The notes under the pieces are model-generated. The model was given only the letters and a program-made list of their open reading frames with translations, ran no database searches and was not told the origin of the DNA. A stretch of DNA of 64,000 bases, taken from NCBI RefSeq assembly GCF_018350175.1, contig NC_058368.1, positions 85,934,001 to 85,998,000 of the forward strand, given 5' to 3'. A program made the position numbers and the translations under genes. This document shows, in pieces, positions 1 through 64,000 of the stretch (positions within the stretch are counted from its first letter, which is position 1; the number at the start of each line of letters is the position of its first letter). The stretch is from Felis catus (lineage: Eukaryota).

Positions 1-1415
1 GATTTGGGAAGTGTTAGCCTATTATTTATGTAGACTACCCTTATGTTCCCTTTTATGTCTCTTCTTCTGCAACTCTGGTGATACAAATTTAAGTTTCATA
101 GATACACTGAGTTTCCTAAGTCTATTTTCAGGCTTCCCTGAAGACTTCTTTTATTTTTTCAAGCAGAGCAGGAATCTTATGATGGCTGCTTTAAATTCTC
201 CATCTGGTATAGTACTTTTCTTGGTTTTACATAAACCTCTGGCTTTTATCTTATATTCTTTCATTTCAGAGGGTTCCTCAGTCCTGGCATTGTCTATACA
301 TCTTTCTGTCTTCTTATTGGTGTTCGGAAAGCCTGTTTCATTTCCTGCTCCTTAGAGTAGTTGCGTTATGAAGACGAGGTCAAATGGTGTCCAGGTCCTG
401 ATGCTTTAAAGAGTGTCTCTCGAGTGACCTACATACACTAGGCTCCTGTGTTTTGGCTGCACTGCCTTTCAGGCCAGGCATCTTCAAAGGTTGTCCTTGC
501 CTGCTGGTGCAGTGCTTGAACCTTGGTGAGAGTGTGGCAAATTTTATGTAGGTGTGCTCTGGTGTACAATTCAATGAGACTCATGTGGTTTCCACTAGGA
601 CTGAAGCCTTGCAGAACAAAGAGTTTGGGAGACGTGGTTGACAGCATTTCTGCTCATCACCTGAGGAAGAAGACTGCCTGGCTGGGACTGAGACACACTT
701 GACAGAGAAGGGGAATAGTCATTGAACACAGGGCTGTGGACTTGCTGTAAGCAGGAGAGGCAGCCAGTCTCAGCACTGTGTACTTCCTAAACATCCTTCT
801 CTGTCTTTTCTGAAAGTATGGGGGAGTGTAGTGTCACCAACCAACTTCTTTGTCTCCAGTTGAGGGGTTATTGCATCTTTTGAGAAGCACTCTCAGAGGA
901 GCATTGAAAGTCCCCCTTTGTGCCTCCAGTGTTGGTGTGTTTCAGATCCTCATCTTCATGCTGTCTGTGTCTAAGTTGTTTGCCTGACTTTCAGCCAGGA
1001 GCATTGCAGTGCCTGCTGGCCTCCATCCCAGCCAGGCACGCTGATCTTTAAACCTCCAGACTTTAAGCCCTGTTCATCAAAAGGCCTCAAGGAAATCAAC
1101 CCCTCTGCTTGTCCCAGCCAATGGCTTTTAAGAAGTGTCCATCTCATTCATTCCACTGTGTACTCCTAGAACTTTTTGTGTTTCTCTGCAACCAAGATCG
1201 TCTCCCCTCCATAGCACCTAGGAAACATGTGGCCCCAAACCACATCTCTGCATTTCCTACTATCCTTGATGTGTCCTCTTTCCTCCCTCAAGGATGAGCT
1301 TGTTTTATCAGTACTCAAGATTAATTCTTGGGTACTGAGAATGATTTGACAGTTTTCTAGTGTGTTTGAGGAAGGAGAAAAACCTAGGGTCCTCCTACTA
1401 TGCAACCACCTCAGC
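1..1415 (-). mobile_element. Old LINE-1 fragment (ORF1 start and 5'UTR), copy 1
   Basis: Same sequence as the distal part of the degenerate L1 at 11322-13595; decayed ORF1-like and 5'UTR-like sequence on the minus strand. Confidence 0.7.
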
Positions 1416-1529
1416 TCTGAAGCAGTTGACCTTGACAAGGAGGGAAAAGTTCGTTATCAGCTTCTTGGATTTATAGCATAATATTCCATAGTATAATATT
1501 CTTGTGTTGTATAAATAGGGTAATAGTAT

Positions 1530-2200
1530 AATCTGTCATAGTAGAACATAAAGCTATGGCAAGGAAATGGTACTTTTACTGGGACTAAAGTAGACAGAGG
1601 GATCAATACAAGAGAAATGAAACTGCAAAAAGAGTTCCACATTTGTACGGTGAATAAATCAATGACAAAGGAAGCAAGAAAATGTAATGGGAAAAATGCC
1701 CCTTCATTAAATGATGTTGAGAACACTGGTCACAGATATTTACAAAATATTGATATTTGACCACTTTCCCACCATATGCTATAGTAAACTCATAATGGGT
1801 GAAAACATAAATCTAAGATATGAAGTATAAAACCTTTAAATAAAACCTAAGAAGTAAGTTCTTTGGCAACCTCCTGAGCAATATTTACTTGAAACTGGTT
1901 CCTCAGACAAGGATAGAAAAAACAGTAACAAATTATTCGGACTATCTCAAAATAAAGGCTTTTTTCTTTCCCCCAAGCAAAGAACACCATTAAAAAATGA
2001 AAACCTAGTGACAGGGAATAGAAAATTGCAATCATAAATGTGTTAAGGGACTAACATCCAAAAAATATAGTCAAATCATTCAATTCAATATCAAAACCTC
2101 AAACAGCCCAACTTAAAAATGTAGAAAATCTAGGATTAGATTTTTCAAGAAAATAAATAAATAAACATACATATGGCCCACAGTCCCATGAAAATATTTT
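1530..2200 (+). mobile_element. Ancient LINE-1 ORF2 3' fragment (also at ~13710-14380 and ~25890-26560)
   Basis: A-rich decayed sequence resembling the L1 ORF2 C-terminal region (AAATGATGTTGAGAACACTGG, CTAACATCCAAAAAATAT). Confidence 0.6.
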
Positions 2201-2260
2201 AACCTGTAGAAATTTTAGTTTGACTCTGTAACTTATTTGTGTTTTTTTTTCTTCTTAAAG

Positions 2261-2281
2261 GTAAACTCCAGGAAAAATATG
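2261..2281 (+). CDS. 21-nt phase-1 heptad micro-exon A1 of butyrophilin/ERMAP-like gene: (x)KLQEKY
   Basis: Polypyrimidine tract ...cttcttaaAG|GTAAACTCCAGGAAAAATATG|GTAAGT. Consensus donor, 21 nt, frame-preserving, and resembles butyrophilin-family heptad exons. Confidence 0.8.
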
Positions 2282-3988
2282 GTAAGTCATTTATTACCTC
2301 CTTATATTTATCAGATTTAGCACAGTACCTAGAGCTCAGGGGTTTCTTCTTTTTTAAGCATAAATTTCCAAGGAAAACAGTCAGTAAAAATAGAAGGAAA
2401 TAAATACCAATTAGGAATCTGGCATTGTGTATTCCCTTCCCCTTTGTCTTCATTAGCTTGTTCAAGTGTCCATGACCTCTGTTGGGTCATTGTGCTTATA
2501 AACCCTTGAGGTTTGCCAAGGTATCTTTGATTCTACAGAGAGGACACGCTGGTTAATACCTGGGCAAAGTAGAAAAGCAAGGTCTGCAGCAAACCCACCA
2601 GGAATCCTGAACAAGCACATGGCACTACATTTCAAAGCAGAGCACAGCCTGGTCCATAATCCAATTGTCTACTAAAGTTAGCTATTCTCACTTTGTGTTG
2701 GTTAGATTGCAGTGTCCCTCTTACTTGCTAATCTGCTTTCACTGGAATTGAGAAAAGGGAGCTTGTGTCAAATGCACCTGTGGAACCTTTTTTCTCTTCT
2801 GCATTTTCAAAACATCCTCATGTATTGAGGATTCTTTCTAGCCTCCTGACCCCCTCACATTTTAAAATCTTTTCTCATGTGCTGCAGATGAGTTTCCAAG
2901 GTATGAATTGGTGTTTGTATTACCGTCAGTGTATGCCCCCTTTAAAGTGTCAGGGAAAAAAGTTCGTCTCTCTATGCAAAGAATTCTTCTTGGCATGAGC
3001 GATGAAGACTGAGTCACTGTTTCAGGTTATTCCTGACTCTGGATATATTCCGCACCCAAAGGCTCATGGATCCTGTCCCAGTCTCTTGAGGCACAGATCC
3101 CATGTGTAATCTCGATGAACTTTTTTGGGGGAATAGCCTATCATGAGCTCCACACAATCAACAGGTGGAGGGGCATGGACTGATTTATTTCTTATACACA
3201 AGACCTGCTTCTTTTCCCCTCTTCTCTAGCTCTTATTTTCACCTATTGCTAAATATCATACCAAGTCAGGCAAGAAAGACTTGAGTAAAATCTGTTTCTT
3301 TAGAAATTCTTCCATACATGCTTTATTGAATGCATTATTATTTATCTTGGTTTTACACAGAACTCTTATTTAAACAGAAAGGAGAGTAGTTTTTGTTTCC
3401 ATTTAGAGGCAAACATCATAGAAAAATATACTCGATCAACTAAAATTTAGCAAACGATTTCCACATCATAAACATTTTGTTCAACTGGCCTACTTCTATA
3501 AGATTAGCTACCAGTTGAAACTATGTTGTGTTTGGTAACACTATAAATTATAGGCTGTGAAACCAATTGTCATTTAAACAAAGTCACACTGTGGCATCTT
3601 TGTTGGAAGATTTCACCTGTGTTTAAATATTTGTTTTTAAGGTCCCAGGAAAGTATTGAGATATTCCTTTATGATGTTTTCTACTATGACTTCTATAATG
3701 CATGTCCATATCTCAATTTTGAACTTCTCCTGGGTTTCTGCTAATTCTTGACTTCTTTGTTATTAAATAGTTATTAATGATAACTTGTACATTCTATGGT
3801 AAGATGACAACCAAAATATCACAGTCTAGTTTTGGTTCGTTGAAAGTCTTTACATTTTTCTGCATTATATGTCAAACTGTTAAATATGATTTGCATAAGC
3901 TTTGATATTCTGTATCCATATTTTATGTTTTTGTTTTGATTTTTGATTTTTTTTTTACCTTTTGACCTTGTTACTTAAGAGAGCGTTA

Positions 3989-4425
3989 GTTTTTTTTTTT
4001 CTTTTTAAGATTTTTTAACGTTTATTTATTTTTGAGACAGAGAGAGACAGAGCATGAACGGGGGAGGGTCAGAGAGAGAGGGAGACACAGAATCTGAAAC
4101 AGGCTCCAGGCTCTGAGCGGTCAGCACAGAGCCCGATGCGGGGCTCGAACTCATGGACCGCGAGATCATGACCTGAGCTGAAGTCGGACGCTTAACCGAC
4201 TGAGCCACCCAGGCGCCCCAATTTTTTAATATTCATTTAATTTCATTTGAGAGAAATCATAAGAGAGAAGGGGAGGGGCAGAGAAAGAGGGATAGAACGG
4301 ATCTCAAGCAGGCTCTGTGCTGTGAGTGCAGAGCTATGGGAACTCTAACTCACAGACCGTGAGATCATGTCCTGAGCTGAAGTCCAGAGTCAGATGCTCA
4401 AGTGACTGAGCTGCCAAGGTGCCCT
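3989..4425 (-). mobile_element. Two adjacent CanSINEs (young 3989-4219, older 4221-4425); also at ~16168-16603 and ~28346-28781
   Basis: Reverse complement of the GGGGCGCCTGGGTGGCTCAGTCGGTTAAGCG head, (CT)n tract and A tail. Confidence 0.95.
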
Positions 4426-5170
4426 AGGCGCATGCTTCTTAGTGATTTTATCTCTGTGTCTTTGTACTTGTTTTTCTCTATTCCTGAAATACTTTATTTC
4501 TGTGCTCATGTCACAATTAACTCTGCTTTCCCTGTGGGAACTTGGTGAACGATCACGACCACAGAGAGGGATCTGAGTACTTTATGGAATCCCACAGCCA
4601 TGAGATCTCTCGTTACTGCTTTACATGGTGCTTTGTGCAGGTGACAGGTCAGAGTTCTGTGTCCTCCTTTACTGAGAGAGCCTGATCCCTGCAGAGCTAA
4701 GGGCGGCCAGTCCACAAATATCTGTTGAGTGGAAGAAATGATTTTTATTCATATTTTTTTGTCATTTTCTGTTTGTTTTCCTCCTTGTTTATCTATATTA
4801 TATAAGAAAAGAGAACAAGAGTTCTATTGCTATCCTGTTCGATGGCTTAAAGATCACATAATACCTAACTTGTACAGAATCACTTAGGTGAAAATTAATC
4901 TCTTACATTGACTTCTTCTCATATTTTTCTGAACCTCATGTCTTTGGACATACACCTCTGGACCAGGTGAAGCAAAGTGAAGAATCCTGTCCTGGAGCTG
5001 CCAGTAATGGGCTTGCCCAGGAGACTTCCAGTTAGGCTCTACGTGACATCAAGACAACCATGTGGAGGGTGGATTTCTTATCCCATGCAAGGATACAAAT
5101 GGGGGTGGGAGTTGGGAGGAGGTACTGTCCAGGAAACATACTATATTATTGCTTACTTAAGACACTTCTC

Positions 5171-5375
5171 GGGGCGCCTGGGTGGCTCAAGTCCCTTGGG
5201 CATCTGACATCGACTCAGGTCCTGATCACAGGGTTTGTGAGTGGGAGCCCTGATTCAGGCTCTGTGCTGACAGGTTGGAGACTGTAGCCTGCTTCAGATT
5301 CTGTGTCCCTCTCCCTCTGCCCTTTCCTCGCTTGCACTCTCTCCTCTGCCTCTCTCTCTCCAAAATAAATAAACC
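5171..5375 (+). mobile_element. CanSINE; also at 17349-17553 and 29527-29731
   Basis: GGGGCGCCTGGGTGGCTCA head, CT-rich tract, AAATAAATAAA tail, ACTTCTC on both flanks. Confidence 0.93.
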
Positions 5376-6245
5376 TTTTTCTTTTTAAATAATGTAACTT
5401 CTCAAAACAGGCCTAGGGAAATCATTTGCTGACTCCTTGAAATACCAAAAAAAAAAAAAAGTTACTGTTTTGTGTTTGAGGGTAAAATCCATGAGGCATT
5501 CCATTTCACCCTATGTCTGCTGCCATGTAGAGTTTATTCTGGAGGACAAATCAGCATAAGTTCAGATTAATTTAAGATACAGTTGGGAGGTTTCCACAAC
5601 TGATGACTAAACAGCCTATGGTTAGGACATTTTAAGGTGTGTATCAGGAAACCACCTACCTGTTGCTCAAACTCCAAAACATATGTATTGAATTTTTTTG
5701 GTTGTTCACATTAAGGATTCATTACTTGAGCTGAGTATGGTAAAGATACCACCTTCTCAATGCAAGGTCGGTAAAACATACTGTCATTCTGAGAAAATCC
5801 TCTGTTCTCAGTATTTTTTTTTTCCTTTTCCTTTTCTACTTATCAGTTTCCAGATATTATAAATGATCTTGTGCGAAAATAAGGTACTCAAGGACAGTTT
5901 CAGACTACCTTCTTATCTTGGAAATAATGGGTAAAATTTGTGGGTATTTGCACCTATTTTCCCTAATTTTTGGACCTCACCCAAAAGAGACCTTTTGTAA
6001 TATTCTGTTTTATGTCTATATAAACACATATAAAAGCCAGATAGCTTTTTAGATTGTGTTATTTATTATTATTATTAATATTCAGTACATAAATTGCTCT
6101 TTCTATGTCAGAGAAATATACTGGATCGTCAGCTTTCTGGGTCTCAGTTTTCAAATGAGAACCAAGTTCCAGGACAGATTTTCCATTGACAGTGATAGGA
6201 GGACACTTTCTAACAGACTTTTGTTTTGTTTGTTTCTTTATATAG

Positions 6246-6266
6246 CAAAACTAGAAGAAGAGAACG
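6246..6266 (+). CDS. 21-nt phase-1 heptad micro-exon B1: (A)KLEEEN
   Basis: ttctttatatAG|CAAAACTAGAAGAAGAGAACG|GTACGT. Length and both splice sites are conserved in the diverged paralog at 59791-59811. Confidence 0.8.
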
Positions 6267-6786
6267 GTACGTCCTATTTAGTTTTCAACATTCCACCCTT
6301 GATGTTCTTTCATTTTAATAAAACAACAAAATACAGACATTGCATTTATGACCCAAACGCGTTTAGAAGCAGGTAATGTATCCTTCTGCTATTTTTTAAA
6401 ACGTAACCTAAGTATTCCTAAGACAAGGAATGATGTAGGCCTAAATGGAGAAGAATGCGATGCATCATGTGGTGAGTTCAGGGCTGGGACTCAGGTGTTA
6501 AATCTGCCCCATTCAGTGAGGGCGGTCATCCTTTCTGCATATAGTAATTAGCTACCTATTTCATACTCAGTTCTTAAGAAACACTGAGGGAAAAAGACTC
6601 TCTTTGCTATGCAACTTGCTACCTTACGACAGATGCAAATTCCACATTCAAATAATAAAAGTAAAACAAATATGGAATATGTTATAGAAAAGGATTCTTG
6701 ATGCTATGAAGACATAAAATAGAGTGGACTTATTCATGGGATTGTGGATTTGCTGAAAAGCAGCAATGAAGATGAGGCAAGTGGTA

Positions 6787-9700
6787 TTTCTTTAATATGA
6801 AATTTATTATCAAATTGGTTCCCATACAACACCCAGTGTTCATCCCAACAAGTACCCTCCTCAATGCCCATCACCCAATTTCACCGCCCTCCAACCCCCC
6901 ATCAACCCTCAGTTTATCCTCAGTTTTTAACAGCCTCTTATGGCTTGCCTTCCTCCCTTTCTAACTTTTTTCCCCTTCCCCTCACCCCCCCCCAATAGTC
7001 TTCTGTTACGTATCTCAGGAACCACATAAGAGTGAAAACATATGGCATCTGTCTTTCTCTGTATGACTTATTTCACTTAGCCTAACAGTATCCAGTTCCA
7101 TCCACATTGCTAAAAAAGGCCATATTTCATTCCTTCTCATTGCCACGTAGTATTCCATTGTATATAGAAACCACAACTTCTTTATCCATTCATCAGTTGA
7201 TGGACGTTTAGTCTCTTTCCATAATTTGGCTATTGTTGAAAGTGATGCTATAAACATGGGGGTAGAAGTGTCCCTATGCATCAGCACCCCTGTGTCCCTT
7301 GGATAAATTTCTAGGAATGCTATTGCTGGGTATAGAGTAGATCTATTTTTAATGTTTTGAGGAACCTCCACACTGTTTTCCAGAGAGGTTGTACCAGTTT
7401 GCATTTCCACCAACAGGGCAAGAGGGTCCCCGTTTCTCCACATCCTCTCCAGCATCTATAGTCTCCTGATTTGTTCATTTAGGCCACTCTGGCAGGCATG
7501 AGGTGATATCTCACTGTAGTTTTGATTTGTATTTAAATGATGATTACTGACTTTGAGCATCTTTTCATGTGTCTGATGGCCACCTAGATGTCTTCTTTAG
7601 AAAAGTGTCTAATCATGTCTTCTGTCTATTTCCTCACTGGATTATTTGCTTCTCAGGTGTGGAATTTGGTGAGTTTTTTTTTTTTTTTTTAATATAGATT
7701 TTAGATACTAGCCCTTTATCCTATAAGTCATTTGCAAATATCTTTTTCCCACTCCATAGGTTGCCCTTTGTGGTTTTGATTTGTATTTCCCTGATGAGGA
7801 GTGACATTGAGCATCTTTTCATGTGCCTGTTGGCCATCTGGATGTCTCTTTTAGAGAAGTGTCTATTAATGTCTTCTTCCCATTTCTTCACTGGATTATT
7901 TGTTTTTCGGGTGTGGAGTATGGTGAGTTCTTTATAGATATTGGAGACTAGCCCTTTGTCCGATGTGTCATTTGGAAATATCTTTTCCCGTTCCGTTGGT
8001 TGCCTTTTAGTTTTGCTGATTGTCTCCTTTGCAGTGCAGAAGGTATTCGTCTTCCTGAGGTCCCAATAGTCATTTTTTTTGCTTTTAATTCCCTTGCCTT
8101 TGGAGATGTGTCAAGTAAGAAATTGTTGAGGCTGAGGTCGGAGAAGCTTTTTCCTGCTTTCTCCTCTAGGGGTTTGATGGTTCCCTGCTGAACATTCAGG
8201 TCCTTCATCCATTTTCAATTTATTATTGTGAATAGTGTAAGAAAGTGTTCAGTTTCATCCTTCTGTATGTTGCTGTCCAGTTTTCCCAACACCATTTGTT
8301 AAAGAGACTGCCTTTCTTTAATTGGAGATTCCTTCCTGCTTTGTCAAAGATTAGTTGGCCATACTTTTGTGGGTCCAATTCTGGAGTCTCTAATATATTC
8401 CATTGGTGTATGTGTCTGTTATTGTGCCAATACCATGCTGTCTTGATGATTACAGCTTTGCATTGGAGGCTAAAGTCTGGGATTGTGATGCCTCCCACTT
8501 TGGTCTGCTTCTTAAATATTACTTAGGTTATTCCAGGTCTCTTGTGGTTCCCTACAAATTTTAGGATTCCTTGTTCTAGCTTAGAGAACAATGTTGGCGT
8601 AATTTTCATTGGGATTTCATTGAATGTGTGGATTGATTTGGGTAGTATCGACATTTTAACAATATTTATTCTTCCAATCCATGAACACGGAATGTTTTTC
8701 CATTTCTTTGTATATTCTTCAATTTCCTTCAAGAGCTTTCTACACTTTTCAGCATACAGACCTTTCACATTTTTTGGTGAGGTTTATTCCTAGGTATTTT
8801 ACGATTCTTGTAATTTTGAATGGGATAAGTTTCATTCTTTGTCTTTCCGTTACTTCATTTTTAATGTATAATAATGCAACTTATTTCTGTACATTGATTT
8901 TTTTTATCCTGCGACTTTGCTGAATTAATGTATCAGTTCTAGCAGGCTTTTGGTGGAGTCTATTAGGTTTTCCATGTCATCTGCAAAAAGTGAAAGCGTG
9001 ACTTCATCTTTGCCTTTTTTTATGACTTTGATTCCTTTTGTTGTCTGATTGCTGATGCTGGAACTTCCAACACCATATTAAACAAGAGCGGTGAGAGTAG
9101 ATATCCCTGACGTGTTCCTGATCTCAGGGAGGAAGCTCTCAGTTTTCCCCCATTGAGGATGTTATTAGCTCTGGGTTTTTGGTAATTGCCTTTTATGATG
9201 TTTAAGTATGTTCCTTCTATCCGACTTTCTCGAGGGTTTTTATTAAGAAAGGATGCTGAATTTTGTCAAATGCTTTTTCTGCATCGATTGACAGGATCAT
9301 ATGGTTCTTTTCTTTTCATTTATTAATGTGATGTATCACATTGATTGATTTGAGAATGTTGAGCCAGCCCTGCAGTCCAGGAATGAATCCCACTTGATCG
9401 TGGTGGATAATATTTTTTATATGCTGTTGAATTTGGTTTGCTAGTATCTTGTTGAGAATTTTTGCATGCATATTCAATAGGAATTTTGGCCTCTAGTTCT
9501 CTTTTATTGCTGGGTCTCAGTCTGTCTTGGGGATCAAAGTAATGCTGGCTTCATAGAATGAGTCTGGAAGTTTTCCTTCTCTTTCTATATTTTTGAAAAT
9601 CTTGAGAAGGATAGGTATTATCTCTACGTTAAATGACTTGTAGAATTCCCCAGGGAAGACTTCTGGCCCTGGACTCTTATTTGTTGGGAGATTTTAGATA

Positions 9701-11321
9701 ACTGATTCAATTTATTCGCTGGTTATGGGTCTTTTCAAGTTTTCTAGTTCGTCCTGTTTGAGTTTGGGAAGTGTGTGGGTGCGTAGGAATGTGTCCGTTT
9801 CTTCCAGCTTGTCCAGTTTGTTGGCATATAGTTTTTTTGTAGTATTCCCTGATAATTGCTTGTATTTCTGAGGGATTGGTTATAATAGTTCAATTTTAAT
9901 TAATGATTTTATCTATTTGGGTCTTCTCCCTTTTCTTTTTGAGATGTGTGGCTAGAGGTTTATCAATTGTTCATTTTTCAGAAAATATACTCTTGGTTTC
10001 ATTGATCTACTACAGTTTTTTTTTTTTTTTTTAGATTCTATATAGTTTATTTCTGCTGTGATTTTTATTTCTCTTCTTCTTCTGGGTTTGGGTGTCTTTG
10101 CTGTTCTGCTTCTATTTCCTTTAGGTCTGCTGTTAGATTTTGTATGTGGGATTTTTCTTGTTTCTTGGGAAAGGCCTGGATTGCAATGTGTTTTCCTATC
10201 AGGACTGCCTCTGCTGTATCCCAAAAACTGTTGGATTGTTGTATTTTCATTTTAATTTGTTTCCATACATTTTTAATTTCTTCTCTAATTGCCTGGTTGA
10301 CACATTCATTCTTTAGTAGGGTGTTCTTTAACCACCATGATTTTAGAGGTTTTCCAGGCTTTTTCCTGTAGTTGATTTCAAGTTTCATAGCATTGTCCTC
10401 TGAAAGTGTGCATGATATGTTCTCAATTCTTTATACTTATTAAGGGCTGATTTGTGTCCCGGTATGTGATCTATCTTGGAAAATGTTCCATGTGCACTGG
10501 AGAAGAAAGTATATTTTGTCACTTTGGGATGCAGAGTTCTAAATATATCTGCCAAGTCCATCTGACCCAATGTATCATTCAGGGCTCTTGTTTCTTTGTT
10601 GATCCTGGTAGAGATGATCTATTCATTGTTGTATGTGGGGTATTAAAGACCCTGCAGTTACCACATTCTTATCATTAAAGTTGCTTATGTTTGTGATTAA
10701 TTGTTTTATATATTTGGGGGTTTCTGTATTCGGCGCATAGACATTTATGATTGTTAGCTCTTCCTGATGGATAGACTCTGTAATAATTATATAATGACCT
10801 TCTTCATTTCTTGTTACAGCCTTTAATTTAAAGTCTAGTTTGTCTGATATAATTATGGCTACTCCAGCTTTCTTTTGACTTCCAGGGGCATGATAAATAG
10901 TTCTCCATCACCCACTTTCAATCTGAAAGCGTTCCCAGGTCTGAAATGAGTCTCTTATGGACAACAAATAGATGAGTCTTGTTTTTTATCCATTCTGACA
11001 CCCTATGACTTTTGACTGGAGCATTCATTCCATTTACATTAAGTGTTATTATTCAGTGTTAAAGATATGGGTTTGGAGTCATTGTGATGTCTGTAGGTTT
11101 CATGCTTGCAGTGATGTCTCTGGTACCGTGTGGTGCTTACAACATTTCACTCACAGAGTCCCCCTTAGAATCTCTTGTAGGGCTGGTTTAGTGTGATGAA
11201 TTCTTTCAGTTTTTGTTTGTTTGGGAAAACCTTTATCTCTCCTATTCTGAATGACAGCCTTGTTGAATAAAGGATTCTGGGCTGCATTTTTTTTTTCCCT
11301 ACTGATCACATTGTAGAATTC
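6787..11321 (-). mobile_element. Carnivore LINE-1: 3'UTR, disrupted ORF2 and ORF1 end; 5' part missing
   Basis: ORF2 peptides in the ORF track (KWKNIPCSWIGRINIVKMSILPK, YTFFSSAHGTFSKIDH, WFLYTMEYY); 3' tail at ~6790; many frameshifts. Confidence 0.96.
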
Positions 11322-13595
11322 ATGTTGGTGGCATAAATATTTACAACTGTGAGATCTACTTGTTGGATAGACCACGTCACTTTGATATAGTATCCTTTGT
11401 CATTTCTTGTTACTGTCTTTGGTTTAATGTCTACTCTGCCTGAGATAAGTATTGCTACTCTGGCTTTCTTTCCACAGGCATTGGCGTGATAAGTATTTAT
11501 CCCTCTGTCCCTTCCCATTCAATCTGCAGGCATTGTGAGGTCTTAAATGAGTCTCTTATAGACAGCATGTAGAAAGGTCTTGTTTTTTTTTTCCTCTATT
11601 GTTTTTGTTTTTATTCTTTACTGATACTATATGTCTTTTGATTGGAGCACATCCTACACTTACATTCAGAATAAATCTATATACAGGTATATACATGTAT
11701 TTAGTGTCATTTTAATACTTGTTTTGTTGTCTCACCTGGATGTGTTCTCTTATCCTTTTTGTTTGTCACTTTTTTTCTTCCTTCCCACTTAAACAGTCCC
11801 CTTTAATATTGTGCACAGGGCTGGTGTAGTGGACATAAAGGTTCAGCTCCTTTAGTTTTTGTTTCTCTTGGAAAGTCTTTATCTGCTTCTGTTCTATATG
11901 ATAACCTTGTTGTATAGAGTATACTAGGTGATGAGTTTCCCCGTCAGGACATTGAATACACCATGGCTTACCAAGTTTCTGTCGAGAGATCTGCAGCCAA
12001 CCTTGTGGTTCTTCCCTTGTAATGTAGGCAATTCTTTTCTTTCTTGCTAATTGGATGTTTGTTCTTTGTCAGAATATTTTACACATTTAACTACAATATT
12101 TTGGGTTTAGGTCTGCTTTGGTGGATTTCTGTGGGAGTTTTCTGTGCCTCCTGGATTCGGATGGCTGTTTCACTCCCCAGATTTGGGAAGTGTTAGCCTA
12201 TTATTTATGTAGACTACCCTTATGTTCCCTTTTATGTCTCTTCTTCTGCAACTCTGGTGATACAAATTTAAGTTTCATAGATACACTGAGTTTCCTAAGT
12301 CTATTTTCAGGCTTCCCTGAAGACTTCTTTTATTTTTTCAAGCAGAGCAGGAATCTTATGATGGCTGCTTTAAATTCTCCATCTGGTATAGTACTTTTCT
12401 TGGTTTTACATAAACCTCTGGCTTTTATCTTATATTCTTTCATTTCAGAGGGTTCCTCAGTCCTGGCATTGTCTATACATCTTTCTGTCTTCTTATTGGT
12501 GTTCGGAAAGCCTGTTTCATTTCCTGCTCCTTAGAGTAGTTGCGTTATGAAGACGAGGTCAAATGGTGTCCAGGTCCTGATGCTTTAAAGAGTGTCTCTC
12601 GAGTGACCTACATACACTAGGCTCCTGTGTTTTGGCTGCACTGCCTTTCAGGCCAGGCATCTTCAAAGGTTGTCCTTGCCTGCTGGTGCAGTGCTTGAAC
12701 CTTGGTGAGAGTGTGGCAAATTTTATGTAGGTGTGCTCTGGTGTACAATTCAATGAGACTCATGTGGTTTCCACTAGGACTGAAGCCTTGCAGAACAAAG
12801 AGTTTGGGAGACGTGGTTGACAGCATTTCTGCTCATCACCTGAGGAAGAAGACTGCCTGGCTGGGACTGAGACACACTTGACAGAGAAGGGGAATAGTCA
12901 TTGAACACAGGGCTGTGGACTTGCTGTAAGCAGGAGAGGCAGCCAGTCTCAGCACTGTGTACTTCCTAAACATCCTTCTCTGTCTTTTCTGAAAGTATGG
13001 GGGAGTGTAGTGTCACCAACCAACTTCTTTGTCTCCAGTTGAGGGGTTATTGCATCTTTTGAGAAGCACTCTCAGAGGAGCATTGAAAGTCCCCCTTTGT
13101 GCCTCCAGTGTTGGTGTGTTTCAGATCCTCATCTTCATGCTGTCTGTGTCTAAGTTGTTTGCCTGACTTTCAGCCAGGAGCATTGCAGTGCCTGCTGGCC
13201 TCCATCCCAGCCAGGCACGCTGATCTTTAAACCTCCAGACTTTAAGCCCTGTTCATCAAAAGGCCTCAAGGAAATCAACCCCTCTGCTTGTCCCAGCCAA
13301 TGGCTTTTAAGAAGTGTCCATCTCATTCATTCCACTGTGTACTCCTAGAACTTTTTGTGTTTCTCTGCAACCAAGATCGTCTCCCCTCCATAGCACCTAG
13401 GAAACATGTGGCCCCAAACCACATCTCTGCATTTCCTACTATCCTTGATGTGTCCTCTTTCCTCCCTCAAGGATGAGCTTGTTTTATCAGTACTCAAGAT
13501 TAATTCTTGGGTACTGAGAATGATTTGACAGTTTTCTAGTGTGTTTGAGGAAGGAGAAAAACCTAGGGTCCTCCTACTATGCAACCACCTCAGCT
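11322..13595 (-). mobile_element. Older LINE-1 fragment (endonuclease start, ORF1, 5'UTR), copy 2
   Basis: Endonuclease-like peptide YHANACGKKARVAILISGRVDIKPKTVTRNDKGYYI at 11306-11518, followed by decayed ORF1/5'UTR. Confidence 0.85.
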
Positions 13596-14439
13596 CTGAA
13601 GCAGTTGACCTTGACAAGGAGGGAAAAGTTCGTTATCAGCTTCTTGGATTTATAGCATAATATTCCATAGTATAATATTCTTGTGTTGTATAAATAGGGT
13701 AATAGTATAATCTGTCATAGTAGAACATAAAGCTATGGCAAGGAAATGGTACTTTTACTGGGACTAAAGTAGACAGAGGGATCAATACAAGAGAAATGAA
13801 ACTGCAAAAAGAGTTCCACATTTGTACGGTGAATAAATCAATGACAAAGGAAGCAAGAAAATGTAATGGGAAAAATGCCCCTTCATTAAATGATGTTGAG
13901 AACACTGGTCACAGATATTTACAAAATATTGATATTTGACCACTTTCCCACCATATGCTATAGTAAACTCATAATGGGTGAAAACATAAATCTAAGATAT
14001 GAAGTATAAAACCTTTAAATAAAACCTAAGAAGTAAGTTCTTTGGCAACCTCCTGAGCAATATTTACTTGAAACTGGTTCCTCAGACAAGGATAGAAAAA
14101 ACAGTAACAAATTATTCGGACTATCTCAAAATAAAGGCTTTTTTCTTTCCCCCAAGCAAAGAACACCATTAAAAAATGAAAACCTAGTGACAGGGAATAG
14201 AAAATTGCAATCATAAATGTGTTAAGGGACTAACATCCAAAAAATATAGTCAAATCATTCAATTCAATATCAAAACCTCAAACAGCCCAACTTAAAAATG
14301 TAGAAAATCTAGGATTAGATTTTTCAAGAAAATAAATAAATAAACATACATATGGCCCACAGTCCCATGAAAATATTTTAACCTGTAGAAATTTTAGTTT
14401 GACTCTGTAACTTATTTGTGTTTTTTTTTCTTCTTAAAG

Positions 14440-14460
14440 GTAAACTCCAGGAAAAATATG
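14440..14460 (+). CDS. 21-nt heptad micro-exon A2: (G)KLQEKY
   Basis: Identical copy of 2261-2281 with AG/GTAAGT sites. Confidence 0.78.
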
Positions 14461-17400
14461 GTAAGTCATTTATTACCTCCTTATATTTATCAGATTTAGC
14501 ACAGTACCTAGAGCTCAGGGGTTTCTTCTTTTTTAAGCATAAATTTCCAAGGAAAACAGTCAGTAAAAATAGAAGGAAATAAATACCAATTAGGAATCTG
14601 GCATTGTGTATTCCCTTCCCCTTTGTCTTCATTAGCTTGTTCAAGTGTCCATGACCTCTGTTGGGTCATTGTGCTTATAAACCCTTGAGGTTTGCCAAGG
14701 TATCTTTGATTCTACAGAGAGGACACGCTGGTTAATACCTGGGCAAAGTAGAAAAGCAAGGTCTGCAGCAAACCCACCAGGAATCCTGAACAAGCACATG
14801 GCACTACATTTCAAAGCAGAGCACAGCCTGGTCCATAATCCAATTGTCTACTAAAGTTAGCTATTCTCACTTTGTGTTGGTTAGATTGCAGTGTCCCTCT
14901 TACTTGCTAATCTGCTTTCACTGGAATTGAGAAAAGGGAGCTTGTGTCAAATGCACCTGTGGAACCTTTTTTCTCTTCTGCATTTTCAAAACATCCTCAT
15001 GTATTGAGGATTCTTTCTAGCCTCCTGACCCCCTCACATTTTAAAATCTTTTCTCATGTGCTGCAGATGAGTTTCCAAGGTATGAATTGGTGTTTGTATT
15101 ACCGTCAGTGTATGCCCCCTTTAAAGTGTCAGGGAAAAAAGTTCGTCTCTCTATGCAAAGAATTCTTCTTGGCATGAGCGATGAAGACTGAGTCACTGTT
15201 TCAGGTTATTCCTGACTCTGGATATATTCCGCACCCAAAGGCTCATGGATCCTGTCCCAGTCTCTTGAGGCACAGATCCCATGTGTAATCTCGATGAACT
15301 TTTTTGGGGGAATAGCCTATCATGAGCTCCACACAATCAACAGGTGGAGGGGCATGGACTGATTTATTTCTTATACACAAGACCTGCTTCTTTTCCCCTC
15401 TTCTCTAGCTCTTATTTTCACCTATTGCTAAATATCATACCAAGTCAGGCAAGAAAGACTTGAGTAAAATCTGTTTCTTTAGAAATTCTTCCATACATGC
15501 TTTATTGAATGCATTATTATTTATCTTGGTTTTACACAGAACTCTTATTTAAACAGAAAGGAGAGTAGTTTTTGTTTCCATTTAGAGGCAAACATCATAG
15601 AAAAATATACTCGATCAACTAAAATTTAGCAAACGATTTCCACATCATAAACATTTTGTTCAACTGGCCTACTTCTATAAGATTAGCTACCAGTTGAAAC
15701 TATGTTGTGTTTGGTAACACTATAAATTATAGGCTGTGAAACCAATTGTCATTTAAACAAAGTCACACTGTGGCATCTTTGTTGGAAGATTTCACCTGTG
15801 TTTAAATATTTGTTTTTAAGGTCCCAGGAAAGTATTGAGATATTCCTTTATGATGTTTTCTACTATGACTTCTATAATGCATGTCCATATCTCAATTTTG
15901 AACTTCTCCTGGGTTTCTGCTAATTCTTGACTTCTTTGTTATTAAATAGTTATTAATGATAACTTGTACATTCTATGGTAAGATGACAACCAAAATATCA
16001 CAGTCTAGTTTTGGTTCGTTGAAAGTCTTTACATTTTTCTGCATTATATGTCAAACTGTTAAATATGATTTGCATAAGCTTTGATATTCTGTATCCATAT
16101 TTTATGTTTTTGTTTTGATTTTTGATTTTTTTTTTACCTTTTGACCTTGTTACTTAAGAGAGCGTTAGTTTTTTTTTTCTTTTTAAGATTTTTTAACGTT
16201 TATTTATTTTTGAGACAGAGAGAGACAGAGCATGAACGGGGGAGGGTCAGAGAGAGAGGGAGACACAGAATCTGAAACAGGCTCCAGGCTCTGAGCGGTC
16301 AGCACAGAGCCCGATGCGGGGCTCGAACTCATGGACCGCGAGATCATGACCTGAGCTGAAGTCGGACGCTTAACCGACTGAGCCACCCAGGCGCCCCAAT
16401 TTTTTAATATTCATTTAATTTCATTTGAGAGAAATCATAAGAGAGAAGGGGAGGGGCAGAGAAAGAGGGATAGAACGGATCTCAAGCAGGCTCTGTGCTG
16501 TGAGTGCAGAGCTATGGGAACTCTAACTCACAGACCGTGAGATCATGTCCTGAGCTGAAGTCCAGAGTCAGATGCTCAAGTGACTGAGCTGCCAAGGTGC
16601 CCTAGGCGCATGCTTCTTAGTGATTTTATCTCTGTGTCTTTGTACTTGTTTTTCTCTATTCCTGAAATACTTTATTTCTGTGCTCATGTCACAATTAACT
16701 CTGCTTTCCCTGTGGGAACTTGGTGAACGATCACGACCACAGAGAGGGATCTGAGTACTTTATGGAATCCCACAGCCATGAGATCTCTCGTTACTGCTTT
16801 ACATGGTGCTTTGTGCAGGTGACAGGTCAGAGTTCTGTGTCCTCCTTTACTGAGAGAGCCTGATCCCTGCAGAGCTAAGGGCGGCCAGTCCACAAATATC
16901 TGTTGAGTGGAAGAAATGATTTTTATTCATATTTTTTTGTCATTTTCTGTTTGTTTTCCTCCTTGTTTATCTATATTATATAAGAAAAGAGAACAAGAGT
17001 TCTATTGCTATCCTGTTCGATGGCTTAAAGATCACATAATACCTAACTTGTACAGAATCACTTAGGTGAAAATTAATCTCTTACATTGACTTCTTCTCAT
17101 ATTTTTCTGAACCTCATGTCTTTGGACATACACCTCTGGACCAGGTGAAGCAAAGTGAAGAATCCTGTCCTGGAGCTGCCAGTAATGGGCTTGCCCAGGA
17201 GACTTCCAGTTAGGCTCTACGTGACATCAAGACAACCATGTGGAGGGTGGATTTCTTATCCCATGCAAGGATACAAATGGGGGTGGGAGTTGGGAGGAGG
17301 TACTGTCCAGGAAACATACTATATTATTGCTTACTTAAGACACTTCTCGGGGCGCCTGGGTGGCTCAAGTCCCTTGGGCATCTGACATCGACTCAGGTCC

Positions 17401-18423
17401 TGATCACAGGGTTTGTGAGTGGGAGCCCTGATTCAGGCTCTGTGCTGACAGGTTGGAGACTGTAGCCTGCTTCAGATTCTGTGTCCCTCTCCCTCTGCCC
17501 TTTCCTCGCTTGCACTCTCTCCTCTGCCTCTCTCTCTCCAAAATAAATAAACCTTTTTCTTTTTAAATAATGTAACTTCTCAAAACAGGCCTAGGGAAAT
17601 CATTTGCTGACTCCTTGAAATACCAAAAAAAAAAAAAAGTTACTGTTTTGTGTTTGAGGGTAAAATCCATGAGGCATTCCATTTCACCCTATGTCTGCTG
17701 CCATGTAGAGTTTATTCTGGAGGACAAATCAGCATAAGTTCAGATTAATTTAAGATACAGTTGGGAGGTTTCCACAACTGATGACTAAACAGCCTATGGT
17801 TAGGACATTTTAAGGTGTGTATCAGGAAACCACCTACCTGTTGCTCAAACTCCAAAACATATGTATTGAATTTTTTTGGTTGTTCACATTAAGGATTCAT
17901 TACTTGAGCTGAGTATGGTAAAGATACCACCTTCTCAATGCAAGGTCGGTAAAACATACTGTCATTCTGAGAAAATCCTCTGTTCTCAGTATTTTTTTTT
18001 TCCTTTTCCTTTTCTACTTATCAGTTTCCAGATATTATAAATGATCTTGTGCGAAAATAAGGTACTCAAGGACAGTTTCAGACTACCTTCTTATCTTGGA
18101 AATAATGGGTAAAATTTGTGGGTATTTGCACCTATTTTCCCTAATTTTTGGACCTCACCCAAAAGAGACCTTTTGTAATATTCTGTTTTATGTCTATATA
18201 AACACATATAAAAGCCAGATAGCTTTTTAGATTGTGTTATTTATTATTATTATTAATATTCAGTACATAAATTGCTCTTTCTATGTCAGAGAAATATACT
18301 GGATCGTCAGCTTTCTGGGTCTCAGTTTTCAAATGAGAACCAAGTTCCAGGACAGATTTTCCATTGACAGTGATAGGAGGACACTTTCTAACAGACTTTT
18401 GTTTTGTTTGTTTCTTTATATAG

Positions 18424-18444
18424 CAAAACTAGAAGAAGAGAACG
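18424..18444 (+). CDS. 21-nt heptad micro-exon B2: (A)KLEEEN
   Basis: Identical copy of 6246-6266 with AG/GTACGT sites. Confidence 0.78.
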
Positions 18445-18965
18445 GTACGTCCTATTTAGTTTTCAACATTCCACCCTTGATGTTCTTTCATTTTAATAAA
18501 ACAACAAAATACAGACATTGCATTTATGACCCAAACGCGTTTAGAAGCAGGTAATGTATCCTTCTGCTATTTTTTAAAACGTAACCTAAGTATTCCTAAG
18601 ACAAGGAATGATGTAGGCCTAAATGGAGAAGAATGCGATGCATCATGTGGTGAGTTCAGGGCTGGGACTCAGGTGTTAAATCTGCCCCATTCAGTGAGGG
18701 CGGTCATCCTTTCTGCATATAGTAATTAGCTACCTATTTCATACTCAGTTCTTAAGAAACACTGAGGGAAAAAGACTCTCTTTGCTATGCAACTTGCTAC
18801 CTTACGACAGATGCAAATTCCACATTCAAATAATAAAAGTAAAACAAATATGGAATATGTTATAGAAAAGGATTCTTGATGCTATGAAGACATAAAATAG
18901 AGTGGACTTATTCATGGGATTGTGGATTTGCTGAAAAGCAGCAATGAAGATGAGGCAAGTGGTAT

Positions 18966-21900
18966 TTCTTTAATATGAAATTTATTATCAAATTGGTTCC
19001 CATACAACACCCAGTGTTCATCCCAACAAGTACCCTCCTCAATGCCCATCACCCAATTTCACCGCCCTCCAACCCCCCATCAACCCTCAGTTTATCCTCA
19101 GTTTTTAACAGCCTCTTATGGCTTGCCTTCCTCCCTTTCTAACTTTTTTCCCCTTCCCCTCACCCCCCCCCCAATAGTCTTCTGTTACGTATCTCAGGAA
19201 CCACATAAGAGTGAAAACATATGGCATCTGTCTTTCTCTGTATGACTTATTTCACTTAGCCTAACAGTATCCAGTTCCATCCACATTGCTAAAAAAGGCC
19301 ATATTTCATTCCTTCTCATTGCCACGTAGTATTCCATTGTATATAGAAACCACAACTTCTTTATCCATTCATCAGTTGATGGACGTTTAGTCTCTTTCCA
19401 TAATTTGGCTATTGTTGAAAGTGATGCTATAAACATGGGGGTAGAAGTGTCCCTATGCATCAGCACCCCTGTGTCCCTTGGATAAATTTCTAGGAATGCT
19501 ATTGCTGGGTATAGAGTAGATCTATTTTTAATGTTTTGAGGAACCTCCACACTGTTTTCCAGAGAGGTTGTACCAGTTTGCATTTCCACCAACAGGGCAA
19601 GAGGGTCCCCGTTTCTCCACATCCTCTCCAGCATCTATAGTCTCCTGATTTGTTCATTTAGGCCACTCTGGCAGGCATGAGGTGATATCTCACTGTAGTT
19701 TTGATTTGTATTTAAATGATGATTACTGACTTTGAGCATCTTTTCATGTGTCTGATGGCCACCTAGATGTCTTCTTTAGAAAAGTGTCTAATCATGTCTT
19801 CTGTCTATTTCCTCACTGGATTATTTGCTTCTCAGGTGTGGAATTTGGTGAGTTTTTTTTTTTTTTTTAATATAGATTTTAGATACTAGCCCTTTATCCT
19901 ATAAGTCATTTGCAAATATCTTTTTCCCACTCCATAGGTTGCCCTTTGTGGTTTTGATTTGTATTTCCCTGATGAGGAGTGACATTGAGCATCTTTTCAT
20001 GTGCCTGTTGGCCATCTGGATGTCTCTTTTAGAGAAGTGTCTATTAATGTCTTCTTCCCATTTCTTCACTGGATTATTTGTTTTTCGGGTGTGGAGTATG
20101 GTGAGTTCTTTATAGATATTGGAGACTAGCCCTTTGTCCGATGTGTCATTTGGAAATATCTTTTCCCGTTCCGTTGGTTGCCTTTTAGTTTTGCTGATTG
20201 TCTCCTTTGCAGTGCAGAAGGTATTCGTCTTCCTGAGGTCCCAATAGTCATTTTTTTTGCTTTTAATTCCCTTGCCTTTGGAGATGTGTCAAGTAAGAAA
20301 TTGTTGAGGCTGAGGTCGGAGAAGCTTTTTCCTGCTTTCTCCTCTAGGGGTTTGATGGTTCCCTGCTGAACATTCAGGTCCTTCATCCATTTTCAATTTA
20401 TTATTGTGAATAGTGTAAGAAAGTGTTCAGTTTCATCCTTCTGTATGTTGCTGTCCAGTTTTCCCAACACCATTTGTTAAAGAGACTGCCTTTCTTTAAT
20501 TGGAGATTCCTTCCTGCTTTGTCAAAGATTAGTTGGCCATACTTTTGTGGGTCCAATTCTGGAGTCTCTAATATATTCCATTGGTGTATGTGTCTGTTAT
20601 TGTGCCAATACCATGCTGTCTTGATGATTACAGCTTTGCATTGGAGGCTAAAGTCTGGGATTGTGATGCCTCCCACTTTGGTCTGCTTCTTAAATATTAC
20701 TTAGGTTATTCCAGGTCTCTTGTGGTTCCCTACAAATTTTAGGATTCCTTGTTCTAGCTTAGAGAACAATGTTGGCGTAATTTTCATTGGGATTTCATTG
20801 AATGTGTGGATTGATTTGGGTAGTATCGACATTTTAACAATATTTATTCTTCCAATCCATGAACACGGAATGTTTTTCCATTTCTTTGTATATTCTTCAA
20901 TTTCCTTCAAGAGCTTTCTACACTTTTCAGCATACAGACCTTTCACATTTTTTGGTGAGGTTTATTCCTAGGTATTTTACGATTCTTGTAATTTTGAATG
21001 GGATAAGTTTCATTCTTTGTCTTTCCGTTACTTCATTTTTAATGTATAATAATGCAACTTATTTCTGTACATTGATTTTTTTTATCCTGCGACTTTGCTG
21101 AATTAATGTATCAGTTCTAGCAGGCTTTTGGTGGAGTCTATTAGGTTTTCCATGTCATCTGCAAAAAGTGAAAGCGTGACTTCATCTTTGCCTTTTTTTA
21201 TGACTTTGATTCCTTTTGTTGTCTGATTGCTGATGCTGGAACTTCCAACACCATATTAAACAAGAGCGGTGAGAGTAGATATCCCTGACGTGTTCCTGAT
21301 CTCAGGGAGGAAGCTCTCAGTTTTCCCCCATTGAGGATGTTATTAGCTCTGGGTTTTTGGTAATTGCCTTTTATGATGTTTAAGTATGTTCCTTCTATCC
21401 GACTTTCTCGAGGGTTTTTATTAAGAAAGGATGCTGAATTTTGTCAAATGCTTTTTCTGCATCGATTGACAGGATCATATGGTTCTTTTCTTTTCATTTA
21501 TTAATGTGATGTATCACATTGATTGATTTGAGAATGTTGAGCCAGCCCTGCAGTCCAGGAATGAATCCCACTTGATCGTGGTGGATAATATTTTTTATAT
21601 GCTGTTGAATTTGGTTTGCTAGTATCTTGTTGAGAATTTTTGCATGCATATTCAATAGGAATTTTGGCCTCTAGTTCTCTTTTATTGCTGGGTCTCAGTC
21701 TGTCTTGGGGATCAAAGTAATGCTGGCTTCATAGAATGAGTCTGGAAGTTTTCCTTCTCTTTCTATATTTTTGAAAATCTTGAGAAGGATAGGTATTATC
21801 TCTACGTTAAATGACTTGTAGAATTCCCCAGGGAAGACTTCTGGCCCTGGACTCTTATTTGTTGGGAGATTTTAGATAACTGATTCAATTTATTCGCTGG

Positions 21901-23499
21901 TTATGGGTCTTTTCAAGTTTTCTAGTTCGTCCTGTTTGAGTTTGGGAAGTGTGTGGGTGCGTAGGAATGTGTCCGTTTCTTCCAGCTTGTCCAGTTTGTT
22001 GGCATATAGTTTTTTTGTAGTATTCCCTGATAATTGCTTGTATTTCTGAGGGATTGGTTATAATAGTTCAATTTTAATTAATGATTTTATCTATTTGGGT
22101 CTTCTCCCTTTTCTTTTTGAGATGTGTGGCTAGAGGTTTATCAATTGTTCATTTTTCAGAAAATATACTCTTGGTTTCATTGATCTACTACAGTTTTTTT
22201 TTTTTTTTTTAGATTCTATATAGTTTATTTCTGCTGTGATTTTTATTTCTCTTCTTCTTCTGGGTTTGGGTGTCTTTGCTGTTCTGCTTCTATTTCCTTT
22301 AGGTCTGCTGTTAGATTTTGTATGTGGGATTTTTCTTGTTTCTTGGGAAAGGCCTGGATTGCAATGTGTTTTCCTATCAGGACTGCCTCTGCTGTATCCC
22401 AAAAACTGTTGGATTGTTGTATTTTCATTTTAATTTGTTTCCATACATTTTTAATTTCTTCTCTAATTGCCTGGTTGACACATTCATTCTTTAGTAGGGT
22501 GTTCTTTAACCACCATGATTTTAGAGGTTTTCCAGGCTTTTTCCTGTAGTTGATTTCAAGTTTCATAGCATTGTCCTCTGAAAGTGTGCATGATATGTTC
22601 TCAATTCTTTATACTTATTAAGGGCTGATTTGTGTCCCGGTATGTGATCTATCTTGGAAAATGTTCCATGTGCACTGGAGAAGAAAGTATATTTTGTCAC
22701 TTTGGGATGCAGAGTTCTAAATATATCTGCCAAGTCCATCTGACCCAATGTATCATTCAGGGCTCTTGTTTCTTTGTTGATCCTGGTAGAGATGATCTAT
22801 TCATTGTTGTATGTGGGGTATTAAAGACCCTGCAGTTACCACATTCTTATCATTAAAGTTGCTTATGTTTGTGATTAATTGTTTTATATATTTGGGGGTT
22901 TCTGTATTCGGCGCATAGACATTTATGATTGTTAGCTCTTCCTGATGGATAGACTCTGTAATAATTATATAATGACCTTCTTCATTTCTTGTTACAGCCT
23001 TTAATTTAAAGTCTAGTTTGTCTGATATAATTATGGCTACTCCAGCTTTCTTTTGACTTCCAGGGGCATGATAAATAGTTCTCCATCACCCACTTTCAAT
23101 CTGAAAGCGTTCCCAGGTCTGAAATGAGTCTCTTATGGACAACAAATAGATGAGTCTTGTTTTTTATCCATTCTGACACCCTATGACTTTTGACTGGAGC
23201 ATTCATTCCATTTACATTAAGTGTTATTATTCAGTGTTAAAGATATGGGTTTGGAGTCATTGTGATGTCTGTAGGTTTCATGCTTGCAGTGATGTCTCTG
23301 GTACCGTGTGGTGCTTACAACATTTCACTCACAGAGTCCCCCTTAGAATCTCTTGTAGGGCTGGTTTAGTGTGATGAATTCTTTCAGTTTTTGTTTGTTT
23401 GGGAAAACCTTTATCTCTCCTATTCTGAATGACAGCCTTGTTGAATAAAGGATTCTGGGCTGCATTTTTTTTTTCCCTACTGATCACATTGTAGAATTC
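18966..23499 (-). mobile_element. Carnivore LINE-1, duplicate of 6787-11321
   Basis: Same ORF2 fragments at offset 12178-12179. Confidence 0.96.
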
Positions 23500-25773
23500 A
23501 TGTTGGTGGCATAAATATTTACAACTGTGAGATCTACTTGTTGGATAGACCACGTCACTTTGATATAGTATCCTTTGTCATTTCTTGTTACTGTCTTTGG
23601 TTTAATGTCTACTCTGCCTGAGATAAGTATTGCTACTCTGGCTTTCTTTCCACAGGCATTGGCGTGATAAGTATTTATCCCTCTGTCCCTTCCCATTCAA
23701 TCTGCAGGCATTGTGAGGTCTTAAATGAGTCTCTTATAGACAGCATGTAGAAAGGTCTTGTTTTTTTTTTCCTCTATTGTTTTTGTTTTTATTCTTTACT
23801 GATACTATATGTCTTTTGATTGGAGCACATCCTACACTTACATTCAGAATAAATCTATATACAGGTATATACATGTATTTAGTGTCATTTTAATACTTGT
23901 TTTGTTGTCTCACCTGGATGTGTTCTCTTATCCTTTTTGTTTGTCACTTTTTTTCTTCCTTCCCACTTAAACAGTCCCCTTTAATATTGTGCACAGGGCT
24001 GGTGTAGTGGACATAAAGGTTCAGCTCCTTTAGTTTTTGTTTCTCTTGGAAAGTCTTTATCTGCTTCTGTTCTATATGATAACCTTGTTGTATAGAGTAT
24101 ACTAGGTGATGAGTTTCCCCGTCAGGACATTGAATACACCATGGCTTACCAAGTTTCTGTCGAGAGATCTGCAGCCAACCTTGTGGTTCTTCCCTTGTAA
24201 TGTAGGCAATTCTTTTCTTTCTTGCTAATTGGATGTTTGTTCTTTGTCAGAATATTTTACACATTTAACTACAATATTTTGGGTTTAGGTCTGCTTTGGT
24301 GGATTTCTGTGGGAGTTTTCTGTGCCTCCTGGATTCGGATGGCTGTTTCACTCCCCAGATTTGGGAAGTGTTAGCCTATTATTTATGTAGACTACCCTTA
24401 TGTTCCCTTTTATGTCTCTTCTTCTGCAACTCTGGTGATACAAATTTAAGTTTCATAGATACACTGAGTTTCCTAAGTCTATTTTCAGGCTTCCCTGAAG
24501 ACTTCTTTTATTTTTTCAAGCAGAGCAGGAATCTTATGATGGCTGCTTTAAATTCTCCATCTGGTATAGTACTTTTCTTGGTTTTACATAAACCTCTGGC
24601 TTTTATCTTATATTCTTTCATTTCAGAGGGTTCCTCAGTCCTGGCATTGTCTATACATCTTTCTGTCTTCTTATTGGTGTTCGGAAAGCCTGTTTCATTT
24701 CCTGCTCCTTAGAGTAGTTGCGTTATGAAGACGAGGTCAAATGGTGTCCAGGTCCTGATGCTTTAAAGAGTGTCTCTCGAGTGACCTACATACACTAGGC
24801 TCCTGTGTTTTGGCTGCACTGCCTTTCAGGCCAGGCATCTTCAAAGGTTGTCCTTGCCTGCTGGTGCAGTGCTTGAACCTTGGTGAGAGTGTGGCAAATT
24901 TTATGTAGGTGTGCTCTGGTGTACAATTCAATGAGACTCATGTGGTTTCCACTAGGACTGAAGCCTTGCAGAACAAAGAGTTTGGGAGACGTGGTTGACA
25001 GCATTTCTGCTCATCACCTGAGGAAGAAGACTGCCTGGCTGGGACTGAGACACACTTGACAGAGAAGGGGAATAGTCATTGAACACAGGGCTGTGGACTT
25101 GCTGTAAGCAGGAGAGGCAGCCAGTCTCAGCACTGTGTACTTCCTAAACATCCTTCTCTGTCTTTTCTGAAAGTATGGGGGAGTGTAGTGTCACCAACCA
25201 ACTTCTTTGTCTCCAGTTGAGGGGTTATTGCATCTTTTGAGAAGCACTCTCAGAGGAGCATTGAAAGTCCCCCTTTGTGCCTCCAGTGTTGGTGTGTTTC
25301 AGATCCTCATCTTCATGCTGTCTGTGTCTAAGTTGTTTGCCTGACTTTCAGCCAGGAGCATTGCAGTGCCTGCTGGCCTCCATCCCAGCCAGGCACGCTG
25401 ATCTTTAAACCTCCAGACTTTAAGCCCTGTTCATCAAAAGGCCTCAAGGAAATCAACCCCTCTGCTTGTCCCAGCCAATGGCTTTTAAGAAGTGTCCATC
25501 TCATTCATTCCACTGTGTACTCCTAGAACTTTTTGTGTTTCTCTGCAACCAAGATCGTCTCCCCTCCATAGCACCTAGGAAACATGTGGCCCCAAACCAC
25601 ATCTCTGCATTTCCTACTATCCTTGATGTGTCCTCTTTCCTCCCTCAAGGATGAGCTTGTTTTATCAGTACTCAAGATTAATTCTTGGGTACTGAGAATG
25701 ATTTGACAGTTTTCTAGTGTGTTTGAGGAAGGAGAAAAACCTAGGGTCCTCCTACTATGCAACCACCTCAGCT
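23500..25773 (-). mobile_element. Older LINE-1 fragment, copy 3
   Basis: Duplicate of 11322-13595. Confidence 0.85.
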
Positions 25774-26617
25774 CTGAAGCAGTTGACCTTGACAAGGAGG
25801 GAAAAGTTCGTTATCAGCTTCTTGGATTTATAGCATAATATTCCATAGTATAATATTCTTGTGTTGTATAAATAGGGTAATAGTATAATCTGTCATAGTA
25901 GAACATAAAGCTATGGCAAGGAAATGGTACTTTTACTGGGACTAAAGTAGACAGAGGGATCAATACAAGAGAAATGAAACTGCAAAAAGAGTTCCACATT
26001 TGTACGGTGAATAAATCAATGACAAAGGAAGCAAGAAAATGTAATGGGAAAAATGCCCCTTCATTAAATGATGTTGAGAACACTGGTCACAGATATTTAC
26101 AAAATATTGATATTTGACCACTTTCCCACCATATGCTATAGTAAACTCATAATGGGTGAAAACATAAATCTAAGATATGAAGTATAAAACCTTTAAATAA
26201 AACCTAAGAAGTAAGTTCTTTGGCAACCTCCTGAGCAATATTTACTTGAAACTGGTTCCTCAGACAAGGATAGAAAAAACAGTAACAAATTATTCGGACT
26301 ATCTCAAAATAAAGGCTTTTTTCTTTCCCCCAAGCAAAGAACACCATTAAAAAATGAAAACCTAGTGACAGGGAATAGAAAATTGCAATCATAAATGTGT
26401 TAAGGGACTAACATCCAAAAAATATAGTCAAATCATTCAATTCAATATCAAAACCTCAAACAGCCCAACTTAAAAATGTAGAAAATCTAGGATTAGATTT
26501 TTCAAGAAAATAAATAAATAAACATACATATGGCCCACAGTCCCATGAAAATATTTTAACCTGTAGAAATTTTAGTTTGACTCTGTAACTTATTTGTGTT
26601 TTTTTTTCTTCTTAAAG

Positions 26618-26638
26618 GTAAACTCCAGGAAAAATATG
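26618..26638 (+). CDS. 21-nt heptad micro-exon A3: (G)KLQEKY
   Basis: Identical copy of 2261-2281 with intact splice sites. Confidence 0.8.
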
Positions 26639-29600
26639 GTAAGTCATTTATTACCTCCTTATATTTATCAGATTTAGCACAGTACCTAGAGCTCAGGGGT
26701 TTCTTCTTTTTTAAGCATAAATTTCCAAGGAAAACAGTCAGTAAAAATAGAAGGAAATAAATACCAATTAGGAATCTGGCATTGTGTATTCCCTTCCCCT
26801 TTGTCTTCATTAGCTTGTTCAAGTGTCCATGACCTCTGTTGGGTCATTGTGCTTATAAACCCTTGAGGTTTGCCAAGGTATCTTTGATTCTACAGAGAGG
26901 ACACGCTGGTTAATACCTGGGCAAAGTAGAAAAGCAAGGTCTGCAGCAAACCCACCAGGAATCCTGAACAAGCACATGGCACTACATTTCAAAGCAGAGC
27001 ACAGCCTGGTCCATAATCCAATTGTCTACTAAAGTTAGCTATTCTCACTTTGTGTTGGTTAGATTGCAGTGTCCCTCTTACTTGCTAATCTGCTTTCACT
27101 GGAATTGAGAAAAGGGAGCTTGTGTCAAATGCACCTGTGGAACCTTTTTTCTCTTCTGCATTTTCAAAACATCCTCATGTATTGAGGATTCTTTCTAGCC
27201 TCCTGACCCCCTCACATTTTAAAATCTTTTCTCATGTGCTGCAGATGAGTTTCCAAGGTATGAATTGGTGTTTGTATTACCGTCAGTGTATGCCCCCTTT
27301 AAAGTGTCAGGGAAAAAAGTTCGTCTCTCTATGCAAAGAATTCTTCTTGGCATGAGCGATGAAGACTGAGTCACTGTTTCAGGTTATTCCTGACTCTGGA
27401 TATATTCCGCACCCAAAGGCTCATGGATCCTGTCCCAGTCTCTTGAGGCACAGATCCCATGTGTAATCTCGATGAACTTTTTTGGGGGAATAGCCTATCA
27501 TGAGCTCCACACAATCAACAGGTGGAGGGGCATGGACTGATTTATTTCTTATACACAAGACCTGCTTCTTTTCCCCTCTTCTCTAGCTCTTATTTTCACC
27601 TATTGCTAAATATCATACCAAGTCAGGCAAGAAAGACTTGAGTAAAATCTGTTTCTTTAGAAATTCTTCCATACATGCTTTATTGAATGCATTATTATTT
27701 ATCTTGGTTTTACACAGAACTCTTATTTAAACAGAAAGGAGAGTAGTTTTTGTTTCCATTTAGAGGCAAACATCATAGAAAAATATACTCGATCAACTAA
27801 AATTTAGCAAACGATTTCCACATCATAAACATTTTGTTCAACTGGCCTACTTCTATAAGATTAGCTACCAGTTGAAACTATGTTGTGTTTGGTAACACTA
27901 TAAATTATAGGCTGTGAAACCAATTGTCATTTAAACAAAGTCACACTGTGGCATCTTTGTTGGAAGATTTCACCTGTGTTTAAATATTTGTTTTTAAGGT
28001 CCCAGGAAAGTATTGAGATATTCCTTTATGATGTTTTCTACTATGACTTCTATAATGCATGTCCATATCTCAATTTTGAACTTCTCCTGGGTTTCTGCTA
28101 ATTCTTGACTTCTTTGTTATTAAATAGTTATTAATGATAACTTGTACATTCTATGGTAAGATGACAACCAAAATATCACAGTCTAGTTTTGGTTCGTTGA
28201 AAGTCTTTACATTTTTCTGCATTATATGTCAAACTGTTAAATATGATTTGCATAAGCTTTGATATTCTGTATCCATATTTTATGTTTTTGTTTTGATTTT
28301 TGATTTTTTTTTTACCTTTTGACCTTGTTACTTAAGAGAGCGTTAGTTTTTTTTTTCTTTTTAAGATTTTTTAACGTTTATTTATTTTTGAGACAGAGAG
28401 AGACAGAGCATGAACGGGGGAGGGTCAGAGAGAGAGGGAGACACAGAATCTGAAACAGGCTCCAGGCTCTGAGCGGTCAGCACAGAGCCCGATGCGGGGC
28501 TCGAACTCATGGACCGCGAGATCATGACCTGAGCTGAAGTCGGACGCTTAACCGACTGAGCCACCCAGGCGCCCCAATTTTTTAATATTCATTTAATTTC
28601 ATTTGAGAGAAATCATAAGAGAGAAGGGGAGGGGCAGAGAAAGAGGGATAGAACGGATCTCAAGCAGGCTCTGTGCTGTGAGTGCAGAGCTATGGGAACT
28701 CTAACTCACAGACCGTGAGATCATGTCCTGAGCTGAAGTCCAGAGTCAGATGCTCAAGTGACTGAGCTGCCAAGGTGCCCTAGGCGCATGCTTCTTAGTG
28801 ATTTTATCTCTGTGTCTTTGTACTTGTTTTTCTCTATTCCTGAAATACTTTATTTCTGTGCTCATGTCACAATTAACTCTGCTTTCCCTGTGGGAACTTG
28901 GTGAACGATCACGACCACAGAGAGGGATCTGAGTACTTTATGGAATCCCACAGCCATGAGATCTCTCGTTACTGCTTTACATGGTGCTTTGTGCAGGTGA
29001 CAGGTCAGAGTTCTGTGTCCTCCTTTACTGAGAGAGCCTGATCCCTGCAGAGCTAAGGGCGGCCAGTCCACAAATATCTGTTGAGTGGAAGAAATGATTT
29101 TTATTCATATTTTTTTGTCATTTTCTGTTTGTTTTCCTCCTTGTTTATCTATATTATATAAGAAAAGAGAACAAGAGTTCTATTGCTATCCTGTTCGATG
29201 GCTTAAAGATCACATAATACCTAACTTGTACAGAATCACTTAGGTGAAAATTAATCTCTTACATTGACTTCTTCTCATATTTTTCTGAACCTCATGTCTT
29301 TGGACATACACCTCTGGACCAGGTGAAGCAAAGTGAAGAATCCTGTCCTGGAGCTGCCAGTAATGGGCTTGCCCAGGAGACTTCCAGTTAGGCTCTACGT
29401 GACATCAAGACAACCATGTGGAGGGTGGATTTCTTATCCCATGCAAGGATACAAATGGGGGTGGGAGTTGGGAGGAGGTACTGTCCAGGAAACATACTAT
29501 ATTATTGCTTACTTAAGACACTTCTCGGGGCGCCTGGGTGGCTCAAGTCCCTTGGGCATCTGACATCGACTCAGGTCCTGATCACAGGGTTTGTGAGTGG

Positions 29601-30601
29601 GAGCCCTGATTCAGGCTCTGTGCTGACAGGTTGGAGACTGTAGCCTGCTTCAGATTCTGTGTCCCTCTCCCTCTGCCCTTTCCTCGCTTGCACTCTCTCC
29701 TCTGCCTCTCTCTCTCCAAAATAAATAAACCTTTTTCTTTTTAAATAATGTAACTTCTCAAAACAGGCCTAGGGAAATCATTTGCTGACTCCTTGAAATA
29801 CCAAAAAAAAAAAAAAAGTTACTGTTTTGTGTTTGAGGGTAAAATCCATGAGGCATTCCATTTCACCCTATGTCTGCTGCCATGTAGAGTTTATTCTGGA
29901 GGACAAATCAGCATAAGTTCAGATTAATTTAAGATACAGTTGGGAGGTTTCCACAACTGATGACTAAACAGCCTATGGTTAGGACATTTTAAGGTGTGTA
30001 TCAGGAAACCACCTACCTGTTGCTCAAACTCCAAAACATATGTATTGAATTTTTTTGGTTGTTCACATTAAGGATTCATTACTTGAGCTGAGTATGGTAA
30101 AGATACCACCTTCTCAATGCAAGGTCGGTAAAACATACTGTCATTCTGAGAAAATCCTCTGTTCTCAGTATTTTTTTTTCCTTTTCCTTTTCTACTTATC
30201 AGTTTCCAGATATTATAAATGATCTTGTGCGAAAATAAGGTACTCAAGGACAGTTTCAGACTACCTTCTTATCTTGGAAATAATGGGTAAAATTTGTGGG
30301 TATTTGCACCTATTTTCCCTAATTTTTGGACCTCACCCAAAAGAGACCTTTTGTAATATTCTGTTTTATGTCTATATAAACACATATAAAAGCCAGATAG
30401 CTTTTTAGATTGTGTTATTTATTATTATTATTAATATTCAGTACATAAATTGCTCTTTCTATGTCAGAGAAATATACTGGATCGTCAGCTTTCTGGGTCT
30501 CAGTTTTCAAATGAGAACCAAGTTCCAGGACAGATTTTCCATTGACAGTGATAGGAGGACACTTTCTAACAGACTTTTGTTTTGTTTGTTTCTTTATATA
30601 G

Positions 30602-30622
30602 CAAAACTAGAAGAAGAGAACG
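30602..30622 (+). CDS. 21-nt heptad micro-exon B3: (A)KLEEEN
   Basis: Identical copy of 6246-6266 with intact splice sites. Confidence 0.82.
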
Positions 30623-31143
30623 GTACGTCCTATTTAGTTTTCAACATTCCACCCTTGATGTTCTTTCATTTTAATAAAACAACAAAATACAGACATTGCA
30701 TTTATGACCCAAACGCGTTTAGAAGCAGGTAATGTATCCTTCTGCTATTTTTTAAAACGTAACCTAAGTATTCCTAAGACAAGCAATGATGTAGGCCTAA
30801 ATGGAGAAGAATGGGATGTATCATGTGGTGAGTTCAGGGCTGGGACTCAGGTGTTAAATCTGCCCCATTCAGTGAGGGCAGTCATCCTTTCTGCATATAG
30901 TAATTAGCTACCTATTTCATAATCAGTTCTTTAGAAACACTGAGGAAAAAAGACTCTCTTTTGCTATGGAACTTGCTACCTTAGGACAGATGCAAATTCC
31001 ACATTCAAATAATAAAGGTAAAACAAATATGGAATATGTTATAGAAAAGGATTCATGATGCTATGAACACATAAAACAGTGTGGACTTATTCATGGGATT
31101 GTGGATTTGCTGAAAAGCAGCAATGAAGATGAGGCAAGTGGTA

Positions 31144-32180
31144 TTTCTTTAATATGAAATTTATTATCAAATTGGTTCCCATACAACACCCAGGAAATTC
31201 CTTGAGTTTCTTTTCAGGAAAATTCTTCTGTTTCATCATTTTGGGGTCCCTGTGGTAGCTCCAAACTACAGGGCACTTCCCCTGTGCTGTTCTAAGAAAC
31301 TTGTGTTGGTGGGTGGGGCCACAGCAAGACCTGATGCCTGCTGACAGACCACCGTGGGGGCCACAGTCAGACTGGTGTGTAGTTTATCTTCCCCTCTCCT
31401 AAGGCCCAGACTCACTGTGAAGTGATGTGGCCCCTGTCTGGGGTGCTTGCACAGTGCCAGGCATGTGGGGCTGCTTCCATGGGATCTGGCCAAGGGCATA
31501 TTAGACGGTGGATCTGCCAGTGCCCAGGGGTGAGAGGGTTCGGCTTAGGTAGATTTGCCTTAGGTGGTCCCCTGCTGGAGGAGCCCTGCAGCACAGGGAG
31601 GGAGGCAGGCCTGTTTGTTGGAAGGATGGATCCACAGAAGCACAGCTTTGGCATTTGCGAGGTGCAAGCAAGTTCAGTGATGGGAACAAGTTCCCTTTGT
31701 AATTTCACCTGGGGGATGGGAGAGGGAAATGGCGGTTGCCAACACCTTTGTTCCCCCACTGAGCTCTGTCCTTCTGGAGTTCAACAACTCTCCCTCCCAG
31801 CATCCTCTCGACCTCCCTACTCTCTAAGAGCAGAGCTATTGACTTTTCACATTCCAGATGTTAAGTCCCGTTGGCTGTCAGAATTCATGGAGTCTGGCCC
31901 CCCTGATTTTGCAAGCCAGACTTTGTGGGCTCTGCCTTGCATGATGGGCTGCCCCTCCACCACCTGTATCCCTCCCACCAGTCCATGTAGCATGCATCGT
32001 CTCTCTGCCTTTCTTACTCTCTTCAGTGGGCCTCTCGTCTAAGCTTGGCTCTGGAGTGTCCATTCTTCTAGTGTTCTGGCAGTGTTGTGGGTTATTTAGG
32101 CAGATGTGGGTGGAATCTTAGCGATCAGCAGGAAAAGATGAGCCCAGTGTCCTCCTATGTTGCCATCTTCCGAAGATGTC
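31144..32180 (-). mobile_element. Internally deleted LINE-1: ~50 bp of 3' end fused to ORF1 start and GC-rich 5'UTR
   Basis: Same 3' junction as the L1 at 6787 up to ...CAACACCCAG (31193). It then switches to ORF1-start-like sequence (TTCTGTTTCATCATTTTGG) and 5'UTR, ending near GCCATCTT at ~32169. Confidence 0.85.
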
Positions 32181-32564
32181 CCTAGATCTTCAAGGCTAGA
32201 GTTATTAAAGAGGGGAGGTATAGAGGTATGCTTTCAAGGCTAGAGGTATATTTCAAGGGGAGGAATAGTATGTGCAAAGCACAAAGCACAACATGCATTA
32301 AACTCTGGGGGGGTGGGGGAGGATGAGCCCAGGATACTATTAGAGGACACACTATTATCCAGGTGACTCTGGTTCAGACAACCCATACAAGGCTATATGT
32401 AGGCAATGGCTGGGAAATACAGTGTCATTTTCCTTTCTAAGAATTATGAATGCTGTCCAGGAAACATAATTTTGAACATAATCAAGAAAATCAGCAAAAC
32501 ATAGAAATGTTAAACAATAAAGTGGTGTAGTGACAATATTTTCTTTTCAAAAGTGTTATTCTTT

Positions 32565-32772
32565 TTTTTAACATTTATTTATTTTTGAGAGGCAGAGAGA
32601 GACAGAGTTTGAGCATGGGTTGGAGGCAGAGAGAGGCATAGAATCCAAACCAGACTCTAGGCTCTGAGCTGTTAGCACAGAGCCCAACTTGGGACTCAAA
32701 TGCATGAACCACAAGGTCATGATCTGAGCTAAAGCTGGATGCTTAACTGACTGAGCCACACAGGCACCACCC
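32565..32772 (-). mobile_element. CanSINE (shared with paralog at ~60885-61106)
   Basis: SINE consensus on the minus strand; AA(G/A)TGTTATT repeated on both flanks. Confidence 0.92.
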
Positions 32773-32902
32773 AAAATGTTATTTTTTGTTATTTACTTGG
32801 TAAGTAAAGTTTCTCTGTGAGGATAAAAATGTACATATATTAAAAAGAAAAGAAATGTAAACATATTTTAAATCAATCTCTCACTACATCCCATTCTTTC
32901 AG

Positions 32903-32929
32903 AAAGGATAAAACTCCTGGGAAAAGAAG
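32903..32929 (+). CDS. 27-nt phase-1 micro-exon C: (E)RIKLLGKE
   Basis: attctttcAG|AAAGGATAAAACTCCTGGGAAAAGAAG|GTGAGT. Length and splice sites conserved at 61311-61337. Confidence 0.85.
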
Positions 32930-33070
32930 GTGAGTAATGAAAATGACCACCTCCAACCCTGACTCATGCACTTTCCTTTTGATCACACATCTCCTTGCTG
33001 TTTTATTCACTGTTAAATCTTGGATTCAAATCTATACTAATTTATTTATTTATTTATTATTTATATTTAG

Positions 33071-33097
33071 GATTGAAGTATCTTCGACTGTATGCAG
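33071..33097 (+). CDS. 27-nt phase-1 micro-exon D preceding B30.2: (G)LKYLRLYA
   Basis: ttatatttAG|GATTGAAGTATCTTCGACTGTATGCAG|GTAACT. Has the size and xxRLYA-type ending typical of the penultimate exon of B30.2 genes, and splices in frame to 34814. Confidence 0.88.
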
Positions 33098-34329
33098 GTA
33101 ACTAAAGACTAGTATTTGGATATTGATTCTTACTTTTAGCAAGCACACTGTGTCACTCGAGCCTTAACACACTCACCAACTCACACAACACATACAAACT
33201 CATCCCTGTTTTTTTTTTTTTTTCTTCTATAAAATTTCTATTTTGTCATGCTTATTCTTGGGTAGTTCATAGCTACAACTCCTTACATATAGCAAATGGT
33301 GTTGCTCTCTGAGGTACAGTGATGGAAGGAAACAATATTAAAGCCCAAAATGATACTACCAAACATGCTGTTTGGAACCGGAAGTGAGTTGGGGGGCGTT
33401 ACCAGGTAGGTGACAGGGAATGGGGTAAGGACAGGCTGTCATTTAACTATGTTAGAATGGACGCTAGTAACACAATGACACTAATTGCCTATGGACCACA
33501 ATCAGTTGTCCTTCATGTAATTTGTTAAATGGAAAACTCCTACTTACCTAGGATATCTTTTGACTTCTAACAAATTGTCAAACTTATGAAGCTTATTGAA
33601 TATTAGGAAAAATAGCATTTTCATTACATTTTACATATTTGTATTATTTCAAATAAAATATTTTTATTTCATTTCCACACGTACACTGTGAAGAAGAAAA
33701 GTCAGATATTTATACACTATTCCACAAAGAAATGTATAAGTATTCTTAAGAGATTTCTCCAGTCTATATAACTAATTGACATAATCTTCACATTAATTAG
33801 ACAACTTTAGAAGTACATTTACCAATTGGAAAAAGTACAGTCTAGTTATCCAATGCTGCTTTGTAAAAATGTCCATTAACAATTGAGTTGCAATGTCTTT
33901 AAATGCACATAATACTATATTTACAGTGCTAATATGAGTCTTTAGTGATTTTTATATTATATGAATACTGGTAGAACTTTATTTGTGGTTATAGTAAATA
34001 AGTAAAATTTATTTTTGCCTACTGCTATGGCAATTCTTTCATAGCAAAAGTACTTTTAGCCTGTATTAACAGAATACAGGGTAATTGGGTAAATATCTGG
34101 ATCATTTTACCTCCGACTTGTGTGCTTATATGCTTTCACCATTTTACAAATTATTTTTAGATTCATGTATCTGAAAACTTGTACTCATGTGAAGGTACTT
34201 TTAGGAAAAGTAATTCATTAAATCTGCTTAAATTCCAAAGAATGATTTAGGGAAAATTTTAAATTGTCAAAGCATTTAGATTTCAAGCAAAAATAAATAA
34301 TTGTTTCTCATGAATTCATTAACTGAAAA

Positions 34330-34520
34330 AGACAGACCTGGGTGTGAATCCAAACATTGATGGATATTAGTAACCATAGTTGGACAAACTTCTCTAAATC
34401 TTTGTTGTCTCAACTACAAAATGAAAAAAAAAAATCTACAGCTCATTGATGTGTTATGAAAATTATTTATAAATGTGCTTCAAAGAGCCTGAGGCACATA
34501 GTAAGTGTTTGGTGAAACAC
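34330..34520 (+). mobile_element. MIR SINE remnant (paralog ~63540-63720)
   Basis: AGACCTGGGTGTGAATCC...TTGGACAAACTT...GGCACATAGTAAGTG resembles the MIR core. Confidence 0.6.
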
Positions 34521-34813
34521 TGGTCATATTCATAAATTATTTGACTAGAATATATCTGCATTTTTATATACTTATTTTTTCCCATTCTGCATAAATCCTC
34601 ATTTGAAAATGAGTTAAAATTTTTAACTTGAAAGTTAACTGTGTGATTTGATAAATGGAGGTGATATAAAGAGCATGAGTTGAGGGAATGTAGCAGCTAC
34701 ATTTGAAGAAATTAGAGAAAAATCCTAGATAGAGGAAGGACCCTTCTATATTGTGTTAATTATTCTTGATTATTATTGACTATAGCCAAGACTGACAACA
34801 TGTTCTTCCATAG

Positions 34814-35379
34814 AAAATGTTACCCTGGATCAAGACACAGCTCAACCAAATCTCCAAATTACTGAAGACAAGAGAAGGGTGAAGAGAGTCGATATCTTTT
34901 GGGAACTACTCAGAGAAAGGAATCCATTAAATAAGCTATTCCAGGTTTTAGGTCAGCAATTTTTCTTCAAAGGTAGACACTACTGGGAAGTGAGTGTGAA
35001 AAATAAATTAAACTGGACTCTAGGCATTTGTAAAGCTTCTGTCTACAGACAGGGAGAAATCATGCTGTCCCCAGAGACCGGATTCTGGACACTATGCTTT
35101 AAGAGAAGCAATGGCTACCAAGCTCTTGAAAATCCACAGATAACACTTGACCTTAAGGAATCTCCTGAGATTATTGGTATCTTTCTTGATTATGAGGCTG
35201 GGAGAGTCTCCTTTTATAATGTTACAAACCTGTCTCATATCTACACCTATAAAAACTGCTTCAGTGACCCCCTGAGACCATATTTCTGTCCTGGCCCCAA
35301 CGACCAAGGTGAAAATGAATATTCTCTGACCATCCTGCCATTAGGTAATATTAAAAAATCCAGAAGATGTTCTATTTGA
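34814..35379 (+). CDS. Terminal exon encoding a complete B30.2 (PRY-SPRY) domain, butyrophilin/ERMAP-like
   Basis: ttcttccatAG acceptor, phase 1: (E)NVTLDQDTAQPNLQITEDKRRV...GRHYWEV...WTLGICK...GIFLDYEAGRVSFYNVT...PLRPYF...TGA. The frame is uninterrupted and includes ORF 34879-35379. Confidence 0.95.
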
Positions 35380-35499
35380 CTGAGGAAAAAGTGCCTTACT
35401 TTAAATCAACTGAAGTTTGGGATTTATATATCTAATGTATAAATATTATATACAATATAATATATACAATTTTAGAATTCAAATGGTGTTCTTCCTTCA

Positions 35500-35505
35500 A
35501 ATAAA
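35500..35505 (+). promoter_or_regulatory. Candidate polyadenylation signal
   Basis: First AATAAA after the stop codon, ~120 nt downstream; the context is AT-rich, so specificity is low. Confidence 0.4.
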
Positions 35506-35549
35506 TCTAAAAAAAAACACTTTGATGTTATAAATTACACTTCTAAAAA

Positions 35550-35776
35550 TTTTTTTTCTTTTTTTTTAAATTTTTTAACATTCATTTATTTTTTGAGACA
35601 GAGAGAGAGAGAGCCAAGAAGCAGCAGAGAGAGAGAGGGAGACACAAAATCTGAAACAGCCTCCAGGCTCTGATCTGTCAGCACAGAACCCAACATGGGG
35701 TTCAAACCCATGAACCGTGAGATCATGACCTGAGCCAAAGTCCGGCCCTTAACCGACTGAGCCACCCAGACACCCC
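35550..35776 (-). mobile_element. CanSINE
   Basis: Poly-T, (GA)n, ending ...GACTGAGCCACCCAGACACCCC. Confidence 0.93.
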
Positions 35777-36277
35777 AATATACTTTTTATAATTTCAATC
35801 CCCTATATGCTTATTTGTTAATGGAAAATAATTACTTGATTTGAATTATATGCTGTAGAAATTACTCGATGACAATTCAAATCTACAGAACATAAATACA
35901 ATACCCAAATGAAGTACATAATTGTGTAAGTGGCGAAGGAAAGTCAATTTTCAGTTGATCCCCGATGAGTATGATTTCATCTTCATTCATAGTTTGAGAT
36001 GGAAGAAGATATGGGCTCTACTCTATCATCAGGAAATTCGCTGGAACTCATACTCTATTAATTTTGCCCAAACCTAAAGGACCATGATGACTTTGAAAAA
36101 GAGAGTTTTAACCTGTACTATGTATGGTACACTCCAATATGTATTTCAGTCACTAATTTCTTAACCATTTTGCCTTCATGTTGTTTTGAAGTTTCAATGA
36201 CCATAATCTCCAAATTAATTTAATATTACAGTATTACAGTTTCTTTGACTCATCTACTCAATAAATGCTTATTAGGT

Positions 36278-36312
<35 letters not shown>
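36278..36312. repeat. (TC)n(TA)n microsatellite
   Basis: Direct reading. Confidence 0.9.
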
Positions 36313-36314
<2 letters not shown>

Positions 36315-37344
36315 TCTAGATATCCATTATCTACAACACTGCAGATTGTCTACCTGTAACTGTAACTATGTTATCTGTTACTGACAATAAACAGGAAAAC
36401 ACTGACAAACAGTTATTAATTTCAAAATGTTGTGTAGTAAATCAAGGTATCCAGATATGGAATGATGGTGAGTGGATTCACCTTAATCTCATCATCAGGA
36501 AAACTTTCACTGGGAAAGTGATGCATAAAAGAGGAAATTTTGCACATGCATAGCTGGAAATTATTCAATTCAAACAATAGGCAAAATACAGAGAGAATGG
36601 GCCTGGGTGAGAAGGTAGAAGAAGATATATGGAGCTCAGATGAAGTTGGGACAGAATAGTTTGAAATTAGGCTGCAGAAGTAAGTAGCTGAAGCAACATG
36701 ACCAGGCTGAGCTGAAATTGATTTTCTTTCTACTTCTAAGAGATTATTTGGGTTAATTATAATAAAATATTTAATATATAAGTAAAGAAATGTTAAAATA
36801 AAATATTTGAGCAAAAACAAAATAAGAGAACTGTTCCAAATGAATACCAAATCTATCGTCATACAGTATTTTAAAGGAGGTGGCCTAAATTTGGTTACAT
36901 GAATGTAACTGCTCATGGCTTGGAACATTTATGGAGTCAAGAGAGAATGTGAAGATTTTAAGAACAATGTGTGGTTGTATTTTTAATTTCTGTCCCCTCA
37001 AAATATGGTTTTCTAACCCTCAATTAAAGCACATGGAAACAAAATTAAGAGATTAGTCTGTCTCATGAAATTTAAAGAACAAAGTGGACCTATATTTACC
37101 TTCTGCCTGGGATACTGAGAGTGAGAGAAGGGCCAGGAGCTATTCTATAGCATGATGGAGGAGTTCTGTGTTGTTTGACATGTACACTGACCATACGTGG
37201 GTGAGAGTCTCATGTTTCCTAAAGTCTAGAATATGGTCCATGCGTCCTCAAGGATGCTGCCTGCGAAAGTGAATACATATCAGTGGAAATTAAATTATGT
37301 ATCACAGGATGCTTGGTGCCTGAGGTGGGAATATTGAAAAGCTA

Positions 37345-37648
37345 GGGGTGCCTGGGTGGCTCAGTGGGTTGAGCGTCTGACCTCAGCTCAGTTCATGATC
37401 TCACAGTTAATGAGTTTGAGCCCCGCGTCGAGTTCTGTTCTGACAGCTCAAAGACTGGAGCCTGCTTCAGATTCTGTGTTTCCCTCTCTTTCTGTCTCTC
37501 CCTTGCTCCTGCTTTGTCTCTCTCTGTCTCAAAAATAAAGATAAACATAAAAAAAGAAAAAGAAAAAAAAAGCCAAAAAAACAGGCCTCAAAATAAAGAT
37601 AAGCATAAAAAAAGAAAAAGAAAAAGAAAAGCGAAAAAAACAGGCCTA
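37345..37648 (+). mobile_element. CanSINE with a ~60-bp tandem duplication of its tail and flank
   Basis: GGGGTGCCTGGGTGGCTCAG head; CTCAAAA(A)TAAAGATAA...AAAACAGGCCT occurs twice. Confidence 0.92.
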
Positions 37649-39524
37649 TTTCACTTTCCTCAATTTAACAGCAGGAAAAAGTTTCTCAGATATTTGGTGT
37701 GTTTTGAAGAATTAAGGAGGGAAAAATGAGCTTGAAATGCCTTCTAAATGTAACTAATTACAAAAATGATCAAGAAAAACTTTCTCACTCTTGTTATAAA
37801 CTAATAATAATAGTAATAGTTATAATAATAAGTGTACCTCTTTTCAAGAATAAATAACTAAAAGTGTTCTCACTTATGATAACTCACTCAAACCCTCCAC
37901 AGTTCCCCCACAATGTGTATTTTCCCTTAATGCAGTGAGTGATATACCCAACTCACTCAATTACAGGTGTTTTCCTGATAACCTTTAGCTAGAGGGCATT
38001 GATAAATGCTAAAGGGAAAAGACATCTATCATATGGATGCACCCTTCCACCAACATTAAACTGTCCTAAAGAATAATATCAAGAAAATGGAAAATTCAGG
38101 GCAAAGGGGAAATTCATGACAAAAATAATTCACCAAAAATAACTACTCAATTACAGAAGACATGACATAATTTCATTGTGCTGAAAGGCCAGATATTCTT
38201 TAATTAAAAATAAGAAAATGAGGAAGGAATAAATGACAGAGTTGTAGGTCGACTCCTCTAAGCCTGCCTAGTCCTTCAAACACAGCTAGACAAATAACAA
38301 ATCATTCTGGACATCCAATAAATCAATATGAAGACTGAGAGAACAAGCCTTCACATCTACAGGTAAAAGATGACCACCTCTTGGAAGGTAAGAGCTGCAG
38401 AGAGTTGATATGGGGAGAAAATAAATGTGAGTGCTCCAAAAGGGAGGTATCCTTGATTATAGAGAGAGGAGTGAGGTAGTAAGCAAGAGAGAGAAAAACA
38501 AAGAGTGAACAAGCAGGTAGGGGATTGCTCAGGGAAATCTCTTCCCATAATCCATTGACTGGGAAAAGGAGAGGGGCTGACAATTGCAAGGTATAATAAG
38601 CAGCAGAACACAAAGTCTGCAGTTTTAGAAGTGCATGCCATTGCCCAGGGTCATGCCTGGTGGGCTTTGCTGTGTTCCTCTAGGGAAGAAGATTAGAGAC
38701 CTGGGACTGGGCAGTATGGTTTGAGATCACTTGAGAGAAACAGTTTCTCTTTTTGGAGGGCATTTTGGAGTGGTGTCACAGCCTCTCTTGGCCAAAAGAA
38801 CTGATGGTGCCAATGTATTACCTTGTTCATTAGAATAGAGACAGAGACAACAGCTGAGAACAACAAACTTGGTGTTGGATTTTTGCTTGCCATAAACTCT
38901 GAACCATTGTGCAGTTGTGCAAGTGCTATTCGGTGACAAACCAGCAAATTGCAAAAGCACAGTGAGACCCTCCATCGGAGCAGTGCAAGTTCATGCTGGG
39001 TGGGTCCATAAAATTTGGTTTTGAAACCCAGCGACATGCCTGAAATGTGACACAGAAGTACTGTGCCTCCTGACAGACAGACAGCTCAGACACAGACAAG
39101 GTGAAGGCAGGGATCTTACAGACTCTGGGGATACAAGACTGGTGATGACTATTCTGTGAGGACTTCCTGAAGAGTAGTAGTTGCAAATTACCCACTCCAG
39201 GGAGAATAAAGTGGGGGCTGGTCCCTCCCCTACCCCCACCTCCCCCAACTCCCCCACCTCCCCCAACTCCCCCACCCCCCCACTCCCACTCATCAGACTG
39301 ACCAACTTCAGTGAGCAACACTACATCCCAAAGTGGAGACCAGAGCTGTTTACACCAAGCTCCTCTCTGCCCCCTGCAGGTGCATCTCCAGTAGAGCACA
39401 TACACCTGAAATTCAGTGATGCAAGACCCTCCTCAAAAGTCCAGCACAAACCCCTCACACCAAATCTACTGATCAAAGAATGCTCCAAAACTTCAGTGTA
39501 GGGGCAGTAGGATATATCTTCTAC

Positions 39525-39682
39525 TTATTTTATTTTATTTTATTTTATTTATTTGTTTTGTTTTGTTTTGTTTTGTTTTATTCCATTCCATTCCATCCTA
39601 TTCAATTCCATGTTATTCTATTCTATTCTATTCTATTCTATTCTATTCCATTCCATTCCATTCTATAGTATTCTATTCTATT
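39525..39682. repeat. Compound pentanucleotide microsatellite (TTTTA/TTTTG/ATTCC/ATTCT)n
   Basis: Direct reading. Confidence 0.9.
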
Positions 39683-39919
39683 TTGGTCTAGTTTCTTTTA
39701 AAAAGTAGACGAAGATACATAGTTAAAACTTGCCACACAATGGATAGTGGCCAAACACCCTCCCCCTGCAGGCAAGGAGAAACTCTTCAGAACACTGATT
39801 GAAGGTGTGGCAAAACAAAACAAAACAGCGGAGTACATATAGAAGCCCCTTTCTTTTATGGACCTCTTCTTAATGTAGCCTTACTCTCAGGACCAGGACT
39901 GACAGGCTTCCCTAACAAT

Positions 39920-39953
39920 CACACAGACACACACAGACACACACACAGACACA

Positions 39954-39988
<35 letters not shown>
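39920..39988. repeat. (CA)n microsatellite, interrupted
   Basis: Direct reading. Confidence 0.92.
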
Positions 39989-39991
<3 letters not shown>

Positions 39992-40502
39992 GAAAACAAA
40001 ACAAACAACAACAACAAAAAAAAACCAATGATCTAGACAAAATGAAAGGATGGAAGAATTCACCTCAAAAGAAACAACAGGAAGAAGTGATGGTCAGTGA
40101 CTTAATAAATACAGATGTAAGCATGATGTCTGAAACAGAATAAAAAAAATCTAAGAAAATGAGCTGTGCTTGAAAAACAGTAGAAAAAACTACATAATCC
40201 CTTACATCAGAGATAAAAGAACTAAAAACTGGTGAACCTGAAATTAAAAATGTTATAACTGAAATGCAAACTTTATTGGATGGCATGACAGCACGGATGG
40301 TTGAAGCAGAAAAATAAATCAATGATATAGAAGATAAAATTATGGAGAATAATGAAGCTGAAAAGAAAGGAAGAATGGTATTGTATCAAAAGGTAAATTA
40401 GCAAACTCAGTGATTACTTAAAGTGTAATAAAATTTCTGTGATGGTAGTTCTAGAAGAAGAAGAGAAAAAAATGGGGCGGGTTTGTTCCACTACCAGCAT
40501 GT

Positions 40503-40707
40503 TTTTTTTTCAAATATCTGTTTATTTTTGAGAAAAACAGAGCATGAGTGAAAAAGAGGCAGAGAGAGGGAGACACAAAATCCAAAGCAGTCTCCAGGCT
40601 CTGAGCCAGCAGCACAGAACCTGATGTGGGGCTCAAACTCATGAATAGTGATATCATGACCTGAGCTGAACTCGGATGCTTAACCAACTAAGCCATCCAG
40701 GCGTCCC
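40503..40707 (-). mobile_element. CanSINE
   Basis: SINE consensus ending ...GCCATCCAGGCGTCCC. Confidence 0.92.
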
Positions 40708-40709
40708 AA

Positions 40710-40879
40710 CTATTTGTGTCTTTTGTGGTTCCATACATATTTTATAATTGTTTGATCTAGGTTTGCCAATAATTGTGGTGTTATTTTGATTGGTGTTGCA
40801 TTATATGTGTAGATTGCTTTGGGTAATGTAGACATTTTAACAATAATTATTCTTGCAATCCATGAGCATGGAATGCTTT

Positions 40880-40965
<86 letters not shown>

Positions 40966-41110
40966 CCTTTCTTTCTTTTTTTTTCCTCTTCAATTTCTTT
41001 CATAAGCTTTCTATAGTTTTCTGAGTCTAATTATTTCACTTCTTTAGTTATGTTTATTCCTAGTATCTTATGGTTTTTGGAGAAATTGTACGTGGAAATG
41101 ATTCTTTGAC
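40710..41110 (-). mobile_element. LINE-1 ORF2 fragment with internal (TTTC)n expansion at ~40877-40965
   Basis: Peptide IPCSWIARIIIVKMSTLPKAIYTYNATPIKI. Confidence 0.88.
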
Positions 41111-42429
41111 AGGTATTTTCCTCAATGTGGGAATAAAGTGAAAATTGCCAAAAGAAGCCTAAATAAGGGGCAAGAATAAAGATGGGGAATTTGTTGGGTG
41201 GAAATTCTGATATCATCAGTGTTAAATCCTCTGGTTGCCCAATCACTTTGCTTCTATGGCAAAATGAGAACTCTGGAAAGCAGCTCTAGTGTCTTGTTCT
41301 GGATTCATGAACTGTGAGACAACTGAAGATCTTAGGCAATACTGATAACAGAAGGGTTATCAGAGCAAATTATAAGTTGTGTTTTCTGGGATAAATTACC
41401 TGGGTGTTTCTTTCAGAAATATTCTGGAGGTCATTTTTCATCTCTTCTTACATCCAAATAACACAAAAGCTCTAATTGCAGCTGAGAGCCACAAAGGAAA
41501 GAAAATCAGTGCTTGAGCATCAGTCACTGAGGCTGATTCCTGATGTTGAAGCCTGGAGGTCATTTTCCTTAGGAATATACGAACAAACACTTATCTTGGA
41601 AGTTAAGAATTTTAAGGACAACTGAAGCTGTTGGGGAGATGGGTGGATGAGCAAAACTGATGGGCTGGAGCAAATATACACTTTGGACTTCGAAATACAG
41701 CCTGAGAAAGATGCCACAAGTGAAGAAAGGAAAAAAAAAATAATGAGAGGAAATCTAAACAGCTTTCAAGGATTGAGGGTCATTAAGAGAACTGAGGAAG
41801 AAGGGAAGTGTCAGGTGGTTATCCTGTGGAGAGACGTGCGAGAGGGTGCTGCCACCCCTTTAAGGTCTGGGTGGCTCATTATGGCCATGTTCCCAAGAAG
41901 TCAGCTAAGGGACAGTAAATCTGTCATTTCCAGATGGAAAAGATACATAGTTCTATCAGTCTCTGATTGGAGGGTCCCTCTATCCTTCTGTGGTCCCACC
42001 ATAACTCCATTCCCATAGAGGCAACTATACTGAAAAGGGGGAGAACACAAATATTTTGAGACTTTGGACAATGGGTTATAGACATATCTCCATCTGGTTT
42101 TTACCCTAAACAGAAAATGCAGCTCTTTGGTGTATAGCACAAAATGCAGCCCACACTAAGGATTGCTCATTGTGATTCCTGGTAATGGCTTCTATGAGGA
42201 TATATAATGCTCACTACATGACTGGTCTCAAGGAGGACAAAGTGCTGGCTCTCATTCCCTCTACCTTAGCAAGATCGGCAGACACCCAAGGACCAAGGGA
42301 CGGTTGCAAAGCATCAGGTGAAATAGAACACATTTTAATAAATGATGATCAGGGAAGTAGGTATTCACATGGAAAATTTTTCAATGACTTCTTACTTCAT
42401 ATCACAAACAAATGTCAATTTTAAGTGTA

Positions 42430-43345
42430 TTTTAATCTTACATATAAAAAATATACAGAATTTACCAAATAACATAAGTCACTATTGTTATACTCTTAGG
42501 GAATATTTAAAATAAGACACAAAATCTGCTGACACTAAAATAAATGGATGATTTTTACTATATTAAAATATGTCAATATGGGTCACTTGGCTGGCTCAGT
42601 GGGTTAAGGTTCTGACTTTGGCTCGGTAATGATCTCATGGTTTGTGAATTCAAGCCCCATGTCATGCTCTGTGCTGACAACTCAGAGCCTGAGCCTGTTT
42701 TGGATTCTGTATCTCCCTCTCTCTCTGCCCCTACCATGCACATACTCTCTCTCTCTCCTTCAAAAATAAACAAACATTTTTAAAAAATTTTAAAAAGTAA
42801 GCCAATTATATTAATGAAAAAAAAACCATAAAGAGGATGAAAGAAGCCTGAAAATGAGAAAGAGTATTTTCAACCTGTATGAAGAAAAATATGTTAAAAA
42901 AAGGGAAAAAAACTCAAGAAAGAGTTAATCCAGATATCTAATAAATAAATTAACATATATTCAACCTTTTGTCCATAGGAAAATGCATATTAAAACCAGT
43001 TAGATTTCTTCCTATAACCAACATGTTTCCATATACTAAACATTCAGAGAATAACACGTATTTGTGAGGGAAAGAAACAAAAGAAAATTATATAATGTCC
43101 TCATGTGAATATAATTTTTATACTAATTTTGGAAAATGTTTTGGCATTATCCAACTGAGGAAGCACTCTATGACCCAACAATTAAACTTTTAAATGCAAA
43201 AGGTAAGTAATTGCATTTTTAAAGGCAATGAGAAACAAGTATATAGATGTCTATAAAATATTGTTTAAAGTATCCTAAGTGATAAAAATTCTAGTGTCCA
43301 TCAAAATATGGATGGATTGAATAAATTTGCATATATTTATAAAGT
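42430..43345 (+). mobile_element. Ancient L1 3' remnants with a CanSINE at 42580-42797
   Basis: Decayed L1 motifs (GAAAATGCATATTAAAACC, TATGACCCAACAATT); SINE head GGGTCACTTGGCTGGCTCAGT. Confidence 0.65.
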
Positions 43346-43359
43346 GTAAAATTTAGGAA

Positions 43360-46124
43360 TGTGGTGCAAGACGGTGGAGTAGCATGGATGCTCTTAGCTT
43401 GTCTCTGTCCCTAAAGACACAACTAGATCAGCACACCTCGGAAATTGTTCTGAGGCTTTTGCACACCTTGAAAATTGATCTGAGGATTGACACAACAATC
43501 TGCAACACTTGAGCCACAGAAATCGGCAGGTAAGTGGTGCAGAGAGGTAAACGGGGGGGGGGGGGGAGAGAAATCCTCAGAGGGTAGGGAGTTGTTTTTG
43601 TGGAGAGACAACAGGAAAAGAGAAATGGGGGAGAGTGTGGCACATTGGGGTAGAGTGCAGAAAAAGCACTCTCCCTGAAAGCAGCTGGAAAGAAAGCTAA
43701 AGAGTGAAAACACTTATAAGGGACTGAACAATAATATGTTCCTCAAAGCCATTGATGGGAAGAAAGGAGAGGGATTAAATACCACTAAGATTCTATGAAT
43801 AGTGGAGCACAGAGTCTGAAGTTCTGGAGCCCAGTGGCTGGTGGCATTCTGGTGAAGGAAAAGGGCAAATCCCCAGGAACAGGAAGCAGGTTCCAAGGGT
43901 TGCATGTGTCACACAGGGAAAAGTGGTTCTCCCTGCATGGAGAGCATTTGGTAGAGGCCATCTAGCCTCCCCACAGGCAAAGTTCCCAGTGGACCTCAGA
44001 AGGCATCCACATTTGCTGCAATTGGGACCAAGATGTCAAGAGTGAGGTGAAATCTGGCATGAGATATGTGTTGTGATTTACGACAATCCCTGAACCTCTG
44101 GCACCGCCCCTTCCAAGCACATCCTCTAGAACACATCACAAGTCCACCAACCTGCTTAGTATAGAGACTATAGAGTACTTCATAGTACTGGGAAACTGGA
44201 TGTAACTTCATTTCAGGTTTCATTCTGTTAGATGGTTCATTTATTCAGGTTTCTGTTTGTTTTGTTTGTTTTTGCTTTGTTTTGTTTGTTTGTTTGCTTC
44301 TTTCTATGATAAAATGGATTTCTCCTTTTTTTCCCATTCCTTTTCTTGGATACAGATAGAGAAAAAATATTTTATTTTTTTAATCTGTGTTTTTTTTTAT
44401 TTTTTTTTAAATAATTTTCTTACTGGGGTGCCTAGGTGGCTTGGTCAGTTGGGCGTCCAACTTCAGCTCAGGTTGTGTTCTCATGGTTTGTGAGTTTGAG
44501 CCCTGCATCAGACTGTGTGCTGACAGCTTGGAGCCTGGAGCTTGCTTCAGATTCTGTGTCTTCTTCTCTTTCTGCCCCTCCCCAATTTGTACTCTGTCTC
44601 TCTATGTCTCTCAAATAAATAAATAAATAAATGTGAAAAAAAATAATTTTTGTACTTTTTTCTGTATTTTTTAATTCTATTTCAATTTACTTAATTTCAT
44701 TATATTTTATTATATACTTTTTTAATTTATAAAATTTATCTTTCCTTTTCTTTTCTTTCTGTAATTTTCCTTTTTTCTTTATTCTATCTAACATCCTTCA
44801 GCAAGCAGACCAAAACACACAAATGATCTATTTTCCTTTACTTGAGTTTTGTTTTGTTTTGTTTTAACTTTTACGTTTCATTTTATAAATTTTGTCTTCT
44901 TCCAAAATGACAAAATGAAGGAATTCACCCCAAAAGAAAGAACACAAAGAAATGACAGGAGGTTAAATAACATAGATACAAGCAAGATGTTTGAACTAGA
45001 ATTTAAAACCACGATTATAAAAATATAAGCAGAGGTTCTAAAAGCATAGAATCCCTTTCTGTGGAGATAAAAGAAGTAAAATCTATTCAGGATGAAATTA
45101 AAAATGCTATAACTGAGATGTAGTCTCAAATGGATGCCACAGCAGCAAGGATGGATGAACCAGAGCAGTGAATCAGTGACATAAAAGACAAACTTAGGGA
45201 GAATAAGGAAGAAGAAAAAAAGAGATAAACAAAGTTAAAAGAGCATGATACAAGACTTAGATAACTCCGTAACTTATTAAAAAGTAATAACATCCAAATG
45301 AATAAAGTTTTAAAAAATAAAAAAATTAATAACAAAAAAAAAAAAAAAGAAGGGGCACCTGTGTGGCTCAGTCAGTTAAGAGTTCAACTTCGGCTCAGGT
45401 CATGATCTCCCAGTTCATGCATTCGAGCCCCACTTTGGACTCTGTGCTGAAAGCTTGAAGCCTGGATCCTGCTTCAGATTGTGTCTCCCTATCTCTCTGT
45501 TCCTGCCCCACTCACAATCTCTTTCTCTCTGTCTCATAAATAAATATTAAAACAAACAAACAAATAACATCCGAATCACAGGAGTCCCAGAAGATGAAGG
45601 GAGAGAAAGAAGAGCAGAAGGTTTATGTGAAAAAATTATAATGGAAAACTTTCCTAACCTGGGGAAGGACACAGACATCAAAATCCAAGAAGTTGAGAGA
45701 ACTCCCAGTAGAATCCACAAAAACTGACCATTAGCAAGGCATGGCATAGTCAAATTCACAAAACACACAGACAAGGAAAGAATTAAGAAAGCATCAAGAC
45801 AAAAACAGAAGTTCTTAATCTATAAGGGAGTCCAATCAGGTGTGCAGCAGACTTAACTACAGAAACTTGACAAGCCAGAAAGTATTGGATAGATATAATC
45901 AACCTGCTGAAATAGATAAAAAAAAAAATGCAGCCAAGAATTCTTAACCCAGCAAAGTTTTTATTCAAAAGAGGAAAAGAGATAGTTACCCCAGACAAAC
46001 AAAAACTAAAGGAAGTTGTGACCACTAAACCACCCTTGAAAGAAACTTAAAGGGGGATTCTTTTAGTTGAGAAAAGATGAAACAAAACAAAAAAGACCAA
46101 AAACAACAAAGACTAGAAAGGACC
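43360..46124 (+). mobile_element. LINE-1 5'UTR and decayed ORF1, interrupted by CanSINEs (44425-44643, 45352-45550) and ending at the ERV LTR
   Basis: CAAGACGGTGGAGTAG 5' motif; ORF1 motifs (GAAAACTTTCCTAACCTGGGGAAGG, CAGCCAAGAATTCTT). Confidence 0.88.
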
Positions 46125-46522
46125 TGTTGCAGCCGTATGGCCAGAGTCACAAAAGATGAGTCTGCAAACAAAGTGCAGTCCTCATACTCGAGTTGGAATG
46201 AGGCCCTGACTCTAGAATGAAGCTTCTTTTTATTAGGATAATTGCTAAAGACTATGTGCATAAAGTCAACTAAGCAAGTGTGTTAATCAGTCTAGTGGTT
46301 TAGTTTTTCAAGATTGAATTTCGAGTTAATTGGTTTCTATAACACAGGGAAGGGTCAGGTGTGAAGAAGGATCTGGCCCTGGACAATGTTAATGGCTCTA
46401 GGTGTTCCTTAAGATCCTCAGCAGTGTTCAGCTGTGTAAACATGTCCTAAGGCCTTTCACATTCTCTAGCCCTTCCCTTTTGAGGTCTTTTCTTTTGATG
46501 CTTCTCTCCTGCATCTCCCACA
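46125..46522 (-). repeat. 3' LTR (398 bp)
   Basis: Minus strand TGTGGGAGA...GCAACA, preceded by the polypurine tract GAAAGAAAAAGGGAGAGA (46523-46540); contains AATAAA; homologous to 53708-53912. Confidence 0.92.
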
Positions 46523-46544
46523 TCTCTCCCTTTTTCTTTCATTT

Positions 46545-48433
46545 GGTAAAGCTGGAGGGCAAAAACAGAGGCTCCTGAGGCATATTCTTAGCTTCATTGC
46601 CATCCTGTTCTCCAGACTAGGTATATGCAAAGTAATAAGACAAAGATTAATATAAAAATACCAATTGCAGAAACGCTTAAGGGTTTTATATAATTCATTG
46701 GATTCAATTCTGAGATTTGATTAGTTGTCTCAGATAGAGGAGCACCAGAAGTCATCTCAAGTTTATTTTTGAATGTTTCATAGATGTCCTTTTGCAATTG
46801 AGCTATATCAGCAGAGGTGTTGCCTTGATTAAGAAGGTGTCGATGCACAGGTCTCATGATATCTTGGACTGATTATATACATGGGGGGGGTGACACAAAA
46901 GGTGGTTATGTTCCAATCACATTGAAGTTTTACCTGTTGTTGTAAACTAATCAACTGATCTCCTAGAAAAAGAAGAGCTTGTTGTAAATCAGATAATTGG
47001 CTCTCTATTTGACTATCAATTAGCCATTGGCTGTTTCACAGCCTTTCTGACTCTTGCTGCCAGTTTTGTACTATGTGAGTGGTTTGTATAGTCTGATGAA
47101 GCACAAAGCCAGCTGTTGCTGCTGTAGCTGTAATAGCTATAACCCAAGTACAGCAGTTACCAGTAAAGCTACAAGCTGTTGGGTGCAATGTAAGACAGGT
47201 TTCAATATTTCATTTATTGGAAACATCTCAGGGGAGTGTTGCCAAGACCGATCCATGATTATAGGCATCCAAACCCCATTACATGCCTTAAGGATATATA
47301 AGTTTTGTTTTTCCTAGTTAAAAGAGATAGTAGAGTTGAGGCAAGTATAAAAGGAACAATTATGGCAAGTAAGAAGATTGTTATCAGGGTCCCAATGAGG
47401 CATACCTAACACAAACAGAAAAGGAAGTCTGAAACATGCTTGAATTTTATGAGTTTCATTTAATCTAAAAGAGATGGATAATTTATTTGAAACATTCATT
47501 AAGTAGCCTTTCCAAGCAGCCATACTCAATAATCCAGTACCAATTTTCCAAAGTTCTGAATGAACTGGCTCATCAGGTAAACATGGTCTGGGGGAAGTCA
47601 TCCCTCCTTCCTGCCATCCAATGGGTTAAGATGTTACATCTGAAATCCTGTCATCTTGATATCAACACCATCAGAGCTCTTTTTTGGAGTATTTGGTCCA
47701 AGCAGAGCCTACAGAGGCCCAGTTAATAACGCTTTCTTTGGAAGTATTAAGAAGAACTCTACCAACCTCTCCTCTACAGATCTCCCAATTAACCCATTCC
47801 TCAGGATTTATGATCTTTCTTAATTGACATCGAGGCAATTTAGGAGGGTGATTGTATGTAATTCTTTGACTTCTCATGGAGATTCCCTATAGTAAATACA
47901 ATATAGAGACATTAGTCCCATTGGGTTTTTCTGTTATCCATGCCTGTGAACGAAATGTAACACACTGGTCACCTGTTCCAAAGCACCTACAGAATATTCA
48001 GGGATTACTTTTCCTTCTTCTTCTGGTTTAAGTGGGCCTCTATTATCATAAGGTCCAGGCAACCAGGGCGAATAATTTACATTAACTGGGAAGAGGGATC
48101 ATCCCATGTAATTAATCTATTAAAGAGGTGGATTTGGGATATAAGCCCAATATGTGTGATTGTCTTCAGTACTCAACGGTTAATGTAAGAACTGACATCA
48201 TGGCAATAAATAGAGTAGTAGAACTCTTAGGTGTTTCTGTTTTTTGCAGGATCTGTTCTGCTTCTTGAGTCATCTTCATCTGTCCCCATGATGGAGGTTT
48301 GGCTTTCGTTTTTTTTTGTTTTTTGTTTTTTTTTTTCTGTTCTTTTTATCTCCCATTCCAGGCTTAATTCTTCCATATCTTTCTCCAGTGGTCGAAAATT
48401 GTCGAATCTTTTTCTCTTTGCCCATTTGTTCAT
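46545..48433 (-). pseudogene. env: ERV env, betaretrovirus type, disrupted
   Basis: TM motif LGDQLISLQQQVKLQCDWNITTFCVT; membrane span IGIFILIFVLLLCIYLVW; SU-like LLTCHNCSFYTCLN. Confidence 0.85.
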
Positions 48434-48442
48434 ATCGTGGTT

Positions 48443-51190
48443 TTAATCACCGGGCTGGGAGCCAGATATCCCTGTTATCTGTGGATATAAGAACAAATCC
48501 TCGACCCCACAATTTAACATACCCAGGGCACCATTTGTTACTATCATTTTTCCAAAATATTGGTTGTGAAAGGGTCTGGTATTAGAGACTGTGTGATGTT
48601 TTTCAGCTGTGGTGATCTCTTGTTCACCTCTTAAATCCAAAAAATTAAGTGTAAAAAATGCTTTCATTAACTAACTCTTTGGATTCAAGGCCATATCCCC
48701 CTGTTTTTGTTTTTGTAACATGGTTTTTAATGTACGATTGATATGTTCAATAATGGCTTGACTTTGTGGATTATAAGGAATGCCTGTAGTATGATGAATG
48801 CTCCATTTTTGATAAAATATAAGAAAAGTGTGAGAACTATAAGCCAGACCATTGTCAGTTTTAAGATTCCAGGGGAGTCCTACCGTGGCAAATGCTTCTA
48901 AAAGATGTTGAATAACATGGCCATGTTTTTTGTTTGTTTTGTTTTTGTTTTTACTGACAAAGGTGTAGCCCATATAAAACCAGAATATGTATCTATTGAT
49001 ACATGTACATATGCAAGGAGACCGAATTGCAGAATATGAGTAACATCCATTTGCCATAAATCATTAGGCTGTTGACTTCTGGGATTAACCCCCTGAAAGT
49101 AGGGAGGAGTGACCATAGGCTTATAAATGGGGAAGTGTGTGATAATTTCTCTAGCTTGGTAAGGGGAATAGAAAAACATTTATTTAAGGCTTTAGCATTA
49201 AGATGAGTCAGACTTTGAAAATCTTGTGTTGTAATAACAGGAGCTGCCAATAAGGGATCTGCTGTAGCGTTTCTTTCTGTCAAGGAGCTGGGGAGGCCAG
49301 AATGAAATCATATATGAGTAATGCATATGGGATGGGATCAGTGTTGGAGACAATGATGGACCTGAAAAAATAAGTCAGACAATTCTGAGCCATCTGAATA
49401 AATATTAATGATTTCCAAATTTTCAATTATTTGTTTAGAATAGACTGAATCCGTTAAGATATTGACGGAGGAATGAACATCCTGAAGCAATAGAAATATG
49501 ACAATGAGTTCAACTTTTTGTATTGAGGTATGTGGGGATTTTATATATTTAGAAGTAGGACCATAATATGCAGAATAACCAGATTTGTTGGCATCTGTGA
49601 AATAATTAGGTTCATTTACAGGTACCGATTGTACAATTCGAGGCATGATGAAGGAGGTGGTTTTGAAAAATTCAATTAATCTGGATTTAGGATAATGGTT
49701 GTCTATATTATCTATATAATCTGCAACTCCAGGTTGCTGTGAAATGCATTGCCAATATGCCATGGATATTTTGCTTGAGACAGAGGTACTATAATTGTCT
49801 CAAGGCTGTTACTTCCTTAAGTCTTTCCTGACCCTTAAAAATTAACATTCCTATTTTGTCTAAACATGTAGATAATTTTTAAACGCTTTGTTGGAAAGAA
49901 ACATTCATTCTATGGGGTGCCTGGGTGGCTCAGTCAGTTAGGAGTCCAACTTCAGCTCAGGTCATGATCTCGCAGTCCATGAGTTTGAGCCCCGTTTCCG
50001 GCCATGTGCTGACAGCTTGGAGCCTGGAACCTGCTTCAGATTCTATGTCTTCCTCTCTCTCTGCCCCTCCCCCACTCATGGTCTGTTTCTCTCACTCTCA
50101 AAAATGAATACATGTTAAAAAAAAAAAGGAAGAAACATTCATTCTATGATTCCATTAACCTGCCAAAATACTCCTGTAGGAAAATGAGGTGACAATAAAA
50201 TTAAAAAGGAAACAGGTATTGAGGGGTTAACTCAAGTAAGCTGACTGGAAGCATTTTTTTATTCAATCCATTGTAATTCTTGGGATGCTTCAGGAGTTAA
50301 TTCTCTAGGGCTATTTAAATTGGAATACCCTTTAAGTACATCAAAAAGATGAGCCGGTTGATAAGTAGGTATGCCTAGAGTAGGAGGTAGCCTCTTAATG
50401 TCTCCTAATAATTTTTGGAAATCATTTAAAGTATGCAAGGTATCTCTATGAATTTGAACATTTTGAGGTATTATTGAATTTTGTACTAATTTTTGACCTA
50501 AATAGAAAAAGGGATCTTCAAATTGAATTTTGTTTTCTGCAATAATAAGGCCATATTTTGAGAGGGTTGCCTTAGCTGCTAAAAACAGTGCATGTAAATC
50601 ATGTCATTCAGGTAAATCTAATAGGATGTCATATATGTAATGGATAATCTTAGTATGAGGAATTTGAGATCATAAATATTTGAGAGGTTCTGCAACAAAA
50701 AGCTGACAAAGAGAGGGACTATTTAACATTTCTTGGGGTAAAACTCTCCATTGAAATCTGCTTTTGTGCTCATCATGATTAGTTACAGGAATGGAGAACG
50801 TAAATCTTTCTGAATCTTAGGGTTTAAGGGAATGGAGAAAAAAACAATCCTTACGATCAATGATTATAACTTTCTAATCTTGAGGGATAGCAGCAGGCAT
50901 CAGAAGGCCAGTATGTAGAGCCCCCATGGGTTGTATGATTTTATTTATGGCTCAGAGATCAGTCAGGAAATTTTCCATTTTCCAGATTTTTTTTTATAAC
51001 AAAAAACAGAATTCCAGGGACTAGTTGAAGTTTCAATATGTCCCTCTTCTAATTGTTCAGAAACTAAAGATTTTAAAGTTGCCAGTTTTTCTTGAGAAAG
51101 TGACTACTGCTCTCTTCATATGGGCTCATCAATAAGCCATTTTAAAGGCAGCACATATTTTTGTTCTTTGGCAGTGGCCACTAGGATAAA
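48443..51190 (-). pseudogene. pol: ERV pol (RT, RNase H, integrase), disrupted and interrupted by a SINE
   Basis: WRVLPQEMLNSPSLCQ; IIHYIYDILL (decayed YMDD box); YFTDANKSG; WQMDVTH; KTDNG; HTTGIPYNPQSQAIIE. Confidence 0.92.
49914..50129 (+). mobile_element. CanSINE inserted in ERV pol
   Basis: TSD AAGAAACATTCATTCTAT at 49896-49913 and 50130-50147. Confidence 0.96.
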
Positions 51191-51910
51191 TTTGGATATC
51201 CTGGCCCTGCGGCTTTATATTTGGGGAAAATATTGAGGGGTGTTTTAATGCCTTGTTGATTTTTATCTAATCCCTTCAGTGGGTCATATCCCATGGCACA
51301 CATTATATTTTTATTTTGAGTAGATGTGAATGGGATATTAATATATGCATCCCATTGTTGAAGTAAATCTCTACGCCATAGATTAATGGCAATGTTAGTC
51401 ACATAGGGTTTAAGAGTCGCTATCTGATCCTGGGGCCCTTTACATCTCATAATCTATTAACCTCTTTTTATTCCCCCCTAAGGAGCCAAGTCCTATAAAA
51501 ATTACAGGTATGTTTTCAACAGGCCACAAGGAAGGCTAAAACTTTTCAGATATGATGGTAACGTCAGCTGCTGTGTTTATTAATCTGATGAAAGATTTAT
51601 TATTAATTTTAAGATGTATTTTGGGGCAAGGATTTTTCAAAAAGTTCACCAATATAATTTTCCAGCATTGTCAAAACCTCCAGTTCTGATAACGGGATTG
51701 CTTTGGCCCTCTATATAAGGACGAATAAGTAATTGAGCAATTTTATCTCCTGGTTGAATAGTATAAGGATTATCAGCCGATACCATAACTTGAATTTCAT
51801 TTTCACAATCATAATCAAAAACATCAGTATGCATACGAATACCTTTAAGTGTAAGTCTACTCCGTCCAAAAATAAGGCCTATTGTGCATTTTCCCAAAGG
51901 CCCATATTTA
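51181..51910 (-). pseudogene. pro: ERV dUTPase-protease-G-patch, disrupted
   Basis: dUTPase motifs GLIFGRSR, PGDKIAQL and RTGGF; decayed protease site LINTAADVTII; INLWRRDLLQQW; G-patch-like MGYDPLKGLDKNQQG. Confidence 0.9.
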
Positions 51911-53093
51911 GTAATTAGTGTTTTAGCTTTTTACCTCATTAGATATCCAATGAATTTATCTCAATTTATCATGCAAACAAAACTTAAATGTTTTAGGTTA
52001 CCAAAGACTTTGAAAGCTATCTTAACAATTATCCATGAAAACTATGAGGCAAACAGTTAACCATTACTTTAAGTCATCCTTCCGTTAACAGATTGGAAGA
52101 GAGATAATGTGAGTTTATTTGACCTTTGATAAATCTTAGTAGAATAAAGATTTATATTTAATGTTAATAACATTAAAGACAGATTTAATAAACTTAATTA
52201 GTTTAAATATTAAATATGTTTTATTTATTATTTACATCTTGGGAAGTTTGTTATAACCTTAGGATGTTATTTAAAGCATATCTTAAATAGGATTATAAAA
52301 TGTTATAAATCTTAAAATTGTATTTATTTAACCAATGTGTCAATAAAAGATTCTAAAGGCGAATCCATAGTATTATATAATTTTTAGCAAAACTTAACTC
52401 TTTTAACACTTAGAAGTTTTACCTAAGCAATCAAAGACCTGATAAAGATGAAACCTAAAGCTTTTTTTTTTTTTGGCAAAGAGAAAAGAAAAACAAACAA
52501 CAACTTTGTTTACATTGTCTTAGCAGAACCGTCCAAGAAAGCTTTGTTTTTTGAACCGAGAGAAAAATGGAATTTTAACCTTACACCAGTATATTTTTAA
52601 AATTCCATTCATCTCAACCTAGTAGAATAACATTTTATAATTTAAGAGATACACCTATCTTAATAATATTTTATTTGTGTCCCCTTAAAAGTTTACCATT
52701 GTTAATTTTTTCCCGTGGAACCAGTGAGGAAATTTGAACTTTAAGGAGTTTGTTGTTGTTTTTTAACTTTTTCCAGTGTACATTCTTACCTCAAAGAAGA
52801 GGTTAGTTGTCATTGTCAAGAGGCCTGAAGGCAGAGAGGCACAAAGGGAAGAGAAAAGAGTTTACATGGTCCTAAAGTCTGTCAACTCAAATAGATGAGT
52901 AGATACCGATTTTTGTTTTGTTTTGTATTATTTACTTTGTCTTGTTTTGGTTTTCCATTAGTGGAATTAGGCATTCTATGCTGAGCCAGAGAAGACAGGG
53001 AGGTTCCCCCAAAACAAAAGGAGTTTTGGCAGCTGCTTGGGAATATTCCTTAAAATCTCTATCCCGAGGTAGACTAGCCAGAGACAATTGGCT

Positions 53094-53548
53094 CTAGTCA
53101 TCATTTGTGGGTGGCAGCAGAGGCCATTCTGATAAAGTATTTTCCTCAGGTTCTATATCCTTGATTCCCTCATCCTCAAAATTATCAGATGTAAAATCTG
53201 AGTGATCTTCTTCTTCTTGATGAGTTTTTAATTTAGAGGAACTTATATTTTGTTCTGAGTCAGACTGTAAAGGGTGTAAAGCCATCTCAATTAAAGAGCA
53301 TAAAGACCAAACTTTTAAAGAAATGATATCTCCATTTTGATGAGTATGTCTAAGCGTTTCCATAATTAATCCCCATTGTTTAAGGTTTAAAAGATTTTTT
53401 CCAGAAGGATTAAACCAATAGCAACGTTTTTTAACCAAGTACCAGAGCTCATCAAAATTCCCCTTTTCACTTTTACTCCTGAATTTTGCAATAAAATATG
53501 AAGTAACTTATAGTAAGCTTCATGATAATGAGACTGGGAGTTTCTCAT
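53094..53548 (-). pseudogene. gag: ERV gag, matrix region only
   Basis: ATG AGA AAC TCC CAG... start, then CYWFNPSGKNLLNLKQW...VWSLCSLIEMAL and an acidic tract, resembling betaretroviral MA; no CA or NC follows. Confidence 0.75.
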
Positions 53549-53687
53549 ACTTCACTAAGCTTCATGATAATGAGACTGGGAGTTTCTCATACTTTACTAT
53601 CCCAAAGCTGGGACTTAACTGTTCTACCATTCTGCGTTGGTCCTCTGTGACTGTAAACCGAAGTAGTCATCAAGACTGCCATGCCTT

Positions 53688-53705
53688 ATCCTGTCAACTA
53701 TGCCA
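53688..53705 (-). promoter_or_regulatory. Primer binding site, tRNA-Ser type
   Basis: Minus strand TGGCATAGTTGACAGGAT, 2 nt after the LTR end; 15/18 match to TGGCGTAGTCGGCAGGAT, the complement of the tRNA-Ser(AGA/TGA) 3' end as I recall it. Confidence 0.8.
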
Positions 53706-53707
53706 AA

Positions 53708-53912
53708 TGTTGCAGGGACTATGGCCAGATTCACAAAAGATGAGTCCACAAAGTGCAGTTAAGTGAAGGTCCTCATACTCAAGTTGGAATGAGGCCCGGA
53801 CTCCAGAATGAAGCTTCTTTATATTAGGATAATTGCTAAAGGTTACGTGCATTAAGTCAGCTTAGCAAGTGTGTTAATCAATCTAATAGTTTAGCTTTTC
53901 AAGGTTGAATTC
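53708..53912 (-). repeat. 5' LTR, truncated (distal U3 half missing)
   Basis: Aligns to 46125-46322 with roughly 10% substitutions plus indels, then joins L1 ORF2 abruptly. Confidence 0.9.
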
Positions 53913-56900
53913 ACATCATCTGTGAAGTGAAAGTTTGACTTCTTCTTTGCCAATTTTGATGCATTTTATTTCATTTTGTTGCCTGATTGCTGATGCTAGG
54001 ACTTCCAACACTATGTTAAACAACAGTGGTGAGAGTGGACATCCCTTGTCATGTTCCTGATCTCAGGGGGAAAGCTCTCAGTTTTTCTCCATTGAGGATG
54101 ATATTAGCTGTGGGCTTTTCATAAATGGCTTTTAGGATGTTTAGGTTCCTTCTATCCTGACTTTCTTGAGGATTTTTGTTAAGAAAGGATACTGTCTTTT
54201 GTCAAAGGCTTTTTCTGTATCTATTGACAGGACAATATGGTCCTTATCCTTTCTTTTATTAATGTGTATGTATCACATTTATTGACTTGCAAATATTGAA
54301 CCAGCCCTGCAGGCCAGGAATGTATTGGATCCCATTTCATCATGATGAATAATTCTTCTAATATGCTGCTGAATTCCATTTGCTAGTATCTTGTTGATAA
54401 TTTTTGCATCCAAGTTCATCAGGGATATTAGCCTGTAGTTCTCCTTTTTTTGGGGGGGGGGCACTGTCTGGTTTAGGAATTAAACTAATGTTGGCTTCAT
54501 AGAATGAGTCTGGAAGTTTTCCTTCCATTTCTGTTTTTTGAAGCAGCTTGAGAAGGATAGGTATTAAATCTGATTTAAAGTTCTGGTAGAATTCCCTAGG
54601 GAAGCCATCTGGTCTAGGATTCTTATTTTTGGGGAGATTTTTGATAACTGATTCAATTTCTTCACTACTCTTAGATCTGCTCAAATTTTCTATTTCTTCC
54701 CATTTACGTTTAGGTAGTGTGTGGGTGTCTATGAATTTACCCATATGTTCCAGGTTGTCCTGTTTGTTGGCATATAATTTTTCATAGTATTCCCTGATAA
54801 TTGCTGGTATTTCTGAGGGATTGGTTTTAATAAATCCATTTTCATTCATGATTTCATATATTTGGGTCCTCTCTCTTTTCTCTGTGAGAAGTCTGGGTAA
54901 AAGTTTATCAACTTTGCTTATTTTTTCAAAAAACCAACTCTTTGTTGCATTGATCTGTTCTACTGTTTTGTTTTTGTTTGTTTGTTTTGATTCTATATTA
55001 TTTATTTATGCTCTCATCTTTTAATTTTTCTAATTCTGCTGGGTTTGTGGTGTCTTTATTGTTCTGCTTTTAGTTCTTTAGGTGTGTTGTTAGATTTTCT
55101 ATTTGGGATTTTTCTTTTTCCTTGAGATAGGCCGTGATTGCAATGTATTTTCTTCTTAGAACTAACTTTGCTGCATCCCAAAGGTTTTGCATTGTTGTGT
55201 TTTCATTTTCATTTGTTTCCATACATTTTTAAATTTCTTCTCTAATAGCCTGGTTGACCCATTCATTCTTTAGTGGGATGTTTTTGTTTGTTTGTTTGGT
55301 TGGTTGGTTGGTTTACCTCCATGCTTTTGGAGGTTTTCCAGACTTTTTCCTATGGATTATTTCAAGTTTCATAGCACTGTGATCTGAAAGAGTGCATGGT
55401 ATGATCTCAATTCTTTTATATTTGTTGAGGGCTGTTTTGTGACCCAGTTTTTGATCTATCTTGGAGAATGCTCCATATGCACTTGAGAAGGAAGTATATT
55501 CTGCTGATTTAGGATGTAGAGTTCTAAATATATCCGTGAAGTCCATCTGGTCCAGTGTATCATTCAAGGCCATTGTTTGCTTACTGATTTTCTGTCTAGA
55601 TGTTTTGTCCAATGTTGTAAGTGGGGTATTAAAGTCACCTGCAATTACTGCATTCCTACCAATAAGATTGCTTATGTTTGTGATTAATTGTTTTACATAT
55701 TTTGGTCCTACCGATTTTGGCGCATAGACATTTATAATTGTTATCTCCTCCTGATAGATAGACCCTGTAATCATTATATAATGCCCTTCTTCATATCTTC
55801 TTATAGCTTTTAACTTAGTCTAGTTTGTCTGATATAAATATGGCTACTCCATCTTTCTTTTGACTTCCAGTAACGTGATAGATAGCTCTCCATCCCCTCA
55901 ATTTTAATCTGAAGGTGTCCTCGGGTGTAAAATGGGTCTCTTGTAGACAGCAAATAGATGGGTCTTGTATTTTTATTCTTTCTGATACCTTATGTCTTTT
56001 GATTGGAGCATTTAGTCCATTTACATTCAGTGTTATTATTGAAATATATGGATTTAGAGTCATTGTGTTATCTGCAGGTTTCATGTTAGTAGTGATGTCT
56101 CTGGTCCTTTGTGGGCCTTGCAACATTTCACTCACAGAGTCCCCCATATGATCTTTTGTTGGGCTGGTTTAGAGGTGATTTCCTTCAGTTTTTTTTGTTT
56201 GGGAAAACCTTTATTTCTCCTTCTATTCTGAGTGACAGGCTTGCTGCATAAAGTATTCTTGTCTGCATATTTTCCCTGTTAATCACATTGAAGATTTCCT
56301 GACATTCTTTCTGGCCTGCCAAGTTTCAGTAGACAGGTCTGCTACTACCCTTAGGTATCTACCTTAGTACATTAATACCCATTTGTCCCTAGCTGCTTTC
56401 AGAATTCTCTCTTTATCCTTGTATTTTGCCAGTTTCACTATGATATTATGTGCAGAAGATCGATTCAAGTGACTTCTGAAGGGAGTTCTCTGTACCTCTT
56501 GGATTTCAATGTCTGTTACCTTCCCCAGATTAGGGAAGTTCTCAGCTATGATTTGTTCAAGTACACCTTCAGCTCCTTTCACTCTCTTTTCTTCTCTGGA
56601 ACTCCTATGGTATGGTTATTGTTCCATTTGATAAATAACTTAGTTCTCTAATTCTCCCCTCATGACCCAGGATTTGTTTTATCTCTCTTTTTCTCAGCTT
56701 CTTCTTTTTCCATAATTTTATCTTCTGTTTCACCTATTCTCCTGTCTGCCTCTTCAATCCGCACTGTGGCCACCTCCATTTTATTTACCACCTCATTTAT
56801 AGCATTTTTAAATTCATCATGACTAGTTTTTAGTTCTTTGACTCTGCAGCAATCTCTGCTGTTTTCTATGCCTTTTTCAAGCCCAGAGATTTATCTTATG

Positions 56901-56963
56901 ACTATTATTCTAAATTCTTCTTCAGATATATATATAGATATAGATATAGATATAGATAGTTGT

Positions 56964-56999
<36 letters not shown>

Positions 57000-57980
57000 G
57001 TTTATATCTCTTTTGATCCATTCTTTAGCTGTCATTTCTTCCTGGTATCTTCTGAGAAGAATACTTCCATTTTATCATTTTGCCTAGTTTTCTGTCCCTT
57101 GTGTGTTTCAAAAGCTTGTTATGTTCTCTGAACCTGAGAGCACTGCTGTATTAAGTGTGGGGGGTGTTATATACTATACAGAGACTGACCCTTCAGTAAG
57201 TGCTTTTTGGAGAGTGTTACTTGCTCTCTGTTGTTGTGACATTGTTTAATTTATTTCTCCAACTGTGATGTAAACAGAAAACAGAAAACCATGCACACAC
57301 ACACACACACTCACTCAAAAAAACAAAAACAAAAACAAAACAAAACCCTAAAGAACAGCGTGGAGGTGACACTCATGGAAGAGCACATACAAAGAGAGAA
57401 ATGATGGTGGGGGGGGGTAGAAAAAAATAAACACTGACCAGGCAGAGAGACTATAAGACTTAATCCAGGAAGACAGAAAAGAAAGTAAAGAAGGAGGTGG
57501 GGGAAAAAGAAAAGAAGATAAATTTGCCCATTTAAAGAAACTATAAGGCTTGATTATTACAGAGAGACAGAAAGTAAAGAAGAAGGTATACAGCATGTAT
57601 CAAGAGAATGTTTTAAATATGTCTTTTCAAACAAACCAACTTCCAGAGTAAGCAGACTAGAGGAGGGAATAGATAAGAAGGAGAAAAGTAAGGAGGAATG
57701 TATCTATATAAGAAGAATTGTCTGAGAATTAATCCTGGCAATGCAGCAGCACTGGTCTGGAGGGTGGGCCATCTGGTTCTTCAGTGTCTATCCTGTTCCA
57801 GTAGATATGCAGTTAATAGGGCAGAGGGGTGTGGTTTGGTGTAGGTGGGTCCCACCTCTACTGTGGGGCCAGCAGTCCAATCCCTGAGGCCCTGCCTTGG
57901 TGGTAGTGAGGAGAGAAATGGAGACACCCCAGTCTCCATGGGGTGGGAATGGGAGGGTGGACCTTGAGGAACATACCAAC
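53913..57980 (-). mobile_element. Carnivore LINE-1: partial 5'UTR, ORF1 and ORF2 5' half; 3' part missing
   Basis: [61 protein letters not shown]1 IIAENFPNLGK. Confidence 0.96.
56927..56996. repeat. (TA)n/(GATATA)n microsatellite inside L1 ORF1
   Basis: Direct reading. Confidence 0.9.
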
Positions 57981-58491
57981 ATCCTCCCCAAAAGAGTCTG
58001 CATTTGAGTATCTAAGCACACAGATGACTGTCATGTGAGACCAGTTTTTCTCCTTCCCTTCCACAAACCCACACTCTGTTCTATCATCAGTTCTCTTTTT
58101 TTGAGGAACCAAAAGCTTCAAGGGAGGTGAACAGAGGTAGCAGACCCGAGGCTGAGGGGCAAGGGGCATAGCATGGCCTAGAGAGATTAATACTCAAAAT
58201 ACACAGGGGAAAAATAATTTTACAAACTTTACATAAAAGGATAATTGTGAGATTTAATGAGGTTTGTATCTTACATAAAAGTAATGGTTTCAAAGTTATT
58301 TTACAAACCAGTTATAAAGGCACCTACATTCACATATATGTACTATGTGTACATATGTGTACACATATGTGTACTATATTCACATTTGGCCAAATGTTTA
58401 ATAAATAACTATTTTGATAATTTACTTATTTAAATGAATTAGGTAACATCCAGGAAACATTCTGTATTATTGTTTCCTTAAGAAACTCCTC

Positions 58492-58955
58492 GAGGGCGCC
58501 TGGGTGGCGCAGTCGGTTGAGCGTCCGCCTTCAGCCAGGTCAGGATCTTGCGGTCCGTGAGTTCGAGCCCCGCGTCGGGCTCTGGGCTGATGGCTCAGAG
58601 CCTGGAGCCTGTTTCCGATTCTGTGTCTCCCTCTCTCTCTGCCCCTTCCCCGTTCATGCTCTGTCTCTCTCTGTCCCAAAAATAAATAAACGTTGAAAAA
58701 AAATTAAAAAAAAAAAAAACTTCTCGGGGTGTCTGGGTGGCTCAGTGCGTTTTGCATTTCACTAAGGCTCAGTTCATGATCATAGTATTTGTGAGTGAGC
58801 CCTGATTCAGGCTTTGTACTGACAGCTTGAGCCTGTAGCCTGCTTCAGATTCTGTCTCCCTCTCACTCTGCCCCTTCCTTGCTTGCACTCACTTTCTCTT
58901 TCTGTCTTCCTCTCTGTCTCAAAAATAAATCAACACTAGAACACTTTTAAAAAAT
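58492..58955 (+). mobile_element. Two head-to-tail CanSINEs (young 58492-58719, older 58726-58955)
   Basis: Two SINE heads; AAACT(C/T)CTC is present before, between and after them. Confidence 0.95.
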
Positions 58956-59790
58956 AAAGAAACTTCTCATGACAGGCCCTGGGAAGACACTTGCTAACTC
59001 TTCTTTGAAGTAGTCAAAAAAAGGTTAGTTTGATGTAGATGAGTGTAAAATCCATGGGAATTGCATTTGACCCTATGTCTGCAAGCATGTAGGTAGAGTT
59101 CATTCTGGAGGACAAATCAGCAATAATTTCAGATTAAGTTAAGATATATGTGGGAGGTTTTCAAGACTGTATGACTAAACAGAAAAAGGTCTGGAACATT
59201 TTATTGTGTATATCAGGAAACCATCTACTTATTTCTAAAACTCCAAAACACATGTCTTGAGTTATTATGGTTGTTCACATAAAGTGTCCATTTCTTGAGC
59301 TGGGTATGCTAAAGATACCACCTTGTTAATCCAAGGTAAGATAAAGAATAAAAACCTCATGAGGAAATCTTCCATTCTCAGAATTTTTTTCTTTTTTGAC
59401 TTCTCAGCTTCCTGTATTATAAATGATCATGTGCTACAATGAGGTTCTGTAGACCAGTTTAATATTGCCCTCTTATCCTAGAAAGAATGGGTACATCCTG
59501 GGCACCTATTTTCTCTACTTTCAGACCTCATGCAAAAGAGACCTTTTGTGACATCCTCTTTTATATCCACATGCATGCATTTACAAGCAAAATGGTATTT
59601 TTTAGTTTGTGTTATTTATTACTGTTATTATTATTCAGTAAATAAATATCTCTTTCCATGTCAGAGAAATATACTGGATCACCAAGTTTCTGGGTCTGTG
59701 TTTTCAAATGAGGACCAGGTTCTGAGACAGATTTTCCATGAATAGGGATAGGAAGACACTTTCTAACATATTTTTGTTTTGTTTATGTAG

Positions 59791-59811
59791 GGAAAACAGA
59801 AGAAGTGAATG
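59791..59811 (+). CDS. 21-nt heptad micro-exon B': (G)KTEEVN (coding status uncertain)
   Basis: gtttatgtAG|GGAAAACAGAAGAAGTGAATG|GTAAGG; paralog of 30602-30622. Confidence 0.6.
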
Positions 59812-59880
59812 GTAAGGGTTATTTATTTTTATACATCCCACACTTGATGATCTTTCATCATAATTAACAAATAAAATGCT

Positions 59881-60099
59881 GGGGCGCCTGGGTGGCTCAG
59901 TCGGTTGAGCGTCTGACTTCGGCTCAGGTCATGGTCTCACAGTCTGTGGGTTCGAGCCCCACATCGGGCTCTGTGCTGACAGCTCAGAGCCTGGAGCCTG
60001 CTTCAGATTCTGTGTCTCCCTCTTTCTCTGACGCTCCCCTGTTCATGCTCTCTCCCTGTCTCAAAAATAAATAAATGTTAAAAAAATTTTTAAAAAAAG
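59881..60099 (+). mobile_element. CanSINE
   Basis: TSD AAATAAAATGCT; absent from the paralog near 30690. Confidence 0.96.
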
Positions 60100-60884
60100 A
60101 AATAAAATGCTGACACCCCATTTATGACCCAGTCATGTTTCGAAGCAACTAAAATACCTTTCTGCTACTTTTCAAAAAGTGAACATAAGTATTTGTAAGA
60201 CAAGGAATGATGTAGGCATAAATGAAGAAGAACAAGATGCATCACCTGGTGGTGTTGAGGGTTGGGACTCATGTCTTACATCTGTCCCATTCAGTGAGGG
60301 CAGTCAGCTTTTGTGCATATAGTAATTAACTACTTATTTTATATTCAGTGCTTAAGAAACACTGAGAAGAATTCTCCTTGTAGTTGCTGTCTTCATGCAG
60401 ATGCAAATTCCACATTTAAATAATAAATGTAAAACAAATATTCTGGTAGTGTTATCCAAGGATTCAGATTCTATGAGCACATACAGTAGTGAGATTGGAT
60501 TTGCTCATTCCGTTGTGGATTTGCTGAAAATAGCATCAATGAGGATGATGGTAGTGGTATTAAAGAGGACATGTAGGTAGGTAAAAGGGAGGAATAGAGT
60601 GTGTAAAACACAAAGCACAACATGCATTAAACTCTGGCTGGGAAGTGAGCCCATGATACTATTAGAGGACACAGTATTATCCAGGTGACTCTGGTTCAGA
60701 CAACCCAGACAAGGCTATAGGTAAGCAAATGTTGGGAAATACAAAGTCACTTTACCATTCTAAGAATTCTGAATGCTATCCAGGAAACAATTTTGAATAT
60801 TATCCAAGAAACTCAGTAAAACATATAAATGTTAAACAAAAAAGGTGTGCAGTGACAATATTTTCATTTCAAAAATGTTATTTT

Positions 60885-61106
60885 CTTTTTTTTTTTAATT
60901 AACATTTATTTATTTCTAAGAGATGGAGAGAGACAGAGCATAAGCAGGAAGTGGGGACAGAGAGAGGCATAGAATCCAAAGCAGGCTCCAGGCTCTGAGC
61001 TGTCAGCACAGAGCCCAGCATAAGGGGGCTCGATCCACAAACCACAAGATCATGACCTGAGCCGAAGTTAGAAGCTTAACCAACTGAGTCACCCAGCTGT
61101 CCCCCC
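60885..61106 (-). mobile_element. CanSINE (same insertion as 32565-32772)
   Basis: TSD AAATGTTATTTTCTT; same position in both paralogs. Confidence 0.93.
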
Positions 61107-61310
61107 TATAAATGTTATTTTCTTGTTTTTTACTTGGTAAGTAAAGTTTCTCCATGAGGATAGAAATGTATTAAGAAAAATATATTAAGAAATATATTCT
61201 TAATATTTCTTAATAAATATTTCTTAACAAAAATATATTAAGAAAAAAACAAAGAAGAAGAAATGTAAAGATATTTCAAAGCAATCTCTCACTACATCTC
61301 ATTATTTCAG

Positions 61311-61337
61311 AAAGGTTAAAACTCCAGGGAGGAGAAG
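61311..61337 (+). CDS. 27-nt micro-exon C': (E)RLKLQGGE (coding status uncertain)
   Basis: attatttcAG|AAAGGTTAAAACTCCAGGGAGGAGAAG|GTGAGT; paralog of 32903-32929. Confidence 0.6.
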
Positions 61338-61475
61338 GTGAGTAATGAAAATGGCCACTCTAGCCCTGACTCATGCACTTTTCTTTTAGTCATGCATCTC
61401 TTTGCTGTTTTATTCACTGTTAAATCTTGAATTCAAAACTATACTTTTATTTTATTTATTTTTTTAAATTTTAAG

Positions 61476-61499
61476 TGAAGTTTCTTCGACAGTAAGCAG
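61476..61499 (+). pseudogene. Inactivated micro-exon D'
   Basis: TGAAGTTTCTTCGACAGTAAGCAG|CTAACT versus TTGAAGTATCTTCGACTGTATGCAG|GTAACT: TAT>TAA stop and donor GT>CT. Confidence 0.85.
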
Positions 61500-61582
61500 C
61501 TAACTAGAGACTGAAGTATTTGGATAATGATATTTATTTTTAACAAGCACTCTGGGTCACTGGAGACAACACACTCACAAAC

Positions 61583-61810
61583 TAAAAAAAAAAAAAAAAG
61601 AGGTTAGAGTGGGAGAGAGCTAAAGCATAAGAGACTCTTAAAAACTGAGAACAAACTGAGGGTTGATGGGGGTGGGAGGGAAAGGAGGGTGCATGATGGG
61701 TATTGAGGAGGGCACCTTTTGGGATGAGCACTGGGTGTTGTATGGAAACCAATTTGACAATAAATTTCATATATTGAAAAAAATAAAATTAAATTAAAAA
61801 AATAAAAAGA
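61583..61810 (+). mobile_element. Short 5'-truncated LINE-1 3' end
   Basis: GAGACTCTTAAAAACTGAGAACAAACTGAGGG...GCACTGGGTGTTGTATGGAAACCAATTTGACAATAAA and A tail; absent from the paralog near 33175. Confidence 0.92.
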
Positions 61811-62164
61811 ACCACACAAACTCACACAGAGCACACAAACACACCCCCTTTTTTCTCCAAAATTTCCATTTTGTCATGTCTATTCTTGGGTAGTTTATTG
61901 CGATAACTCCTTACATATCGCAAATGGTGCTGCTCTCTGAAGTTCAGTGATGGACAGAAGCAGAATATTATAGTCCAAAATGATACTATCAAACATCTTT
62001 TTAGAACCAGAAATGAATTGAGGAATGGTTTAGCGGGAAGCAGACAGGGAATGGGGTAAAGGCAGGCTGCCACTTAACTATGTTAGAATGGAGACTAATG
62101 ACACTATGACACTAGTTGCTTATGGATCGCAATCGGTGGCCCTTCATTTAATTTGTCAAATGGA

Positions 62165-62384
62165 GGGGCGCCTGGGTAGCTCAGTCGGTTAAGCGTCTGA
62201 TTTCAGCTCAGGTCATCATCTTGTGGTCTGAGAGTTCGAGCCCTGGGTCAGGCTCTGGGCTGATGGCTTAGAGCCTGGAGCCTGCTTCTGATTCTGTGTC
62301 TCCCTCTCTCTCTTCCCCTTGCCCACTCATGCTCTGTCTTTGTCTCAAAAATAAAAATTAAAAAGTTACAAAAAATAAAAAAAA
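62165..62384 (+). mobile_element. CanSINE
   Basis: TSD ATTTAATTTGTCAAATGGA; absent from the paralog near 33530. Confidence 0.96.
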
Positions 62385-63190
62385 ATTTAATTTGTCAAAT
62401 GGAAAACTCCTACCTTCTTAGGATATCTTTTGACTTCCAAAAAATTGTGAAACTTATGAGCTTTGTTTACCATTAGGAACCATAACATTTTTGTTATATT
62501 TTACACTTTTGTTGTATTTCAAATAAAATATTGTCATTTGATTTCCACAAATACACTGTGAAGAAGAAAGGTCAGGTATTAATATACTGTTCCACAAAAT
62601 AATGCATGGTAAGTATTCTTAGGAGATTTCTCAGTTTATATTACTAATTGGTATAATATTCACATTCATTAGACAACTTTAGAAGCACATTTACCAATTG
62701 AAAAAAGTACAGTCTAGATATCAGATATTACTTTGTAAAAATGCCCGTTAGCAACTGAGTTGCAATGTCTTTAAATTCACATACTATATTTACAGTGCTA
62801 ATATATGGTTTCAGTTATTTTTATATTATATTAATACTATTGGAACTATATCTGTGGTTACAGTAAATAAGTAAATTTATTTTTAAGTAAATAAATTATA
62901 AGTCATAAATAATAAAGTAATAAAGTAAATAAATTTTTAAGTAAATAAATAAATTTTATTTATAGTAAATAAGTAAAAATTTATTTTTACCTACAACTAT
63001 GGAACTTCTTTCACAGCAAAAGTACTTTTAGCCTATATTAACAGAATCCTGGGTAATTGGGTAAATATCTGGATCATTTTACCTCTGACTTGTGTGCTTA
63101 TGTTTTCACCATTTTAAAAATTATTTTTGGATTCATGTATCTATGAAAATATGTACCCATGTGAAGGCACTTTTAAGAAAAGTAATTCAG

Positions 63191-63413
63191 GGGGCACCTG
63201 GGTGGCACAGTCGGTTAAGCGTCCGACTTCAGCCAGGTCACGATCTCGCGGTCCGTGAGTTCGAGCCCTGCGTCGGGCTCTGGGCTGATGGCTCAGAGCC
63301 TGGAGCCTGTTTCCGATTCTGTGTCTCCCTCTCTCTCTGCCCCTCTCCCGTTCATGCTGTCTCTCTCTGTCCCCAAAATAAATAAAAACGTTGAAAAAAA
63401 ATTAAAAAAAAAA
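63191..63413 (+). mobile_element. Young CanSINE
   Basis: TSD AAGAAAAGTAATTCAG; absent from the paralog near 34215. Confidence 0.96.
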
Positions 63414-63990
63414 AAGAAAAGTAATTCAGTAAATCCGCTTAAATTTCAAAGAATGATTTAAAGCAAATTTTAAATTACCAAAGCACTTAGATTTCAAGAA
63501 AAAATATATAATTGTTTCTCATTAATTTGTAAGTTGAATAAGATGGACTTGGACTTGAATCCAAACATTGACAGATATTAGTAATCATAGTTGGACAAAC
63601 CTCTCCAAATCTTTGTTTTCACAATTACAAAATAAAAAAAATTCCCATCTCATTGATTTGTTATGAGAATTATTTATAAATGCTCTTCAAACAGCCTGAG
63701 GCACATATAAGTGTTCAGTGTACCACTGGTCATATTCATAAAATATTTTGACAAGAATATATCTGCCTGTTTATATACTCATTTTTTTCCATTCTGCATA
63801 AATCCTCAGTTTCAACTTAAGTGTGTAATTTGATAAATGGAGTGGTATAAAAAGCATGAGCTGAGGGAAAGTAGCAGCTACATTTGAAGAAACTACAAAA
63901 AAATTCTAGATAGAAGAAGGGTCCTTTTATATTGTGTTAATTGTTTTTTATTATTATTGATCATGCTAAGACTGACATGTTCTTCCATAG

Positions 63991-64000
63991 TAAATAATAC
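63991..64000 (+). CDS. Start of a second B30.2 exon (only 10 nt visible): (V)NNT
   Basis: Same acceptor catgttcttccatAG as 34813; TAAATAATAC aligns to AAAATGTTAC. Integrity cannot be judged. Confidence 0.55.

Follow-up and report, generated by a model that had tools for sequence, protein, structure and literature searches.

The locus described here is, as judged from its sequence, an intact felid butyrophilin-family gene of ~172 kb in Felis catus. The best overall explanation of its structure, and in our view probably the correct one, is that a core segment inside this gene has been amplified in tandem and that the amplification extends the encoded cytoplasmic stalk in frame. The window (the whole stretch of DNA analyzed, 64,000 nt) covers the 3′ part of the gene, and the remainder was located in the surrounding assembly.

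Self-BLAST of the window revealed 2.56 copies of a 12,179-bp unit, which end at position 31193 and run off the 5′ end of the window. Positions 1–19014 aligned with 12180–31193 at 99.895% identity (19,017 columns), and positions 1–6836 aligned with 24358–31193 at 99.737%. The 12.2-kb intragenic tandem repeat proposed in the preliminary description was borne out by these self-alignments (99.7–99.9%), and beyond the window the array proved larger than had been visible within it. In the whole assembly it extends over 77,969 bp on the forward strand (window positions −46775 to 31193, of which 1–31193 lie in the window; G000:C1:85887225–85965193) and is composed of seven cores of 4.9 kb each and six LINE-rich spacers of 7.3 kb each. 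When an 801-nt probe containing exon A was used, six places at 100% identity and one at 98%, spaced by 12.13 to 12.18 kb, were found on one contig, together with an additional, older copy at 79%. One unit compared by BLAST with 164 kb gave five full copies (99.97–100%), with a partial copy first (unit positions 1939–12178, 99.52%) and a partial copy last (1–6835, 99.75%) at the ends of the array. Tandem Repeats Finder, run for periods of up to 500 nt only, reported one small 15-nt repeat recurring at 1473, 13652 and 25830. The repeated spacer (6836–14117, reverse strand, 7.3 kb) consists mostly of antisense LINE-like debris; its part at 8988–11321 is 80.7% identical to 53925–56298, which encodes LINE endonuclease domains. 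The introns within the array (4.0 and 8.2 kb) are rich in the same kind of debris, and only 42 of the 12,179 bases of a unit are exonic, in keeping with the earlier statement that the repeat is over 99% intron. We have little doubt that the array and its exons are real.

Each unit carries two 21-nt, phase-1 exons on the forward strand. Exon A, encoding (G)KLQEKY, is located at 2261–2281, 14440–14460 and 26618–26638 (the fifth, sixth and seventh of seven copies), between cttcttaaag upstream and gtaagt downstream. Exon B, encoding (A)KLEEEN, lies at 6246–6266, 18424–18444 and 30602–30622 (again copies five to seven), between ctttatatag and gtacgt. It starts at 6246 and not, as a naive reading would suggest, one base earlier (6245), and an AG located 9 nt inside the exon is the acceptor that an older 12-nt exon, B′, uses. 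Between A and B, exon X (“LLTEQK”) has a dead homolog at 3361–3381 (repeated at 15540–15560 and 27718–27738, forward strand), with an intact acceptor but GA in place of the donor GT. The canonical AG and GT are preserved in all seven copies of exon A and all seven of exon B, so the two spliceable exons per unit of the preliminary description were found intact throughout when their coordinates were checked. Downstream of the array, two 27-nt exons, C (32903–32929, forward strand, (E)RIKLLGKE) and D (33071–33097, forward strand, (G)LKYLRLYA), precede the last exon.

After the transmembrane (TM) exon, 19 micro-exons follow in the order 21, 21, 12, 14 × 21, 27 and 27 nt (sixteen of 21 nt, one of 12 nt and two of 27 nt). 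All of them have AG/GT borders and phase 1-1 and share one frame, and the conceptual reading from the TM exon to the stop codon contains no internal stop. The joined frame written out earlier was reproduced from the coordinates, with leucine as residue 3 of each heptad. All exons of the array are 21 nt long and of phase 1-1, and their splice sites and flanks do not change from copy to copy, so that splicing in one more unit would add 14 residues in frame; the seven intact copies of A and B support the view that the repeat multiplies two heptad exons. Chance open frames are unlikely for exons A and B, since the same heptads occur in the predicted proteins of other felids.

The host gene begins with leader, IgV, IgC and TM exons, continues with the 19 cytoplasmic micro-exons and ends in a PRY/SPRY exon. 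The preliminary description placed the Ig and TM exons outside the window, and they were located 101 to 117 kb upstream, all of them open. The leader matches its ortholog at 97% with no stop. The IgV exon (L022:2703–3062) encodes a V-set domain (PF07686, E 1.4e-13) with 89–96% identity to felid orthologs, the IgC exon (L022:8464–8775) encodes a butyrophilin Ig-C domain (PF22705, E 5e-26), and the TM exon (window −101441 to −101328) is followed by short phase-1 heptad exons. The coding part of the last exon (34814–35379, forward strand, with a TGA stop at 35377–35379) encodes PRY (E 6.1e-07) and SPRY (E 9.5e-27), that is, a B30.2 domain, whose best solved relatives are the B30.2 domains of pyrin, TRIM21 and BTN2A1. 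The first AATAAA after the stop, at 35500–35505 on the forward strand, is likely to serve as the polyadenylation signal. Two possible alternative last exons were located further downstream on the forward strand: 40081–40145, which matches the C-terminus of Geoffroy’s cat isoform X3 (EEVMVSDLINTD...) and would omit B30.2, and 41797–42018, which matches that of isoform X2 (EEGKCQVV...). The B30.2 exon of a neighboring paralog contains one stop and one frameshift.

The same order of IgV, IgC, TM, juxtamembrane heptads and B30.2 is found in human BTN2A1 and BTN3A1/A2/A3, for which full-length structures have been solved (e.g., 8zhr). Residues 26–500 of the Geoffroy’s cat ortholog P0125 align with human BTN2A1 (E 2.8e-100), the heptad region included and collinear with the juxtamembrane region. 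This likeness is one of architecture and does not imply phosphoantigen sensing or butyrophilin pairing by the cat protein. With ERMAP the gene has IgV, TM, heptad exons and B30.2 in common, and some automatic names of its relatives read “erythroid membrane-associated protein-like”. ERMAP is not known to have an IgC domain, whereas the cat gene has an intact, open IgC exon of the butyrophilin type. Of the initial label “butyrophilin/ERMAP-like”, the first half therefore stands (PF07686, PF22705, PRY/SPRY and the BTN2A1 alignment), but “ERMAP-like” does not fit.

In the joined heptads, leucine recurs at every seventh residue, and tyrosine and asparagine alternate four residues later. Within the 14-residue unit, leucine would occupy every “d” position, with Tyr/Asn alternating at “a”. 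If all seven pairs are included, the 19 micro-exons would encode a helical, probably dimeric, coiled-coil stalk of ~134 residues reaching from the membrane to B30.2, and 98 of these residues would come from a single 14-residue module repeated seven times. The AlphaFold2 model of the ortholog P0002 contains one helix in this region at moderate confidence (residues 274–312, pLDDT 54–78); formation of a coiled-coil dimer is inferred. In models of BTN3A, the juxtamembrane helices form parallel coiled-coil dimers that control pairing and signalling (parts of PMC10665462). In the human proteins this region is short (modelled coiled coil, residues 273–312), whereas up to ~134 residues are encoded here.

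Heptad exons are documented in print for butyrophilins and for chicken BG genes, as the preliminary description had stated; butyrophilins have a few and BG genes many of 21 nt (sections of PMC4046983 and PMC5938342). Each BG gene contains 13 to 36 such exons, encoding the heptads of a presumed coiled coil (in sections of PMC4046983), and the sixteen 21-nt exons counted here fall within that range as genomic exons of predicted use. Exon number differs between BG genes and haplotypes, with unequal crossing-over and intron read-through variants also described (sections of PMC4046983 and PMC5938342). However, BG proteins have a single IgV domain and lack both IgC and B30.2, and their heptad exons lie close together, whereas the cat array has one pair per 12 kb. 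The cat tail is predicted to work like a BG tail, although the gene itself is not a BG gene, given that IgC and PRY/SPRY are both present.

The comparison with other felids rests on automatic predictions (P0002 and P0123, fishing cat; P0125, P0141 and P0170, Geoffroy’s cat; P0004, jaguar; P0169, cheetah). Fishing cat P0002 has no better match in the genome than this locus: the B30.2 exon is 93% identical here and at most 78% identical elsewhere. The named models showed 90–93% identity to the cat gene in B30.2 and 93–98% in IgV. Their exons in common with this gene are A′, X, the 12-nt B′, A, B, C and D. The predicted proteins contain no A–B pair in jaguar and leopard, one in cheetah and Geoffroy’s cat X1, 1.5 in fishing cat and ~2.5 to 3 in Geoffroy’s cat X2/X3, that is, from 0 to ~3 A-type heptads after A′ against seven potential A–B pairs here. 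Fishing cat X1 reads A-B-A; Geoffroy’s cat X1 reads A-B and X2/X3/X5 read A-B-A-(GKIEEEN)-A, so that the junction from exon B to exon A is present in models from two genera. GKIEEEN in the Geoffroy’s cat array is a diverged version of the B′ exon, indicating that felid arrays are not built alike. Three B30.2-bearing models have 36 (jaguar), 50 and 57 stalk residues, and the stalk encoded here would be ~4 times longer than in big cats if all copies were spliced in. The differing pair counts and the B-to-A junctions fit the earlier suggestion that copy number sets the stalk length and varies.

A full-length protein of this locus from Felis catus was not found in the protein collection searched, nor was any 100% match to its B30.2 exon (best matches, 93% among proteins of 329–2000 aa and 90% among those of 102–328 aa). 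The sole Felis catus entry is a 159-aa leader-plus-IgV fragment (P0166), from which it appears that annotators had no full-length model at this locus. As a hint of expression, words sampled from the last exon were present at fractions of 0.99, 0.81 and 0.61 in three runs recorded as RNA, where carry-over of DNA is possible. We consider it rather probable that at least two A–B pairs are used in Felis catus mRNA, and use of all seven is put forward only tentatively. The array might instead be real but, in function, an intronic structural variant, in which the repeated exons are mostly skipped or the transcripts end inside the array; the products would then hold one or few A–B pairs or lack B30.2, with the expansion being neutral or mildly deleterious. 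Consistent with this, the cheetah model (A-B) runs into the intron after B, the clouded leopard model ends by running into the intron after A, Geoffroy’s cat X2/X3 skip the B30.2 exon and use other last exons, and fishing cat X2 retains A only, one B–A pair being skipped. Such models suggest that short or B30.2-less products may be common, and the missing full-length cat protein and the LINE debris filling the array introns point the same way. Nevertheless, all seven copies match the copy used in other felids in their splice sites and in 4.9 kb of identical flanking sequence, the frame is kept under any combination of A and B exons, and more than one exon A occurs in models from two genera. 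We therefore regard the skipping of most of the array as unlikely and prefer the in-frame extension of the stalk.

Amplification of the core probably occurred by unequal crossing-over. An ancestral 4.9-kb core would have held exon A, the dead exon X and exon B; at least two such cores would have pre-existed nearby with a LINE-rich 7.3-kb spacer between them, and crossing-over between the cores would have multiplied core and spacer together. The outcome, seven cores with six spacers, is what recombination between two cores already in place should produce. In the core alignment (4,920 columns), 75 columns were variable: 40 private to copy 1, 12 private to copy 7, four in which copies 2–6 differ from a state common to copies 1 and 7, and 19 in homopolymers or at edges. 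Across copies 2–6 and spacers 2–6, no substitution was found over ~61 kb, and the only differences were homopolymer lengths, meaning that either the amplification was very recent or the copy number depends on the assembly. An assembler or polisher setting a consensus would give the same pattern, and reads shorter than the identical stretch cannot fix the number of identical units. Seven could accordingly be an assembly product, with two or three distinguishable cores real and the five identical internal units over-counted or possibly under-counted. We consider this quite improbable: the contig is gap-free here (0 N over 204 kb), the units vary a little in length (12,178–12,182), as in separately assembled copies, and more than one exon A is also present in the models of other felids. 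Moreover, the private columns of copies 1 and 7 indicate at least three sequence types, beyond what a simple assembly mistake creates, and together with the mosaic 3′ end of the core they argue for a real recombination history.

Decay of the gene in this lineage, its open frames being leftovers of an untranscribed locus or unitary pseudogene, might be read from the lack of a full-length annotated cat protein, the lesions in the paralog’s B30.2 exon and the mere 93% B30.2 identity to fishing cat, but it is very unlikely, given that all exons examined are open with splice sites kept, that words of the last exon occur in the runs recorded as RNA (subject to the same carry-over), and that the predicted B30.2 domain is fast-evolving in all felids compared (88–95% identity between genera, with six private changes in this lineage against five in Geoffroy’s cat).

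The gene is thus best described, from its predicted exons, as a mammalian butyrophilin with a long, chicken-BG-like heptad tail. Annotators seem to struggle with the locus, and cat gene sets may lack the gene. The ectodomain read by gamma-delta T cells in human BTN3A/BTN2A1 is connected to the cytoplasmic B30.2 sensor through the juxtamembrane coiled coil (parts of PMC10665462). A more speculative and rather doubtful proposal is that the array is a young “ruler”, still polymorphic in copy number among cats, whose 14-residue steps in stalk length between individuals tune the coupling of the B30.2 sensor to the ectodomain. If this were true, stalks would reach a chicken-BG-like ~20 nm yet end in B30.2, their length would play the part that the juxtamembrane region has in BTN3A, and mammals would have re-invented the long BG tail convergently, with natural alleles forming a series for the study of inside-out signalling. 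If expressed as the exons allow, the felid genes would form a series of stalk lengths, from 36, 50 and 57 residues in the models up to ~134 here. The locus also illustrates cleanly that a large duplication consisting almost entirely of intron can, through symmetrical phase-1 micro-exons, alter a protein in exact structural units.

The preliminary description placed a 12.2-kb intragenic tandem repeat in this stretch, and self-BLAST confirmed it: a unit of 12,179 bp was present 2.56 times in window positions 1-31193, with 99.895% identity between 1-19014 and 12180-31193 and 99.737% identity between 1-6836 and 24358-31193. The same small repeat was listed three times by Tandem Repeats Finder, 12,179 and 12,178 bases apart, a period as long as 12,179 bp being itself outside the reportable range of that program. 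The array far exceeds its portion within the window. When an 801-nt probe containing exon A (the 21-nt GKLQEKY exon) was used on the genome, six places were found at 100% and one at 98%, with a spacing of 12.13 to 12.18 kb, as well as one older copy at 79%. Compared with 164 kb by BLAST, one unit matched first a partial copy covering unit positions 1939-12178 (99.52%), then five complete copies (99.97-100%), and last another partial copy covering unit positions 1-6835 (99.75%). The whole array was 77,969 bp long, from window -46775 (negative positions lie upstream of the window start) to 31193, and consisted of seven cores (4.9 kb, unit 1939-6835), each with exon A and exon B (the 21-nt AKLEEEN exon), and six spacers of 7.3 kb; the N count was zero across the 204 kb examined. 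The spacer is mostly antisense LINE-like debris, an assignment based on the fact that its segment at window 8988-11321 was 80.7% identical to 53925-56298, whose open frames encode LINE endonuclease domains; Pfam analysis of eight open frames of the spacer itself gave only one weak RVT_1 match (E 7.6e-4, below the cut-off).

Each unit contained two 21-nt stretches between AG and GT on the forward strand. For the exon A copies in the window, starting at 2261, 14440 and 26618, the acceptor was AAG, with a long run of pyrimidines, and the donor was GTAAGT; for the exon B copies, starting at 6246, 18424 and 30602, these sites were TAG and GTACGT. Downstream of the array, on the same strand, were located the 27-nt exons C and D (32903-32929 and 33071-33097) and the last exon (34814 to the TGA at 35377-35379), which encodes PRY and SPRY and whose best solved relatives were the B30.2 domains of pyrin, TRIM21 and BTN2A1. 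Introns within the array were alternately ∼3.96 and ∼8.17 kb, and all micro-exons were of phase 1-1. When the exons were joined by coordinates with a script, no internal stop was found from the transmembrane (TM) exon to the stop codon. The 21-nt phase-1 exon pairs with canonical splice sites in one open frame, as first described from the sequence, were borne out. In this conceptual frame, 139 residues separated the RKSK basic anchor from the B30.2 domain, ∼134 of them from 19 micro-exons. Chance open frames as the source of the heptads were rejected, because orthologs carry the same heptads. A second AG was located 9 nt into exon B (6246-6266 and its copies); its use in the young copies would shorten the exon by three residues and disrupt the phase of the heptads.

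The gene around the array was examined with P0002, a 516-aa fishing cat protein that carries the name butyrophilin subfamily 2 member A1-like and whose genome-wide best match was the array locus (93% for B30.2, 92% for IgV, 90% for IgC and 89% for TM; the next B30.2 matches reached at most 78%). The leader exon (C1:85797515-85797631, 97%) was without a stop. The IgV, IgC and TM exons, for which a search upstream of the window had been suggested, were all present and open: IgV at C1:85816703-85817062 (Pfam V-set), IgC at C1:85822464-85822775 (Pfam butyrophilin Ig-C domain) and TM at window -101441 to -101328. Residues 26-500 of the Geoffroy's cat ortholog P0125 aligned with full-length human BTN2A1, heptads included (E 2.8e-100). 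Judged from its exons, the host is a complete butyrophilin-type gene. The butyrophilin part of the earlier "butyrophilin/ERMAP-like" label was supported by these domains, and the ERMAP-like part was rejected because the gene has an IgC exon. The intron between the TM exon and the next exon, A' (window -101327 to -54036), was 47.3 kb, unusually large for the butyrophilin family.

An older core copy, 79-90% identical by BLAST, was found just upstream of the array (window -54087 to -49114). It contained exon A' (KLQEEY), a live 21-nt exon X (LLTEQK) and a 12-nt exon B' (EEEN), whose acceptor is the AG located inside exon B, the only one of the two AGs that it uses. Exon X is alive in this older core, and its homolog, a third heptad exon, is dead in every young unit (3361-3381, 15540-15560 and 27718-27738 in the window) because the donor GT became GA; the acceptor was kept. 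Alignment of the seven young cores gave 75 variable columns among 4,920: 40 were unique to copy 1, 12 were unique to copy 7 (each of these close to the 3' end), 4 had copies 1 and 7 alike against copies 2-6, and 19 were homopolymer or edge columns. Spacers 2-6 showed no substitution among them and spacer 1 showed two; inner cores and spacers together had zero substitutions in ∼61 kb. Unequal crossing-over between two pre-existing cores would yield such an array, and seven cores with six spacers, distinct ends and identical inner copies are the pattern expected from it; we infer that this was the mechanism of amplification. The neutral rate in mammals is ∼1e-9 per site per year, at which the absence of substitutions would place the inner amplification no more than a few tens of thousands of years ago, and the first duplication would have an age of a few million years. 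Since the inner copies are identical, their number is beyond any ordinary read: the sequence itself proves at least three copies, and seven is the count of the assembly. We consider it highly probable that the array and its exons are real.

Butyrophilin-like paralogs in both orientations form a cluster around the gene (C1 ∼85.4-86.3 Mb), with IgV, IgC and B30.2 matches of 66-78%; each paralog had a single homolog of the exon A flank (C1:85657956 and C1:86183061). The tail of the downstream paralog (window 58719-64000 and 64024-64438) was 77-85% identical to the 3' part of the core, exons C and D, and introns of the array gene. An in-frame stop and a frameshift interrupt the B30.2 exon of this paralog, which is therefore probably a pseudogene. 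A decayed endogenous retrovirus (window 46594-53507, minus strand) was located between the array gene and this paralog, with separate open frames for Gag_p10, dUTPase, G-patch, RVT_thumb, RNase H and integrase core, many stops, and a betaretrovirus-like domain set.

Exon usage was compared among felids through automatic gene models. The jaguar and leopard models contained A', X and B' followed by C and D, without an A-B pair, and Geoffroy's cat X1 contained one A-B pair followed by C, D and B30.2. Geoffroy's cat X2, X3 and X5 read A B A (GKIEEEN) A and then other last exons. Stretches matching the C-termini of X3 and X2, isoforms without B30.2, mapped here to window ∼40081-40145 and ∼41797-42018 (+ strand), respectively; both begin GAAGAAG after AG, the former ends earlier in the Felis catus sequence, at TAA, and both may be alternative last exons of the gene. 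A B A was found in fishing cat X1 and an Iriomote cat fragment, and A only in fishing cat X2; the cheetah model ran into the intron after A B, and the clouded leopard model after A. The proposed B-to-A junction thus occurred in automatic models from two genera, and species differed in how many A-type heptads such models contained.

In the protein collection and cluster look-ups, no full-length Felis catus product of the locus was found, only P0166, a 159-aa UniRef fragment whose IgV part was identical to the exon in the genome, and the collection held no protein with the Felis catus B30.2 exon. These results, together with several felid models that stop within the array or leave out the B30.2 exon, count against the model in which the pairs are spliced in. 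Three runs that are recorded as RNA and carry the label gut metatranscriptome contained 0.99, 0.81 and 0.61 of the sampled words of the last exon, a hint of expression only. On balance, we lean towards a real array from which at least two A-B pairs are spliced in, lengthening the stalk; that all seven are present in the mRNA seems rather doubtful.

Because the splice sites and the 4.9-kb flank of all copies are those of a copy used in other felids, the spliceosome would be expected to handle all A-B copies alike. As the exons are symmetrical (phase 1-1, 21 nt), the frame is preserved in any subset of them, and the product would be one long protein or a ladder in 14-residue steps. The leucine every seven residues noted in the preliminary description was seen in the GKLQEKY-AKLEEEN module, with Tyr and Asn alternating four residues after each Leu. 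If Leu occupies position d and Tyr/Asn occupy position a, Lys at g would face Glu at e of the partner; dimers that are parallel and in register are classically marked by Asn at a. The AlphaFold2 model of the fishing cat protein showed one helix at residues 274-312 with moderate confidence, and a two-copy complex prediction for residues 279-345 of P0141 (Geoffroy's cat) was neutral on dimer formation (score 0.19, mark 0.32). With a helix rise of ∼0.15 nm per residue, seven modules would add ∼15 nm, giving a predicted stalk of ∼20 nm, compared with ∼5 nm in the jaguar model. The juxtamembrane helices of BTN3A have been modelled as dimeric coiled coils that determine both pairing and signalling (PMC10665462), and it can therefore be speculated that a stalk change this large could alter the coupling of the B30.2 domain and the ectodomain.

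Open-access literature on butyrophilin heptad exons, cat copy number and BTNL phylogeny yielded no description of the array: the matches on butyrophilin heptad exons and coiled coils were all on chicken, as was the match on cat copy number, and none of the matches on BTNL phylogeny mentioned carnivores. According to two sources, butyrophilins have "a few" heptads and then a B30.2 domain, and in the BG genes of chicken there are 13-36 exons of 21 nt and no B30.2, their exon number varying, with unequal crossing-over and intron read-through (PMC4046983, PMC5938342). The cat locus would work like a BG tail, yet all domain tests identify it as a butyrophilin, and it offers a striking, testable natural series of predicted stalk lengths.
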